Positions 1 to 46,425 of a stretch of 46,425 nucleotides of DNA are shown one piece after another; the first letter of the stretch is position 1, and every line of letters begins with the position of its first letter. The stretch comes from Deltaproteobacteria bacterium (GTDB taxonomy: Bacteria > Myxococcota_A > UBA796 > SXON01): NCBI GenBank assembly GCA_016875435.1, contig VGRE01000003.1:1-46425 (forward strand). Reading direction: 5' to 3'. Below the pieces are notes generated by a model. The model did not search any database. It was not told the origin of the DNA and saw nothing but the letters and a program-made list of their open reading frames with translations. Made by a program: the position numbers and the translations under genes.

Positions 1-177
1 ACCACGGCGATGCGGGCCTTCGCCACCCGCCTCCGCGAGCGTGGCCTAGTGGCCGTGCACGCCACGCTCGAGACCAGCCAGGGTTTCACGGAGGTGAGCG
101 CCGCCGAGCCGCAGTGGATCCAGGCGCTCACCCACGCGGCCGCCCTCGTGCTCCCCGCGCCCCAGTGTCCAGGGTAG
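1..177 (+). CDS. 3' end of a hypothetical protein (partial, begins before the window)
   Basis: Frame 1 is open from base 1 to TAG at 175-177 (TTAMRAFATRLRERGLVAVHATLETSQGF...), with GC-rich third codon positions; family not recognised. Confidence 0.55.
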   Translation, partial: TTAMRAFATRLRERGLVAVHATLETSQGFTEVSAAEPQWIQALTHAAALVLPAPQCPG

Positions 178-355
178 GCTCCCGCCGTCGCGACGGCACT
201 GTAGCTCGCGTCGCCCCCCCCCCCGCATAGTCCGATCGCGTAATCCACATGACCGTCCGGCGAGTTGCCACGGGCGAGGCAGGTCGCGACCAGGGCTGTT
301 GTAGAGTTGCGACTATTTGTATTTCTAGCCGGTCGTCTGCCGGGCGCGCCGGGGC

Positions 356-1498
356 TCAGCCCAGCTCGTCCCAGAGCCGCCCGATGGCCAGTGCATGGAT
401 TCGATCCGCCAGGGGGAAACTTCGGGTGCCCGCGTGGACGACGAACAACTTGTCGAGCTCCAGGTCGGCCAGGGCCACGTGCATCGACCTCGTGGTGGAG
501 GGACTCTCGGTGCGCTTGAACTCGAAGCCCAGCCGGCGCCCGCCCACTTCCACGTAGAGGTCGAGCTCCGCGCCCCCGTGCGTGCCCCAGAACCAGCATT
601 GATCGCCGGGCACGCCCAGGCGCTCGACCACCTGGGCTAGCGCAAAGCCCTCCCAGGACGAGCCCAGCCCCGGGTGGCTCTCCACCGAGCGGGCGTCACC
701 CATTCCGAGGAGCGCGTGCAAGACCCCGGAGTCCGCAACGTAGACCTTTGGCGCTTTCACCTGGCGCTTCCCCACGTTTGCGTGCCAGGGCGGGAGCACG
801 CGCAGGAGGAGCGCGCCGGCGAGCAGGTCGACGAACTCGCGCACCCGGTGGTCGCTCATCCCGAAGGCGCGGGCCAGGTCGCTGGCGTTGAGCACGCGCC
901 CGTGGGCGTGCGCCAGCATCGTCCAGAACCGTCGTGCCGCCGGGGGTGGCAGCTTGAGCCCGAGGGCGGGCAGGTCGCGACTGAGCAGGTTCCTGATGTA
1001 GTGCTCCCGCCACTGCGACGATTCCTGCTCCGAGGCGGCCAGGACGCTGGGAGGCAGGCCGCCCCGGACGTGTAGCAGCGGCGCGTCGGCGATCTCGTCG
1101 AGCGCGAAGCCGGGCACCTCGTGCCACGCGATGCGGCCGGCCAGCGAGTCCGCGCCGTGGCGGAGGAACTCGGGCGACGCGCTGCCGAGGAGCAGGAACC
1201 GGGCGGGGCGGCCGGGGCGATCGGCCAGGACACGGAGGAGCGGGAACAGTCCGGGCTGGTGCTGCACCTCGTCGATGACCACCAGTCCTCGGAGGTGCCG
1301 GAGGGCCAGCCCCGGCTCGGCGAGGAGACCGGCATCGGCGGGGTCTTCCAGGTCGAAGAAGTGAGTGCCCTCGACCTCGGTGGCGATCGCGCGTGCAAGT
1401 GTGCTTTTTCCTGCCTGGCGCGGGCCGAGCACGCCCACCACGGGGAAGGCCTCCAGGAGCTTGCGAATGCTCTCGACGTGCCGCCGGCGGGTGATCAT
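356..1498 (-). CDS. AAA+ ATPase with DUF4143 and C-terminal PD-(D/E)xK-like domain (COG1373 type)
   Basis: Walker A GPRQAGKS, Walker B VIDEVQ, LGSAS, KAPKVYVADSG, SWEGF, C-terminal ELDLYVE...GFEFK. Confidence 0.9.
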   Translation of the reverse strand: MITRRRHVESIRKLLEAFPVVGVLGPRQAGKSTLARAIATEVEGTHFFDLEDPADAGLLAEPGLALRHLRGLVVIDEVQHQPGLFPLLRVLADRPGRPARFLLLGSASPEFLRHGADSLAGRIAWHEVPGFALDEIADAPLLHVRGGLPPSVLAASEQESSQWREHYIRNLLSRDLPALGLKLPPPAARRFWTMLAHAHGRVLNASDLARAFGMSDHRVREFVDLLAGALLLRVLPPWHANVGKRQVKAPKVYVADSGVLHALLGMGDARSVESHPGLGSSWEGFALAQVVERLGVPGDQCWFWGTHGGAELDLYVEVGGRRLGFEFKRTESPSTTRSMHVALADLELDKLFVVHAGTRSFPLADRIHALAIGRLWDELG

Positions 1499-1504
1499 CC
1501 GTGA

Positions 1505-1533
1505 AGTTTATGAAACCCATGTCGAGATTTCAA
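1505..1533 (-). promoter_or_regulatory. sigma70-type promoter for the AAA ATPase gene, probably leaderless
   Basis: Minus strand reads TTGAAA-17 nt-TAAACT-6 nt-ATG(1498) within an AT-rich patch; no SD. Confidence 0.75.
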
Positions 1534-1570
1534 GGAAGTTACCCCGCCACCCACCTGGATACCCCGCCCC

Positions 1571-2230
1571 GTGCGCGGCTACACCCTCCTCGACACGGCA
1601 CGTACCCCCGACGGGGTGGAGCTGAGCCTGTGCGAGCGCGGCCCCGAGCTCGTGATCCGGGCCCACGGCATCGACCTGATGTCGAACCGGATGCACGGGT
1701 CGGAGGCCCAGATGGCGGCGCTGGCCCGGTGCCCGCGCGAGGGCGCCCGGGTGCTCGTGGGCGGCCTCGGCATGGGCTACACCGCCCGCGCGGCGCTCGA
1801 CCTGTTGCCCGCGGGCGGATCGGTGACGGTGTGCGAGCTGGTGCCCGCGGTGGTGGACTGGAATCGCGTCCGCCTCGGCCACCTCGCGGGCCACCCGCTG
1901 CGCGACCCTCGCCTCTCGCTGGTGGTGGGCGACGTGGCCGCGCTGTTGCGTGACACCCCGGGCGCATGGGACAGCATCCTGCTCGATGTCGACAACGGTC
2001 CCCGGGCCTTCACCGAGGAGGCCAACGCGAAGCTGTACGCCAGCGGCGGCCTGGGTGTCACGCTGCGCGCGTTGCGCGGGGGCGGCGCCGTGGCGTACTG
2101 GTCGGCCTTCGAGGATCGCGAGTTCGCGCGGCGGCTGGCGAGGGCTGGATTCCGCGCGGAGGAACACAAGGTGCGGGCGCGCGGCGTGAACCGCGGGCCG
2201 TGGCACTGGGTTTACGTGGGGCGGGGGTAG
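1571..2230 (+). CDS. Spermidine-synthase-like class I SAM-dependent methyltransferase
   Basis: LMSNRMHGSE, VLVGGLGMGYT (SAM motif I), ELVPAVVDWN, ILLDVDNGP, YWSA. Confidence 0.85.
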   Translation: MRGYTLLDTARTPDGVELSLCERGPELVIRAHGIDLMSNRMHGSEAQMAALARCPREGARVLVGGLGMGYTARAALDLLPAGGSVTVCELVPAVVDWNRVRLGHLAGHPLRDPRLSLVVGDVAALLRDTPGAWDSILLDVDNGPRAFTEEANAKLYASGGLGVTLRALRGGGAVAYWSAFEDREFARRLARAGFRAEEHKVRARGVNRGPWHWVYVGRG

Positions 2231-2237
2231 GCCCCCC

Positions 2238-2969
2238 CTACTCGGCGTCCCGGCAGCACCGAAACCCGGTCGAGTAGTCATGGTAGCTCGTGTCGTGCGC
2301 CGAGGTGGTGTAGTCGCACCCGGCGCCGTTGATCACCGCGTCGGCGTAGAAGCCGCCCTTGAAAGTGCCGTTGGGAACGGCAATCCACTCGTGCAGGTTG
2401 CCGTGCAGGTCGTACACGCCCTCGGGCGTGACACAACCCTCGAACTCCCCCGTTTCTGACACCGTGCCGGGCTGCTGGTTGATGCCGGGATCGTTCATGT
2501 GCTCGGTGTCCCACACGCCGTCGCTGGTGCCGAAGTAGTCCACCACCGGGTGCGAGCCGCCGTAGGTGTCGTTGCAGGCGTAGAGGTCGTAGGTGTTCCC
2601 GTAGGGGTAGGTGCGCCCCTCGGTGCCCGCGCAGGCGAGCATCCACTCGTCAAGCGTACACAGGCGCTTGCCCGCCGCCTCGCAGGCCGCGCCCGCCACC
2701 TCGCCCGAGATGTAGGCCTGGGGAACCACGCCGCCCTCGGAGGTGGCGGTGCCGTCGCTCGGCACCTCGTAGGGGCTCCAGCCCTCGAGGGTGGCCTCCC
2801 AGCGGTCGACGCACAGCTCGCGCCCCACCTGCGCCATCTCGGGCGGGCACGGGCCCTCGGGGGCGGTGTCCGCGGTGTCGTCCACCTCGGCGCTGTCCCG
2901 CCGTCCCGGGCGGCTCTTGAGATCCTCGCCCGCGTCGGGCTCGACGCATGCGAGGAGGAGGAGCAACAT
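2238..2969 (-). CDS. Formylglycine-generating-enzyme/SUMF1-fold lipoprotein
   Basis: Start at 2969 overlaps the upstream stop (TGATG); MLLLLLAC leader; ACEAAGKRLCTLDEW..AC, YPYG, GVYDLHGNLHEW, GFRCC. Confidence 0.85.
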   Translation of the reverse strand: MLLLLLACVEPDAGEDLKSRPGRRDSAEVDDTADTAPEGPCPPEMAQVGRELCVDRWEATLEGWSPYEVPSDGTATSEGGVVPQAYISGEVAGAACEAAGKRLCTLDEWMLACAGTEGRTYPYGNTYDLYACNDTYGGSHPVVDYFGTSDGVWDTEHMNDPGINQQPGTVSETGEFEGCVTPEGVYDLHGNLHEWIAVPNGTFKGGFYADAVINGAGCDYTTSAHDTSYHDYSTGFRCCRDAE

Positions 2970-5167
2970 CACACCAGGAAATACCTCGGCGCCACCTCGA
3001 CCACTCGCGTGGTGGCCACGCCGCCCTTCTGCGCGATCACCGCGTGGGCCCCGTGGACCACGTCTTCCCAGGTGAGCACCACCGCCTCTTCCAGCGACAG
3101 GTTCTGCGCGATGCCCGGCACGTACTTCTGTCCCAGCGCCCGCGCCGGGAGACCGGGGAAGTGCTCGGTGCAGTCGCCCTCGATCTGGCGAACAAAGCCG
3201 CCAAAGGTACGATCTTCGGCTGCGACCAGCAACCGTCCGGTGCGACCGACACTCTGGTACACCAGTTCCATGTCCGGGGGGACGAGCGTGCGCAGGTCGA
3301 TGATCTCCAGCTCGATGCCCTCCGCCGCGAGCTTCTGCGCCGCCGCCATGCACGTCCACACCGCGCGACCCCAGGCCACCACGGTGACATCGCGCCCGGG
3401 ACGGCGGATCACGCCCTTGCCGAGCGGCACGGCCAACTCGGGGGAAATGTCGGGGATCTCGCCGCGCATGATCGACTTCTTCAGCGCAGTGATCGCCTCG
3501 GGATCGGTGGGCTCGCCGGGGAAGGCGGGGCCCAGGGCCTGGCGGTACATCCACTTCGGTTCCAGGCACACCACGGGGCCGCGGAAACGCGCGGCGCTCA
3601 TCAGCAGGCCGTACACGTCCCACGAGGTGGACGGCATGATGATCGTGAGCCCGGGGATGGGCGTGAAGTAGCCGTCGATGCTCATCGAGTGGTACACCGC
3701 GCCGCCGCCGAAGGGGTCGACCGGGGTGCGCATGATGGTGGCGAAGTTCGTGCGGCCGTTGGTGCACCAGTACAGGTTGCCCATGTGCACGAGCCAGTGG
3801 AAGGCGTTGAGCGTGTAGTCGCCGAACTGGATCTCGGGCAGCACCACCAGATCGTCGTGCAGGCCCGCGCCGCAGCCGGTGCCGAGGATCAGCGGCTCGT
3901 TCAGCGGCGCGTCGATGATCTTGTCGGGGAAGGCCTTCTTGAGGCCGGCGGTGGCGGTCATCACCCCGCCGAGGCGGCCCACGTCTTGCCCCCAGAGCAC
4001 CCCCCGGTGGTGGGCGATGATGTTCTTGATCGCGGCGCGGATGGCGCCGGCGTAGGTGATGTTCGTCTGCCCCGACGACGCCGGCTCGGCCACCACCGGG
4101 AAGGGCGCGCGGATGTGCTCGAACACGCTCTCCGGCGGCGGCTCGGGCTCGCCGCGCACCTGGTCGAGGATGCTGCGCACCTCCTCGTCTTGCCGCGCCA
4201 TCACGTTGCCAAGCTCGTGGTGGGCGAAGAAGTCGCGACCCTCGCCTTGCACGCGCTTGAGCACGTCGCGGTCTTCCAGCACGCCGCGCGCCACCAGCTC
4301 CTGCCCGAGCTTGATGATGGGGTCGGATTGCTTGAGGTCGTAGGTGACGTCGGCCGCCGAGCTATGGCCGTTGAACCTAGGTAAGCTGTGCACGTGCATG
4401 AACACCGGCTTGCCCGTTTCCACGATGAAGCGGGCCGCCCGGTAGGTCTTCTCGAACACGTCGTCGAAGTCGCGGCCGTCGGCGCTCACGAAGTGCATGC
4501 CGAAGCTCGCAGCGTACACGCCGAAGTCCTGAATGCCGCGGCCTTCTTCCGGGGTGGTGCTGATCGCCACCCGGTTATCGGTCACGAGCAACAACGTGGG
4601 TAGTTCCCAGACCGCCGCCGCGTTCATCGCGTCGTGCAGGTCGCCCTCGGCGCTGGTGCCGTCGCCGATGATCGCCATCGACAGGGAGCCCTCGACGCCC
4701 TTGACCTTGAAGCCCTTGGCGTAGCCGGCCGCCTTGCCGAGTTGCATGCCCACCGGAGACTGCACCGGGAGAATGCCGAACTCCCGCATGTCGAGGTGGT
4801 AGACCATCTGCCGGCCGCGGGACATCTTGTCGGTGTCCTTGCTGAACTGCTGCCGCAACAGGTCGAGGGTGAACTCGCGGTAGCCGGCGAGGCGCACCCA
4901 CATCGAGACGAGCGCCCCGGAGCGGTAGTGGGGGACGATCCCGAACTTGGCGCGGTCGCAGGCCTTGTGCAGCGCGAGCGCCGTCGCCACGCCATGCACC
5001 TCCTCGCCCGGCCCCCAGATGGCGAACTTCACCTCGCCGCGGCTCACGAGGCGCACGATGTGCTCCTCGGTGCTGCGGCTGCGGGTAGCCACCTCGTAGG
5101 CCAGCCGCAGATCCTCGGCGGAGGGGACGGGGGTGTCCGCGTAGGCGGGGATCTCGAGGACGGCCAT
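2969..5167 (-). CDS. Fused alpha/beta E1 component of a 2-oxoacid (probably branched-chain) dehydrogenase, TPP-dependent
   Basis: TPP motif GDGTSAEGD...DN, GHSS, beta-part GQDVG..GGV, PLNE, EIQFGDY, HSMS, IDLRTL.P. Confidence 0.9.
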   Translation of the reverse strand: MAVLEIPAYADTPVPSAEDLRLAYEVATRSRSTEEHIVRLVSRGEVKFAIWGPGEEVHGVATALALHKACDRAKFGIVPHYRSGALVSMWVRLAGYREFTLDLLRQQFSKDTDKMSRGRQMVYHLDMREFGILPVQSPVGMQLGKAAGYAKGFKVKGVEGSLSMAIIGDGTSAEGDLHDAMNAAAVWELPTLLLVTDNRVAISTTPEEGRGIQDFGVYAASFGMHFVSADGRDFDDVFEKTYRAARFIVETGKPVFMHVHSLPRFNGHSSAADVTYDLKQSDPIIKLGQELVARGVLEDRDVLKRVQGEGRDFFAHHELGNVMARQDEEVRSILDQVRGEPEPPPESVFEHIRAPFPVVAEPASSGQTNITYAGAIRAAIKNIIAHHRGVLWGQDVGRLGGVMTATAGLKKAFPDKIIDAPLNEPLILGTGCGAGLHDDLVVLPEIQFGDYTLNAFHWLVHMGNLYWCTNGRTNFATIMRTPVDPFGGGAVYHSMSIDGYFTPIPGLTIIMPSTSWDVYGLLMSAARFRGPVVCLEPKWMYRQALGPAFPGEPTDPEAITALKKSIMRGEIPDISPELAVPLGKGVIRRPGRDVTVVAWGRAVWTCMAAAQKLAAEGIELEIIDLRTLVPPDMELVYQSVGRTGRLLVAAEDRTFGGFVRQIEGDCTEHFPGLPARALGQKYVPGIAQNLSLEEAVVLTWEDVVHGAHAVIAQKGGVATTRVVEVAPRYFLV

Positions 5168-5352
5168 CCAGCGCTCCGGGAGGGGCAGGCGCTAACACCC
5201 CCTCAGGTACCGCGCGCCGCCTACAGAGGGAGAGCCGACCCGTTGAGAAGCCCGTGAACCTTGCCGATGCCGCCTCGCTCCTGAAGTACGCCGTGGACGG
5301 CTCGCCGATGGCGTCGCGACAGAAGGTAATGGCCCACGCGTACGCGGAGTAA

Positions 5353-8300
5353 CTACAGCCCCAGGACCACCGAGAACGACCCCACGCCGGTGATGGAGCT
5401 GCTCGACTGCTCGCTCATGTCGCAGCCGTAGACGAGGTCGAGCTTGCCGTCGCCGTCGGTGTCGCCGAGACGGCCACTGCGCCCGCAGGCATCGCCGGTC
5501 TCGCCGAGGAAGGCGGCGTCGTAGTCGTCGGCGCCGAAGTCGTGGGCCCCGGCGAGCGGACCGTAGACCACGTACACCGCACCTGCGCCCGGGCCGCCCT
5601 CGGCGGCCTCCGGGGTGCCCACCACGAGGTCGACGTAGCCATCGGTATCGAGGTCGCCAGCGTCGAGCATGTAGTCGCCCAGGCTGTCGGCGCCGGTGGC
5701 GCCCACCACCGAGAAGAGCGCGTCGGCGGTGGTGCTGTCCAGGTCGCTGTAGTTGAAGAGGTAGACCGCGCCCGCGTCGATGCTGCCGTCGTCGTCGCCC
5801 GGGGACCCGGCGAGCACGTCGGCGTAGCCGTCGTTGTCGGCGTCGCCTGCGTAACGGAGCGTCGTGCCGAGGCCATCGCCGGCCGTCTCGGCGGTCACCT
5901 TGTTGGCCGCGGCCGCCGTGATCGACAGGCCCAAGCCCACGGTGTCGCCGTACATCACGTAGAAGGCGCCCGCGTCGGTACCGCCGTCGTCGTCGCCCGG
6001 CGCGCCGAACCAGGCGTCGTCTGCTCCGTCGCCATCGACGTCGGCCCCACTGCCGCCCGCGAGCGCGTAGCCCATGTAGTCGTTGTTGCTCTCGCCGGTG
6101 ACGGTGAGGACGGTGGTCGAGCCCACGTCGATGGTCACGCGCCCCCGGTAGCTGCTCGTGCCGATGTTGGCGCTGATCAGGGCATTGGAACTGCTGGAGG
6201 ACTGGTAGCTGCCGCCGGAGCAAATGGCCTCGGGGTTCAGTGCGTTCGACGTGTAGCTGTAGCTGTCGTCGGCGTCGGTGCTCAAGCTAATGACGCCCGA
6301 GCTAATTGGGCCTTCGAGAAGGTAGAAGTACCGACTCCAGGACACGTAGCCGTGGACGGCTACCTCGTCGTCGCCGTCGCCGTCGTAGTCCTCGATGGGG
6401 ACGATCACCGCCCCGACGTACTGGGTGCCGCTGGGCGAGGTGCGCTGGGCGTAGAACTCGTCGTCGGACGACTGCTCCCCGGCGGTGAGGGGGCCGCTGA
6501 AGAAGTTGGCCGTGCCGCGGTCGCTGGCGTCCACGTCGTCGCCGGTGGCGCTCACCACCACGTCGTCGATGCCGTCGCCATCGAGGTCCATGCCGGTGGC
6601 CACGGCGTAGCCTAGGCGGTCGCCGGACTCGCTCGCGTAGAACACCGAGTCGGCGTCGCCGGTGGCGGCGTAGTCGCCGGACCAGGTGCAGCTCAGGTCG
6701 CTTCCGTCGCAGTCGTTGTCGATGCCGTCCTCGCACTCCTCGCGCTCGCCGGGGTTCACGGCCGCGTCGGTGTCGTCGCAGTCGTCGCCGGTGTCCACGT
6801 AGCCACTCGGCAGGTCGCAGCTCACGCTGCTGGCGGTGGCGTCGCCGTAGCCGTCCCCATCGGCGTCGAGGTACCAGGTCGACGCCCCGGAGGCGGAGCT
6901 GTCGGCGCTGTTGGCGAGGCCGTCGCAGTCCTCGTCGGCGCCCGCGGCATCGCAGATCTCGGTGGCCGCGGGGCTGATCGCGGCGCTGCTGTCGTTGCAG
7001 TCGGTGGCGTCGGCCACGTAGCCGCTCGGGATCGTGCACGCGCTGCGGGTGGTGGCGGTGGTGCCGTAGCCGTCGGCGTCGGCGTCGCGGTACCAGGTGG
7101 CCTCGCCGGTGGCGCCCGACTCGTCGGTGCTCCCGTCGCAGTCGTTGTCGTCGCCGTCGCAAGTCTCGGTGGCGGCGGGGTTGATGGCGGCGTCGGTGTC
7201 GTCGCAGTCGCCGCCGGTCGAGAGGTAGCCGCTGGGGGCACTGCACTCCACCTCGGCGGCGGTCGCGTCGCCGTGGCCGTCGCCGTCGTCATCGGGGTAC
7301 CAGGTGAGCGCGTCGGAAGCGTCCTCGTCGGTGCTGCCGTCGCAGTCGTCGTCCTCGCCGTTGCAGTCCTCCACGCCTGCGGGAGACACTTCGGCGTCGG
7401 TGTCGTCGCAGTCGCTGCTGTTGGTCACCGTGCCGCTCGGGCCCTCGCAGGCGCTGAGCAGGCTGGCGCCGTCGCCGTAGCCGTCGCCGTCGGCATCGGT
7501 GTACCAGTTCGAGGTGCCGGTGACCGATGGATCGTCGCCGTCGGCGAGGCCGTCGCAGTCCTCGTCGGTATCGCTGCTGTCGCACACCTCGGCGTCGGCG
7601 GGGCTGATCGCGGCGCTGCTGTCGTTGCAGTCGGTGGCGTCGGCCACGTAGCCGCTCGGGATCGTGCACGCGCTGCGGGTGGTGGCGGTGGTGCCGTAGC
7701 CGTCGGCGTCGGCGTCGCGGTACCAGGTGGTCTCGCCGGTGGCGCCCGACTCGTCGGTGCTCCCGTCGCAGTCGTTGTCGTCGCCGTCGCAAGTCTCGGT
7801 GGCGGCGGGGTTGATGGCGGCGTCGGTGTCGTCGCAGTCGCCGCTGTTGCTGACGTTGCCGCTGGTGACGTCGCAAGCCAGCATGGACACCGAAGCGTTG
7901 CCGTAGCCGTCGGCGTCGGCGTCGGCGTAGGAGCGCGACTTGCCAATGACGCTCGGGTCGCTGTCGTCGGCGAGCCCGTCGCAGTCTTCGTCCGTGTCGG
8001 CGCTGTCGCACACCTCCGTCTCCCCCGGGTTGACGTTGGCGTCGCCGTCGTCGCAGTCGCTGGCGCTCGTCGCGTAGCCGGCCACGTCGTCGCAAGCGAG
8101 CATCGTGCTCGACGCGTCGCCGTAGCTGTCGCCATCGGCGTCGCGGTAGAGCGTAGACATCGAGCCGCTGCTGGTCGAGCTGTCGTCGTCGTCGGCGAGA
8201 CCGTCGCAGTCCTCGTCGGTGTCGCGGCTGTCGCACAGCTCGGTGGCGCCAGGGTTCACGTCGTCGCGGCTGTCGTCGCAGTCGGTGTCGTCGCCCACGA

Positions 8301-10167
8301 AGCCGGACGGGGCCTCGCAGTCGAGGGTCGTCGAGCCGTCGTCGCCGTAGCCGTCGCCGTCGGCGTCGGTATACCAGGTGATCGCGTCGGTGGCGTCGGC
8401 CCCGTCGATGTCGCCTGAGCAGTCGTTATCGACGTCGTCGCACACCTCCTCGGCGGCTGGGTTGATCGCCGAGTCGCGGTCGTCGCACTCCTCGCAGGCG
8501 GCGTAGCCGTCGCTGTCGTTGTCGTCGAAGCCGCTGGATCCGTCGCAGTTGTAGTCGTTCGGGTCCGAGCAGTCGGACTCGCTGGCGCCAGGATGAAAAT
8601 CGCTGTCGGCGTCGTCGCAGTCGCCGTAGCGGTTGGCGTAGCCGCTCGGCTCGTCGCAGGCGTCGAGCGTGGCGGAAGTCTCGCCGTACCCGTCGTCGTC
8701 TGCGTCGCGATACCAGGTGCGCTGGCCGGTGACCGAGGCGTCGTCGTCGTCGGTGGCACCGTCGCAGTCGTCGTCGATGTCGTTGCACGACTCGGTGGCG
8801 GAGGGGTTCACCGCGTCGTCGGTGTCGTCGCAGTCGCCCCCGGTCGCCACGTGGCCGGCGGGAACGATGCAGTCGGTGGCGACGCTGGACTCGTCGCCGT
8901 AGCCGTCGCCGTCGTCGTCGGCGTAGCTGTCGAAGGCATCGACGGCGCTCTCGCCGTCGGTCGTGCCGTCGCAGTCGTTGTCGACGTCGTCGCACAGCTC
9001 CACCTGCCCGGGGTACACGCTCGCGTCGGTATCGTCGCAGTCCTCGCAGGCGGCGGCGCCGTCGCCGTCGACGTCGACGTAGCCGGTGCTCCCGTCGCAG
9101 TTGTAGTCGACGGGGTCGGTGCAGTCGTCCTCGAGCGCGGTGGGGTTCACATCCTTGTTGCTGTCGTCGCAGTCGCCGTCCTGGGCGACGTAGTCCGCAG
9201 GGGCGTCGCAAGCCACGGTCGAGGTGCTGGTGTCGCCGAAGAGGTCGCCGTCGCCGTCGTAGTACCAGGTCTTGGCGTCGGTCGCGTCGTCTTCGTCGAC
9301 CTGGCCGTCGCCGTCGTTGTCCTTGTTGTCGCACGTCTCGGTGTCGTAGCAGTCGGCCAGGCCGTCCTTGTCGCTGTCGAAGCCCTCGTCGGTCTCGCCG
9401 TCGCAGTTGTCGTCGACGTCGTTGCATGTCTCCGTGGCGCCGGGATTCACGGCGGCGTCGGCGTCGTCGCAGTCCTCGCCGCCGTCGATGGGGGCGAGGT
9501 AGCCGTCGCCGTCCTCGTCGCCGTCGACCACCTCGAAGGTGACGAGCTCGGTCGCGGTGGCTCCGTGGGTATCGGTGACGGTGACGGAAAGGTCGTGGGC
9601 GCCCGCCGAGGGCGTGATGAGGACGATCGCGTGGCCGTTGCTGTCGGGGCTCGCCGGCAAGTCCGCGCCCTCGGCGGCGCTCCCGCTCCACGCGAATGTA
9701 AGTCGCGACAGGTCATCTTCGTCGTCTTCGACGTCGAGCTCGACAGCGACGCTGTCGCCCACGATGTAGCGATCGCCGTCGAGCGGCGAGGAGAACTCGA
9801 TGCTCGGGGCCTCGTTGTCGACCACGGAAAACTCTGCGTCGTCGGAACCCACGTTCCCGGCCGGGTCGATGGCGGTGAGGCGCAGGTCGTGGTCCCCCAC
9901 CGGGAGGTCGGCCTGCGGCGTGAAGAAGACCGCGTTGCCTTCCCAGGTGCTCTCGCCGCTAAGGGTCTCGAGCCCGTTGAGGGTCCAGAAGATGTTCAGG
10001 TCGCCGGACGCGTCGTCGCCGTCGGACACCGTGCCCACGAAGCTCACCGTGGCCCCCTCCACGATGCTGCCGCCATCCTCTGGGGACGTGATGGTGACGG
10101 TGGGGCGGTAGTCCTCGACGCCGGTATCGGCCGCGTCGCAGGCGACCAGCAGTTGTGCGATCCACAT
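5353..10167 (-). CDS. Giant surface lipoprotein: Ig-like domains, about 14 MopE-like Cys/Asp putative metal-binding repeats, C-terminal FG-GAP/integrin-alpha-like propeller (1604 aa)
   Basis: ATG 10167 preceded by AAAGGTG gives MWIAQLLVAC; repeats DCDD.D..(V/I)NP.A.E.C...D.DCDG and WY.D.DGDGYG; GDLD.DG..DL.VG and GAVY motifs. Confidence 0.9.
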   Translation of the reverse strand: MWIAQLLVACDAADTGVEDYRPTVTITSPEDGGSIVEGATVSFVGTVSDGDDASGDLNIFWTLNGLETLSGESTWEGNAVFFTPQADLPVGDHDLRLTAIDPAGNVGSDDAEFSVVDNEAPSIEFSSPLDGDRYIVGDSVAVELDVEDDEDDLSRLTFAWSGSAAEGADLPASPDSNGHAIVLITPSAGAHDLSVTVTDTHGATATELVTFEVVDGDEDGDGYLAPIDGGEDCDDADAAVNPGATETCNDVDDNCDGETDEGFDSDKDGLADCYDTETCDNKDNDGDGQVDEDDATDAKTWYYDGDGDLFGDTSTSTVACDAPADYVAQDGDCDDSNKDVNPTALEDDCTDPVDYNCDGSTGYVDVDGDGAAACEDCDDTDASVYPGQVELCDDVDNDCDGTTDGESAVDAFDSYADDDGDGYGDESSVATDCIVPAGHVATGGDCDDTDDAVNPSATESCNDIDDDCDGATDDDDASVTGQRTWYRDADDDGYGETSATLDACDEPSGYANRYGDCDDADSDFHPGASESDCSDPNDYNCDGSSGFDDNDSDGYAACEECDDRDSAINPAAEEVCDDVDNDCSGDIDGADATDAITWYTDADGDGYGDDGSTTLDCEAPSGFVGDDTDCDDSRDDVNPGATELCDSRDTDEDCDGLADDDDSSTSSGSMSTLYRDADGDSYGDASSTMLACDDVAGYATSASDCDDGDANVNPGETEVCDSADTDEDCDGLADDSDPSVIGKSRSYADADADGYGNASVSMLACDVTSGNVSNSGDCDDTDAAINPAATETCDGDDNDCDGSTDESGATGETTWYRDADADGYGTTATTRSACTIPSGYVADATDCNDSSAAISPADAEVCDSSDTDEDCDGLADGDDPSVTGTSNWYTDADGDGYGDGASLLSACEGPSGTVTNSSDCDDTDAEVSPAGVEDCNGEDDDCDGSTDEDASDALTWYPDDDGDGHGDATAAEVECSAPSGYLSTGGDCDDTDAAINPAATETCDGDDNDCDGSTDESGATGEATWYRDADADGYGTTATTRSACTIPSGYVADATDCNDSSAAISPAATEICDAAGADEDCDGLANSADSSASGASTWYLDADGDGYGDATASSVSCDLPSGYVDTGDDCDDTDAAVNPGEREECEDGIDNDCDGSDLSCTWSGDYAATGDADSVFYASESGDRLGYAVATGMDLDGDGIDDVVVSATGDDVDASDRGTANFFSGPLTAGEQSSDDEFYAQRTSPSGTQYVGAVIVPIEDYDGDGDDEVAVHGYVSWSRYFYLLEGPISSGVISLSTDADDSYSYTSNALNPEAICSGGSYQSSSSSNALISANIGTSSYRGRVTIDVGSTTVLTVTGESNNDYMGYALAGGSGADVDGDGADDAWFGAPGDDDGGTDAGAFYVMYGDTVGLGLSITAAAANKVTAETAGDGLGTTLRYAGDADNDGYADVLAGSPGDDDGSIDAGAVYLFNYSDLDSTTADALFSVVGATGADSLGDYMLDAGDLDTDGYVDLVVGTPEAAEGGPGAGAVYVVYGPLAGAHDFGADDYDAAFLGETGDACGRSGRLGDTDGDGKLDLVYGCDMSEQSSSSITGVGSFSVVLGL
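6968..7844. repeat. Near-identical 247-bp direct duplication inside the giant lipoprotein gene (6968-7214 and 7598-7844)
   Basis: The copies are 630 bp apart and differ at one position (7101 c vs 7731 t). Confidence 0.9.
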
Positions 10168-10232
10168 CGTCCACACCTTTGGGGGGGGGATGACAGGATA
10201 CCGCAGACCGGCGGCGGTGGCTAAGTGCGCGC

Positions 10233-11360
10233 GTGAAGTCGAGCCCGCCCCGTGACGCCCGCGACGACCTCGCCCCGGCCTCGCTGGCGGCGCGCCGCGC
10301 GTACACGGGCCTCGAACTTCCCCATCTCGCCGGGGTGCCGGTGGATCCTGCGACGGCGCGAGGCAACGTGGAGGGGATGGTGGGCTACGCCCAGGTGCCC
10401 CTCGGCATCGCCGGTCCACTCGTGCTGCGTGGCGATGCCGAGGGGAGCTACACCGTGCCCTTCGCCACCACCGAGGGGACGATGGTGGCCAGCTACCAGC
10501 GAGGGATGAGGGTCATCGCGGAGTCGGGAGGCGCCCTGGTGCGGGTGATGCGCGAGGGCTACGCGCTCTTTCCCCTGCTGACCTACCCGGGGGTCGACGA
10601 GGCGCGCGCCGCCGGCCACTGGGTGGACGCCCACCGCGAGGCGCTGGTGCTTGCCGCCGAGGCCACCACCCGCCATGGCAAGGTGACGGAGCTCGACTGG
10701 GAGCTTCTTGGTCGATGCCTGTTGTTGACGCTGCGCATGCACACGGGCGACGCCCAGGGCGCCAACATGGTGAACCGGGCCGCGCAGGCCGTGGCGGGGG
10801 CGATCTCGTCGGCCACGGCGCCCGCGCGCGTGGCGCTGCACGGCTACGACCCCGAGAAGCGAGCGTCGACCCGCCACTGGCGCGGCCGCTGGGTGGTGGC
10901 GTCGGTGCGGGTGCCCGCGAGCGTCGTGGCCGCGCGACTGCGCACCACCTCGGCGGCCCTGGCCCACCTGTGGGCCGACTACCAGCTCGCCTACGCGCGC
11001 ATGGGTACCGCCAACCACGCCCTCCAGGTGGCCAACGGCCTGGCGGCCATCTACGTGGCCACGGGACAAGACGCCGCCTACACCGCCGAGAGCTGCGCGT
11101 GTAGCCTGTCGCTGGAAGACGACGGCGGCGAGCTCGTGGCCACGCTCGACCTGCCGTCGCTCCACGTGGCCACGGTCGGCGGAGGCACGCAGAAGGGCAC
11201 GGCGGCCGAGTGCCAGCGCATCATCGGCGCCCGCTCGGCGCGGGAGCTGGCCTGCGTGATGGCCGGCGCCTTGCTCGCCGGCGATCTCAACCTCGCGGCG
11301 AGCTTCCTCGGCGACGACTTCGCGGGGGCGCACGAGCGGCTGGGCCGGAGCCGGCCGTAG
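10233..11360 (+). CDS. hmgA: Class I HMG-CoA reductase-like protein (divergent)
   Basis: VPLGIAGPL, VPFATTEG.MVAS, GDAQGANMV, AAIYVATGQD.A...ES, LPSL.VATVGGGT, C-terminal AHERLGR. Confidence 0.85.
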   Translation: MKSSPPRDARDDLAPASLAARRAYTGLELPHLAGVPVDPATARGNVEGMVGYAQVPLGIAGPLVLRGDAEGSYTVPFATTEGTMVASYQRGMRVIAESGGALVRVMREGYALFPLLTYPGVDEARAAGHWVDAHREALVLAAEATTRHGKVTELDWELLGRCLLLTLRMHTGDAQGANMVNRAAQAVAGAISSATAPARVALHGYDPEKRASTRHWRGRWVVASVRVPASVVAARLRTTSAALAHLWADYQLAYARMGTANHALQVANGLAAIYVATGQDAAYTAESCACSLSLEDDGGELVATLDLPSLHVATVGGGTQKGTAAECQRIIGARSARELACVMAGALLAGDLNLAASFLGDDFAGAHERLGRSRP

Positions 11361-11382
11361 GCGGAGGGCCCAGGCGCAGGGG

Positions 11383-11530
11383 TTAGGCTGCAGGCCCGAG
11401 GCGCTGCGACGTCGCCTCGCAAGCCACGGCGCGGCCGTCCTGCCGGGCATCCAGCGCCCTCCCCCAGCGGGCCACGCCCCACGTCAACGGCGAGGACCGT
11501 AGCCGCCGGCACTCGGGTCCTACAGCCTAC
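11383..11530. repeat. Imperfect long inverted repeat (REP-doublet/MITE-like) between hmgA and tdh
   Basis: TTAGGCTGCAGG-CCCGAG (11383-11400) matches the reverse complement of 11512-11530, GTAGGCTGTAGGACCCGAG; each arm has its own hairpin (CGAGGCG/CGCCTCG; AGGACC/GGTCCT). Confidence 0.5.
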
Positions 11531-11546
11531 GTGATAGCGCCCCCCG

Positions 11547-12716
11547 ATGTCCGACACGATGTGGGCCCTCACCTTCGACTCCGAACGCGACGGGTGGCGC
11601 CGTTCCACCGGCCTCGTCAAGGAGCGCGTGCCCGTCCCCCGGCTCGATCAGCCCGGCGAGGCCGACCGGTCCTCCGTCATCATCCGCGTGAAGTACGCGG
11701 GCTTCTGTGGCAGCGACCGCGGCATCTGGTGGCGCAAGGCCTTCGGCGACATGATCGAGGGATCGCTGCGCGAGGAACACAAGACCACCCGCGTGGTGGG
11801 CCACGAGCTGCTCGGAGAGATCGTGGAGGTGGGGAGCCGGGTGACGGAGAAGTACGGCTACCTGCCCGGCGACGTGGTCTCCACCGAGTCGCACATCATC
11901 TGCGGCGTGTGCCACCAGTGCCGGGTGGGCGACAGCCACGTGTGCGCGCGGGACAAGATCATCGGCATCTCCACGGATGGCTGCTTCGCCGAGTACCTGA
12001 AACTACCCGCGAAGTCCCTGTGGAAGACCGACGTCGCCCGGCTCCGTCCCGAGGTGGCGGCGGTGCAGGAGCCCTTCGGCAACGCGGTCCACGCCTGCCA
12101 GGCTACCGACCTGCGCGGCAAGACCGTCGCCGTCTTTGGCTGCGGCACCATCGGGCTGTTCGCCGTGCTCATCGCCCGCGGCATGGGCGCCACCAAGATC
12201 ATCGGCGTCGAGGTCGACCCGAAGCACGCGGAGATGGCGCGCCAGCTAGGTTGCGACGCGGTGCTCGTCCCCCAGGCGCAGCCCGACCGGCCCAACGCCA
12301 GCGACCCGGCCCTGCGCGAGGCCATCCGCGAGCTGACCGATGGGATGGGGGTCGACGTGGCACTCGAGATGGCGGGTTTCAACTCCTCGATGAACAACGC
12401 CATCAAGTCGGTTCGCCGCGGTGGTCACGTGGTGCTGTTCGGCGTGAAGAACGGCGACGCGGTCATCGAGGACGTCCATCGCGTGGTGATGGACGGGCTG
12501 CGCCTTCACGGCATCGTCGGCCGCCAGATCTTCGGCACCTGGGAGATCACCCGTCGCCTGCTGGAAGATCGCCAGAATGGCATCCAGGACGCGATCTGGA
12601 AGGTGATCCTCGAGGGGGGTCGCGACACGCTCGTCGACATCCGCGACTGGGAACGCCAGGCCTTCGAGGGCATGATCGGCAGGCATCCCAAGGTGGTCAT
12701 CAAGTTTACCGGCTAG
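11547..12716 (+). CDS. tdh: L-threonine 3-dehydrogenase (Zn-dependent MDR family)
   Basis: GFCGSD, GHE, ESHIICGVCHQC...HVC, EPFGNAVH, GCGTIG, GIVGRQIFGTW; kbl is nearby. Confidence 0.85.
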   Translation: MSDTMWALTFDSERDGWRRSTGLVKERVPVPRLDQPGEADRSSVIIRVKYAGFCGSDRGIWWRKAFGDMIEGSLREEHKTTRVVGHELLGEIVEVGSRVTEKYGYLPGDVVSTESHIICGVCHQCRVGDSHVCARDKIIGISTDGCFAEYLKLPAKSLWKTDVARLRPEVAAVQEPFGNAVHACQATDLRGKTVAVFGCGTIGLFAVLIARGMGATKIIGVEVDPKHAEMARQLGCDAVLVPQAQPDRPNASDPALREAIRELTDGMGVDVALEMAGFNSSMNNAIKSVRRGGHVVLFGVKNGDAVIEDVHRVVMDGLRLHGIVGRQIFGTWEITRRLLEDRQNGIQDAIWKVILEGGRDTLVDIRDWERQAFEGMIGRHPKVVIKFTG

Positions 12717-12726
12717 AGTGGTCGCC

Positions 12727-14274
12727 ATGTGGTTGTTTCTCGCGTGCTCCGGCGACGAGCCCAGTGAGGGTGTCGAAACCCCCGCCGACAGCGGTCCCGA
12801 GGACGAGACCGACAGCGGTCCCGAGGACGAGACCGACAGCGGCGACACCGCGGACACCGGCGATGCCCTCGTCTTCGACACCACCGTCGACGTCATCGTG
12901 GTGGGCAGCGGGCCGGCGGGCGCGGCCGCGACCGTCACGGCGATGGACGCCGGCGCCACGGTGATCGTCTTCGAGCGCGAGGAAGAGGCCGGCATGGGGA
13001 TGCGCCTCGCGGGCATGGCGTACGGCGTCGACACCCGCTGGCAGGCCGCCGAGGGCGTGACCGACTCGGTGGAGGCGGCCATCGCCGAGTGGCCCGAGAT
13101 CACCGGCGCCAACGCGAGCGAGGGCGTAGAGGCCTTCATCACCAACAGCGGCGCCAACCTCGAGTGGCTCGAGGCCAAGGGCGCGGAGATCATCGGCCCC
13201 ATCGAAGACCTCGACGTCGGCTCGGTGGCGCGCCTGCACCAGATGGGCTGGGACGAGGACCCCTGGCCAACCTTCACCGAGGGCTACGAGCCCGAGCTGC
13301 GCCTCGGCGTGGAGGTGACCGAGCCGGTGATGGCCGACGGCGTGGTGGTGGGCGTGCGCTGGCGCGACACCGTCACCGGGGAAGAAGGCGCCACCGGCGC
13401 CGGTGCCGTGGTGATCGCCACCGGCGGTTTCCTCCGCAATCGCGATCGCGTCGACGCGGCCGTCCCCGCGCTGGCCGACCGCGACCTGCTCTACGAGACC
13501 AACCCCTCCTCCAACGGCGGCGGTCTCCCCTTCCTCGACCTCGCCGGGGCGGGCTCGTTGCGGATGGAGGACATCGGGATGTACGTCCACGCCATCCAGG
13601 ACCCCGCCGAGGCGGAGGGAGAGGCGCTGGTGGCCTTCATGCCCGACGGCATGGTGCTCGTCGACAGCACCGGCAACCGCTTCATCGACGAGGAGTGGAT
13701 CAGGTCCTTCGACCTCTTCGACCAGTTGCCGAGCGGCGACGTGTTCGGCATCACCTCGGGCCCCAACGCCGGGTACCTCGCATTCATGCGACCGGCGTAC
13801 AACTGGGTGGTGCTCGACGAGCCGGAGTTCGTGACTCTCACGGAAGTCCAGGACCTCGGCAGTACGGATGTCTTCATGGGCGCAGACCCCGAGGAGCTCG
13901 CGGCACTCGCTGGGTTCGATCCCGGCGCCTTCGTCGCCACGCTCGACGCCTTCAACACCGCCGTGTACACCGGGACCGCCGACGCTTTTGGCCGCGAGCT
14001 CGAGCCCGGCGACGCGCTCGACGGGGCGCCCTTCGTGGCGTTGCGCCTGACCCCGGGGCTGGCGAAGGCCTTCGGCGGCGTGGCCACCGATGCCAGCGGG
14101 CACGTGCTCACGCCCATGGGCGAGGCGATTCCCGGCTTGTACGCCGCGGGCGAGGTGACGGGCATGGTGCTCGGCGGGGGTGGTGGCGATGGCTTCTCGG
14201 GGAGCGGCAACGCTTGCTACTGGTCGGGGCGCGTGGCCGGCGGCAATGCGGCGGCGAGCGCGCTGGGGGAATAG
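12727..14274 (+). CDS. Exported FAD-binding oxidoreductase lipoprotein (FAD_binding_2; fumarate reductase/KstD superfamily)
   Basis: MWLFLAC leader; [48 protein letters not shown]. Confidence 0.85.
12787..12842 (+). repeat. 24-bp tandem repeat (2.3 copies) encoding the DSGPEDET tether
   Basis: GACAGCGGTCCCGAGGACGAGACC x2 followed by GACAGCGG. Confidence 0.9.
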
Positions 14275-14285
14275 TCGAGGGGCCC

Positions 14286-15473
<1,188 letters not shown>

Positions 15474-15740
15474 GAGGCGGTAGGCGGGTTTTCGGTGATT
15501 CGAGGCCTCTTGCGCACCCCGGGCGGCGGTCGGAGAGCTTACGTCGCGGCGGGGAGTAGCGATGATGGTCGTCGCGCAGTCGCTGAGGACCCACGGCCTA
15601 CGGCCTTCGGCGAGCAGCGCGAGCACCTGCTGCGCGAGCGGGTCGTTCTGTCGCGACAACCACTGGGCCGCCTTCTGGACAGTGCGCTTGCGGAGCCCGG
15701 CTGCACCACCTCCACCCGCTCGCCCACCCGGTCGACACGC

Positions 15741-16169
15741 TCAGGGACAGGTGAGCAGCGCGCAGGCGTAGGTGGTGGTCTGCGCGGCGATGGGGATCTC
15801 CATTTCCGCCTTGCAGGTGGTGCTGCCGCGGGTCCAGGTGGCCTGGAAGTGCCAGGTGCCCACGCCGAGCGTCTTCTCCACGATGCCGTCGCCGGAGGTC
15901 TTGCCGACGGTCTGCACGCCGCCGGTTTCCGCCGGCTCCAGGGTGTAGTCGCGGTAGGCCACGAACACCGGGTCGCGCGGGTCGTCGGACTCGTCGGTGA
16001 TCACGCGGGCAAAGAGCAGCCCGCTCGACCCGGCCACGTCGCTCGCCGCTTCCTGTTCCCAGTTGCCCGCCTCCTCCACCTCGGCGCAGAAGACCGAAGC
16101 CAGGTCGACGCTGGAGTCGACTTCGACGGGGGAACAGGCCACGAGCGTGGCGAGAACGAGCGCGCGCAT
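15741..16169 (-). CDS. Hypothetical lipoprotein (small beta-sandwich, carboxypeptidase-regulatory-like)
   Basis: MRALVLATLVAC lipobox; KTSGDG...LGVGTWHF; TAAGGT box 6 nt upstream. Confidence 0.75.
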   Translation of the reverse strand: MRALVLATLVACSPVEVDSSVDLASVFCAEVEEAGNWEQEAASDVAGSSGLLFARVITDESDDPRDPVFVAYRDYTLEPAETGGVQTVGKTSGDGIVEKTLGVGTWHFQATWTRGSTTCKAEMEIPIAAQTTTYACALLTCP

Positions 16170-16217
16170 GGGGCAACCTTACCGCGTTCGCGGCGGTCCG
16201 GGTGCTACCCTGCCCCG
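16170..16217. promoter_or_regulatory. Back-to-back divergent leaderless-type promoters
   Basis: Minus strand: TAAGGT-6 nt-ATG(16169); plus strand: TGc-TACCCT-6 nt-GTG(16218). Confidence 0.6.
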
Positions 16218-17267
16218 GTGGACGAGCTCGACCACATCGCCCGCCGGGTCGTCGAGGGCGGCGGCCCCTGGACGATCGAGCTTTACCCGACCCTCGCCTG
16301 CAACCTCGACTGCCGATTCTGCGACACGGCGCCGAGGCACGTGAAGCCGGTCGACGAGCTCGACGAGGCGCAGTGGCTCCGCATCGTCGACGAGGCCGCC
16401 GACATGGGGGCGCGGCGCGCGATGGTGCTCGGGGGCGGCGAGCCGCTGTTGTCACCCCATGCGCCCGCGCTCATGCGACGCATCAAGGCGCGGGGCCTCT
16501 CGGGCATGTTGACCAGCAACGGCACGCTGTTGACCGCGCCGGTGCGCGCCTTGCTCCTCGACATCGGGTGGGACGAGGTGCACCTGTCGATCGACGGCGC
16601 CCGCGCCCGCACCCACGACGCCCTCCGCGGGCGGCCGGGCGCCTTCCGCCGCACCGTCAGCCACGCCTGTCGCCTCCGCGCCGAGCGCGACCAGCGGGGC
16701 CTCGCCGCGCCGCGCATCGTGATCCACACGGTGCTCACCCGCGCCAACGTCGACGAGCTGGCCGAGCTGGCGCGGCTGGGGGCGGCGGTGGGCGCCGACC
16801 GGGTGGAGCTCGACGCGCTGGTGGCCTACCGTCCCGAGCAGGTGGCGCTGCAGCTCGGGCCGGCAGAGAGCGCGCGCCTTTCTGGGCGCGTGGCCGAGGG
16901 CCTCGAGGCGGCGCGGGAGGTGGGCGTGGCGACGAACTACGCGCGCTTCGTCGAGGTGCGCGTCACCGAGCGCGGGCAGCACGCCCCGGCCGCCGGGCCC
17001 GGCGAGGGGCTCCGCGCCGCCCCCTGCCTCAAGCCCTTCCACCACCTCGCCGTCACCGCCGACGGGCGCCTCTCGCCCTGCTGCGTGCTCGCCGGGGAAG
17101 GCGAGTCGCTGCGCCGCCGGCCGGTGGCCGAGGCCTGGGCGGCGAGCCCCTACCTGTCGCGACTAAGGGCGGGCATGCTGCGGGGCGTCGCCACCGGGCG
17201 ATGCGCCGAGTGCAGCGAGAACATCCTGGTGCACGAGCGCGCCATCCGGGCGAGGATCCCCGCGTGA
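16218..17267 (+). CDS. Radical SAM protein with C-terminal SPASM/twitch domain
   Basis: CNLDCRFC, GGGEPLL, TSNGTLL, LSIDG, C.KPF..L.V.ADG..SPCC...CAEC; GTG start at 16218. Confidence 0.9.
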   Translation: MDELDHIARRVVEGGGPWTIELYPTLACNLDCRFCDTAPRHVKPVDELDEAQWLRIVDEAADMGARRAMVLGGGEPLLSPHAPALMRRIKARGLSGMLTSNGTLLTAPVRALLLDIGWDEVHLSIDGARARTHDALRGRPGAFRRTVSHACRLRAERDQRGLAAPRIVIHTVLTRANVDELAELARLGAAVGADRVELDALVAYRPEQVALQLGPAESARLSGRVAEGLEAAREVGVATNYARFVEVRVTERGQHAPAAGPGEGLRAAPCLKPFHHLAVTADGRLSPCCVLAGEGESLRRRPVAEAWAASPYLSRLRAGMLRGVATGRCAECSENILVHERAIRARIPA

Positions 17268-18001
17268 ACGTCAATCTCGAGTTGACCGACCACTGCAACA
17301 TCGCCTGCCGCATGTGCAGCCAGTCGCTGCGCGACGAGGCCCACGGCGCGCCCCACCGCTTCATGGACTTCGACACGTGGCGTCGCGCTCTCGACGGCCT
17401 GCGCGGCCTGCGCGACGTGACCCTCTGCCCCCACTGGCTGGGCGAGCCCACGCTGCATCCCGAGTTCGACCGCTTCGTGCGCCACGCCTTCGAGCACAAC
17501 GCCAACAACGTCCTGTTTCGCCACTTCAAGGTCCACACCAACGCCGTGCTCCTGCCGCCGGAGCGCGTGGAGACCCTGCTCGACGTGGCGTCGGCCGGCG
17601 GGCTCTTGCCCGACACCTTCCTCGCGGTACACTTCTCGATCGACGCCTTCGCTCGCGACACGTATACGCTTGTAAAGGGCGCTGACCGGCGGGAGGTGGT
17701 GTTCCGCAACGTGGAGCGCTTCTTGTCGCGACGTGCCGAGCGAGGGCTCCGCCGTCCCGTGGTGCATGTCGCCTACGTGGTGCAGGACGGGAACACCGGC
17801 GAGGTCGCTGCCTTCGTCGAGCACTGGCGTCCTCGCCTCGCGCGCCCGGTGCTCACCGCCGACTGGCCCCCGATGGACCGCGACGCCGTGTACCTCCGGC
17901 GCTGGAACACCGGCGACCAGGCCCGCGCCGACGCGATCCACGCCGAGGCCTGCCGCGCCGTGGGCCTCGTACCCGTGTCGCGACCGGAGGGCGCATTCTG
18001 A
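17264..18001 (+). CDS. Radical SAM protein lacking a SPASM domain (245 aa)
   Basis: GTGA overlap with the upstream gene; LELTDHCNIACRMC, WLGEPTLHP, HTNA, FSIDA; ends without auxiliary-cluster cysteines. Confidence 0.85.
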   Translation: MNVNLELTDHCNIACRMCSQSLRDEAHGAPHRFMDFDTWRRALDGLRGLRDVTLCPHWLGEPTLHPEFDRFVRHAFEHNANNVLFRHFKVHTNAVLLPPERVETLLDVASAGGLLPDTFLAVHFSIDAFARDTYTLVKGADRREVVFRNVERFLSRRAERGLRRPVVHVAYVVQDGNTGEVAAFVEHWRPRLARPVLTADWPPMDRDAVYLRRWNTGDQARADAIHAEACRAVGLVPVSRPEGAF

Positions 18002-18534
18002 CCCTCCTGCTCGGCTGCATGGGCACCTTGCAGACCCCCGACGGTCCCGAGCGGATCAGGGGGGCAGTCGTGCTGGACGACCCGTTCGACGAGGCGGACG
18101 CGTCGCTCGTGGTCGTGACCAACAGCCCCTTGCCGTGCGAGGCCGACGTGGCCGACGACCCGGCCACCACGCGCGACGAGGAGGCGGAGGCGCTGGCGTG
18201 GTGGGCCGACGGCGTGGAGGCGGCAGCGGCGCGCGAGGGCGCCGTGGTCGTCGCCTTCGTCCTGCCAGGGGGCGACGGCGAGTTCGACATCGGCGGAGCG
18301 GGTGCCTACTGGCTCGCCTACCGCGTGATCGAGTCGGGCTGGGAAGACGGCGAGCGAGTCATCTACGAGTACGAGGACGACCGCCGCGCCACGGGCACCG
18401 CCACGCTGGCCGCCGGGGGCGACACCATCGACGTCAGCTTCGAGGTGGGGGACTGGTCGGGGAGCGTGAGCGCCCCCCCCTGCGACAGCGCCTGGCTCTC
18501 CGGCCTGATCATCGACCTGTTCGGCGGCCTGTAG
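17998..18534 (+). CDS. Hypothetical acidic lipoprotein, probably with a non-canonical start (CTG 17998 or ATT 17995)
   Basis: The ORF from ATG 18019 extends in frame to ATT-CTG-ACC-CTC-CTG-CTC-GGC-TGC ((I)LTLLLGC) right after GGAGGG. Confidence 0.65.
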   Translation: MTLLLGCMGTLQTPDGPERIRGAVVLDDPFDEADASLVVVTNSPLPCEADVADDPATTRDEEAEALAWWADGVEAAAAREGAVVVAFVLPGGDGEFDIGGAGAYWLAYRVIESGWEDGERVIYEYEDDRRATGTATLAAGGDTIDVSFEVGDWSGSVSAPPCDSAWLSGLIIDLFGGL

Positions 18535-18538
18535 CCCG

Positions 18539-18847
18539 CTAGAAGTCTCCCTCGAGCGCCGATTCCAGCTCCGCGTAGGTCTTGCTGTCGGAGCCGCGAG
18601 TGGCGTCGAGGCCGCGCGTCCAGATCGCCCTGGCGGCGGCGAGCTCGCCCGCCTCTTTCTTCGCCATCCCGTAGTGGTAGAACGCCGCCCCGTACCTGGG
18701 GTGGTGCTCCAGCAGGGTGTCGAAGGTGGCGAAGCACTCGGCGTGCGCCCCCGCCTTGCGCAACTCCATCGCGAGCGCGTAGAGACCGAAGCGGTCGGTG
18801 GGCTTCCTCGCGACGTAGTCGCGCGCGGCGGCGAGGCGGTCGGACAC
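18539..18847 (-). CDS. Small tetratricopeptide-repeat protein
   Basis: GTG 18847 after AGGA; P.DRFGLYALAMEL...P.Y.AAFYHYG...G....A..IW..GL pattern. Confidence 0.8.
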   Translation of the reverse strand: MSDRLAAARDYVARKPTDRFGLYALAMELRKAGAHAECFATFDTLLEHHPRYGAAFYHYGMAKKEAGELAAARAIWTRGLDATRGSDSKTYAELESALEGDF

Positions 18848-18950
18848 GGGCTTTCCTGCGCGGGAAGGGAGGGTCGTCCCGGCGCGTGTCGAAATCAGCA
18901 CGGCGCGCGCGGGCGCGGCAAGGTATCCTGTCGGCCGTTCCGGAGGCGGC

Positions 18951-21158
18951 GTGGTCCTTTCCATCACTCTCTCGCTCGCGATGATGGCGTGCAGCGGCGG
19001 CGTGCTCAACGAGCAAGACAACACCAAGGACACCGACACCGCGACGGTGGGCGGCGACCCCGACATCTCGGTGCAGACCACCGAGGTCGACTTCGGCGAG
19101 GTGGCCTTCGACGATCGGTTCACCGAGCTGATCACCGTGGTCAACAGCGGCGGCGGCGACCTGGAGATCACCAGCATCGCCGTCGACTCGCCCTTCCAGG
19201 TCAACCCGCTGTCGATGCACCTCACCGCCGGCTCGACGGCGCAGATCACCCTCAGCGTGCAGCCGCAGGCCTACGAGGAGTTCGCCAGCGCCATCGTGAT
19301 CGAGAGCAACGACCCCGACGAGCCCACGGTGGAGATCCCGGTGCTGGCGGTGACGCTCACCGACAACGATGGCGACGGCTACGACCTCGTGGATGCCGGC
19401 GGCACCGACTGCGACGACACCGACGTGACCGTGCATCCCGACGCCTACGAGGTGTGGTACGACGGCATCGACCAGGACTGCGACGGCGGCTCCGACTACG
19501 ACCAGGACGGCGACGGCTACGAGTCCGACGCGTTCAACGAAGACGCGGCCGACGGCGGCGGTGACTGCCAGGACTCCGACGCCGAGTACTACCCGGGCGC
19601 CCCCGACGAGCCCTACGACAATCGCGACACCGACTGCGACGAGGCCGACGACTTCGACCACGACGGCGACGGCTCCCGCTCCGACGACTACGGTGACGGT
19701 CGCGACTGCGACGACAACGACGCCGAGGTCAACACCTCGGGCGATGAGCAGTTCAACGGCAAGGACGACGACTGCGATGGCGACGCCGACAACGGCGCGG
19801 TGTTCAGCACCTCGGAGTACATGTACACCGGGCGCAACAACTATGATCGGGCCGGTTGGCACACGGCCCTGGGCGACCTCGACGGCGACGGCATGGCCGA
19901 GGTGGTGGGCGGCGTGCCGTACTACGGCGCGGCGAGCAACAGCTCCACCTCCGGCGGCGCGGTGGTGATCTTCGGGGGCGGGCCGTACTTGCCCGACGAC
20001 AGCACCGAGGACGACCCCACCCCCTCGGGCGACGTCCGCGACGCCGACCAGCTCATCGAGGGCGACGGCAGCTCCGACCTGCTCGGCGGTTTCGTCACCG
20101 TGCTCGGCGACTTCGACGAGGACGGGGTGGACGACCTCGCCGTGGGCGGCACGGGCGTGTCGGCGGGCGGGGGCGCGGTCTACATCATCAACGGCCCGGA
20201 TGCGATGTCCGGTCGCGACACGTCTGACTCGTACTACACGCTCACCGGCTCCTCCAACAACGCGCTGGGCCGCGGCATCGCGACCGATATCGACCTCAAC
20301 GGCGACGGTGTGCAAGACCTCGTCGCTTGCTACACCGAGTCGAGCAACAACGCCGTCGCGCTCGTCTACGGCGGCAGCGGGGGCGATGAGCCGATCGGCA
20401 ACGCCGACGCGCGCTGGACGGTCAACGGCACCGATGAGGCTTTCTACCGGAACGCGCCGGTGGGTGGCGATCTCGACGGCGACGGCTACCAGGACCTCGT
20501 CCTCTCCGACGGCAGCTCCGATCAGGGCGCCACCGACGGCGGCGCGGTGTGGGCGGTGTGGGGCCAGGGCGGCCGCTACTCCGGCGCCACCAGCATCACG
20601 GCCGTGGGCACCACGCTGATGGTGGGCAGCAGCGCCCAGGGCATCGGGACGGTCTCGCAGCTTGGCCCTGACTGGGACGGCGATGGAGACGCCGAGCTCT
20701 GGGTCTTTGCCTCGGGCACGGCCCTCTACGCCCTCGAGGGTGGTCCTGGCCGCGGCAGCTACACCTCGGGCGCCGCCGCCGTCACCTACACCTGGTCAGA
20801 CAGCTACGCCGACGCCGCCGGCCTGCGCCAGATGGGCGACTTCACCGGCGACGATGTCAGCGACATGATCGTGTACTTCGAGGACAACGGCGGCTCCGGC
20901 ACCATGATGCACTTCGCGTCGGAAACGCAGTCTGGCACCCACGACCAGGACACGGCGTGGGCCGGGTACGTCCGCGGCACCAGCGACCACGGCAACGGCA
21001 ACGCGGGCTACGGCAACGCCCCGCTCGCGGCCGACATCGACGGCGACGGCGACGACGACTACGCCGCCGGCGACCCGCAGTGGCACGACCCGGACGACGC
21101 CAGCTCGGGGTCAGAGGGCGAGATCTACGTGTTCATGAACGAGACGTTGCGCGACTAG
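18951..21158 (+). CDS. Surface lipoprotein: choice-of-anchor-D/ASH Ig domain, 3 MopE-like repeats, FG-GAP propeller
   Basis: GGAGG SD; ...MMAC lipobox; VDFG..N.G.GDL.I..SNDPDEP; DCDD...DGIDQDCDG; GDLDGDG..E repeats. Confidence 0.88.
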   Translation: MVLSITLSLAMMACSGGVLNEQDNTKDTDTATVGGDPDISVQTTEVDFGEVAFDDRFTELITVVNSGGGDLEITSIAVDSPFQVNPLSMHLTAGSTAQITLSVQPQAYEEFASAIVIESNDPDEPTVEIPVLAVTLTDNDGDGYDLVDAGGTDCDDTDVTVHPDAYEVWYDGIDQDCDGGSDYDQDGDGYESDAFNEDAADGGGDCQDSDAEYYPGAPDEPYDNRDTDCDEADDFDHDGDGSRSDDYGDGRDCDDNDAEVNTSGDEQFNGKDDDCDGDADNGAVFSTSEYMYTGRNNYDRAGWHTALGDLDGDGMAEVVGGVPYYGAASNSSTSGGAVVIFGGGPYLPDDSTEDDPTPSGDVRDADQLIEGDGSSDLLGGFVTVLGDFDEDGVDDLAVGGTGVSAGGGAVYIINGPDAMSGRDTSDSYYTLTGSSNNALGRGIATDIDLNGDGVQDLVACYTESSNNAVALVYGGSGGDEPIGNADARWTVNGTDEAFYRNAPVGGDLDGDGYQDLVLSDGSSDQGATDGGAVWAVWGQGGRYSGATSITAVGTTLMVGSSAQGIGTVSQLGPDWDGDGDAELWVFASGTALYALEGGPGRGSYTSGAAAVTYTWSDSYADAAGLRQMGDFTGDDVSDMIVYFEDNGGSGTMMHFASETQSGTHDQDTAWAGYVRGTSDHGNGNAGYGNAPLAADIDGDGDDDYAAGDPQWHDPDDASSGSEGEIYVFMNETLRD

Positions 21159-22090
21159 CGCAGCGCGTCGGCGAAGCGCCCGATGGTGCCCGACCAGCGC
21201 ATCGCGAGCGACTGCCCGAAGAAGAGCCAGGCGACCGCGCCCATCCCCAGGAAGGGCCCGAACGGCACCGCCACCTGGAAACGCCGCCGCAGGCTGGCGA
21301 GGTACTGGCCGAGCCGCGCCGGCCCGGAGAGACCGGCCTCGCCGGGCCACTCGGGCGGGCGGGCGATGATCTGCGCGAGCGCCGCCGAGCCCCCGACGAG
21401 AGCGCCGGTGGTGGAACCGATCATCAACACGGCGAAGAGGCCGGGAAAGGGCCCGAAATAAGCGCCGAAGAGAGCCATCAGCTTGGCGTCGCCCCAGCCC
21501 ATGCCCTCCTGCCGCGTGAGCACCCAGTACAGGCCGATGATGGCGGCGATGCCGAGGCCGCCGGCGCTGGCACCCACCAGCGACTGCTGCCAGGTGGGCG
21601 CGCCCTCGTAGCCGAGGAAGCCGAGGAGCGCGGCGCCACCCACGCCCACGGGCACCGAGTAGATGCTGAACTCGTCGGGAATGATGCTGTGGCGCAGGTC
21701 GATGAAGGTCATCGCCAGCACCGCGAAGCACAGCCAGAAGTACCAGATGAAGGCCACGAGATGCGCGGTGTCGAGGTTGCCGAGGTCGGGTACCACGCGG
21801 CGGAACAAGAGCGCCGCGAGCACGGCAAACTGTGCCTCGACGAGGGGGTAGAGCGGCGAGATGCTGGCCTTGCAGTGGCGGCACCGCCCGCGGAGCACGA
21901 ACCACGACAGCACGGGGATGTTGTCGTAGGCGGCGATGGGCGTGCCGCAGGATGGGCAGGCCGACCGCGGCGACACCACCGAGCGGTCCTCCGGCATCCG
22001 GCTGATGCACACGTTCATGAAGGAGCCGAAGAGAAGCCCGAGCAGGCCGGCGTAGCCGGTGAAGAGGGCGTAGGCTGCGTCGTAGTTCAC
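21155..22090 (-). CDS. pilD: Type IV prepilin peptidase/N-methyltransferase
   Basis: GSFMNVCI.R.P, RSACPSC, DNIPVLSW..LRGRCRHC, FIDL, GMGWGDAKL, VPFGPFL; GTG start overlaps the upstream stop. Confidence 0.93.
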   Translation of the reverse strand: MNYDAAYALFTGYAGLLGLLFGSFMNVCISRMPEDRSVVSPRSACPSCGTPIAAYDNIPVLSWFVLRGRCRHCKASISPLYPLVEAQFAVLAALLFRRVVPDLGNLDTAHLVAFIWYFWLCFAVLAMTFIDLRHSIIPDEFSIYSVPVGVGGAALLGFLGYEGAPTWQQSLVGASAGGLGIAAIIGLYWVLTRQEGMGWGDAKLMALFGAYFGPFPGLFAVLMIGSTTGALVGGSAALAQIIARPPEWPGEAGLSGPARLGQYLASLRRRFQVAVPFGPFLGMGAVAWLFFGQSLAMRWSGTIGRFADALR

Positions 22091-23157
22091 GGCGACAAGG
22101 CCCCCCCGGCGGACGACCGGACCGCGTCGATGACCGCGCTGACGTCGCGCTCGTCGAGGCACTCGTGAACCGGCAGGGCGAGGCTCTCGGCGCAGAAGCG
22201 GTCGGCCTCGGGCGTGGGCGCGTGCTCGATGCCGTCGAGTGCCTTCTGTCGCGACAGTGGAATCGGATAGTAGATCGCGCTCTCCACGCCGCGGTCGGCG
22301 AGATGGGCGCGGAGCGCGTCGCGCCCCGGCACGCGGACCACGTACTGGTGGATGGGATGCCCGGCCGAGCGCGGCAGGCGCTGCACCCAGGGCGGCAACT
22401 CGGCGTCGTAGCGCGCCGCCGTTGCGCGGCGGGCGCGCACGCGGGCGTCGAGGTCGTCGAGGTGGGCGAGGAGCACGGCGGCCTGCATGGCGTCGAGGCG
22501 GCTGTTGGCGCCCACGTGGCCGCGCACCCGCTCGTGCACGTTGTTGGCCAGCATGCCGTGGTGGGTGAGCCGGAGCACGGCCTGCTGGGTGTCGGCGTCG
22601 TCGGTGAGCACGAGGCCGCCGTCGCCGGCCGCCCCGAGGGTCTTGGTCGGGTAGAAGCTCATGGCGCCGATGTTGCCGTTTCGAGGGGGGGGGTCGGCGC
22701 CGATCACCTGGGCGAGGTCGTCCACCACCGGCACGTCGAGGCCGGGGAGGAAGCAGCCCTCGCCGTAGAGGTGAACCGCCACCACCGCGCGCGTGCTTCG
22801 GCGCAACGGCAGGCGTTCGAGATCGAGGTTCGGGTAGTCGGGGCGCACGTCGGCCACCACGGGGGTGTGCCCCGCGCGCACCACCGCGCCGGCGGTGGCG
22901 AAGAAGGTGACGGCGGGGACGATGATCTCGCCGCCCGGCGCCAGGCCGAGCGCGAGGATCGCGTAGACGAGCGCGTCGGTGCCGCTGTTGGTGCTCGCGC
23001 CGTGCGCCCAGCCCATGCGCGCCGACACCCGTGCCTGCACCTCGCTCACCCTCGGGCCCCCCACGTAGCGCCCGGAGCGGAGGACCTCGAGCACCGCCGC
23101 CTCGGCGCGTCCCGCCACGCGCGCGTGGCGCGCGGCGAGGTCGGCCATGCGGATCAC
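22087..23157 (-). CDS. DegT/DnrJ/EryC1/StrS family PLP-dependent sugar aminotransferase
   Basis: NSGTDAL, TFFATAGAV, VHLYG, DDLAQ, SFYPTKTLGAAGDGG, NSRLDAMQAA, IYYP.PL; GTG 23157 overlaps the pilI stop. Confidence 0.92.
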   Translation of the reverse strand: MIRMADLAARHARVAGRAEAAVLEVLRSGRYVGGPRVSEVQARVSARMGWAHGASTNSGTDALVYAILALGLAPGGEIIVPAVTFFATAGAVVRAGHTPVVADVRPDYPNLDLERLPLRRSTRAVVAVHLYGEGCFLPGLDVPVVDDLAQVIGADPPPRNGNIGAMSFYPTKTLGAAGDGGLVLTDDADTQQAVLRLTHHGMLANNVHERVRGHVGANSRLDAMQAAVLLAHLDDLDARVRARRATAARYDAELPPWVQRLPRSAGHPIHQYVVRVPGRDALRAHLADRGVESAIYYPIPLSRQKALDGIEHAPTPEADRFCAESLALPVHECLDERDVSAVIDAVRSSAGGALSP

Positions 23158-23921
23158 TTGAAGTCTCGGCGCTCGAAGATGATCATCGCCACGGCGAGCA
23201 CGGCGGCGGAGTAGCCGAGGCCGTAGGCGCCGCTCCACAGCACCTCGCTCCAGGGCACGGGTACACCGTGGACCGCCTCGTCGCGGATGTTGAAGCTCTC
23301 GAGGTTGGGCACCACCCGGTAGAGGATCGACAGCATGGTCTTGAAGGGGCCGTCCTCCGCGCGCTCAGCAAACAGGCGGAGGTCGTCGGCGAAGTGTCCG
23401 ATCAGGTAGATACACACGGAGAACGCCGAGGCCGTCATGGGCGTGGCGAAGGTGGAGAAAAGCGTGGCCCACGCGGTGAGCAAGGACAGCTCCGCCATGA
23501 GCAACACCATCGCGAGGTACACGCCGAGGCTCGGCAGGCCCTGCTGGGTGGCCAGAACCAGCGTGTAGAAGAGGGTGAGCAGGCCCACTTCCGCGGCGAG
23601 CGTGATCCACAGGCCGAGGTACTTGCCGAGCAACAGGTGCCAGCGAGGCAAGGGCTTGCTCGCCAGCGTGTAGATCGTCTTCTTCTCGATCTCCTTGTAC
23701 ACCAGCCCCACGCCGAGGAAGATGGCGATGACCGCGGCCAGTAGGCTCGTGCCGCCGAGGGCCACGCCGCGTACCACTTTCGCGGTGTCGCCGATCGACA
23801 TCTCCTTCAGGGTCAGGGAGAGGCACAGCAAGATGACCGCGAAGAACAGGATGCTGTTCAGCACCCGATCGCGGACCGCCTCGCGGAAGGTGTTGGCGGC
23901 GATCACGTACACCCGGTTCAT
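23154..23921 (-). CDS. pilI: ABC transporter permease, PilI-like
   Basis: IAANTFREAVRDR, EIEKKTIYT.ASKP..R...LLGKYLG, PNL..FN; lies between an ABC ATPase and pilD as in myxobacterial pilGHID. Confidence 0.8.
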   Translation of the reverse strand: MNRVYVIAANTFREAVRDRVLNSILFFAVILLCLSLTLKEMSIGDTAKVVRGVALGGTSLLAAVIAIFLGVGLVYKEIEKKTIYTLASKPLPRWHLLLGKYLGLWITLAAEVGLLTLFYTLVLATQQGLPSLGVYLAMVLLMAELSLLTAWATLFSTFATPMTASAFSVCIYLIGHFADDLRLFAERAEDGPFKTMLSILYRVVPNLESFNIRDEAVHGVPVPWSEVLWSGAYGLGYSAAVLAVAMIIFERRDFK

Positions 23922-24856
23922 GCGAGCACCCCGAGGCGCTTCTCGTTGACCAGCTTGGCGCGTTCAACCTCGTCGAGCAGTACCTCCTCGAGGGTGCGCG
24001 CGTTGGGGTGCACCTCGAGGACGTGGCCGCCCGCTGCCCGCACCGCGTCGATGGTGGCGTCGACATTGCCGCTGGGCACCCGCACCGTCACGCGGTCGCC
24101 GTCGCGACGCATCACGCGCCCGGGGGGGTCGCCCGCGATCACGAAGGTGCAGTCCACCTCGTCGGCGGTCTGGCCGATCAGCTCGCGCACCGTGCCCTGG
24201 CCCCGGAGGGTGCCGGCCACGACGATCGCCACCTCGTCGCAGATGGCTTCCACGTCGCCGAGGATGTGGCTCGAGAAGAAGACGGTCTTGCCCTTGCGCC
24301 GTTCTTCCTGGATGATGTCGCGCACCAGCACGCGGCCGAGCGGATCGAGGCCACTCATCGGCTCGTCGAGCACCACGAGGTCGGGATCGTTCACGAGGGC
24401 CTGGGCGATGCCCGCCCGCTGCAGCATGCCCTTGCTGAACTTGCCGAGGGGCACGTGACGGAAGCGGTCGAGGTTCACCCGCTCCAGCAGGGCCTCGATG
24501 CGCGGCCGGCGCGCGGCGGCTTCCACCTCGGTGAGCCGCGCGTAGAAGTCGAGGAACTCCCAGGCAGTGAGGTACTCGTAGAAGTAGGGCCGCTCGGGCA
24601 TGAACCCCACCCGGCGACGCGACTCGTGGTCGGTGATGGCCACGCCATGGATCCAGGCTTGCCCGGCGGAGGGGCGCTGCAGGCCCATGAGCGTCTTGAT
24701 GGCGGTGGTCTTCCCGGCACCATTGGGTCCGACGAGGCCGAAGCTCGAGCCGACTCTCACCTCCATGGTGAGTTCGGAGAGCGCCACGAAGGGACGGCGC
24801 AAGAAGCCCGATAGGTATGTCTTACCTAACTTTTCTGTGCGAATGGCGAGTGGCAT
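23918..24856 (-). CDS. pilH: ABC transporter ATP-binding protein, PilH-like
   Basis: GPNGAGKTT, PERPYFYEYLT, FSKGMLQR, LDEPMSGLDP.GR, SSHIL. Confidence 0.85.
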   Translation of the reverse strand: MPLAIRTEKLGKTYLSGFLRRPFVALSELTMEVRVGSSFGLVGPNGAGKTTAIKTLMGLQRPSAGQAWIHGVAITDHESRRRVGFMPERPYFYEYLTAWEFLDFYARLTEVEAAARRPRIEALLERVNLDRFRHVPLGKFSKGMLQRAGIAQALVNDPDLVVLDEPMSGLDPLGRVLVRDIIQEERRKGKTVFFSSHILGDVEAICDEVAIVVAGTLRGQGTVRELIGQTADEVDCTFVIAGDPPGRVMRRDGDRVTVRVPSGNVDATIDAVRAAGGHVLEVHPNARTLEEVLLDEVERAKLVNEKRLGVLA

Positions 24857-25199
24857 CGGGGAACCGGGATCGGAGGCGGCGAAGCGCCGCGTGCTCCTTG
24901 GCGCCGATTAGGTATTCCGTCACGGCCTCCGCGGGCATGGAGCCGGCCCCACGCCAGTTGCACCGCGTGCAGTAGGGCCCCGAGTCCTCGAATCGTCCCT
25001 CCGCCTGGGCCACGCGCCAGCGGTGCAGGCGAGCCCCGTTCCAGAGCTCGGCCAGCGGGGTGTCGCGCGCGTTGCCGAGGGTGTTCTCGAGCCCCTCGTC
25101 GAGGCAGCACGTGGTGACGCGCCCGTCGACATGGACCATGGGCGTGTCCCAGAGGCCGGCGCAGGCCGGGCGAGCCGGCTCGACCGGAGCCGGTCGCAT
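24822..25199 (-). CDS. Stand-alone SPASM/twitch (auxiliary Fe-S cluster) domain protein
   Basis: CAGLWDTPMVHVDGRVTTCCLD...LGN....L.ELWNG...CTRC; no CxxxCxxC radical SAM core; start is uncertain (ATG 25199 or slightly upstream). Confidence 0.75.
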   Translation of the reverse strand: MRPAPVEPARPACAGLWDTPMVHVDGRVTTCCLDEGLENTLGNARDTPLAELWNGARLHRWRVAQAEGRFEDSGPYCTRCNWRGAGSMPAEAVTEYLIGAKEHAALRRLRSRFPDATRHSHRKVR

Positions 25200-25228
25200 G
25201 CGTGCGCGCAGCCGGCGCGCCCACTCCG

Positions 25229-25927
25229 CTAGTCGAAGCGCGTCCAGCGGTCCCCCACGCGTCGCTCGTGCGGGTGGTAGTCGGCCTTGTACCGCAGGTG
25301 CGCGCAGTCCGACACGTAGAAGCCCAGATAGTACCATTCGTAGCCCTGTGCCGCCGCCCAGGCGATCTCGGCGAGGACCGAGAACACGCCGAGGGAGCGG
25401 CGATTCTCGGCGGGCTCGAAGTAGTGGTACACGCTCGAAACGCTGGTCTCGCCGATGTCGAGCACGCTCACCGCCACGAGGCGGTCGCCCACGAGGTAGG
25501 AGAACTCGCGAGTGTCGACGCAAGTCTGCACCAGCCAGGCGAGGTAGGCGGTGGCGGTGAGCGGCTCGATCGAGGCGGAGAGCCTACGCTCGAGCTTGTG
25601 GCGGTTGAAGAGGGCGAGGCGGGCGTCGTCGATCTCGGGCGGTCCCACGACGAGGCGAACGTCATCGCTGTTGCGTCGCCACGCCCGCCGCTGCGACTTG
25701 GTGGGCACGAACTCGCGCACCGGCACCCGCAGGGGCTCGCAGCCCTGGCAGGAGGGGCAGGCGGTACGGTACAGCATGCGGCCGCTGCGCCGGTCGCCCT
25801 CGGCGAGGCAGCGGTCGAACTGCGCCGGCGCCAGCGGGCCCATCGGCAGGCGCAGGGGAAGCCGGGCGCGCTCGCCCTCGCGATAGGGGCAGGGCTCCAT
25901 CTGGTCCCAGAGGACGCGGAAGTTCAC
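25229..25927 (-). CDS. ate: Aminoacyl-tRNA--protein transferase (Ate/Bpt family, N-degron pathway)
   Basis: CPY, G.RRSG..LYR..C..C..C.PLR, KSQRR, SSVY.YF.P, SLG.FSVL.EI, YYLGFYV..C..L.YK..Y.P; TACCAT box 6 nt before GTG 25927. Confidence 0.9.
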   Translation of the reverse strand: MNFRVLWDQMEPCPYREGERARLPLRLPMGPLAPAQFDRCLAEGDRRSGRMLYRTACPSCQGCEPLRVPVREFVPTKSQRRAWRRNSDDVRLVVGPPEIDDARLALFNRHKLERRLSASIEPLTATAYLAWLVQTCVDTREFSYLVGDRLVAVSVLDIGETSVSSVYHYFEPAENRRSLGVFSVLAEIAWAAAQGYEWYYLGFYVSDCAHLRYKADYHPHERRVGDRWTRFD

Positions 25928-25957
25928 GTTGCTATGGTAGCGCGGTAAGGGAGTCGG

Positions 25958-26659
25958 ATGGCGGTACACGCGGCTCGCGAGGGAATGCTCGCCACCTTGA
26001 CGCTCGATCGTCCCGAGAAGGCGCACGCCTACGATCGCGTCCACCTCGACGAGATCCTCGCCCGGGCCCGGGCGCTGGCGGGCGAGGTGAGCGTCCTGAT
26101 CGTCCAGTCAACCGGTGACCGCGCCTTCTGTGGCGGCGCCGATCTCGACGCGATGAAGGCGTCTAGTTTCCTCGACGCGCTCGAGCTCCGCTCGCAGCGG
26201 GTGTTCGACGAGCTCGCCCGCCTGCCCTGCGTGACCATCGCCGCCATCCAGGGACCAGCCATCGCCGGGGGCTTCGAGCTGGCCCTTGCCTGCGACCTGC
26301 GCGTGGCCAGCCCCGCCGCGCGCTTCGCGTTCCCGGAGACGGCGCTCGGCATCATCCCCTCGGCCGGGGGGACCACGCGCCTCGCGGCGCTGGTGGGCGC
26401 CTCCCGCGCGAAGGCGGTGGTGCTCGGCGGCGACGGCGTGAGCGCCGAGCAGGCGCTGTCCTGGGGCCTCGTGCATCGCCTGTCGACCGAACCGCGCGCC
26501 GAGGCAGCCCGCTGGGGCGCGGAGATCGCTACCCGAGATCTCGTCGCCTTGCGCCTCGCCAAGCAGGTGATGGGGGCTGAGCTCTCCGCTGCCTCGCTCG
26601 CCCGCGAGCGCGTGGCCGAGGCCATCCTCTACGCGCGCAAGCGCCCGGAGTCGCGATGA
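25958..26659 (+). CDS. Enoyl-CoA hydratase/isomerase family protein
   Basis: AFCGGADL, IAAIQGPAIAGGFELALACDLR, PETALGIIP.AGGT.RL. Confidence 0.9.
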   Translation: MAVHAAREGMLATLTLDRPEKAHAYDRVHLDEILARARALAGEVSVLIVQSTGDRAFCGGADLDAMKASSFLDALELRSQRVFDELARLPCVTIAAIQGPAIAGGFELALACDLRVASPAARFAFPETALGIIPSAGGTTRLAALVGASRAKAVVLGGDGVSAEQALSWGLVHRLSTEPRAEAARWGAEIATRDLVALRLAKQVMGAELSAASLARERVAEAILYARKRPESR

Positions 26660-27318
26660 CGCAAGTCGACCCCTACGCCCCGCACACCCTGTTCGGCTTC
26701 CCGATGTGGGCCTCGCTCATCTCGGGCTCCGAGCAGCACAAGGAGGGGTTGCTCAAGCACGCGATGGACCTGCGCGCGCGCTACCCCGGGGTGGTGCGCA
26801 GCAACCGCCATGCCTGGCACTCCGGTCCCGAGTTCGTCCACCACAAGAGCGAGCACGTGGCCTGGCTGCTGCAGAAGGTCACCAAGTTCGCCACGCTCGC
26901 GACGGCCCGCTACCACGAGAACTGGCAACACCACGACCTGGTGCTCGCCGGTTGCTGGGCGAACGTGCTCGGTTTCGGCGGCTGGAACGCCCCGCACCAC
27001 CACGCGCCCACCCACTGGTCGGGCGTCTACTACGTGAACGTGGGCACGCTGCCGACGGACCCCGGCGACTTCTCGGGCATGATCGAGTTCCTCAACCCGA
27101 ACCCCCAGATGGCGCTTTACGGCCAGTCGGGAAACTACGTCCACCGCCCCAGGGACGGGCTGATGGTGCTCTTCCCCGCGAGCATCACGCACTACGTACA
27201 CCCGCGCTTCGCGGACGACCTGCGCGTGTCGATCGCCTACAACTTCACCGTGGTCCCCCGTGACGGGCAGGGAGACGGGAAGGCAGCGACGGGCGGCTAC
27301 TCGGCGCAGTTGCCGTAG
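26656..27318 (+). CDS. TIGR02466-like 2OG-Fe(II) oxygenase
   Basis: RSN...WHS, WANV, N.PH.H...WSGVYYV, G.MVLFP..I.HYV.P, RVSIAYN. Confidence 0.8.
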   Translation: MTQVDPYAPHTLFGFPMWASLISGSEQHKEGLLKHAMDLRARYPGVVRSNRHAWHSGPEFVHHKSEHVAWLLQKVTKFATLATARYHENWQHHDLVLAGCWANVLGFGGWNAPHHHAPTHWSGVYYVNVGTLPTDPGDFSGMIEFLNPNPQMALYGQSGNYVHRPRDGLMVLFPASITHYVHPRFADDLRVSIAYNFTVVPRDGQGDGKAATGGYSAQLP

Positions 27319-28910
27319 AGCGCGTACTCCACCTCGATCACCGACCCGCCCGGCGGGATGTGGTCGTCGTCGAAGTCGACTGCCTGGTCGACATCGTTGT
27401 AGGTCCAGCCGTCGGCCTGGAGCACGCCGTCGATGCGGACCTCGATGGTCTCCGGCACGGGCGGCTGGGTGAGCTCGAAGCTTGACAGGTCGATCTTCGA
27501 GGCCTCGGCGATCGATTCGAGGTGGCTTGCCCAGTCGGTGGCACACACCGAGAGGTAGAGGCCGCCGGTGGCCACCGACATGTAGTAGAACTTGTCGCTC
27601 GAAGAGGCGCCGACGCAGCCGCTCGGCCAGTCGCCGGCGATGGCGCTCGCCATCACGAGGTCGGTGTCGTCCTTGAGCGACCAGAAGTGGTTCATGTAGG
27701 TAGACCAGTCGCCTGTGCTCGAGTCGGGCTCGTCGGTCACCACGATGAGCGAGAACTTCGAGTCGTCGCGCAAGAAGTCGCTGCCGGGGCCGGCGTCGCC
27801 GCCCGCCTGGGTGGCGTTGTAGGCCATCTCGGCGGGGCGCTCGTCACCGGAGCCGCTGGTGCCCGCGAGGGCCTGGGCGATGAACTCGTCTTCGAGATCG
27901 GGCGTATCGGGCGTGATGATGTCGCCGCGGAAGTCGGGGTTGTCGGTGGTGATCACGCCCACCTGGTAGTCGTAGTCGGCGCCGGCGAGCACCGACGCGA
28001 AGCTGGCGAAGTTGTCGGCGAGGTTGGTCTGCTCCTCGGCCATCGAGCAGGAGTTGTCGATGACGAAGAGGATGTCGGTCGTGGACTGGCGCGACTGCTC
28101 GAACACGTCGAGGTTCTCGCCGTAGAGCTCGCCGGAGCCGGCCTGCTGCGCCTGCGCCTCGCCCTGCAAGGGGTCGTTGCTCGTCACCACCACGAAGCTC
28201 TCGTCGGGGTAGTCGTCGAGCGGGGCGTAGTTGACGTAGACCTCGCGGCTTTCGCCCGGCCCGATTGTCCAGGGCAAGTCGCCGTTGATGACGGTGTTGT
28301 CGTCGAGCGACATGTCGTCGCTGGCGGTGACGTAGTCGAAATCGCTCACCACGAGGTCGGCGTTGCCGATGTTGCTGATGCTGACCGGCTGGCTGCCGTC
28401 GCAGCCGATGTACACGGTGCCGAAGCTGTACGACACCGGGTCGAGCTGGATGATCGGGGCCACGCCCGAGCCGCTGAGCTTGACCAGCGTGCTCGCCTCG
28501 TCGGGATCGTTGCTCTCGATCACGATGTTGGTGCCGTTGTCTTCCGCCGTGATGGGCGCGTAGGTGACGGTGAAGGTGGTGGAGGTGCCGGGCGGGATCA
28601 GGATCGCGCCGATGGCGGAGTAGCTGAAGGGCTGCGCGGTGTCGGCCAGGTAGAGGTCGTCGATGTTGAGCGAGCCATCGCCCACGTTTCTGACGGTGAC
28701 GGTTTCCGTCTTGGTCTCGCCCTCGCCCACCTGCAGCTCGCCGAAGTTGATCTTGACGGGATCCACCTCGATGTCGGGATCGCCCTCCTGGACCTCGTCG
28801 GTGATGTCGGAGGCCTTGCTCTCGATCTGGTAGTCGCTGCAGCCGAGCGCCACGAGGGCCAGCACCGGGGACAGCGCGAGGCCGGTTGACGGAAGGGTAG
28901 ACGTACACAT
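27297..28910 (-). CDS. Lipoprotein with two choice-of-anchor-D/ASH domains and a VWA domain (CglB-like)
   Basis: ATG 28910 after GGAG; LVALGC lipobox; two SNDP-ending Ig domains; MIDAS DILFVIDNSCSM, VTDE.D. Confidence 0.85.
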   Translation of the reverse strand: MCTSTLPSTGLALSPVLALVALGCSDYQIESKASDITDEVQEGDPDIEVDPVKINFGELQVGEGETKTETVTVRNVGDGSLNIDDLYLADTAQPFSYSAIGAILIPPGTSTTFTVTYAPITAEDNGTNIVIESNDPDEASTLVKLSGSGVAPIIQLDPVSYSFGTVYIGCDGSQPVSISNIGNADLVVSDFDYVTASDDMSLDDNTVINGDLPWTIGPGESREVYVNYAPLDDYPDESFVVVTSNDPLQGEAQAQQAGSGELYGENLDVFEQSRQSTTDILFVIDNSCSMAEEQTNLADNFASFASVLAGADYDYQVGVITTDNPDFRGDIITPDTPDLEDEFIAQALAGTSGSGDERPAEMAYNATQAGGDAGPGSDFLRDDSKFSLIVVTDEPDSSTGDWSTYMNHFWSLKDDTDLVMASAIAGDWPSGCVGASSSDKFYYMSVATGGLYLSVCATDWASHLESIAEASKIDLSSFELTQPPVPETIEVRIDGVLQADGWTYNDVDQAVDFDDDHIPPGGSVIEVEYALYGNCAE

Positions 28911-28981
28911 GGCTAGGGCTCCGAGACTCGGGCCCATTAACGACACGGCCCCCCCCGTTGTGACAAGAGGAAAATTGCAAT

Positions 28982-30895
28982 TCACCTCACGATGGAGCCT
29001 GGTGCCACCTCGTGCAACGGGCTGAGCAACGACGCGATGTCGGCCCCGCCCGCCGCGAGAAGCATGCCGCGCGACTCGACGCCGCGCAGCATCGCCGGCG
29101 CGAGGTTGGTGACGACGACGATCCGCTTACCCACCAGCACCTCCGGCGCGTAGTGCTTGGCGATGCCGGCGACGATCTGGCGCGGCTCCGTCTCGCCGAC
29201 GTCGACCTGGAGCACCAGGAGGCGGTCGGCGTTGGGGTGCTTCTCGGCGCTCACGACGAGGCCCACGCGCAGGGCCACCCTGCTGAAGTCTTCGTAGGTG
29301 ATGGTGTCGGACATGGGTACTTCCTTGATTGCTGGGGGCTCGGGTTCGGGCGGAGGCGTCTTGGCCTCGCGCCGCATGAAGAGCGGATCGCCGGCGCGGG
29401 CCGCGTTGCCCTCGGGCAGCACGTCGAGGCACACGCGCAGGTCGGGGGTGGCGAGGCCCAGTCGCGACAGCACCTCGGTGCAGGACCGGGGGCACACGCA
29501 CCACAGGTGCGAGGCCACCATGCGCTGTACCTCTTGCACCACGCGGAGCACCGTCGCTAGTCGCGCGCTGTTGCATGCCTTGGCCAGGGCCCACGGCGCC
29601 TCGCTGTCCACGTACTTGTTGGTTGCGCGGACCAGCTCCCACAGGCCTTCCAGTGCCTGCCGGAACTGCAGGCCCTCGATCTCGGTGCGGAAGGTGGCCG
29701 TGGCGCGCCGGGCCACGTCGAGCAGGGCCTCGTCGCCCGCGGTGAAGCCGGCGGCCGGGCCGAGCGGGGTGGCGGCCCACTTGCTCACCCGGTGTACGAG
29801 GTTGCTGAAGTCGTTGACGAGGTCGCTGTTGATGCGGAGCAGGAAGGCGGCGTCGGAGTACTCGCCGTCGTAGCCGAAGGGGATCTCGCGCAGCATGAAG
29901 TAGCGCACCGCGTCGGGACCGAAGTCGTCGAGCAGGACGCTGGGGTTGACGACGTTGCCCACCGACTTCGACATCTTGGCGCGGTTCATCAGCCACCAGC
30001 CGTGGGCGTAGACCTGCCGCGGCGGCTCGAGGCCGAGCGCCAGGAGCATCGAGAACCAGTACACGGTGTGGAAGGTGAGGATGTCCTTGCCGACAAGGTG
30101 CGCGTCGGCGGGCCAGTAGCGAGCGCGCTCGGGGCCGAGGGCGCTGACGTAGTTGGTCAGCGCGTCGAACCACACGTAGGTGACGTAGTCCTCGTCGAAG
30201 GGCAGCGGGATGCCCCAGGAGAGCCGCGCGGCGGGGCGGCTGATGCACAGGTCGCCGAGCGGCTTGCGCAGGAAGCCGAGCACCTCGTTGCGACGGTGGG
30301 CGGGCTGCACGCACCCCGGGTGTTCCTCGATCCATCGCACCAGGCGGTCCTGGTAGGCGCTCATCCTGAAGAAGTAGTTCAGCTCGGTGAGCAGCTCGAC
30401 CGGCGCGCCCGAGTCGGGGCACACCGGGGTGAGCTTCCCCGCCTTGAGTTCCTCGACTGTCCCCTCGGCGGCGGCCGCCACCTCCTCGTCGGTCCAGAAG
30501 CGCTCGGCGGAAGTGGAGTACCAGCCGGTGTAGGGGGCGGAGTAGATCTCGCGCTGGTCCCACAACTGTTGGAGGAAGCCGCGTACCACTTCCTTGTGTC
30601 GCGACTCGGTGGTGCGGATGAAGTCGTCGTACTGGATGTCGAGGCGGGTCCAGAGATCGACGAACCGGCGGACGGTGAGGTCGCAGTGTTCCTGCGGCGT
30701 GCGACCGAGCTTCGCGGCGGCGCGCATCACCTTCTGGCCATGCTCGTCGGTGCCGGTGAGGAAGCGCACGTCGCGACCGTTGAGCCGGTGCCAGCGGGCG
30801 ATCGTGTCGGCGGCGATGGTGGTGTAGGCGTGCCCGATGTGGGGCACGTCGTTGACGTAGTAGATCGGCGTCGTGATGTAGAAGCGCTCGGACAC
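28982..30895 (-). CDS. metG: Methionine--tRNA ligase with C-terminal Trbp111/EMAP-like tRNA-binding domain
   Basis: YITTPIYYVND.PHIGH, GTDEHG, YVWFDAL.NY, KMSKS, C-terminal HPNAD.L...RQIVAGI...NL.P..LRGVES.GM. Confidence 0.97.
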   Translation of the reverse strand: MSERFYITTPIYYVNDVPHIGHAYTTIAADTIARWHRLNGRDVRFLTGTDEHGQKVMRAAAKLGRTPQEHCDLTVRRFVDLWTRLDIQYDDFIRTTESRHKEVVRGFLQQLWDQREIYSAPYTGWYSTSAERFWTDEEVAAAAEGTVEELKAGKLTPVCPDSGAPVELLTELNYFFRMSAYQDRLVRWIEEHPGCVQPAHRRNEVLGFLRKPLGDLCISRPAARLSWGIPLPFDEDYVTYVWFDALTNYVSALGPERARYWPADAHLVGKDILTFHTVYWFSMLLALGLEPPRQVYAHGWWLMNRAKMSKSVGNVVNPSVLLDDFGPDAVRYFMLREIPFGYDGEYSDAAFLLRINSDLVNDFSNLVHRVSKWAATPLGPAAGFTAGDEALLDVARRATATFRTEIEGLQFRQALEGLWELVRATNKYVDSEAPWALAKACNSARLATVLRVVQEVQRMVASHLWCVCPRSCTEVLSRLGLATPDLRVCLDVLPEGNAARAGDPLFMRREAKTPPPEPEPPAIKEVPMSDTITYEDFSRVALRVGLVVSAEKHPNADRLLVLQVDVGETEPRQIVAGIAKHYAPEVLVGKRIVVVTNLAPAMLRGVESRGMLLAAGGADIASLLSPLHEVAPGSIVR

Positions 30896-30987
30896 GGAAC
30901 CTTCTGCCGGTTGGGCTGCGGCGCTTATCCCTACGCACCCTTTGGCGCCGGGCGAGCGTGGCTGCCGCGAGATAGCGCGGTCCCGCC

Positions 30988-31875
30988 ATGTTCCGCGCCT
31001 TCGGCTACTCCAACGACACCGTGGACACCCAGAACCCCGGCCGGCTCTGCCGCGGCCGCGAGCGCTGGCTCGACGGCCTGCCCGACACCCAGCCCGGCAT
31101 GGTGTTTCGCACCATCACCAGCGGCGCCGTGTTCTCCGACGACAGCGCCCGCGACGCCCGGCGTGGATTTCGGCACAGCGGCGTTTCGGCGGGTGCGCTG
31201 CTCGCGGCGCTGTTCCCCGGCGCCCGGGTGTACGCCTTCGCGAACGCGGGCGACCCGCTCGCCCTGCCGCGGGGCATGGCGCTGGAGGAAGACTGGACCT
31301 ACCTGCGCCACGGGGGGGTGCAGCAGCGCGCGGCGGTGCGCTGGATCGCGCCGGTCGAGGGCGCCGGCGTAGACGACATGATGGCCGGCGAGCGCGATGG
31401 CGTGGCCTGCCCCCGCGCCGACGGCTTCGTGGTGATCGAGGGCGAGCCCACCCCAGAGCTGGCCGACGCGCTCTACCACCTCTGCGGCTTCGCCCACCCC
31501 GACGGGCAGCCGGCCGAGCTGTACGCCGCCACCGCGCTCCCCGAGGTGCTCGAGCACGCGCGGGCAGTGGTGCTCCTCCACCTCGACAAGCATGGCCCCG
31601 GGCTGGCCATCTGCACCACGGAACCCCTCGAGGCCGATGGCACCCTCCGCGGCGTGGCCGAGGCGGCGGGAGCCTTTCCCGTGCCCTTCGCCATCCCGCC
31701 CATGCTCGCGCGCTGGGACCGGGCGCTCTACGAGATGCGCCTCGACTGGGACGTCGAGACGCAGGGCGAGTTTCCCGTCCCGCCCGCCGACGACGCTGGC
31801 GGGCGCTGGTCGGCCCGATCGCGGCGGATCGGGCAGGTGCGGGAAGACGAGGTGCCGGAGGGCGGGGAGGAGTAG
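30988..31875 (+). CDS. Hypothetical protein (295 aa)
   Basis: Long ORF with normal codon bias filling the gap between metG and the Wzi-like gene; no family recognised. Confidence 0.75.
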   Translation: MFRAFGYSNDTVDTQNPGRLCRGRERWLDGLPDTQPGMVFRTITSGAVFSDDSARDARRGFRHSGVSAGALLAALFPGARVYAFANAGDPLALPRGMALEEDWTYLRHGGVQQRAAVRWIAPVEGAGVDDMMAGERDGVACPRADGFVVIEGEPTPELADALYHLCGFAHPDGQPAELYAATALPEVLEHARAVVLLHLDKHGPGLAICTTEPLEADGTLRGVAEAAGAFPVPFAIPPMLARWDRALYEMRLDWDVETQGEFPVPPADDAGGRWSARSRRIGQVREDEVPEGGEE

Positions 31876-31878
31876 CCG

Positions 31879-33312
31879 TCAGTTCGACGACAACGACGGC
31901 CCCACCGCGAGCCCCGCCAGCACCCGGTGCTCCACCGCGTCGTTCCCGGGGACAAAATCGCGACCGCTCACGCTCCCCAGCTCGTAGGACAGCGTGTACC
32001 AGCCGCCCTGCCACCGCACGTCGGCGGCGAGGCCGCCGCGGTAGCCCTGCTCGGCGGTGGGAAAGGTGAACAGGCGGTCGTTTCGAGCCTCCACCACGCC
32101 CACGCGGTGCACCCAGTCGCCCCAGAGTCGCCCGCGCCAGCCCTCGCCCCAGTAGGCCACCTGCGCCCACATCGTCTCGCTGTCGGGGCCGCCGAAGTGG
32201 CCCATCACCCGGCCGTCTTGCTGGAAACCCTCGTGGTACACGCGGTGGCCGACGTACCAGCGGAAGTAGTCGTCCATGAGCCGCGAGTACTCGGCCGTCA
32301 CCACCACGGGCCGCAGCGACACCTCGCCGCCGTAGAGGTTCCCGACCCCGGCCAGCGCCGGGTACTCGAGGCCCCCGACGTCACGCATGATCATGTCTTC
32401 CCCGCCGTACTCCCACCACCCTTCCACGTGGTGCACCGGGCCGCCGATCCACTTTCGCAGCGGCAAGCTCACGCGGACGTGGATGTTGGCCAGCTCGTTC
32501 TGGTCGGGCAACACCAGGTCGGGATCGTCGTACACGTGCGGTTCGCTTGGGACGATGAGCTGCCCGATGTCCACGTCGGGGCGCCCCTCGCCGCCGAAGA
32601 TCGACAGTCGCGTGGCGCCAATCTCCACCTGTGGCACCGGCATGTAGCGGAGGTCCATCAACAGGAGCCCCGGGTTGGCCACGTCGGTGCGCGGCTCGCC
32701 GAGCCAGCCCACGCCCAGCTCGCCGCGAAAACGCCCGGCCTTGCTCGCGACGCCCGGCAGGCGACCATCGCCGCCGCCGTTGACCATCCACGGGGCCACG
32801 GCGTTGTTGGACAGCGCGATCGTCCCGTGGCGGCCGGGGCCCAGCCAGCGGTCTTGCCGCCCGAAGCCGAGCCAGCCCTGCCCGGTGTCGACGCCCGCCC
32901 AGGCCTCGGGGATCACGTAGGCACCGTCGACATCGTCGATGGCATCGATGCCGCCCGCGCCGGTGAAGCGGGCGACGAAGGGGCCGGCGTAGAGCGCGCC
33001 GCGCAGGCCCAGGCGAGGTGACAACAGCCGCGCCTCGGCATCGCCCGAGCGATTGTCGGGCGCGAGCGTGCCGGCGGCCAGGGTGAAGCTCGGGCGCAAG
33101 TCGTAGCGCACGGCGAGCGACGACGCGTCGCGACTGCATTCGACCGCCAGCAGCGGCGTGGGACAGGCCCCCATGAGGGCGGCGCGCGACGCGGCCTCGG
33201 GCGCCATCGAGGCGAAGGCGTCGATGCCCTCGTCGCGGGCGGACTGGCCGGCGGCGGCGGCGATCCAGTCCACCTCGGGGTCGGCGGCGAGGGCGAGCGG
33301 GACGAGCAGCAC
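31879..33312 (-). CDS. Capsule assembly Wzi-like outer-membrane beta-barrel protein
   Basis: GR..RWLGPGRHG...LSNNA, FGGEGR, QNELA, EYGGED, GH..GPDS; very short leader MLLVPLALA. Confidence 0.7.
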   Translation of the reverse strand: MLLVPLALAADPEVDWIAAAAGQSARDEGIDAFASMAPEAASRAALMGACPTPLLAVECSRDASSLAVRYDLRPSFTLAAGTLAPDNRSGDAEARLLSPRLGLRGALYAGPFVARFTGAGGIDAIDDVDGAYVIPEAWAGVDTGQGWLGFGRQDRWLGPGRHGTIALSNNAVAPWMVNGGGDGRLPGVASKAGRFRGELGVGWLGEPRTDVANPGLLLMDLRYMPVPQVEIGATRLSIFGGEGRPDVDIGQLIVPSEPHVYDDPDLVLPDQNELANIHVRVSLPLRKWIGGPVHHVEGWWEYGGEDMIMRDVGGLEYPALAGVGNLYGGEVSLRPVVVTAEYSRLMDDYFRWYVGHRVYHEGFQQDGRVMGHFGGPDSETMWAQVAYWGEGWRGRLWGDWVHRVGVVEARNDRLFTFPTAEQGYRGGLAADVRWQGGWYTLSYELGSVSGRDFVPGNDAVEHRVLAGLAVGPSLSSN

Positions 33313-33394
33313 GGCGGGCCCACGCTAGCCCGTGGGCAGCGCCTCCGCTGGCGGGCCAAACACCCGGGGCCGCGGCCCGACGCGCCGGCGAGGA

Positions 33395-34753
33395 CTACTC
33401 CCGAAACCTCCCCGGATCGATCCCATGCTTGCGCAGGAGCCGGTGCATCGTCTCCCGCTCCATGGCGGCCTCGACCGCCGCGCGAGTGACGTTCCCGTCG
33501 AGGCGTCGTAAGAGCTCGCTGAAGTAGTGGCGCGCCGCCGCGGCGATGGCGCGCTCCTGGGCGGCGCGCCAGGTGCCTGCGGGGGCGGCCGGGGCCTGTC
33601 CCCCGTGCTCGGCGATCTGCGCGGGGAGAATGGTGTCGTCCTCGCAGAGCACGGCGGCCGCCTCGACCGCGTTGCGTAGCTCGCGCGCGTTCCCCGGCCA
33701 CTCGGCGCCTTCGAGCGCCGCCAGCGCCTCGGGCGAGAAACGGCGCGCCGAGGTGCCGTAGCGGGCGCTGGCGAGGTGAAGGAAACGGGCGGCGAGGAGC
33801 GCGATGTCGTCACGACGTTCTCGCAGCGGCGGCAGGTGCAGGTGCGCCACTTTCAGGCGGAAGTACAGGTCCTGGCGGAAAGTGCCCTCGCGCACCATCT
33901 TCTCCAGGTCGCGGTGGGTGGCAGCCAGCACGCGCACGTCGAGCCGGCGGGTTTCGGTGGCGCCCAGGCGGCGAATCTCGCCCTCCTCCAGCGCGCGGTT
34001 GAGCTTCACCTGGAGGGCCAGGGGCAGGTCGCCGATCTCGTCGAGGAGGAGGATGCCGCCCTGCGCCGCCTCGAAGAGCCCGGCGCGGTCCTGCGTGGCC
34101 CCGGTGTAGGCGCCCTTGCTGGCGCCGAAGAGCTCCGCCTCCAGGAGCGGCTCGGGGATGGCGCCGCAGTTCACCGCCACGAGGGGCCCCTTTCCAAACA
34201 CCCGGTGCAGCTCGCGCGCCACCACCTCTTTCCCCGTGCCCGACTCGCCGGTGAGCAGGACCGGAACGGGGAGCCGCCCGATGCGCTCGGTCCAGCGGCG
34301 CACCTCCTGGGCGGCCTTCGACTGCCCGAGGAAGGCCGAGTCGCCCGAGGTGAGGGCGGCCTCGAGCTCGCGGGTGCGCGCCACGAGGCGATGTCGCTCG
34401 GCGGCGCGGCGGACCACGCGGGCGAGATCCTCGGCCTCCACCGGCTTCGCCACGTAGTCGTAGGCGCCCGCGCGCAGGGCGGCGACGGCGGCCGACACCT
34501 CGGCGTAGGCGGTGATCAGCACCACCTCGGGCGGGGAATCGAGCGCCCGCGCGGCGGCCAGCACCTCGGTGCCGCCCGCCCCGGGCATCTTCACGTCGCT
34601 CACCACCACGTCGAAACGATCCTCGTTGAGCCTCGCGATGGCGGCGGCGCCGTCGGCGACCGCCTCCACCTCGAAGCCCGCGCCCCGCAGCGCCCGCGCG
34701 AGCAAGTCGCGGACGTTGGGGCGGTCTTCCGCCAGGAGCACGCGCTCACCCAT
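33395..34753 (-). CDS. NtrC/Fis-family sigma54-interacting response regulator (CorR-like)
   Basis: Receiver AED...SDVKMP...KP; [41 protein letters not shown]-terminal HTH. Confidence 0.93.
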
Positions 34754-35960
34754 GACCAAACTCCCACCGGGCCACGGTGCCGCCGCCCGGACGATCCTCG
34801 TGTGTCAGTGTCCCGCCCTGCGCCTCGACGATGCGCTTGCAGATGGCGAGGCCGAGCCCGGTGCCCTCGTGGCGCCCGGTGACGAAGGGCTGGTAGAGCC
34901 TCGCGCGCACCCCGGGGGGAACGCCGGCCCCCCGGTCGGCGATGGTCACGGCGTCGCGCGCGAGCGCCACCTCCACGACGGCGCCGGTCGGCGAGGCTTG
35001 CACGGCGTTGATGAGCAGGTTGTCGAGCACCTGGCGCACGGCGGTGGGCGCGGCGAGGCGCGTGGCCGGCGTGGTGCCGGTGAGCTTCACGGTGATGTCG
35101 CGAGCATCGGCCACCATCGTCACCCGGTCGATGGCGGTCGACACCGCCTCGGCGAGGTCGATGGCCACGGGCAGCTCGCGGGCCGGTCGCGCGAAGCCGA
35201 GCAGCCCCTGCACCACGTTGCGCGCGTGCTCGGCCTCAACGCGGATGGGCGAGCCGGGCTCGGCGTTGCCGAGGATCACCGCGAGCGGGTTCATCAGCTC
35301 GTGGGCCACTGCCGAGGCCATCTCGCCGAGCGCGGCGAGGCGCTCGGTTTCCACGCGGCGTCGCTCCAGGCTGCGAACGATCTGGGTCGCGACCACGGCG
35401 GCCAGGGCCGCCCCCCCGACGGCCACCACCACCGCGCCCACCCAGGCCCGCGTCGACTCGCGCGTGGCGCGAGCGAGGGCCTCTTCCTGGCGGTGGCTGA
35501 GCGCGTGGAGCACGGTGGCGATGGCGTCGCCCGTGGCCTTGGCGTGCACCTCCGCCTGCGCATGGAGCGCCATGGCGGCGTCGCGGCTCATGGTGCCGGC
35601 GCGTGCCACCGGCACCACCGATTCGGCAAACCACCAGTTGCCGGCGGCGACCGCCTCCCGGATGGGCTCGATGTCGACGTCCTCGTCGCGCGCCGCCACC
35701 AGCGCCGCGTCGACCGAGGCCACCACCTCCACGTAGTGGTCGAGGTGACCGGGCCCGCCCTCGATGAAGGTGTGGGCCTGGTGCACGTAGGCCTCCTGCG
35801 CGGTGGTGGCGAGTGACAAGAGCGCCTCCCGTTGCAGGGCGATGCGCTGGTGCTCGCGGTTGGCCTCGGCCACGCGGCTCCAACTCAAGAAGCCGAGCCC
35901 GGTCCCCAGCGCTTGCAGCGCCACGAGGCCCGCGACGGCGAGCACCACGCCGCGCTTCAC
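34746..35960 (-). CDS. Sensor histidine kinase with His-rich periplasmic domain (CorS-like)
   Basis: GTG 35960 overlaps the oxidase stop; two TM helices; AHELMNPL, NLLINA, DRGAG, GTGLGL; sensor has YVHQAH, GHLDHY, LHAQAEVH. Confidence 0.9.
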   Translation of the reverse strand: MKRGVVLAVAGLVALQALGTGLGFLSWSRVAEANREHQRIALQREALLSLATTAQEAYVHQAHTFIEGGPGHLDHYVEVVASVDAALVAARDEDVDIEPIREAVAAGNWWFAESVVPVARAGTMSRDAAMALHAQAEVHAKATGDAIATVLHALSHRQEEALARATRESTRAWVGAVVVAVGGAALAAVVATQIVRSLERRRVETERLAALGEMASAVAHELMNPLAVILGNAEPGSPIRVEAEHARNVVQGLLGFARPARELPVAIDLAEAVSTAIDRVTMVADARDITVKLTGTTPATRLAAPTAVRQVLDNLLINAVQASPTGAVVEVALARDAVTIADRGAGVPPGVRARLYQPFVTGRHEGTGLGLAICKRIVEAQGGTLTHEDRPGGGTVARWEFGHG

Positions 35961-37411
35961 TCCTCGACCGTCATCAGCCCCGCCATGCCATCCTCGGCGT
36001 GCTCGAGGATGTGACAGTGGTACATCCACTCGCCGGGGTTGTCCAGGGGGCTGGCGAAGGAGAGCGTGCTCATCGGCGGCGCGTCCCACGTATCCTTCCA
36101 GGCGGGCGGGCCCTCCACGGGCACGCCGTCGATGGCGAGGAGCTGGAAGCGGTTGCCGTGGATGTGGAAGGGGTGGTGCATCTCCGAGTCGTTCTTCACC
36201 TCGAAGAGGGTGTCGACGTTGCCCTGCACCGTCACCATGGGCACGTCGGGCCAGGCCGCGCCGTCGATGGTCACCGTCCCGCCCATCATGTCCTCGTCGA
36301 GCACCCACTGGTGGCCGAAGGTGGTGGGCACGTTGTCCTCGAAGGCTGGGATGTCGGGGGTGGGTTGCACCCAGGGCGTGCCCTCCACCTCGCCCTCGCC
36401 ATAGGTCAGGTAGAACACTGGGTTCTCCTGCTCGCCCATCGGGTCGTACTCCACCATCGAGCTGTGCTCGTCGTCGTGGAGCTGAAACCGGTTGTTCAGA
36501 AACGCGTAGGACTGGCCGGGCTCGCCGGTGGCCTCGACCAGCACCATGTAGCGCTCGCCAGGCACCACCAGCAGGTGCTCGGCCACGTAGGGCTCGGCGA
36601 GGAAACCACTGTCCGCGCCCACCACGGTCATCGTGTGACCCTCGAGGCGCACGTCCCAGAAGCGGGCGTTGGAGCTGTTGACCAGTCGCAGCAGGATCGT
36701 CTGGCCTCGCGTCACCTCGTAGCTGCGCAGCGCCCGGCCGTTGGCCATCAAGACGTTGCCGAGGCGGCCCATGAGCTGCATCATGTCGGTGTCGGGCGGG
36801 GCGATCTGGCGGGTGTCGTCGTCGAGCAGCACGTCGTCGAGCACGATGGGCAGGTCGCAGTCGGCGCGGCCCTCGCTGGCCTCGCGGATGATCATCGTGC
36901 CGTAGAGGCCGCGCTCGAGGAGCGTGTCGCCCGACATGTGGGGGTGGTACCAGTAAAAACCCGCGTCGGGGGGAACGAACTCGTAGGTGAAGGACTCGCC
37001 GGGCTGGACCGGGTCCATCATCTGCATCACGCCGTCCATCTCCGGGGTGATGCGCAGCCCGTGCCAGTGGATGGTCATCTCGGTGTCGGTGTCGTTGGTG
37101 AAGTTGACGACCACGGTGTCGCCCGCGTTGGCCTCGATGAGCGGCCCGGGGACGGTTCCGTTGAAGGCGAGCCCCGTCTCGAGGAGGGTGCCGGTGCCCG
37201 GGTCCCAGGCGAAGTCGCTGGCCACGAGGTCGAGGGTGGCGGTGCCCGCGCCGGGGGTGCTCCCAGCGGTGTAGCCGCAGGCCTCGGGCGCGGCGGGGGT
37301 GATCCAGTCGGCCTCCGTGTCGGTGCCGGTGTCGGCGGTGTCGTCGAGGTTTGCGCCGGGGGAGGACGTGTCCCTGGTGTCTTCCACGCACGCGAGGAGG
37401 AGAATCAGCAT
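35957..37411 (-). CDS. Three-domain multicopper oxidase lipoprotein (CuoA/CueO-like)
   Basis: All four Cu motifs present: HWHG, WYHPH, HPFHIHG, YHCHILEH.EDGM; MLILLLAC leader. Confidence 0.95.
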   Translation of the reverse strand: MLILLLACVEDTRDTSSPGANLDDTADTGTDTEADWITPAAPEACGYTAGSTPGAGTATLDLVASDFAWDPGTGTLLETGLAFNGTVPGPLIEANAGDTVVVNFTNDTDTEMTIHWHGLRITPEMDGVMQMMDPVQPGESFTYEFVPPDAGFYWYHPHMSGDTLLERGLYGTMIIREASEGRADCDLPIVLDDVLLDDDTRQIAPPDTDMMQLMGRLGNVLMANGRALRSYEVTRGQTILLRLVNSSNARFWDVRLEGHTMTVVGADSGFLAEPYVAEHLLVVPGERYMVLVEATGEPGQSYAFLNNRFQLHDDEHSSMVEYDPMGEQENPVFYLTYGEGEVEGTPWVQPTPDIPAFEDNVPTTFGHQWVLDEDMMGGTVTIDGAAWPDVPMVTVQGNVDTLFEVKNDSEMHHPFHIHGNRFQLLAIDGVPVEGPPAWKDTWDAPPMSTLSFASPLDNPGEWMYHCHILEHAEDGMAGLMTVEE

Positions 37412-37458
37412 GGCGCGACCCTAGCCGACTGCCGCGTTCGCCGCGCGGCGCGGCAACT

Positions 37459-37495
37459 GTGACCGTGGTGGTCACGGCGTGGTGCGCCAGGTCAC
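37459..37495. promoter_or_regulatory. Candidate transcription-factor binding site(s) between the divergent oxidase and lipoprotein genes
   Basis: Perfect GTGACC-N5-GGTCAC at 37459-37475 and a degenerate copy GTGGTG-N5-GGTCAC 20 bp further on. Confidence 0.45.
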
Positions 37496-37546
37496 CGATG
37501 CGGGCGGCGCGGGCGCCGTGTAGAGCGGGCCGCTCCGGAGTTTTCC

Positions 37547-37960
37547 ATGCGTCTCGTCGTCTTCTTCCTCTTGGCCTGCTTCACTGGCGACACCACGGCC
37601 TCCGCCGACACCGCGGGCGGCACCGATACTGGCAACACCGCCGACAGCGGCGACACCAACGACACCGAGCCCACCTGCGCCACGGTGGAATCGGGCGACA
37701 ACTGGGCCTGGGGCGGCGAGTGTCCCCAGATGGTGACACCCTGCGACATCGTCGTGACCGAATGTGCGCTCGCCATCGACTACGACGCCGACGGCGGCAT
37801 GACGATGGGGATGCCGTTCTCGGGCACCATCGAGGGCGACACCGTGACCTTTGCCAACGACAACGGGGTGGACGACTGCGTGGGCACGGTCATCGCGGCC
37901 GACGAGATCGAAGGGAGCTGCAAGGGCGGTTGCACCTTCACGCTCGAGCGGGGCCGTTAA
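37547..37960 (+). CDS. Small Cys/Met-containing hypothetical lipoprotein
   Basis: GGAG SD; MRLVVFFLLAC; DT-rich tether; mature part with several Cys and GGMTMGM. Confidence 0.8.
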   Translation: MRLVVFFLLACFTGDTTASADTAGGTDTGNTADSGDTNDTEPTCATVESGDNWAWGGECPQMVTPCDIVVTECALAIDYDADGGMTMGMPFSGTIEGDTVTFANDNGVDDCVGTVIAADEIEGSCKGGCTFTLERGR

Positions 37961-37981
37961 GCTCGGGGGCAGGAGCCCCCC

Positions 37982-38623
37982 ATGCCCAAGCGCGTCCTGG
38001 TCGTCCTGGCCGGCTGCGGTCATCTCGATGGCAGTGAGATCCACGAGGCGGTGATCACGCTGCTGGCGCTCGCCCGCAGGGGCTGCGCCGTGCAGTGCGC
38101 CGCCCCCGACAAGCCGCAGCACCACGTGATCGACCACCTGCGGCGCGAGCCCACCGGCGAAACGCGCAACGTGCTGGTGGAGGCGGCGCGCATCGCGCGG
38201 GGAAACATCGCGGCGCTGGGCACGGTCAACGCGGCCGACTACGACGGGGTTTTCCTGCCGGGCGGCTTCGGCGCGGCGAAGAACCTCTCCGACGTGGCCT
38301 TCGCGGGCGCCGCCGCCCACGCCGACCCCGAGCTGGAGCGCGTTCTGCGCGCCTTCCGGGCGGCCAACAAGCCCATCGGCGGCGTGTGCATCGCGCCCGC
38401 CATCCTCGTGGCGGCGCTACGCGAGGGCGAGGTGACCATCGGCGCCGAGCCCGGCCCCATCGAGGGGCTCGGCGGCACCCACGTGGCCTGCCCGGTCACC
38501 GAGATGCACGTGGACCGGGCGCGTAAGATCGTCACCGCGCCGGCCTACATGTACGATGCCACCATCGCTGATGTCGCGACCGGAATCGAACGGGCGGTCG
38601 CCGCCTTCGCGGAGCTCCTGTGA
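37982..38623 (+). CDS. elbB: ElbB/ES1 glyoxalase (DJ-1/PfpI superfamily)
   Basis: GCGHLDGSEIHEAV, RNVLVEAARIARG, PGGFGAAKNLS, CIAP, TAPAYM. Confidence 0.93.
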   Translation: MPKRVLVVLAGCGHLDGSEIHEAVITLLALARRGCAVQCAAPDKPQHHVIDHLRREPTGETRNVLVEAARIARGNIAALGTVNAADYDGVFLPGGFGAAKNLSDVAFAGAAAHADPELERVLRAFRAANKPIGGVCIAPAILVAALREGEVTIGAEPGPIEGLGGTHVACPVTEMHVDRARKIVTAPAYMYDATIADVATGIERAVAAFAELL

Positions 38624-39339
38624 AGAAACAGCTCGCGGGCAAGGTCGTGGTCATCACCGGCGCCGGCCGCGGGCTCGGCAAGGCGCTCGCCGAGGCTTTC
38701 TCCGCCGAGGGGGCGTCGCTGGTGCTCGGAGCGCGCACCAGCATCGAGATCGACGAGCTGGCGGCGCGCTTGCCCGACACCATCGCCGTGCAAACCGACG
38801 TGCGCCTGCCCCGCGACGTGGACCGGCTGGTGGAGGCGGCCATGGCCGAGTTCGGCCGGATCGACGTTATGATCAACAATGCCGGCCTCGCCATCTACGG
38901 CCCGGTGGACGACACCACCCCCGACGCGGTCGACGCGATGATCGACACCAACGTGAAGGGTGTCATCTACGGCTCCCAGGCGGCGTTCCGGGCGATGAAG
39001 GTGCAGCGCGCCGGGCTCATCGTCAACATCAGCTCGATCGCGGGCAAGCTCCACCTGCCCAACGAGGCCGTCTACAACGCGTCGAAGTGGGCCGTCAACG
39101 GTTTCACGGGAACCCTGCGCCTCGAAGCCGCGAAGTGCAACGTGAAGGTGAGCTGCGTGTGTCCCGGCGGTATCGACACGCCCTTCTGGAAGGCGATGGA
39201 CTTCTACCCCTTCCCCGAGGGCATCGATCCGAGTCGCGACTTCATGTCGCCCGACGAGGTAGCGAAAACCGTGCTGGAGATGGCGTTGAAGTCTGATCGT
39301 TACGTGGTGCCGGAAGTGGTGATGGTGCCCCTCTTGTAG
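38620..39339 (+). CDS. Short-chain dehydrogenase/reductase
   Basis: TGAGRGLG, INNAG, NISS, YNASK, CPGGIDT. Confidence 0.93.
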   Translation: MKKQLAGKVVVITGAGRGLGKALAEAFSAEGASLVLGARTSIEIDELAARLPDTIAVQTDVRLPRDVDRLVEAAMAEFGRIDVMINNAGLAIYGPVDDTTPDAVDAMIDTNVKGVIYGSQAAFRAMKVQRAGLIVNISSIAGKLHLPNEAVYNASKWAVNGFTGTLRLEAAKCNVKVSCVCPGGIDTPFWKAMDFYPFPEGIDPSRDFMSPDEVAKTVLEMALKSDRYVVPEVVMVPLL

Positions 39340-39394
39340 GCTGCGCGCCGATTCCGCTAGCCCCCTCGGCCGCAGTGCATAGATTGGGCCGGTC

Positions 39395-40693
39395 ATGACC
39401 CGTCGCCGTCGGCTTCCCTGGACCGCCGTGCTCGGCGTCGCGGCGCTCGCCCTCCTCACCGGCGCCGGCTCCGAGGCCGTGTCTCACGTGCTCGTCGCGC
39501 TGCTGCTGGTGCTGGTGTCGGCCAAGCTCGGCGGCGACCTCGCGATGCGCCTGCGCCAGCCGCCCGTGCTCGGCGAATTGCTCGCCGGGGTGGTGGTGGG
39601 CAACCTGGGCCTAGTCGGCGTCGACGCCTTCGAGTGGATCGCGCACGACGAGATGGTGACCGTGCTCGCCGAGGTGGGCGTGGTGCTGCTGTTGTTCGAG
39701 GTGGGCCTCGAGAGCACGCTGGGACAGATGGCGCGGGTGGGTGGCAGCGCGTTCGTGGTCGCGACACTAGGCGTCGTGGCGCCGACGGCGCTCGGCGTGG
39801 GCGTGGGCGCCTGGCTTCTCCCGGACGAGTCGCTCTACGTGCACCTGTTCCTCGGCGCCATCCTCTGCGCCACCAGCGTGGGCATCACCGCGCGCGTGCT
39901 GCAAGACCTCGGCGCCTCGCAGACGCCCGAGGCGCGCGTGATCCTCGGCGCGGCGGTGATCGACGACGTTCTCGGCCTGGTGGTGCTCGCCGCCGTGGCG
40001 GGGGTCATCGAGGCGGCCAACGCGGGACAATCGGCCGGGGTCGGCCCGATCGTCATCATCGTCGCCAAGACCCTCGGCTTCCTCGTGGCGGCGGGCCTCG
40101 TGGGGGTGTTCGTCGTCCCCCGCGTGCTGCGCCGCGCCGCCCGCCTGCGTGGCACCGGCGTGATGCTGGGCCTGACGCTGGCCTTTTGCTTCGCGATGTC
40201 TTTCGCCGCGCTCCAGGTCGGCCTCGCGCCGATCGTCGGCGCCTTCGCGGCCGGGCTCGTGCTGGAACACGCGCACTACCAGCCCTTCCACGAGAGGGGA
40301 GAGCGGGAGATCGAGGAGCTGGTCCACCCGATCGTGCAGTTCCTCGCCCCGGTGTTCTTCGTGCTGATGGGCTTCAAGGTCGACCTCCGCGCCTTTGCTG
40401 ACACCTCGGTGCTCGCGCTCGCGGCCGCGCTCACCGTGGTTGGCATCGTCGGTAAGCAGGTGTGTTCGCTGGGGGTGCTCGACAAGACCATTCGTCGCCT
40501 GCCGGTGGGCGTGGGGATGATCCCGCGCGGCGAGGTGGGCCTCATCTTCGCCGACGTGGGCGCCAAGCTGATGTTCCAGGGACATCCCGTCGTGAACAGC
40601 GGCACGTTCTCGGCGGTGGTGATCATGGTGATCGTCACCACCCTGGTCACGCCGCCGGCGCTCACGTTGGTGATGCGGCCGGCGCGTGCTTAG
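39395..40693 (+). CDS. Cation:proton antiporter (CPA2/NapA-like)
   Basis: QPPVLGELLAG, LLFEVGLE, ATSVGITARVL, GAAVIDD, GAFAAGL, GMIPRGEVGLI. Confidence 0.92.
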   Translation: MTRRRRLPWTAVLGVAALALLTGAGSEAVSHVLVALLLVLVSAKLGGDLAMRLRQPPVLGELLAGVVVGNLGLVGVDAFEWIAHDEMVTVLAEVGVVLLLFEVGLESTLGQMARVGGSAFVVATLGVVAPTALGVGVGAWLLPDESLYVHLFLGAILCATSVGITARVLQDLGASQTPEARVILGAAVIDDVLGLVVLAAVAGVIEAANAGQSAGVGPIVIIVAKTLGFLVAAGLVGVFVVPRVLRRAARLRGTGVMLGLTLAFCFAMSFAALQVGLAPIVGAFAAGLVLEHAHYQPFHERGEREIEELVHPIVQFLAPVFFVLMGFKVDLRAFADTSVLALAAALTVVGIVGKQVCSLGVLDKTIRRLPVGVGMIPRGEVGLIFADVGAKLMFQGHPVVNSGTFSAVVIMVIVTTLVTPPALTLVMRPARA

Positions 40694-40702
40694 AGTCGTC
40701 GC

Positions 40703-40918
40703 ATGGAACACACCACCATCGCCGTCCGCGGCATGTCCTGCAGCCACTGCGTGATGACCGTGGAGCGCGGCCTCGGCCAGCTCCCCGGCGTCAAGCGCGT
40801 GGCCGTGGATCTCGAGGCCCAGACGGTGACCATCTCTCACGAGGGCGCCGCCCCGGGCGACGACAAGCTCCGCGCTGCGATCGACGACATGGGCTACGAG
40901 TACGGGCGGAGGCTGTAG
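40703..40918 (+). CDS. copZ: CopZ-like heavy-metal-associated chaperone
   Basis: GMSCSHC, AIDDMGYE, 71 aa; TAGAGT box 6 nt before the ATG. Confidence 0.88.
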   Translation: MEHTTIAVRGMSCSHCVMTVERGLGQLPGVKRVAVDLEAQTVTISHEGAAPGDDKLRAAIDDMGYEYGRRL

Positions 40919-41093
40919 GGGCGGGGGTAGGCTGTAGTAGAGGAACGAGAAAGGTTTTCTGCTCAAAGACCGTCGCGCTGATTCCCAGCCCGCCCGCCAC
41001 GTTCTCGATGTACAGGGGTCGCCCACCACTTGCCGGGGCGGCGCCTGCACGCGGGCCGAGAGCGCGGCGGAGCGCATCTCCTTCTTTCAGAGA

Positions 41094-41149
41094 GTGTAGC
41101 GGCCGCTCGCGGCCGGGTCGATCGCCCGGGAGCCGGTGTTCCGCTACGC
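41094..41149. terminator. GC-rich stem-loop between convergent genes (terminator or REP-like)
   Basis: GTGTAGCGG...CCGCTACGC outer stem with inner CCGGG/CCCGG stem; no U-tract. Confidence 0.4.
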
Positions 41150-41183
41150 CAGGGCGTCTTGCTGGTCGTTCAAGAAGCAGGCA

Positions 41184-41843
41184 CTACTTGGGCTTGCCGA
41201 TCACGATGCCGAGGCCCACTTGCAGGAAGACGCCGCTGCCATCCACCCCCACGCTGTCCGAGACGCCGTCGGCGGAGCCCGCCCCGAACAGCGGGCGAAC
41301 TAGCGCTAGCTCGGGGATGAGCCGGACCGAGCCGCCCACGTGCGCCGAGTAGCCTGCCGATGCCCCGAGGCTCCAGATGGCGGCCGAGGCGCTGGATCCC
41401 GCCGCACCGGCGTTGAAACTCCACACGTGGACCTTGGGCCCGAGCACCACCTGGTTCTCGCCCATGCGCAGGCCAAACAGCACCGGGACGTGTAGCGCGA
41501 GGATCGACACGCTCGCGTCGGCGGCGCCGATGGCCATGCCGCCCACGGCCGGGGCGATCGAGATGGGCACGTTCGCGTCGCGCTCGGTGAGGCCAAACTT
41601 GCCGGATAGCTCGATGCCGCTGGAGCCCACGCGCCCGCCGATGTCGACACGATCGCTGAGTCCCACCCGCGCCGACACGCCGGCGTGGGGGTACAGCAAG
41701 GTGGCGCTCTCGCCGCTACCCCCCCACATCGAGGGCTCGATGCCCACTTCCCAGTTGCCCTTCCCGAGCGTCTCGGCGTTCTGGAAGGTGCCGAAAGTGG
41801 CGCAGCCGGTGAGGAGGGGAAACGCGGCGAGAAGTCGATGCAC
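41184..41843 (-). CDS. Hypothetical lipidated outer-membrane beta-barrel-like protein
   Basis: GTG 41843 after GGAG; LLTGC lipobox; Q.AETLGKG..E.G; alternating amphipathic strands ending FLQVGLGIVIG. Confidence 0.75.
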   Translation of the reverse strand: MHRLLAAFPLLTGCATFGTFQNAETLGKGNWEVGIEPSMWGGSGESATLLYPHAGVSARVGLSDRVDIGGRVGSSGIELSGKFGLTERDANVPISIAPAVGGMAIGAADASVSILALHVPVLFGLRMGENQVVLGPKVHVWSFNAGAAGSSASAAIWSLGASAGYSAHVGGSVRLIPELALVRPLFGAGSADGVSDSVGVDGSGVFLQVGLGIVIGKPK

Positions 41844-41877
41844 GGTCGCTCCGTTGTTGCGAGCGAGGGTACCACGG

Positions 41878-42070
41878 TGGCTCATCGGCCTCTGCCCTCC
41901 CCGGCGGCGTCATCTTCGTCTGCGGGACGGGCAAGCTCGCTCTCTCGCCGGGGATCAAGCCGCTGGTGGTCGGCATCACCGTGGTGGCCTTCTGCGCGCC
42001 GGCGCCCGAGGTGGCGGCCTCGGTCACCACCGCCCTCAACGGCAGCCCGGCGCTGGCGGTGGGCAGCGGG
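41878..42070 (+). pseudogene. Decayed N-terminal fragment of a YrbG-type Ca2+/Na+ antiporter
   Basis: Translates as ..FVCGTGKLALSPGIKPLVVGITVVAFCAPAPEVAASVTTALNGSPALAVGS, close to the alpha-1 repeat consensus GA..LA...GI..LVVGLTVVAFGTS.PE..VS..AAL.G..D.AVGN; GTS motif is degraded and the fragment is truncated. Confidence 0.6.
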
Positions 42071-42115
42071 CTATGGACCCGTGAAGTCAACCCCTGCCCG
42101 TGGCATCATTGGATC

Positions 42116-43981
42116 GTGCTCCTCCTCGCCCTGGCGTGTGCGCCCGCCGAGACATCCCCCTGCGCCTACGGCTTCGAGGTCGACGAGGTGGGCAAGTGCG
42201 TGCCACCGGACGGCGAAAACATCGATGACACCGATGACACCGATGACACCGATGACACCGATGACACCGATGACACCGATGACACCGATGACACCGGCAC
42301 TTGGCGCTCGCTCCCCGCCGGGTGCGCCGTCCCGTCGGCGCTCGCGACCGATCCCATCGTCTTGACCGACGAGTTGGTCCCCGGCGAGCAGGGTGGTAGC
42401 TACGAGATGTTGGACATCGAGCTGGCCGACGGCGTGGCCTACGCCGTGGGAGAGGGCGGGCTGCTGGTGCTCGATCCCACCCCGGGCGCGGCGCGGGTGC
42501 TGGGCGCCGGCGTGGGATCGAGGTTTCACCGGGTGGAGCCGCTCGGCCAGGGCCTGGTGGCGTTGACCCACCGCGAGGTGGGGCTCGTCCTGGTCGACGC
42601 GAGCGATCCCGCCGCCCTGTCGCAGGTGGCCAGTCTCGCGGTCGCCGGCATGGAGGGCATGGCGGCGGTCGAAGGCTACCTCTACGCGAGCGTGCACGAC
42701 CACGGCGTGTACGTGCTCGACGTGTCCGATCCGACGCGACCGGTGAAGGTGGGCGGGAGCATGGGCCTGTCCGCGGCCTGGGAGCTGAGCAAGCCGCGGG
42801 AGGGCTGGATCTACGCTGCCGACAACGCGCTCGGCGTGGTGCCGATCGACGTCTCCGACCCGCTGTTCCCGCTCGTCGGCACCCCGGTCGATCTCGGCGC
42901 GGCCGTGCTCCACGTCAGCATCGACGGCGACCACCTCTACGCGTCCACCGGGGGCTTCGGCGTGGTGGTGCTCGACCTGGCCGACCCCGCCGCGCCGCTG
43001 CCGGTGGCGACCCTGCCAACCGGCGGCTCGGCGGTGATGGCCGACGCCGACGAGGGGCTCCTGGTCGCCGCCGACCACGACGGGATCGCCGCCTGGGACG
43101 TGTCCGACCCCGCCGCGCCCGTGCCGCTCGGCCGGGAGGCAACCCCGCAGGTCGCGCTCGGCGTGGCGCTTGGCAGCGACGTGGCCTGGGTGACGGACTG
43201 GACGGCGATCGAGGGCTGGGCCATCGACCGGGCGGCGGTGGCGCCCGAGTTGTCGCTGTCGTCATCGGAGGTGCTGGTTCCCATCGAGGGCGGGAGCGTG
43301 GAGCTGAGGGTGACCAACCACGGTTCGGCGGCGCTGTCCCTGCTCGGGGCCCTGAGCAGCGACGCGCGCCTGGCGATCGCGGCGAGCACCGACTCGCTGG
43401 CCCCCGGCGAGGAGGGGCTGCTCCGCCTGTCCTTCGCGGGCGACGGCGACGAGCTCGACGCCAGCGTGTGCCTTGTAAGCGACGACCCGGACGACCCGGT
43501 GCAGACGATCATGGTCGGCACCAGCAATGGCGACCCCTACATCGGCCTCGCCGCGCCGGACTTCGAACTGCCGGGGATCGACGGCAACACCTATCGTCTC
43601 TCCGACCAGCTTGGGCACCCGGTGATGCTGGCCTTCTTCGCCACCTGGTGCTCCGTCTGCCCGTCCGAGGTCTCGGACATCGACCAGAGTATCTACCAGG
43701 CCTACAAGGACGCCGGCGTGGTGGTGTGGGCCATCGCGAGCGGGGATACCGACATCGAAAGCGTGGTGCGGTTTGCCGAGGGCTTCGAGTTGACCCTGCC
43801 CGTGCTCTACGACGAGGGCGGGCGCGTGCAAGCGGACTACGTGACGCAGCCTGAGGTGGGAGCCGCCACCCACCACGGGGAGTGGATCATCGGCGCCGAC
43901 GGCGTGATCGTGTACCACGCCGCCGACTACGACCACGACGCCGTGGTGGACGTGATCGAGGCGCAGTTGGGTGGGCAGTGA
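42116..43981 (+). CDS. Lipoprotein: LVIVD-repeat propeller, ASH/Ig domain, C-terminal TlpA/redoxin domain
   Basis: GTG 42116 gives MLLLALAC; repeated G(L/V).V.DVSDP..P; SDDPD; APDF.L, FFATWCSVC. Confidence 0.85.
   Translation: MLLLALACAPAETSPCAYGFEVDEVGKCVPPDGENIDDTDDTDDTDDTDDTDDTDDTDDTGTWRSLPAGCAVPSALATDPIVLTDELVPGEQGGSYEMLDIELADGVAYAVGEGGLLVLDPTPGAARVLGAGVGSRFHRVEPLGQGLVALTHREVGLVLVDASDPAALSQVASLAVAGMEGMAAVEGYLYASVHDHGVYVLDVSDPTRPVKVGGSMGLSAAWELSKPREGWIYAADNALGVVPIDVSDPLFPLVGTPVDLGAAVLHVSIDGDHLYASTGGFGVVVLDLADPAAPLPVATLPTGGSAVMADADEGLLVAADHDGIAAWDVSDPAAPVPLGREATPQVALGVALGSDVAWVTDWTAIEGWAIDRAAVAPELSLSSSEVLVPIEGGSVELRVTNHGSAALSLLGALSSDARLAIAASTDSLAPGEEGLLRLSFAGDGDELDASVCLVSDDPDDPVQTIMVGTSNGDPYIGLAAPDFELPGIDGNTYRLSDQLGHPVMLAFFATWCSVCPSEVSDIDQSIYQAYKDAGVVVWAIASGDTDIESVVRFAEGFELTLPVLYDEGGRVQADYVTQPEVGAATHHGEWIIGADGVIVYHAADYDHDAVVDVIEAQLGGQ
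42224..42295 (+). repeat. Perfect 9-bp coding microsatellite (GATGACACC)x8 encoding (DDT)8
   Basis: Eight exact tandem copies read directly from the sequence. Confidence 0.97.
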
Positions 43982-43991
43982 GCGATCCTTC

Positions 43992-44040
43992 GCTCGCCCG
44001 GTGATCGACGCCGGGCCCCGGCGGGATCACCGGTGCGGGC
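43992..44040. terminator. Strong intergenic hairpin (terminator/stability element)
   Basis: CCGGTGATC/GATCACCGG stem, inner CGCCGG/CCGGCG, outer GCTCGC/GCGGGC; no U-tract. Confidence 0.5.
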
Positions 44041-44084
44041 CGGCTAGTTGCCCGGTAGGGTGGTACCGGTTTTTCGAGGTGCCG

Positions 44085-45188
44085 ATGCTTTTTCTTGTCG
44101 TCTTCGCCTGTACGCCCGAGACAGTCGAAGAAACGGAGAAAGAAGGGGCGACGTTGCCCACCACCGCCCTCGGCACCGGCGAGGGGGAACTCGACCCCGA
44201 GTCGGTGGACTACACCTACATCCTCGGCGACGAGGAGCAGCTCTCCGACCCGCGCGATCTCGGCTTCGACCCCGACGGCAACTTGTGGATCGCCAATCGG
44301 GACGATGACTGCACCTTCATCGTGTTCGACGCCGGGGAAGAGAACCAGTCCTACTACCGCCAGAAAGACTTCGCCGCCGAGCACTTCATGGAGGAGACGT
44401 CGGCCTTCGCCTTCGAGACCGCCGAGGGCCAGGACGGCGACCACGGCTACGAGTTCGGCTCCTGCGGCGAGTCGCGCAACACCTACAACGGCCGGCGGCG
44501 ACCCGACAACTTCATGGGCCCGGTGTTGTGGTCGGCGCAGATCGACATCTTCGCCGAGGAGAATCCCAACGGCCTCGGCAGCCACCTCGACATGCTGCAC
44601 CAGAGCCCCAACTGCGTGGGCCTGGCCTGGGAGCGCAACAACGTGTACTGGGTGTTCGACGGCCTGGCGGGCAACGTGGTGCGCTACGACTTCCAGGACG
44701 ACCACGACGTGGGCCAGGACGATCACAGCGACGGCCTGGTCTACCGCCTCAGCGAGCCCACCGTCACCCGGGTGGAAGAGGCCCCGGGCCACATGATGAT
44801 CGACCCGGCCACCGGGATTCTCTACGTGGCCGACACCGGCGGCGGGCGGGTGCTGGCGCTCGACACCCAGAGTGGAGAACGCGGCAAGGAACTGCGCGCG
44901 CGGAACGAGCCGCTCGAGGACTACGCCGAGTGGGACGGTGTCGAGTGGCAGGAGCTGGTCACCGGCCTCTCCGAGCCCGGCGGCCTCGCGCTCGGCAACG
45001 GCGTGCTCTACGTGGCCGAGTGGGGCACCGGCATCATCCGGGCCTTCGATCTCGGGGGCAACCGCGTCCAGGCGCTCGACACCGGCGCCGGCGCCGGGGC
45101 GATCTACGGGATCGAGATCGGTCCCGACGGGGCGCTCTGGGTGGTCGACAACGCGGCGCCGGGGGTTTTCAGGGTGGATCCGATTTGA
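44085..45188 (+). CDS. Acidic beta-propeller lipoprotein (NHL/SMP-30-like repeats)
   Basis: GAGGT SD then MLFLVVFAC; PRDLGFDPDGNLWIAN, LYVADTGGGRV, LYVAEWGTG, IGPDGALWVVD; HLDMLH motif. Confidence 0.82.
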   Translation: MLFLVVFACTPETVEETEKEGATLPTTALGTGEGELDPESVDYTYILGDEEQLSDPRDLGFDPDGNLWIANRDDDCTFIVFDAGEENQSYYRQKDFAAEHFMEETSAFAFETAEGQDGDHGYEFGSCGESRNTYNGRRRPDNFMGPVLWSAQIDIFAEENPNGLGSHLDMLHQSPNCVGLAWERNNVYWVFDGLAGNVVRYDFQDDHDVGQDDHSDGLVYRLSEPTVTRVEEAPGHMMIDPATGILYVADTGGGRVLALDTQSGERGKELRARNEPLEDYAEWDGVEWQELVTGLSEPGGLALGNGVLYVAEWGTGIIRAFDLGGNRVQALDTGAGAGAIYGIEIGPDGALWVVDNAAPGVFRVDPI

Positions 45189-45213
45189 TCAGTGGGGGCG
45201 TGGAGCGCGGCGC

Positions 45214-46425
45214 TCAGGGGCCGCCGAGGAAGATCCAGATGGTGCCGGGGTGCTCGTCGTTGCTGAGTCGCGTGCTCAGTGCGAGGTCGTCGTAGCCGTC
45301 GCCGTTGGTATCTCCGGCCGCGACATCGTAGCCAACGTACTCCTTGTACTCGCTGCCCACGATCACCGCGTTGTCGCCCTCGCCCGGCGATCGGGTGCCG
45401 GCGAAGGGGCCGTACGCCACGTAGATGCGACCCTCGTCGCCATCGACGATGTCGGCGTTGTTGTCGCCAAGGGCGAAGTCCAAGCACCCGTCGCCGTTGG
45501 CGTCGAGCGCCACTGGGCCACGCAGCGACATGTAGCCATCGTAGGGGGTTTGCACGAGCGGGGTGGCGGTGGCCAGCGAGAGCCCGGCGGCCTCTGGCTC
45601 CACCACGAGCATGCCCCACCAGTCCCCGGAGTCCTCGTTCCAGTCGCCCACGACCACGAGGTCCTGGGTGCCGTCACCGTCGATGTCGACGAGCGCCGAC
45701 GAACTGCGGATCCACGGCCCCTCGTAGTCCTCGTCGAACTCGAAGGACGCGAGGCGGACGTCCGGCGAGCGATAGCCATCTGCAGCCTCGAAGGGGCCGA
45801 AGTAGAGGTCGGCCACGGAGTCCTCGACGAGCAGCAACTCGTCGTTGCCGTCGCCGTCGCCGTCGAGATCGCCGGCGTCAAGCGCGTTCGCACCGTCACA
45901 ATCGCTCGGGTAGCCCAGGGCGGCGTCGGGACCGAGGCCGTAGGCCTCCGCCGTGCCGACGGCGCCCGTCCAGGTGGCCGGCACCAGCCACACGCCGGCG
46001 CCGCACCAGTCGTAGTCCTCGTACCAGGTGCCGGCCACGGCGATGTCGCCCCCGGACTCGCCCGGGATCGCCTCGACCTGGAGGTCGTCGGCAATGCCGC
46101 CCGCGTAGTCCGAGGGCACGTCGAAGTCGATGGTGAGGTCGGCGTCTGCGGTGACCAGGCCGTACCTGGACTCGAGGAAGAGGTAGGCGCGAAGTGGGTA
46201 CGGCTCCTCGAGCGAGTAGCCCTCTGCGAGCATCTGGGAGTGATCATCGACTACCAGTTGGACCGGCCAAGCGTAGGAAACGTGCTCGCCGGGGGCGGCC
46301 GCGAGCAGGACGTCGGCCTCCCACTCGTACGCCTGCTCCGGTTGGAGGGGACCTCCGGCCGCGAGCACGCGGTTCTCGTCGCCGCAGTCCGCGTCCGTCC
46401 AGACGTCGCCAAGCCCGTCACCATC
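45214..46425 (-). CDS. C-terminal part of an FG-GAP repeat surface protein (partial, starts beyond the window)
   Basis: Frame is open from 46425 (DGDGLGDVW...); AGDLDGDG, DIDGDG..DLVV, DANGDG..DFALG, GDTNGDGYDDLA. Confidence 0.85.
   Translation of the reverse strand, partial: DGDGLGDVWTDADCGDENRVLAAGGPLQPEQAYEWEADVLLAAAPGEHVSYAWPVQLVVDDHSQMLAEGYSLEEPYPLRAYLFLESRYGLVTADADLTIDFDVPSDYAGGIADDLQVEAIPGESGGDIAVAGTWYEDYDWCGAGVWLVPATWTGAVGTAEAYGLGPDAALGYPSDCDGANALDAGDLDGDGDGNDELLLVEDSVADLYFGPFEAADGYRSPDVRLASFEFDEDYEGPWIRSSSALVDIDGDGTQDLVVVGDWNEDSGDWWGMLVVEPEAAGLSLATATPLVQTPYDGYMSLRGPVALDANGDGCLDFALGDNNADIVDGDEGRIYVAYGPFAGTRSPGEGDNAVIVGSEYKEYVGYDVAAGDTNGDGYDDLALSTRLSNDEHPGTIWIFLGGP

Follow-up and report, generated by a model that had tools for sequence, protein, structure and literature searches.

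Very short, uncharged leaders on exported-type proteins in a lineage of Myxococcota

Introduction

According to the relevant passages of one review, a zero or negative charge of the n-region markedly slows transport in E. coli and other hosts, and the h-region requires a minimal length and hydrophobic density (PMC5875014). Judged by those passages, the standard machinery would not be expected to take efficiently the leaders described here, which are about half as long as textbook signal peptides and lack their usual positive charge. A first-pass annotation of one contig had reported such leaders on several unrelated proteins, and had proposed that a separate targeting pathway, or a variant of the Sec, Lgt and Lsp components, reads them. 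The observation is confirmed here at the sequence level, and it extends beyond the window, by which we mean the whole stretch of DNA analysed (46,425 nucleotides, the entire contig C3). Hundreds of exported, probably lipid-anchored proteins appear to start with uncharged leaders of 7-12 residues in the genome concerned and in part of its order, and leaders so short probably cause standard annotation to overlook a large part of the surface proteome.

Genome and gene calls

The source organism is an uncultured lake-water Myxococcota bacterium. Its genome bin (G000) comprises 4.78 Mb in 544 contigs, with 70.7% GC, 90.5% completeness and 4.35% contamination. Genes and signal classes were called with an in-house codon-usage caller and regular expressions rather than with a validated predictor, yielding 3358 genes in total, 1778 of them with an unambiguous start, and 37 genes in the window.

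Short leaders in the window

Exported-type leaders of at most 14 residues were found in 13 of the 37 window genes. The ten starts claimed by the first-pass annotation are all upheld when in-frame stops, coding onset and alignments with close relatives are taken together. Codon usage sets in within 7 codons of the claimed start in nine cases, the exception being 42116 (onset at 41894). In same-genus alignments, the claimed starts mark where homology and synonymous changes set in, both the Cys and its hydrophobic leader are conserved, and no conserved upstream extension is found. Indels that are not multiples of three lie upstream of three starts, with 4 nt before 10167, 7 nt before 44085 and 19+1 nt before 33312.

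Four genes leave no room for a longer leader. The first encodes a three-domain multicopper oxidase (35957..37411, minus strand; leader MLILLLAC, Cys at residue 8). The operon that it heads also encodes a histidine kinase (34746-35960) and, at 33395-34759, a sigma-54 response regulator. A stop lies 3 codons upstream, and the leader is identical in three genomes (G000, G011, G009). A TAGGGT -10-like box of leaderless promoter type (37418..37423, minus strand) stands 6 nt before the ATG; box and spacing are kept in G011 and G009, and the sequence further upstream diverges. Divergently oriented, a 137-aa protein with no Pfam hit (37547..37960, plus strand; MRLVVFFLLAC, Cys at residue 11, GGAG 8 nt upstream) has its upstream stop at 28 codons, with no in-frame ATG, GTG or TTG between, and its leader varies by in-frame indels from 11 residues in G000 to 12 in G011 and 15 in G009. 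The segment that holds both starts (37276-37654) is covered by contigs from other studies' lake-water runs, with 0 base differences in X2 and X3 and 5 in X4, and no indels are listed within it. The third gene encodes a 142-aa protein with no Pfam hit (15741..16169, minus strand), whose leader MRALVLATLVAC contains one Arg and has its Cys at residue 12. A stop lies 3 codons upstream without an intervening in-frame start, the G008 orthologue has the leader MRALVFLSLLAC, and the TAAGGT -10-like box of leaderless promoter type 6 nt before the ATG (16176..16181, minus strand) reads TAAGCT at identical spacing in G008, though the flanks diverge.

The fourth gene was proposed as a non-Cys analogue, and its A-x-A leader is indeed kept in relatives. 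It encodes a Wzi-like outer-membrane protein (Pfam Caps_assemb_Wzi; 31879..33312, minus strand) with a GTG start and a 10-residue SPase I-type leader, MLLVPLALAA before DPE, and a stop lies 4 codons upstream with no in-frame ATG, GTG or TTG between. The leader reads VLLAALALAA before DPE in G011, VWFTTLALAA before DPE in G009 and MLLLAALAAA before SPDDE in G003, where this leader is forced. A TAGCGT -10-like box (33322..33327, minus strand), 9 nt before the GTG, is kept in G011 and G009 and adjoins the 19-nt indel.

For the other six genes, the support is of more varied kinds. The ATG of an FGE-sulfatase-domain protein (2238..2969, minus strand; MLLLLLAC, Cys at residue 8) shares 1 nt with the TGA of an upstream E1-dehydrogenase-like gene, the overlap that the first-pass annotation had invoked, and the leader aligns with MLLLLLAC in G011 and MLFLLLAC in G009, with synonymous changes. 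An in-frame extension of the 1604-aa MopE/FG-GAP/PKD/Big_7 surface-type protein (5353..10167, minus strand; MWIAQLLVAC, Cys at residue 10) is ruled out because the 4-nt indel lies directly upstream in G009 and G011. An NHL/SGL beta-propeller protein (44085..45188, plus strand; MLFLVVFAC, Cys at residue 9, GAGG 6 nt upstream) has MLFALVLAC in G009, behind the 7-nt indel, and MFLSLALAC in G001, behind GGAGG. The leader of an FAD_binding_2 flavoprotein (12727..14274, plus strand; MWLFLAC, Cys at residue 7, then an acidic D/E/T/G/P linker) is identical in G000, G011 and G009; the sole in-frame upstream option is GTG/TTG, with a GTG 3 codons up that would add at most 3 residues. The -10 boxes proposed for this gene and for 42116 call for correction. 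The TAGAGT box 7 nt before the ATG of 12727 (12714..12719, plus strand), which resembles a -10 box, is ambiguous because its TAG doubles as the stop codon of the gene at 11547-12716, and no TAnnnT box was found before 42116. The latter gene encodes an LVIVD-repeat and AhpC/redoxin protein (42116..43981, plus strand; GTG start, MLLLALAC, Cys at residue 8), and in G011 the GTG and the leader are kept and an upstream in-frame GTG is lost. The 178-aa protein at 17998..18534 (plus strand; (M)TLLLGC) likewise retains its start, supported by a GGAGG 7 nt upstream and by overlap with the stop of an upstream radical-SAM gene, but the codon is CTG (or ATT at 17995), not a usual one. The 104 open codons upstream contain no ATG, GTG or TTG, and the alternative downstream ATG at 18019 is ATC in G008.

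Three further leaders were absent from the first-pass annotation. A 735-aa MopE/FG-GAP/HYDIN-Ig protein (18951..21158, plus strand) has the uncharged leader MVLSITLSLAMMAC with Cys at residue 14, a GTG start, a GGAGG 4 nt upstream and no in-frame start further up. Two were called from G000 alone, namely that of a 522-aa HYDIN/ASH Ig-like protein (27297..28865, minus strand; MLALVALGC, Cys at residue 9), which has a possible start 40 codons upstream, and that of a 219-aa protein with no Pfam hit (41184..41843, minus strand; MHRLLAAFPLLTGC, Cys at residue 14).

Distribution in the genome and the lineage

The genome-wide peak of early Cys residues that the first-pass annotation had predicted is present, the first Cys falling at residues 7-12 in 503 of the 3358 genes, compared with an average of about 18 genes for each position from 25 to 60. 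Among the 1778 unambiguous N-termini, 152 carry an uncharged leader with a lipobox Cys no later than residue 10 (23 at residue 7, 54 at the modal residue 8, 43 at 9 and 32 at 10), 69 have it at 11-14 and 90 at 15 or later. Lys and Arg are absent from 151 of the 152 short leaders, which consist of 71% LIVFMW and 21% Ala, with A, G or S at -1 in every case and L at -3 in 119. A filter for short A-x-A (SPase I-type) leaders was passed by 87 of the 1778 N-termini, a set into which a few late-Cys lipoproteins and some false matches, for instance a DnaK-like protein, have slipped; -1 is Ala in 66. Roughly 70-87 further genes have A-x-A leaders of 9-14 residues. The 20 residues after the Cys have a net charge of -3.25 in short-leader proteins versus +0.11 in other N-termini, but long-leader lipoproteins score -2.46 in the same region, so that short leaders are not alone in being followed by an acidic stretch.

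From their Pfam families, the proteins concerned are of extracytoplasmic type, as had been claimed. The families in the window are multicopper oxidase, MopE/FG-GAP/PKD, Wzi, FGE-sulfatase, redoxin/LVIVD, NHL and HYDIN-Ig; in 60 proteins drawn at random from the 122 eligible ones with short leaders elsewhere, the 25 of 68 families listed include sulfatase, phosphodiesterase, CotH, ASST, SNase, OmpA, MltG/YceG, PNGase F and similar ones. In the same genome, TolB (MTKRTAILLGATSLTIGVFAWPGEAQ) and BamD (MFRRLALACAVMLAVASPIVAQA) have classical signals with a basic n-region.

The pattern ATG(NTN)5GCNTGY, which encodes M-h5-A-C, has 29 matches in G000 and at least 9 (up to 90) in 11 of 44 genomes of the order, versus at most 2 in 14 genomes from other orders of the class and at most 4 in 243 of other classes. 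Reversed, it has 0 matches in G000 and 0-2 across the scanned genomes. Seventeen of the 29 matches lack any possible upstream start. By this measure, the trait appears confined to part of one Myxococcota order. Leader length forms a continuum, with 7-22 residues among in-family orthologues and 6 to about 25 among 120 multicopper-oxidase homologues ('Myxococcota bacterium'), 30 of which are of the short type; in alignments, the Cys of orthologues with ordinary lipoprotein leaders of 15-25 residues coincides with that of the short ones.

A proposed minimal Sec-type signal

We consider it fairly probable that the short leaders are true signal peptides of a minimal Sec type, handled by the standard machinery, with subsequent lipidation of the Cys type. 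In many exported proteins, the basic n-region would have been lost and the hydrophobic core reduced to 4-7 residues, leaving a Met, four to six L/I/F/W/V residues and L-A/G-Cys in lipoproteins (Cys at residue 7-10), and a Met, 6-9 hydrophobic residues and A-x-A in SPase I substrates. A single standard SecYEG/SecA (or SRP) system would export both types; the former would then be processed by Lgt, LspA and Lnt and sorted by Lol, the latter processed by signal peptidase I. The trait is not specific to lipoproteins, as leaders of the SPase I type are just as short, and it is best placed at the Sec step, not at Lgt or LspA. The idea of a separate pathway finds no support, and classical signals coexist with short ones. 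A point against the minimal-Sec reading is that the housekeeping envelope proteins TolB and BamD retain such signals; another is that a hydrophobic core of 4-7 residues would hardly suffice to cross a bilayer as a helix.

Orientation and initiation may be aided by very high leader hydrophobicity, by a retained N-terminal Met, its amino group free after deformylation and often adjoining Trp or Phe, and by the first part of the mature protein, which is disordered and strongly acidic and which the membrane potential could pull outward. A bulky second residue leads to retention of the N-terminal Met under the methionine-aminopeptidase rule, and since residue 2 is L, I, F, W, V or M in 133 of the 152 short leaders, the Met should be kept. 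The suggestion that it stands in for the n-region therefore stays plausible, the genome having two deformylase genes, and Met and acidic region together probably help minimal signals.

Export machinery

That a modified Sec, Lgt or Lsp component, an altered membrane or a targeting factor accepts n-region-free leaders of 7-10 residues that the standard machinery would not is rather unlikely, although the trait violates textbook requirements and is limited to part of one order. G000 encodes one each of SecY, SecA, Ffh, LspA, Lnt and LolA, four Lgt, two S26 peptidases and two deformylases, and divergent paralogues that would support a dedicated route were not found for SecY, SecA or Ffh. SecY is single in all 24 order genomes with a match; two incomplete ones gave none. 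The four Lgt paralogues, and the two LspA matches in 8 of 11 same-genus genomes, might suggest specialization, but every one of the 21 genomes searched carries 2-6 copies of Lgt, trait-poor ones at least 3, and LspA is single in trait-rich G012 and double in trait-poor G017. In SecY, nearly all of the 22 aligned sequences show no change at five of the six pore-ring positions (one column I/V), and at the sixth, I187 in E. coli, trait-rich and trait-poor genomes alike have Ser or Ala. Nine columns do separate the two groups, yet at the three discriminating columns that were mapped the trait-rich genomes have the E. coli-like state (in one, a similar small residue). Genus g1 has Ala at the position aligned with E. 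coli F286, one of the two prlA4 sites, but this Ala is absent from trait-rich G012, G253, G219, G258 and G116. The coexistence of classical and short signals, and the continuum of lengths, also argue against dedicated machinery.

It is improbable that the short N-termini are retained as uncleaved anchors, or that the proteins take another route to the envelope, such as YidC-assisted hairpin insertion that retains the leader, or non-Sec secretion. The hydrophobic core would indeed be too short for a normal transmembrane signal, cleavage is deduced from motifs, and the early mature region is acidic, as favours insertion of short segments driven by membrane potential and YidC. The motifs are nevertheless exact where the leader ends, in the invariant Cys and its -1 residue as in the Ala of the A-x-A type, the Cys aligns with that of orthologues bearing ordinary leaders, and cargo as large as 1604 aa needs the Sec channel.

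Very little speaks for true starts further upstream that give normal signal peptides, be they at usual or unusual codons or hidden by read-through, frameshifts or assembly errors: long upstream open frames are common at 70% GC (more than 15 codons in 54 of the 152 genes) and 17998 does have an unusual codon, but besides the coding onset, frame-breaking indels and concordant independent assemblies noted above, an in-frame stop lies 0-5 codons upstream in 71 of the 152 (exactly 3 in 41), upstream translations of the 29 pattern matches resemble non-coding GC-rich sequence, and the same pipeline, applied to 200-kb samples (unambiguous set), placed the Cys within the first 10 residues in 13/25 cases in G219, 7/14 in G000 and 1/8 in G019, and in none in two control genomes (G153 0/7, G017 0/3).

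Leaderless-type promoters

In G000, a TAnnnT box lies 5-8 nt upstream of the start in 23% of short-leader, 22% of mid-leader and 4% of long-leader genes and in 7% of other genes, so that about a quarter of short-leader genes probably have leaderless mRNAs. TA[CT]nnT hexamers, which contain no stop codon, also peak at a spacer of 6 (54, against a background of about 6), and the boxes before 16169, 33312 and 37411 are conserved in relatives. Such promoters do not explain the trait, because they are about as common in samples of trait-poor G019 and of G153 from another class (5.4% each) as in G219 (5.9%) and G000 (7.1%).

Short starts in the window

Roughly 9% of the reliably started genes of the lake-water Myxococcota bin that holds the window (152/1778) appear to use uncharged lipoprotein leaders of 6-9 residues, and another 4-5% or so appear to use A-x-A leaders of 9-14 residues. 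The bin (G000; 4.78 Mb in 544 contigs, 70.7% GC, completeness 90.5%, contamination 4.35%) was analyzed with our own scripts for gene calls and signal classes, the gene caller being a codon-usage script trained on G000 itself (4021 genes). The window, 46,425 bases long, makes up the entire contig C3 of the bin, and its DNA is also contained in lake-water metagenomes.

The first-pass annotation had proposed ten such starts in the window, and the frame of each was traced back to the preceding stop. No ATG, GTG or TTG is found in frame upstream of 37411(-), 16169(-), 37547(+) or 33312(-), the last being the start of a Wzi-like barrel protein with a 10-residue leader; the nearest stops are at distances of 3, 3, 28 and 4 codons, respectively. 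For 12727(+) the sole upstream candidate is a GTG 3 codons up, while the frames upstream of 2969, 10167, 42116 and 44085 are open and hold possible starts. Coding onset as determined by the codon-usage caller lies at most 7 codons from the claimed start in nine of the ten cases; the onset called for 42116, at 41894, is at odds with the claim. When the start regions were aligned with four genomes of the same genus (G011, G009, G008 and G001), similarity with synonymous changes was found to begin at the claimed start codon. Upstream of 10167 (4 nt), 44085 (7 nt) and 33312 (19 nt and 1 nt), indels break the frame, and the in-frame GTG located 19 codons upstream of 42116 is missing in G011. Three genomes share the leader MLILLLAC without change, and three share MWLFLAC; elsewhere the sequence varies among relatives and the Cys and the hydrophobicity are kept (MLFLVVFAC / MLFALVLAC / MFLSLALAC). 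Owing to in-frame indels, the 37547 leader is 11, 12 or 15 residues long among three close relatives. The interval 37276-37654 is also covered by contigs that other studies obtained from lake water; these differ from the window by 0 (X2, X3) or 5 (X4) bases, and no indel is listed near either divergent start. Frame reading, coding onset and the alignments thus indicate that the short starts are real, and no conserved upstream extension was found in the relatives.

The start codon at 17998 is CTG (or ATT at 17995); GGAGG is present 7 nt upstream and the start overlaps the stop of the preceding gene. An alternative ATG at 18019 is replaced by ATC in G008. The Shine-Dalgarno (SD) sequences that had been claimed for 10167, 44085 and 37547 are borne out as SD-like sequences, and SD-like sequence or translational coupling characterizes 2969, 10167, 17998, 18951, 37547 and 44085. 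Three genes were added to the initial list, at 28865(-), 18951(+) and 41843(-), with the leaders MLALVALGC, MVLSITLSLAMMAC and MHRLLAAFPLLTGC, respectively. Exported-type leaders of 14 residues or fewer head 13 of the 37 called window genes.

Short leaders across the genome

The sharp peak in the position of the first Cys that had been predicted for the whole genome is present. A start was called for 3358 genes, and 503 of them have their first Cys between residues 7 and 12 (78, 101, 114, 78, 74 and 58), over a background that averages about 18 per position at residues 25-60. Counts were then restricted to an unambiguous set of 1778 genes, in which the first possible start after the upstream stop is at most 12 codons from the coding onset, because any choice of start is thereby avoided. 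In this set the commonest position of the lipobox Cys is residue 8 (54 genes, compared with 23 at residue 7, 43 at 9 and 32 at 10). It is located at residue 10 or earlier in 152 of 311 genes, at 11-14 in 69 and at 15 or later in 90; several of the long leaders have a Met inside them with a short leader behind it, and the short class is therefore perhaps under-counted. An upstream stop occurs within 5 codons in 71 of the 152 short-leader genes, at a distance of exactly 3 codons in 41 of them.

A positively charged n-region is missing from these leaders: Lys and Arg are absent from 151 of the 152, and from all eight leaders of the window whose Cys is at residue 10 or earlier. The 152 consist of 71% LIVFMW and 21% Ala, and 133 have L, I, F, W, V or M as residue 2. 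The -1 position of the lipobox is small throughout (A 126, G 23, S 3), and Leu occupies -3 in 119 and -2 in 105. The lipobox consensus as given in a review is [LV] at -3, [ASTVI] at -2, [GAS] at -1 and Cys at +1, and Leu at -2 lies outside it (PMC8048626).

Another 131 N-termini of the unambiguous set are hydrophobic from residue 2 and have no Cys. An A-x-A filter, which called for an uncharged leader of at most 14 residues and a small -1 residue followed by a polar acidic stretch, was passed by 87 of the 1778 N-termini, with a modal length of 10-12 (e.g., MLLLATLAHA|DD, MLALAALALA|SE, MFLVALALA|QD and MLLVPLALAA|DPE). Ala predominates at -1 (A 66, G 15, S 6), a preference that is the only informative feature of this position since the filter itself demands a small residue, and 49 of the 87 have Ala at -3. 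The 87 take in a few late-Cys lipoproteins and false hits, a DnaK-like protein among the latter. These N-termini indicate that the trait, i.e., the frequent use of such minimal leaders, extends beyond lipoproteins.

The usual lipoprotein leader is about 15-25 residues long. Like the Lpp-type signals of E. coli, the short leaders have an invariant Cys, a small -1 residue, Leu at -3 and a disordered acidic tether after the Cys; their orthologues with leaders of normal length align at the Cys, and genes for Lgt, LspA, Lnt and LolA are present in G000. They differ in that the basic n-region is missing in all but one and that the whole leader comprises 6-9 residues. The PROSITE rule PS51257 places the Cys at 15-35 and demands Lys or Arg among the first 7 residues; with a modal Cys position of 8 and an h-region below normal length, the short leaders would fail it. 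The A-x-A leaders share a hydrophobic core, small residues at -3 and -1 and a polar mature start with the tripartite n-h-c signals of Sec/SPase I substrates, as outlined in a second review (PMC5875014), and G000 has two S26 peptidase genes. In contrast to those signals, they have no n-region and total 9-14 residues, the filter having admitted only uncharged leaders of up to 14.

Distribution within the phylum

The same pipeline was applied to the unambiguous set of a 200-kb sample per comparison genome. Cys was located at residue 10 or earlier in 13/25 cases in G219, a genome of family f2 in the same order, and in 7/14 in the sample of G000, compared with 1/8 in G019 (family f2), 0/7 in G153 (another class) and 0/3 in G017 (family f6). 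Residues 2-7 were uncharged and hydrophobic in 23/84, 13/107, 5/67, 0/72 and 2/63 N-termini, respectively.

For a wider survey, the DNA pattern ATG(NTN)5GCNTGY, which encodes M-(hydrophobic)5-A-C, was counted in 301 genomes of the phylum. It occurs 29 times in G000 and 9-34 times in the genomes of its family. Family f2 ranges from a single match (G019, G126) up to 42, 56 and 90 (G116, G258 and G219), and at least 9 matches are found in 11 of the 44 genomes of the order. The maximum is 2 in 14 genomes of the other orders of the class and 4 in 243 genomes of other classes, and the reversed pattern yields 0-2 matches. In G000, 17 of the 29 matches have no possible upstream start. Internal Met residues of longer signals were considered as a source of the matches and rejected, none of the 29 upstream translations being signal-like. 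As the pattern samples one leader length, it marks the trait and is not a measure of it; the labels trait-rich and trait-poor used below derive from this one pattern. Trait-rich and trait-poor genera coexist within one family.

Leaderless-type promoters

Leaderless mRNAs are known from Actinobacteria and Deinococcus, where a TANNNT -10 box lies immediately before the start codon. The sequence upstream of 171 forced starts of G000 shows an excess of T at -12 and -7, of A at -11 and of G at -14, and over all genes TAnnnT peaks at a spacer of 6 nt. The signal is not an artefact of upstream stop codons, since the non-stop hexamers TA[CT]nnT also peak at spacer 6 (54 vs. a background of about 6) and the final T matters. 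Of the -10 boxes claimed in the first-pass annotation, those of 37411 and 16169 are conserved, whereas 42116 has no TAnnnT and 12727 is ambiguous, the TAG of its TAGAGT being the stop codon of the upstream gene. Leaderless transcripts, defined by TAnnnT 5-9 nt upstream and no SD sequence, are predicted for 37411, 16169 and 33312, where box and spacing are kept in relatives and the flanks diverge, and not for 42116, 10167, 44085, 37547 or 18951 (SD-like sequences).

Within the unambiguous set, TAnnnT lies 5-8 nt before the start in 23% of the genes with short leaders and 22% of those with mid ones, compared with 4% for long leaders and 7% for other genes. The resemblance to the leaderless mRNAs of Actinobacteria and Deinococcus (PMC3898074, PMC4007540, PMC6028130) lies in the genome-wide TAnnnT 6 nt before starts; a difference is that the G000 box is enriched on short-signal genes (23% vs. 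7%). The overall share of TAnnnT is 5.4% in G019, 5.4% in G153, 5.9% in G219 and 7.1% in G000. These promoters are ruled out as the cause of the trait by the similar share in trait-poor samples, and they appear to accompany it without explaining it.

Cargo proteins and leader evolution

The window proteins that carry these leaders and have Pfam matches are a three-domain multicopper oxidase, MopE/FG-GAP/PKD and HYDIN-Ig giants, the Wzi-like barrel, an FGE-sulfatase domain protein, an LVIVD-plus-redoxin protein, an NHL propeller and a FAD_binding_2 flavoprotein; four others gave no Pfam match. Elsewhere in G000, a random 60 of 122 short-leader proteins of 150-650 residues were sampled, and the families listed for them (25 of 68) include sulfatase, type I phosphodiesterase, CotH, arylsulfotransferase, SNase, lamin-tail, OmpA, YceG/MltG, PNGase F and multicopper oxidase.

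In the best 120 homologues of the multicopper oxidase, whose starts were called by other pipelines, leader length forms a continuum from 6 to about 25 residues; 30 have short uncharged leaders, and many consist of MR plus about 10 residues. Leaders of orthologues within the family range from 7 to 22 residues. Given this continuum, the short leaders look like shortened ordinary lipoprotein signals, and their length seems to change readily in evolution.

MLILLLAC and MWLFLAC have no Arg and do not qualify as Tat signals. The FAD_binding_2 flavoprotein at 12727-14274 (+) and the multicopper oxidase at 35957-37411 (-) thus have Sec-type lipoprotein leaders with no twin-arginine motif, so their cofactors would need to be loaded outside the cytoplasm.

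Export and processing machinery

G000 has one gene each for SecY, SecA and Ffh, two for S26 signal peptidases and two for deformylases. The lipoprotein-processing genes comprise one for LspA, four for Lgt, one above the cut-off for Lnt and one for LolA; the LspA gene, on contig C199, adjoins an Lgt. TolB and BamD of G000 have classical signals with basic n-regions, as probably does LolA. At the BamD loci L018-L036 the signals seem to be of the SPase I type (e.g., MFRRLALACAVMLAVASPIVAQA), with no lipobox at the cleavage site, and BamD may not be a lipoprotein in this order.

Exactly one SecY was found in each of the 24 order genomes with a match; two incomplete genomes of the order had none. 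Nine columns of a SecY alignment (22 sequences) distinguish the trait-rich from the trait-poor set, but the sets follow phylogeny. Three of the discriminating columns were mapped to E. coli, and their trait-rich state is E. coli-like or, in one column, a similar small residue. Nearly all 22 sequences agree at five positions of the pore ring (one column being I/V), and at the sixth both groups have Ser or Ala. Because the sets follow phylogeny and neither the pore ring nor the plug separates them, the nine columns were rejected as evidence for SecY as the cause. The position equivalent to E. coli F286, a prlA4 site, is occupied by Ala only in genus g1, to which G000 belongs (locus L011, contig C56, residue 284); all other genomes of the order, other trait-rich ones included, have Phe or Ile. 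By this comparison the Ala is a genus-specific feature that does not appear to track the trait.

Lgt is encoded by a single gene in most bacteria. A search of 21 genomes of the order gave 2-6 copies in every one, those of G000 being located at C199:3488-4768 and on C2, C57 and C154. The number of copies shows no association with the trait, trait-poor genomes having 3 or more, and neither does that of LspA: two matches occur in 8 of 11 genomes of the same genus and in the trait-poor G017, and only one in the trait-rich G012.

Likely mechanism

From the N-termini, their motifs, lineage distribution and cargo types, and the presence of standard machinery genes, we infer that the short leaders are most likely minimal Sec signals that would be handled by the standard machinery. 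Three features might compensate for the missing n-region and the short core. One is the N-terminal Met, which the bulky residue 2 suggests is retained and whose amino group could be freed by the two deformylases. The others are the extreme hydrophobicity of the leader, often with Trp or Phe at residue 2, and the strongly acidic, Pro/Thr/Gly-rich mature start. Over the 20 residues after the Cys, the net charge is -3.25 with short leaders and -2.46 in long-leader lipoproteins, compared with +0.11 at other N-termini; being common to long-leader lipoproteins, an acidic mature start would be permissive, not specific. The review on lipoprotein processing describes cleavage of a synthetic diacylglyceryl lipopeptide by Lsp in a FRET assay and action of Lgt on a synthetic 24-residue Lpp peptide (PMC8048626). 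Such activities fit recognition centred on the lipobox, without proving it for short leaders.

A serious rival explanation is that a lineage-specific adaptation of export accepts the short leaders. According to the Sec signal review, an n-region of zero charge lowers transport and the h-region must have a certain minimal length, which keeps this explanation in contention (PMC5875014). A more far-reaching reading, in which part of the order has relaxed Sec targeting lineage-wide, is in our estimation rather unlikely. Met plus 5-6 uncharged hydrophobic residues would then suffice for targeting, translocation, lipidation and cleavage of proteins of up to 1600 residues, and the cause would be sought in membrane properties, in tuning of SecYEG, SecA or SRP, or in an extra factor.

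The prl alleles of E. coli secY and secE permit export of proteins with defective signals. The lineage similarly appears to export naturally with signals that would be counted defective in E. coli. Unlike in prl strains, no prl-like change tracks the trait, the pore ring being non-separating and the Ala at the F286 position confined to g1.

Implications

Every secretome prediction, and much of the engineering of secretion, builds on signal-peptide rules that call for a basic n-region and a hydrophobic core of about 7-15 residues. No published description of such short leaders was found in the literature searched. Use of the short and A-x-A leaders would lower the minimum size of a functional Sec signal, and the trait-rich and trait-poor genera of one family would form a comparative system for what determines that minimum. 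The surface and lipoprotein inventories of abundant freshwater Myxococcota would by implication be badly under-called, and very short leaders are candidate tags for secretion and lipidation. Were Sec targeting indeed relaxed across the lineage, the minimal bacterial signal peptide would be redefined, and roughly a tenth of these proteomes would be exported and probably missed by current predictors.

Other features of the window genes

Tandem radical-SAM genes at 16218-17267 (with a SPASM domain) and 17264-18001 are followed by the small lipoprotein-type gene at 17998-18534; this region, 16218-18534 (+), may be a module of maturase and substrate, or one joined by translational coupling. At 33395-37423 (-) a single operon encodes the multicopper oxidase, a histidine kinase and a sigma-54 response regulator. 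Its junctions overlap (35957-35960 and 34746-34759), a leaderless-type TAGGGT box precedes it, and it may be a copper-responsive unit. The 55 nt that precede the GTG of 42116 (42061-42115, +) have only about 5 differences from G011 and the sequence further upstream is unrelated; this segment may be a conserved 5' leader or regulatory element.

An identical 11-mer, GGTATCCTGTC, with a TATCCT -10-like box, is present at 10190-10200 (-) and 18923-18933 (+), upstream of both MopE/FG-GAP giant genes (10167 and 18951). Between this promoter-like box and the start of 10167 lies a nine-C run (10178-10189, -), a variable homopolymer with a 4-nt indel relative to G009 and G011. A related strain from another lake sample (a contig of run X5, about 97% identical) has a 6-nt in-frame insertion at 37316 in the acidic linker of the multicopper oxidase; acidic linkers evolve by indels.
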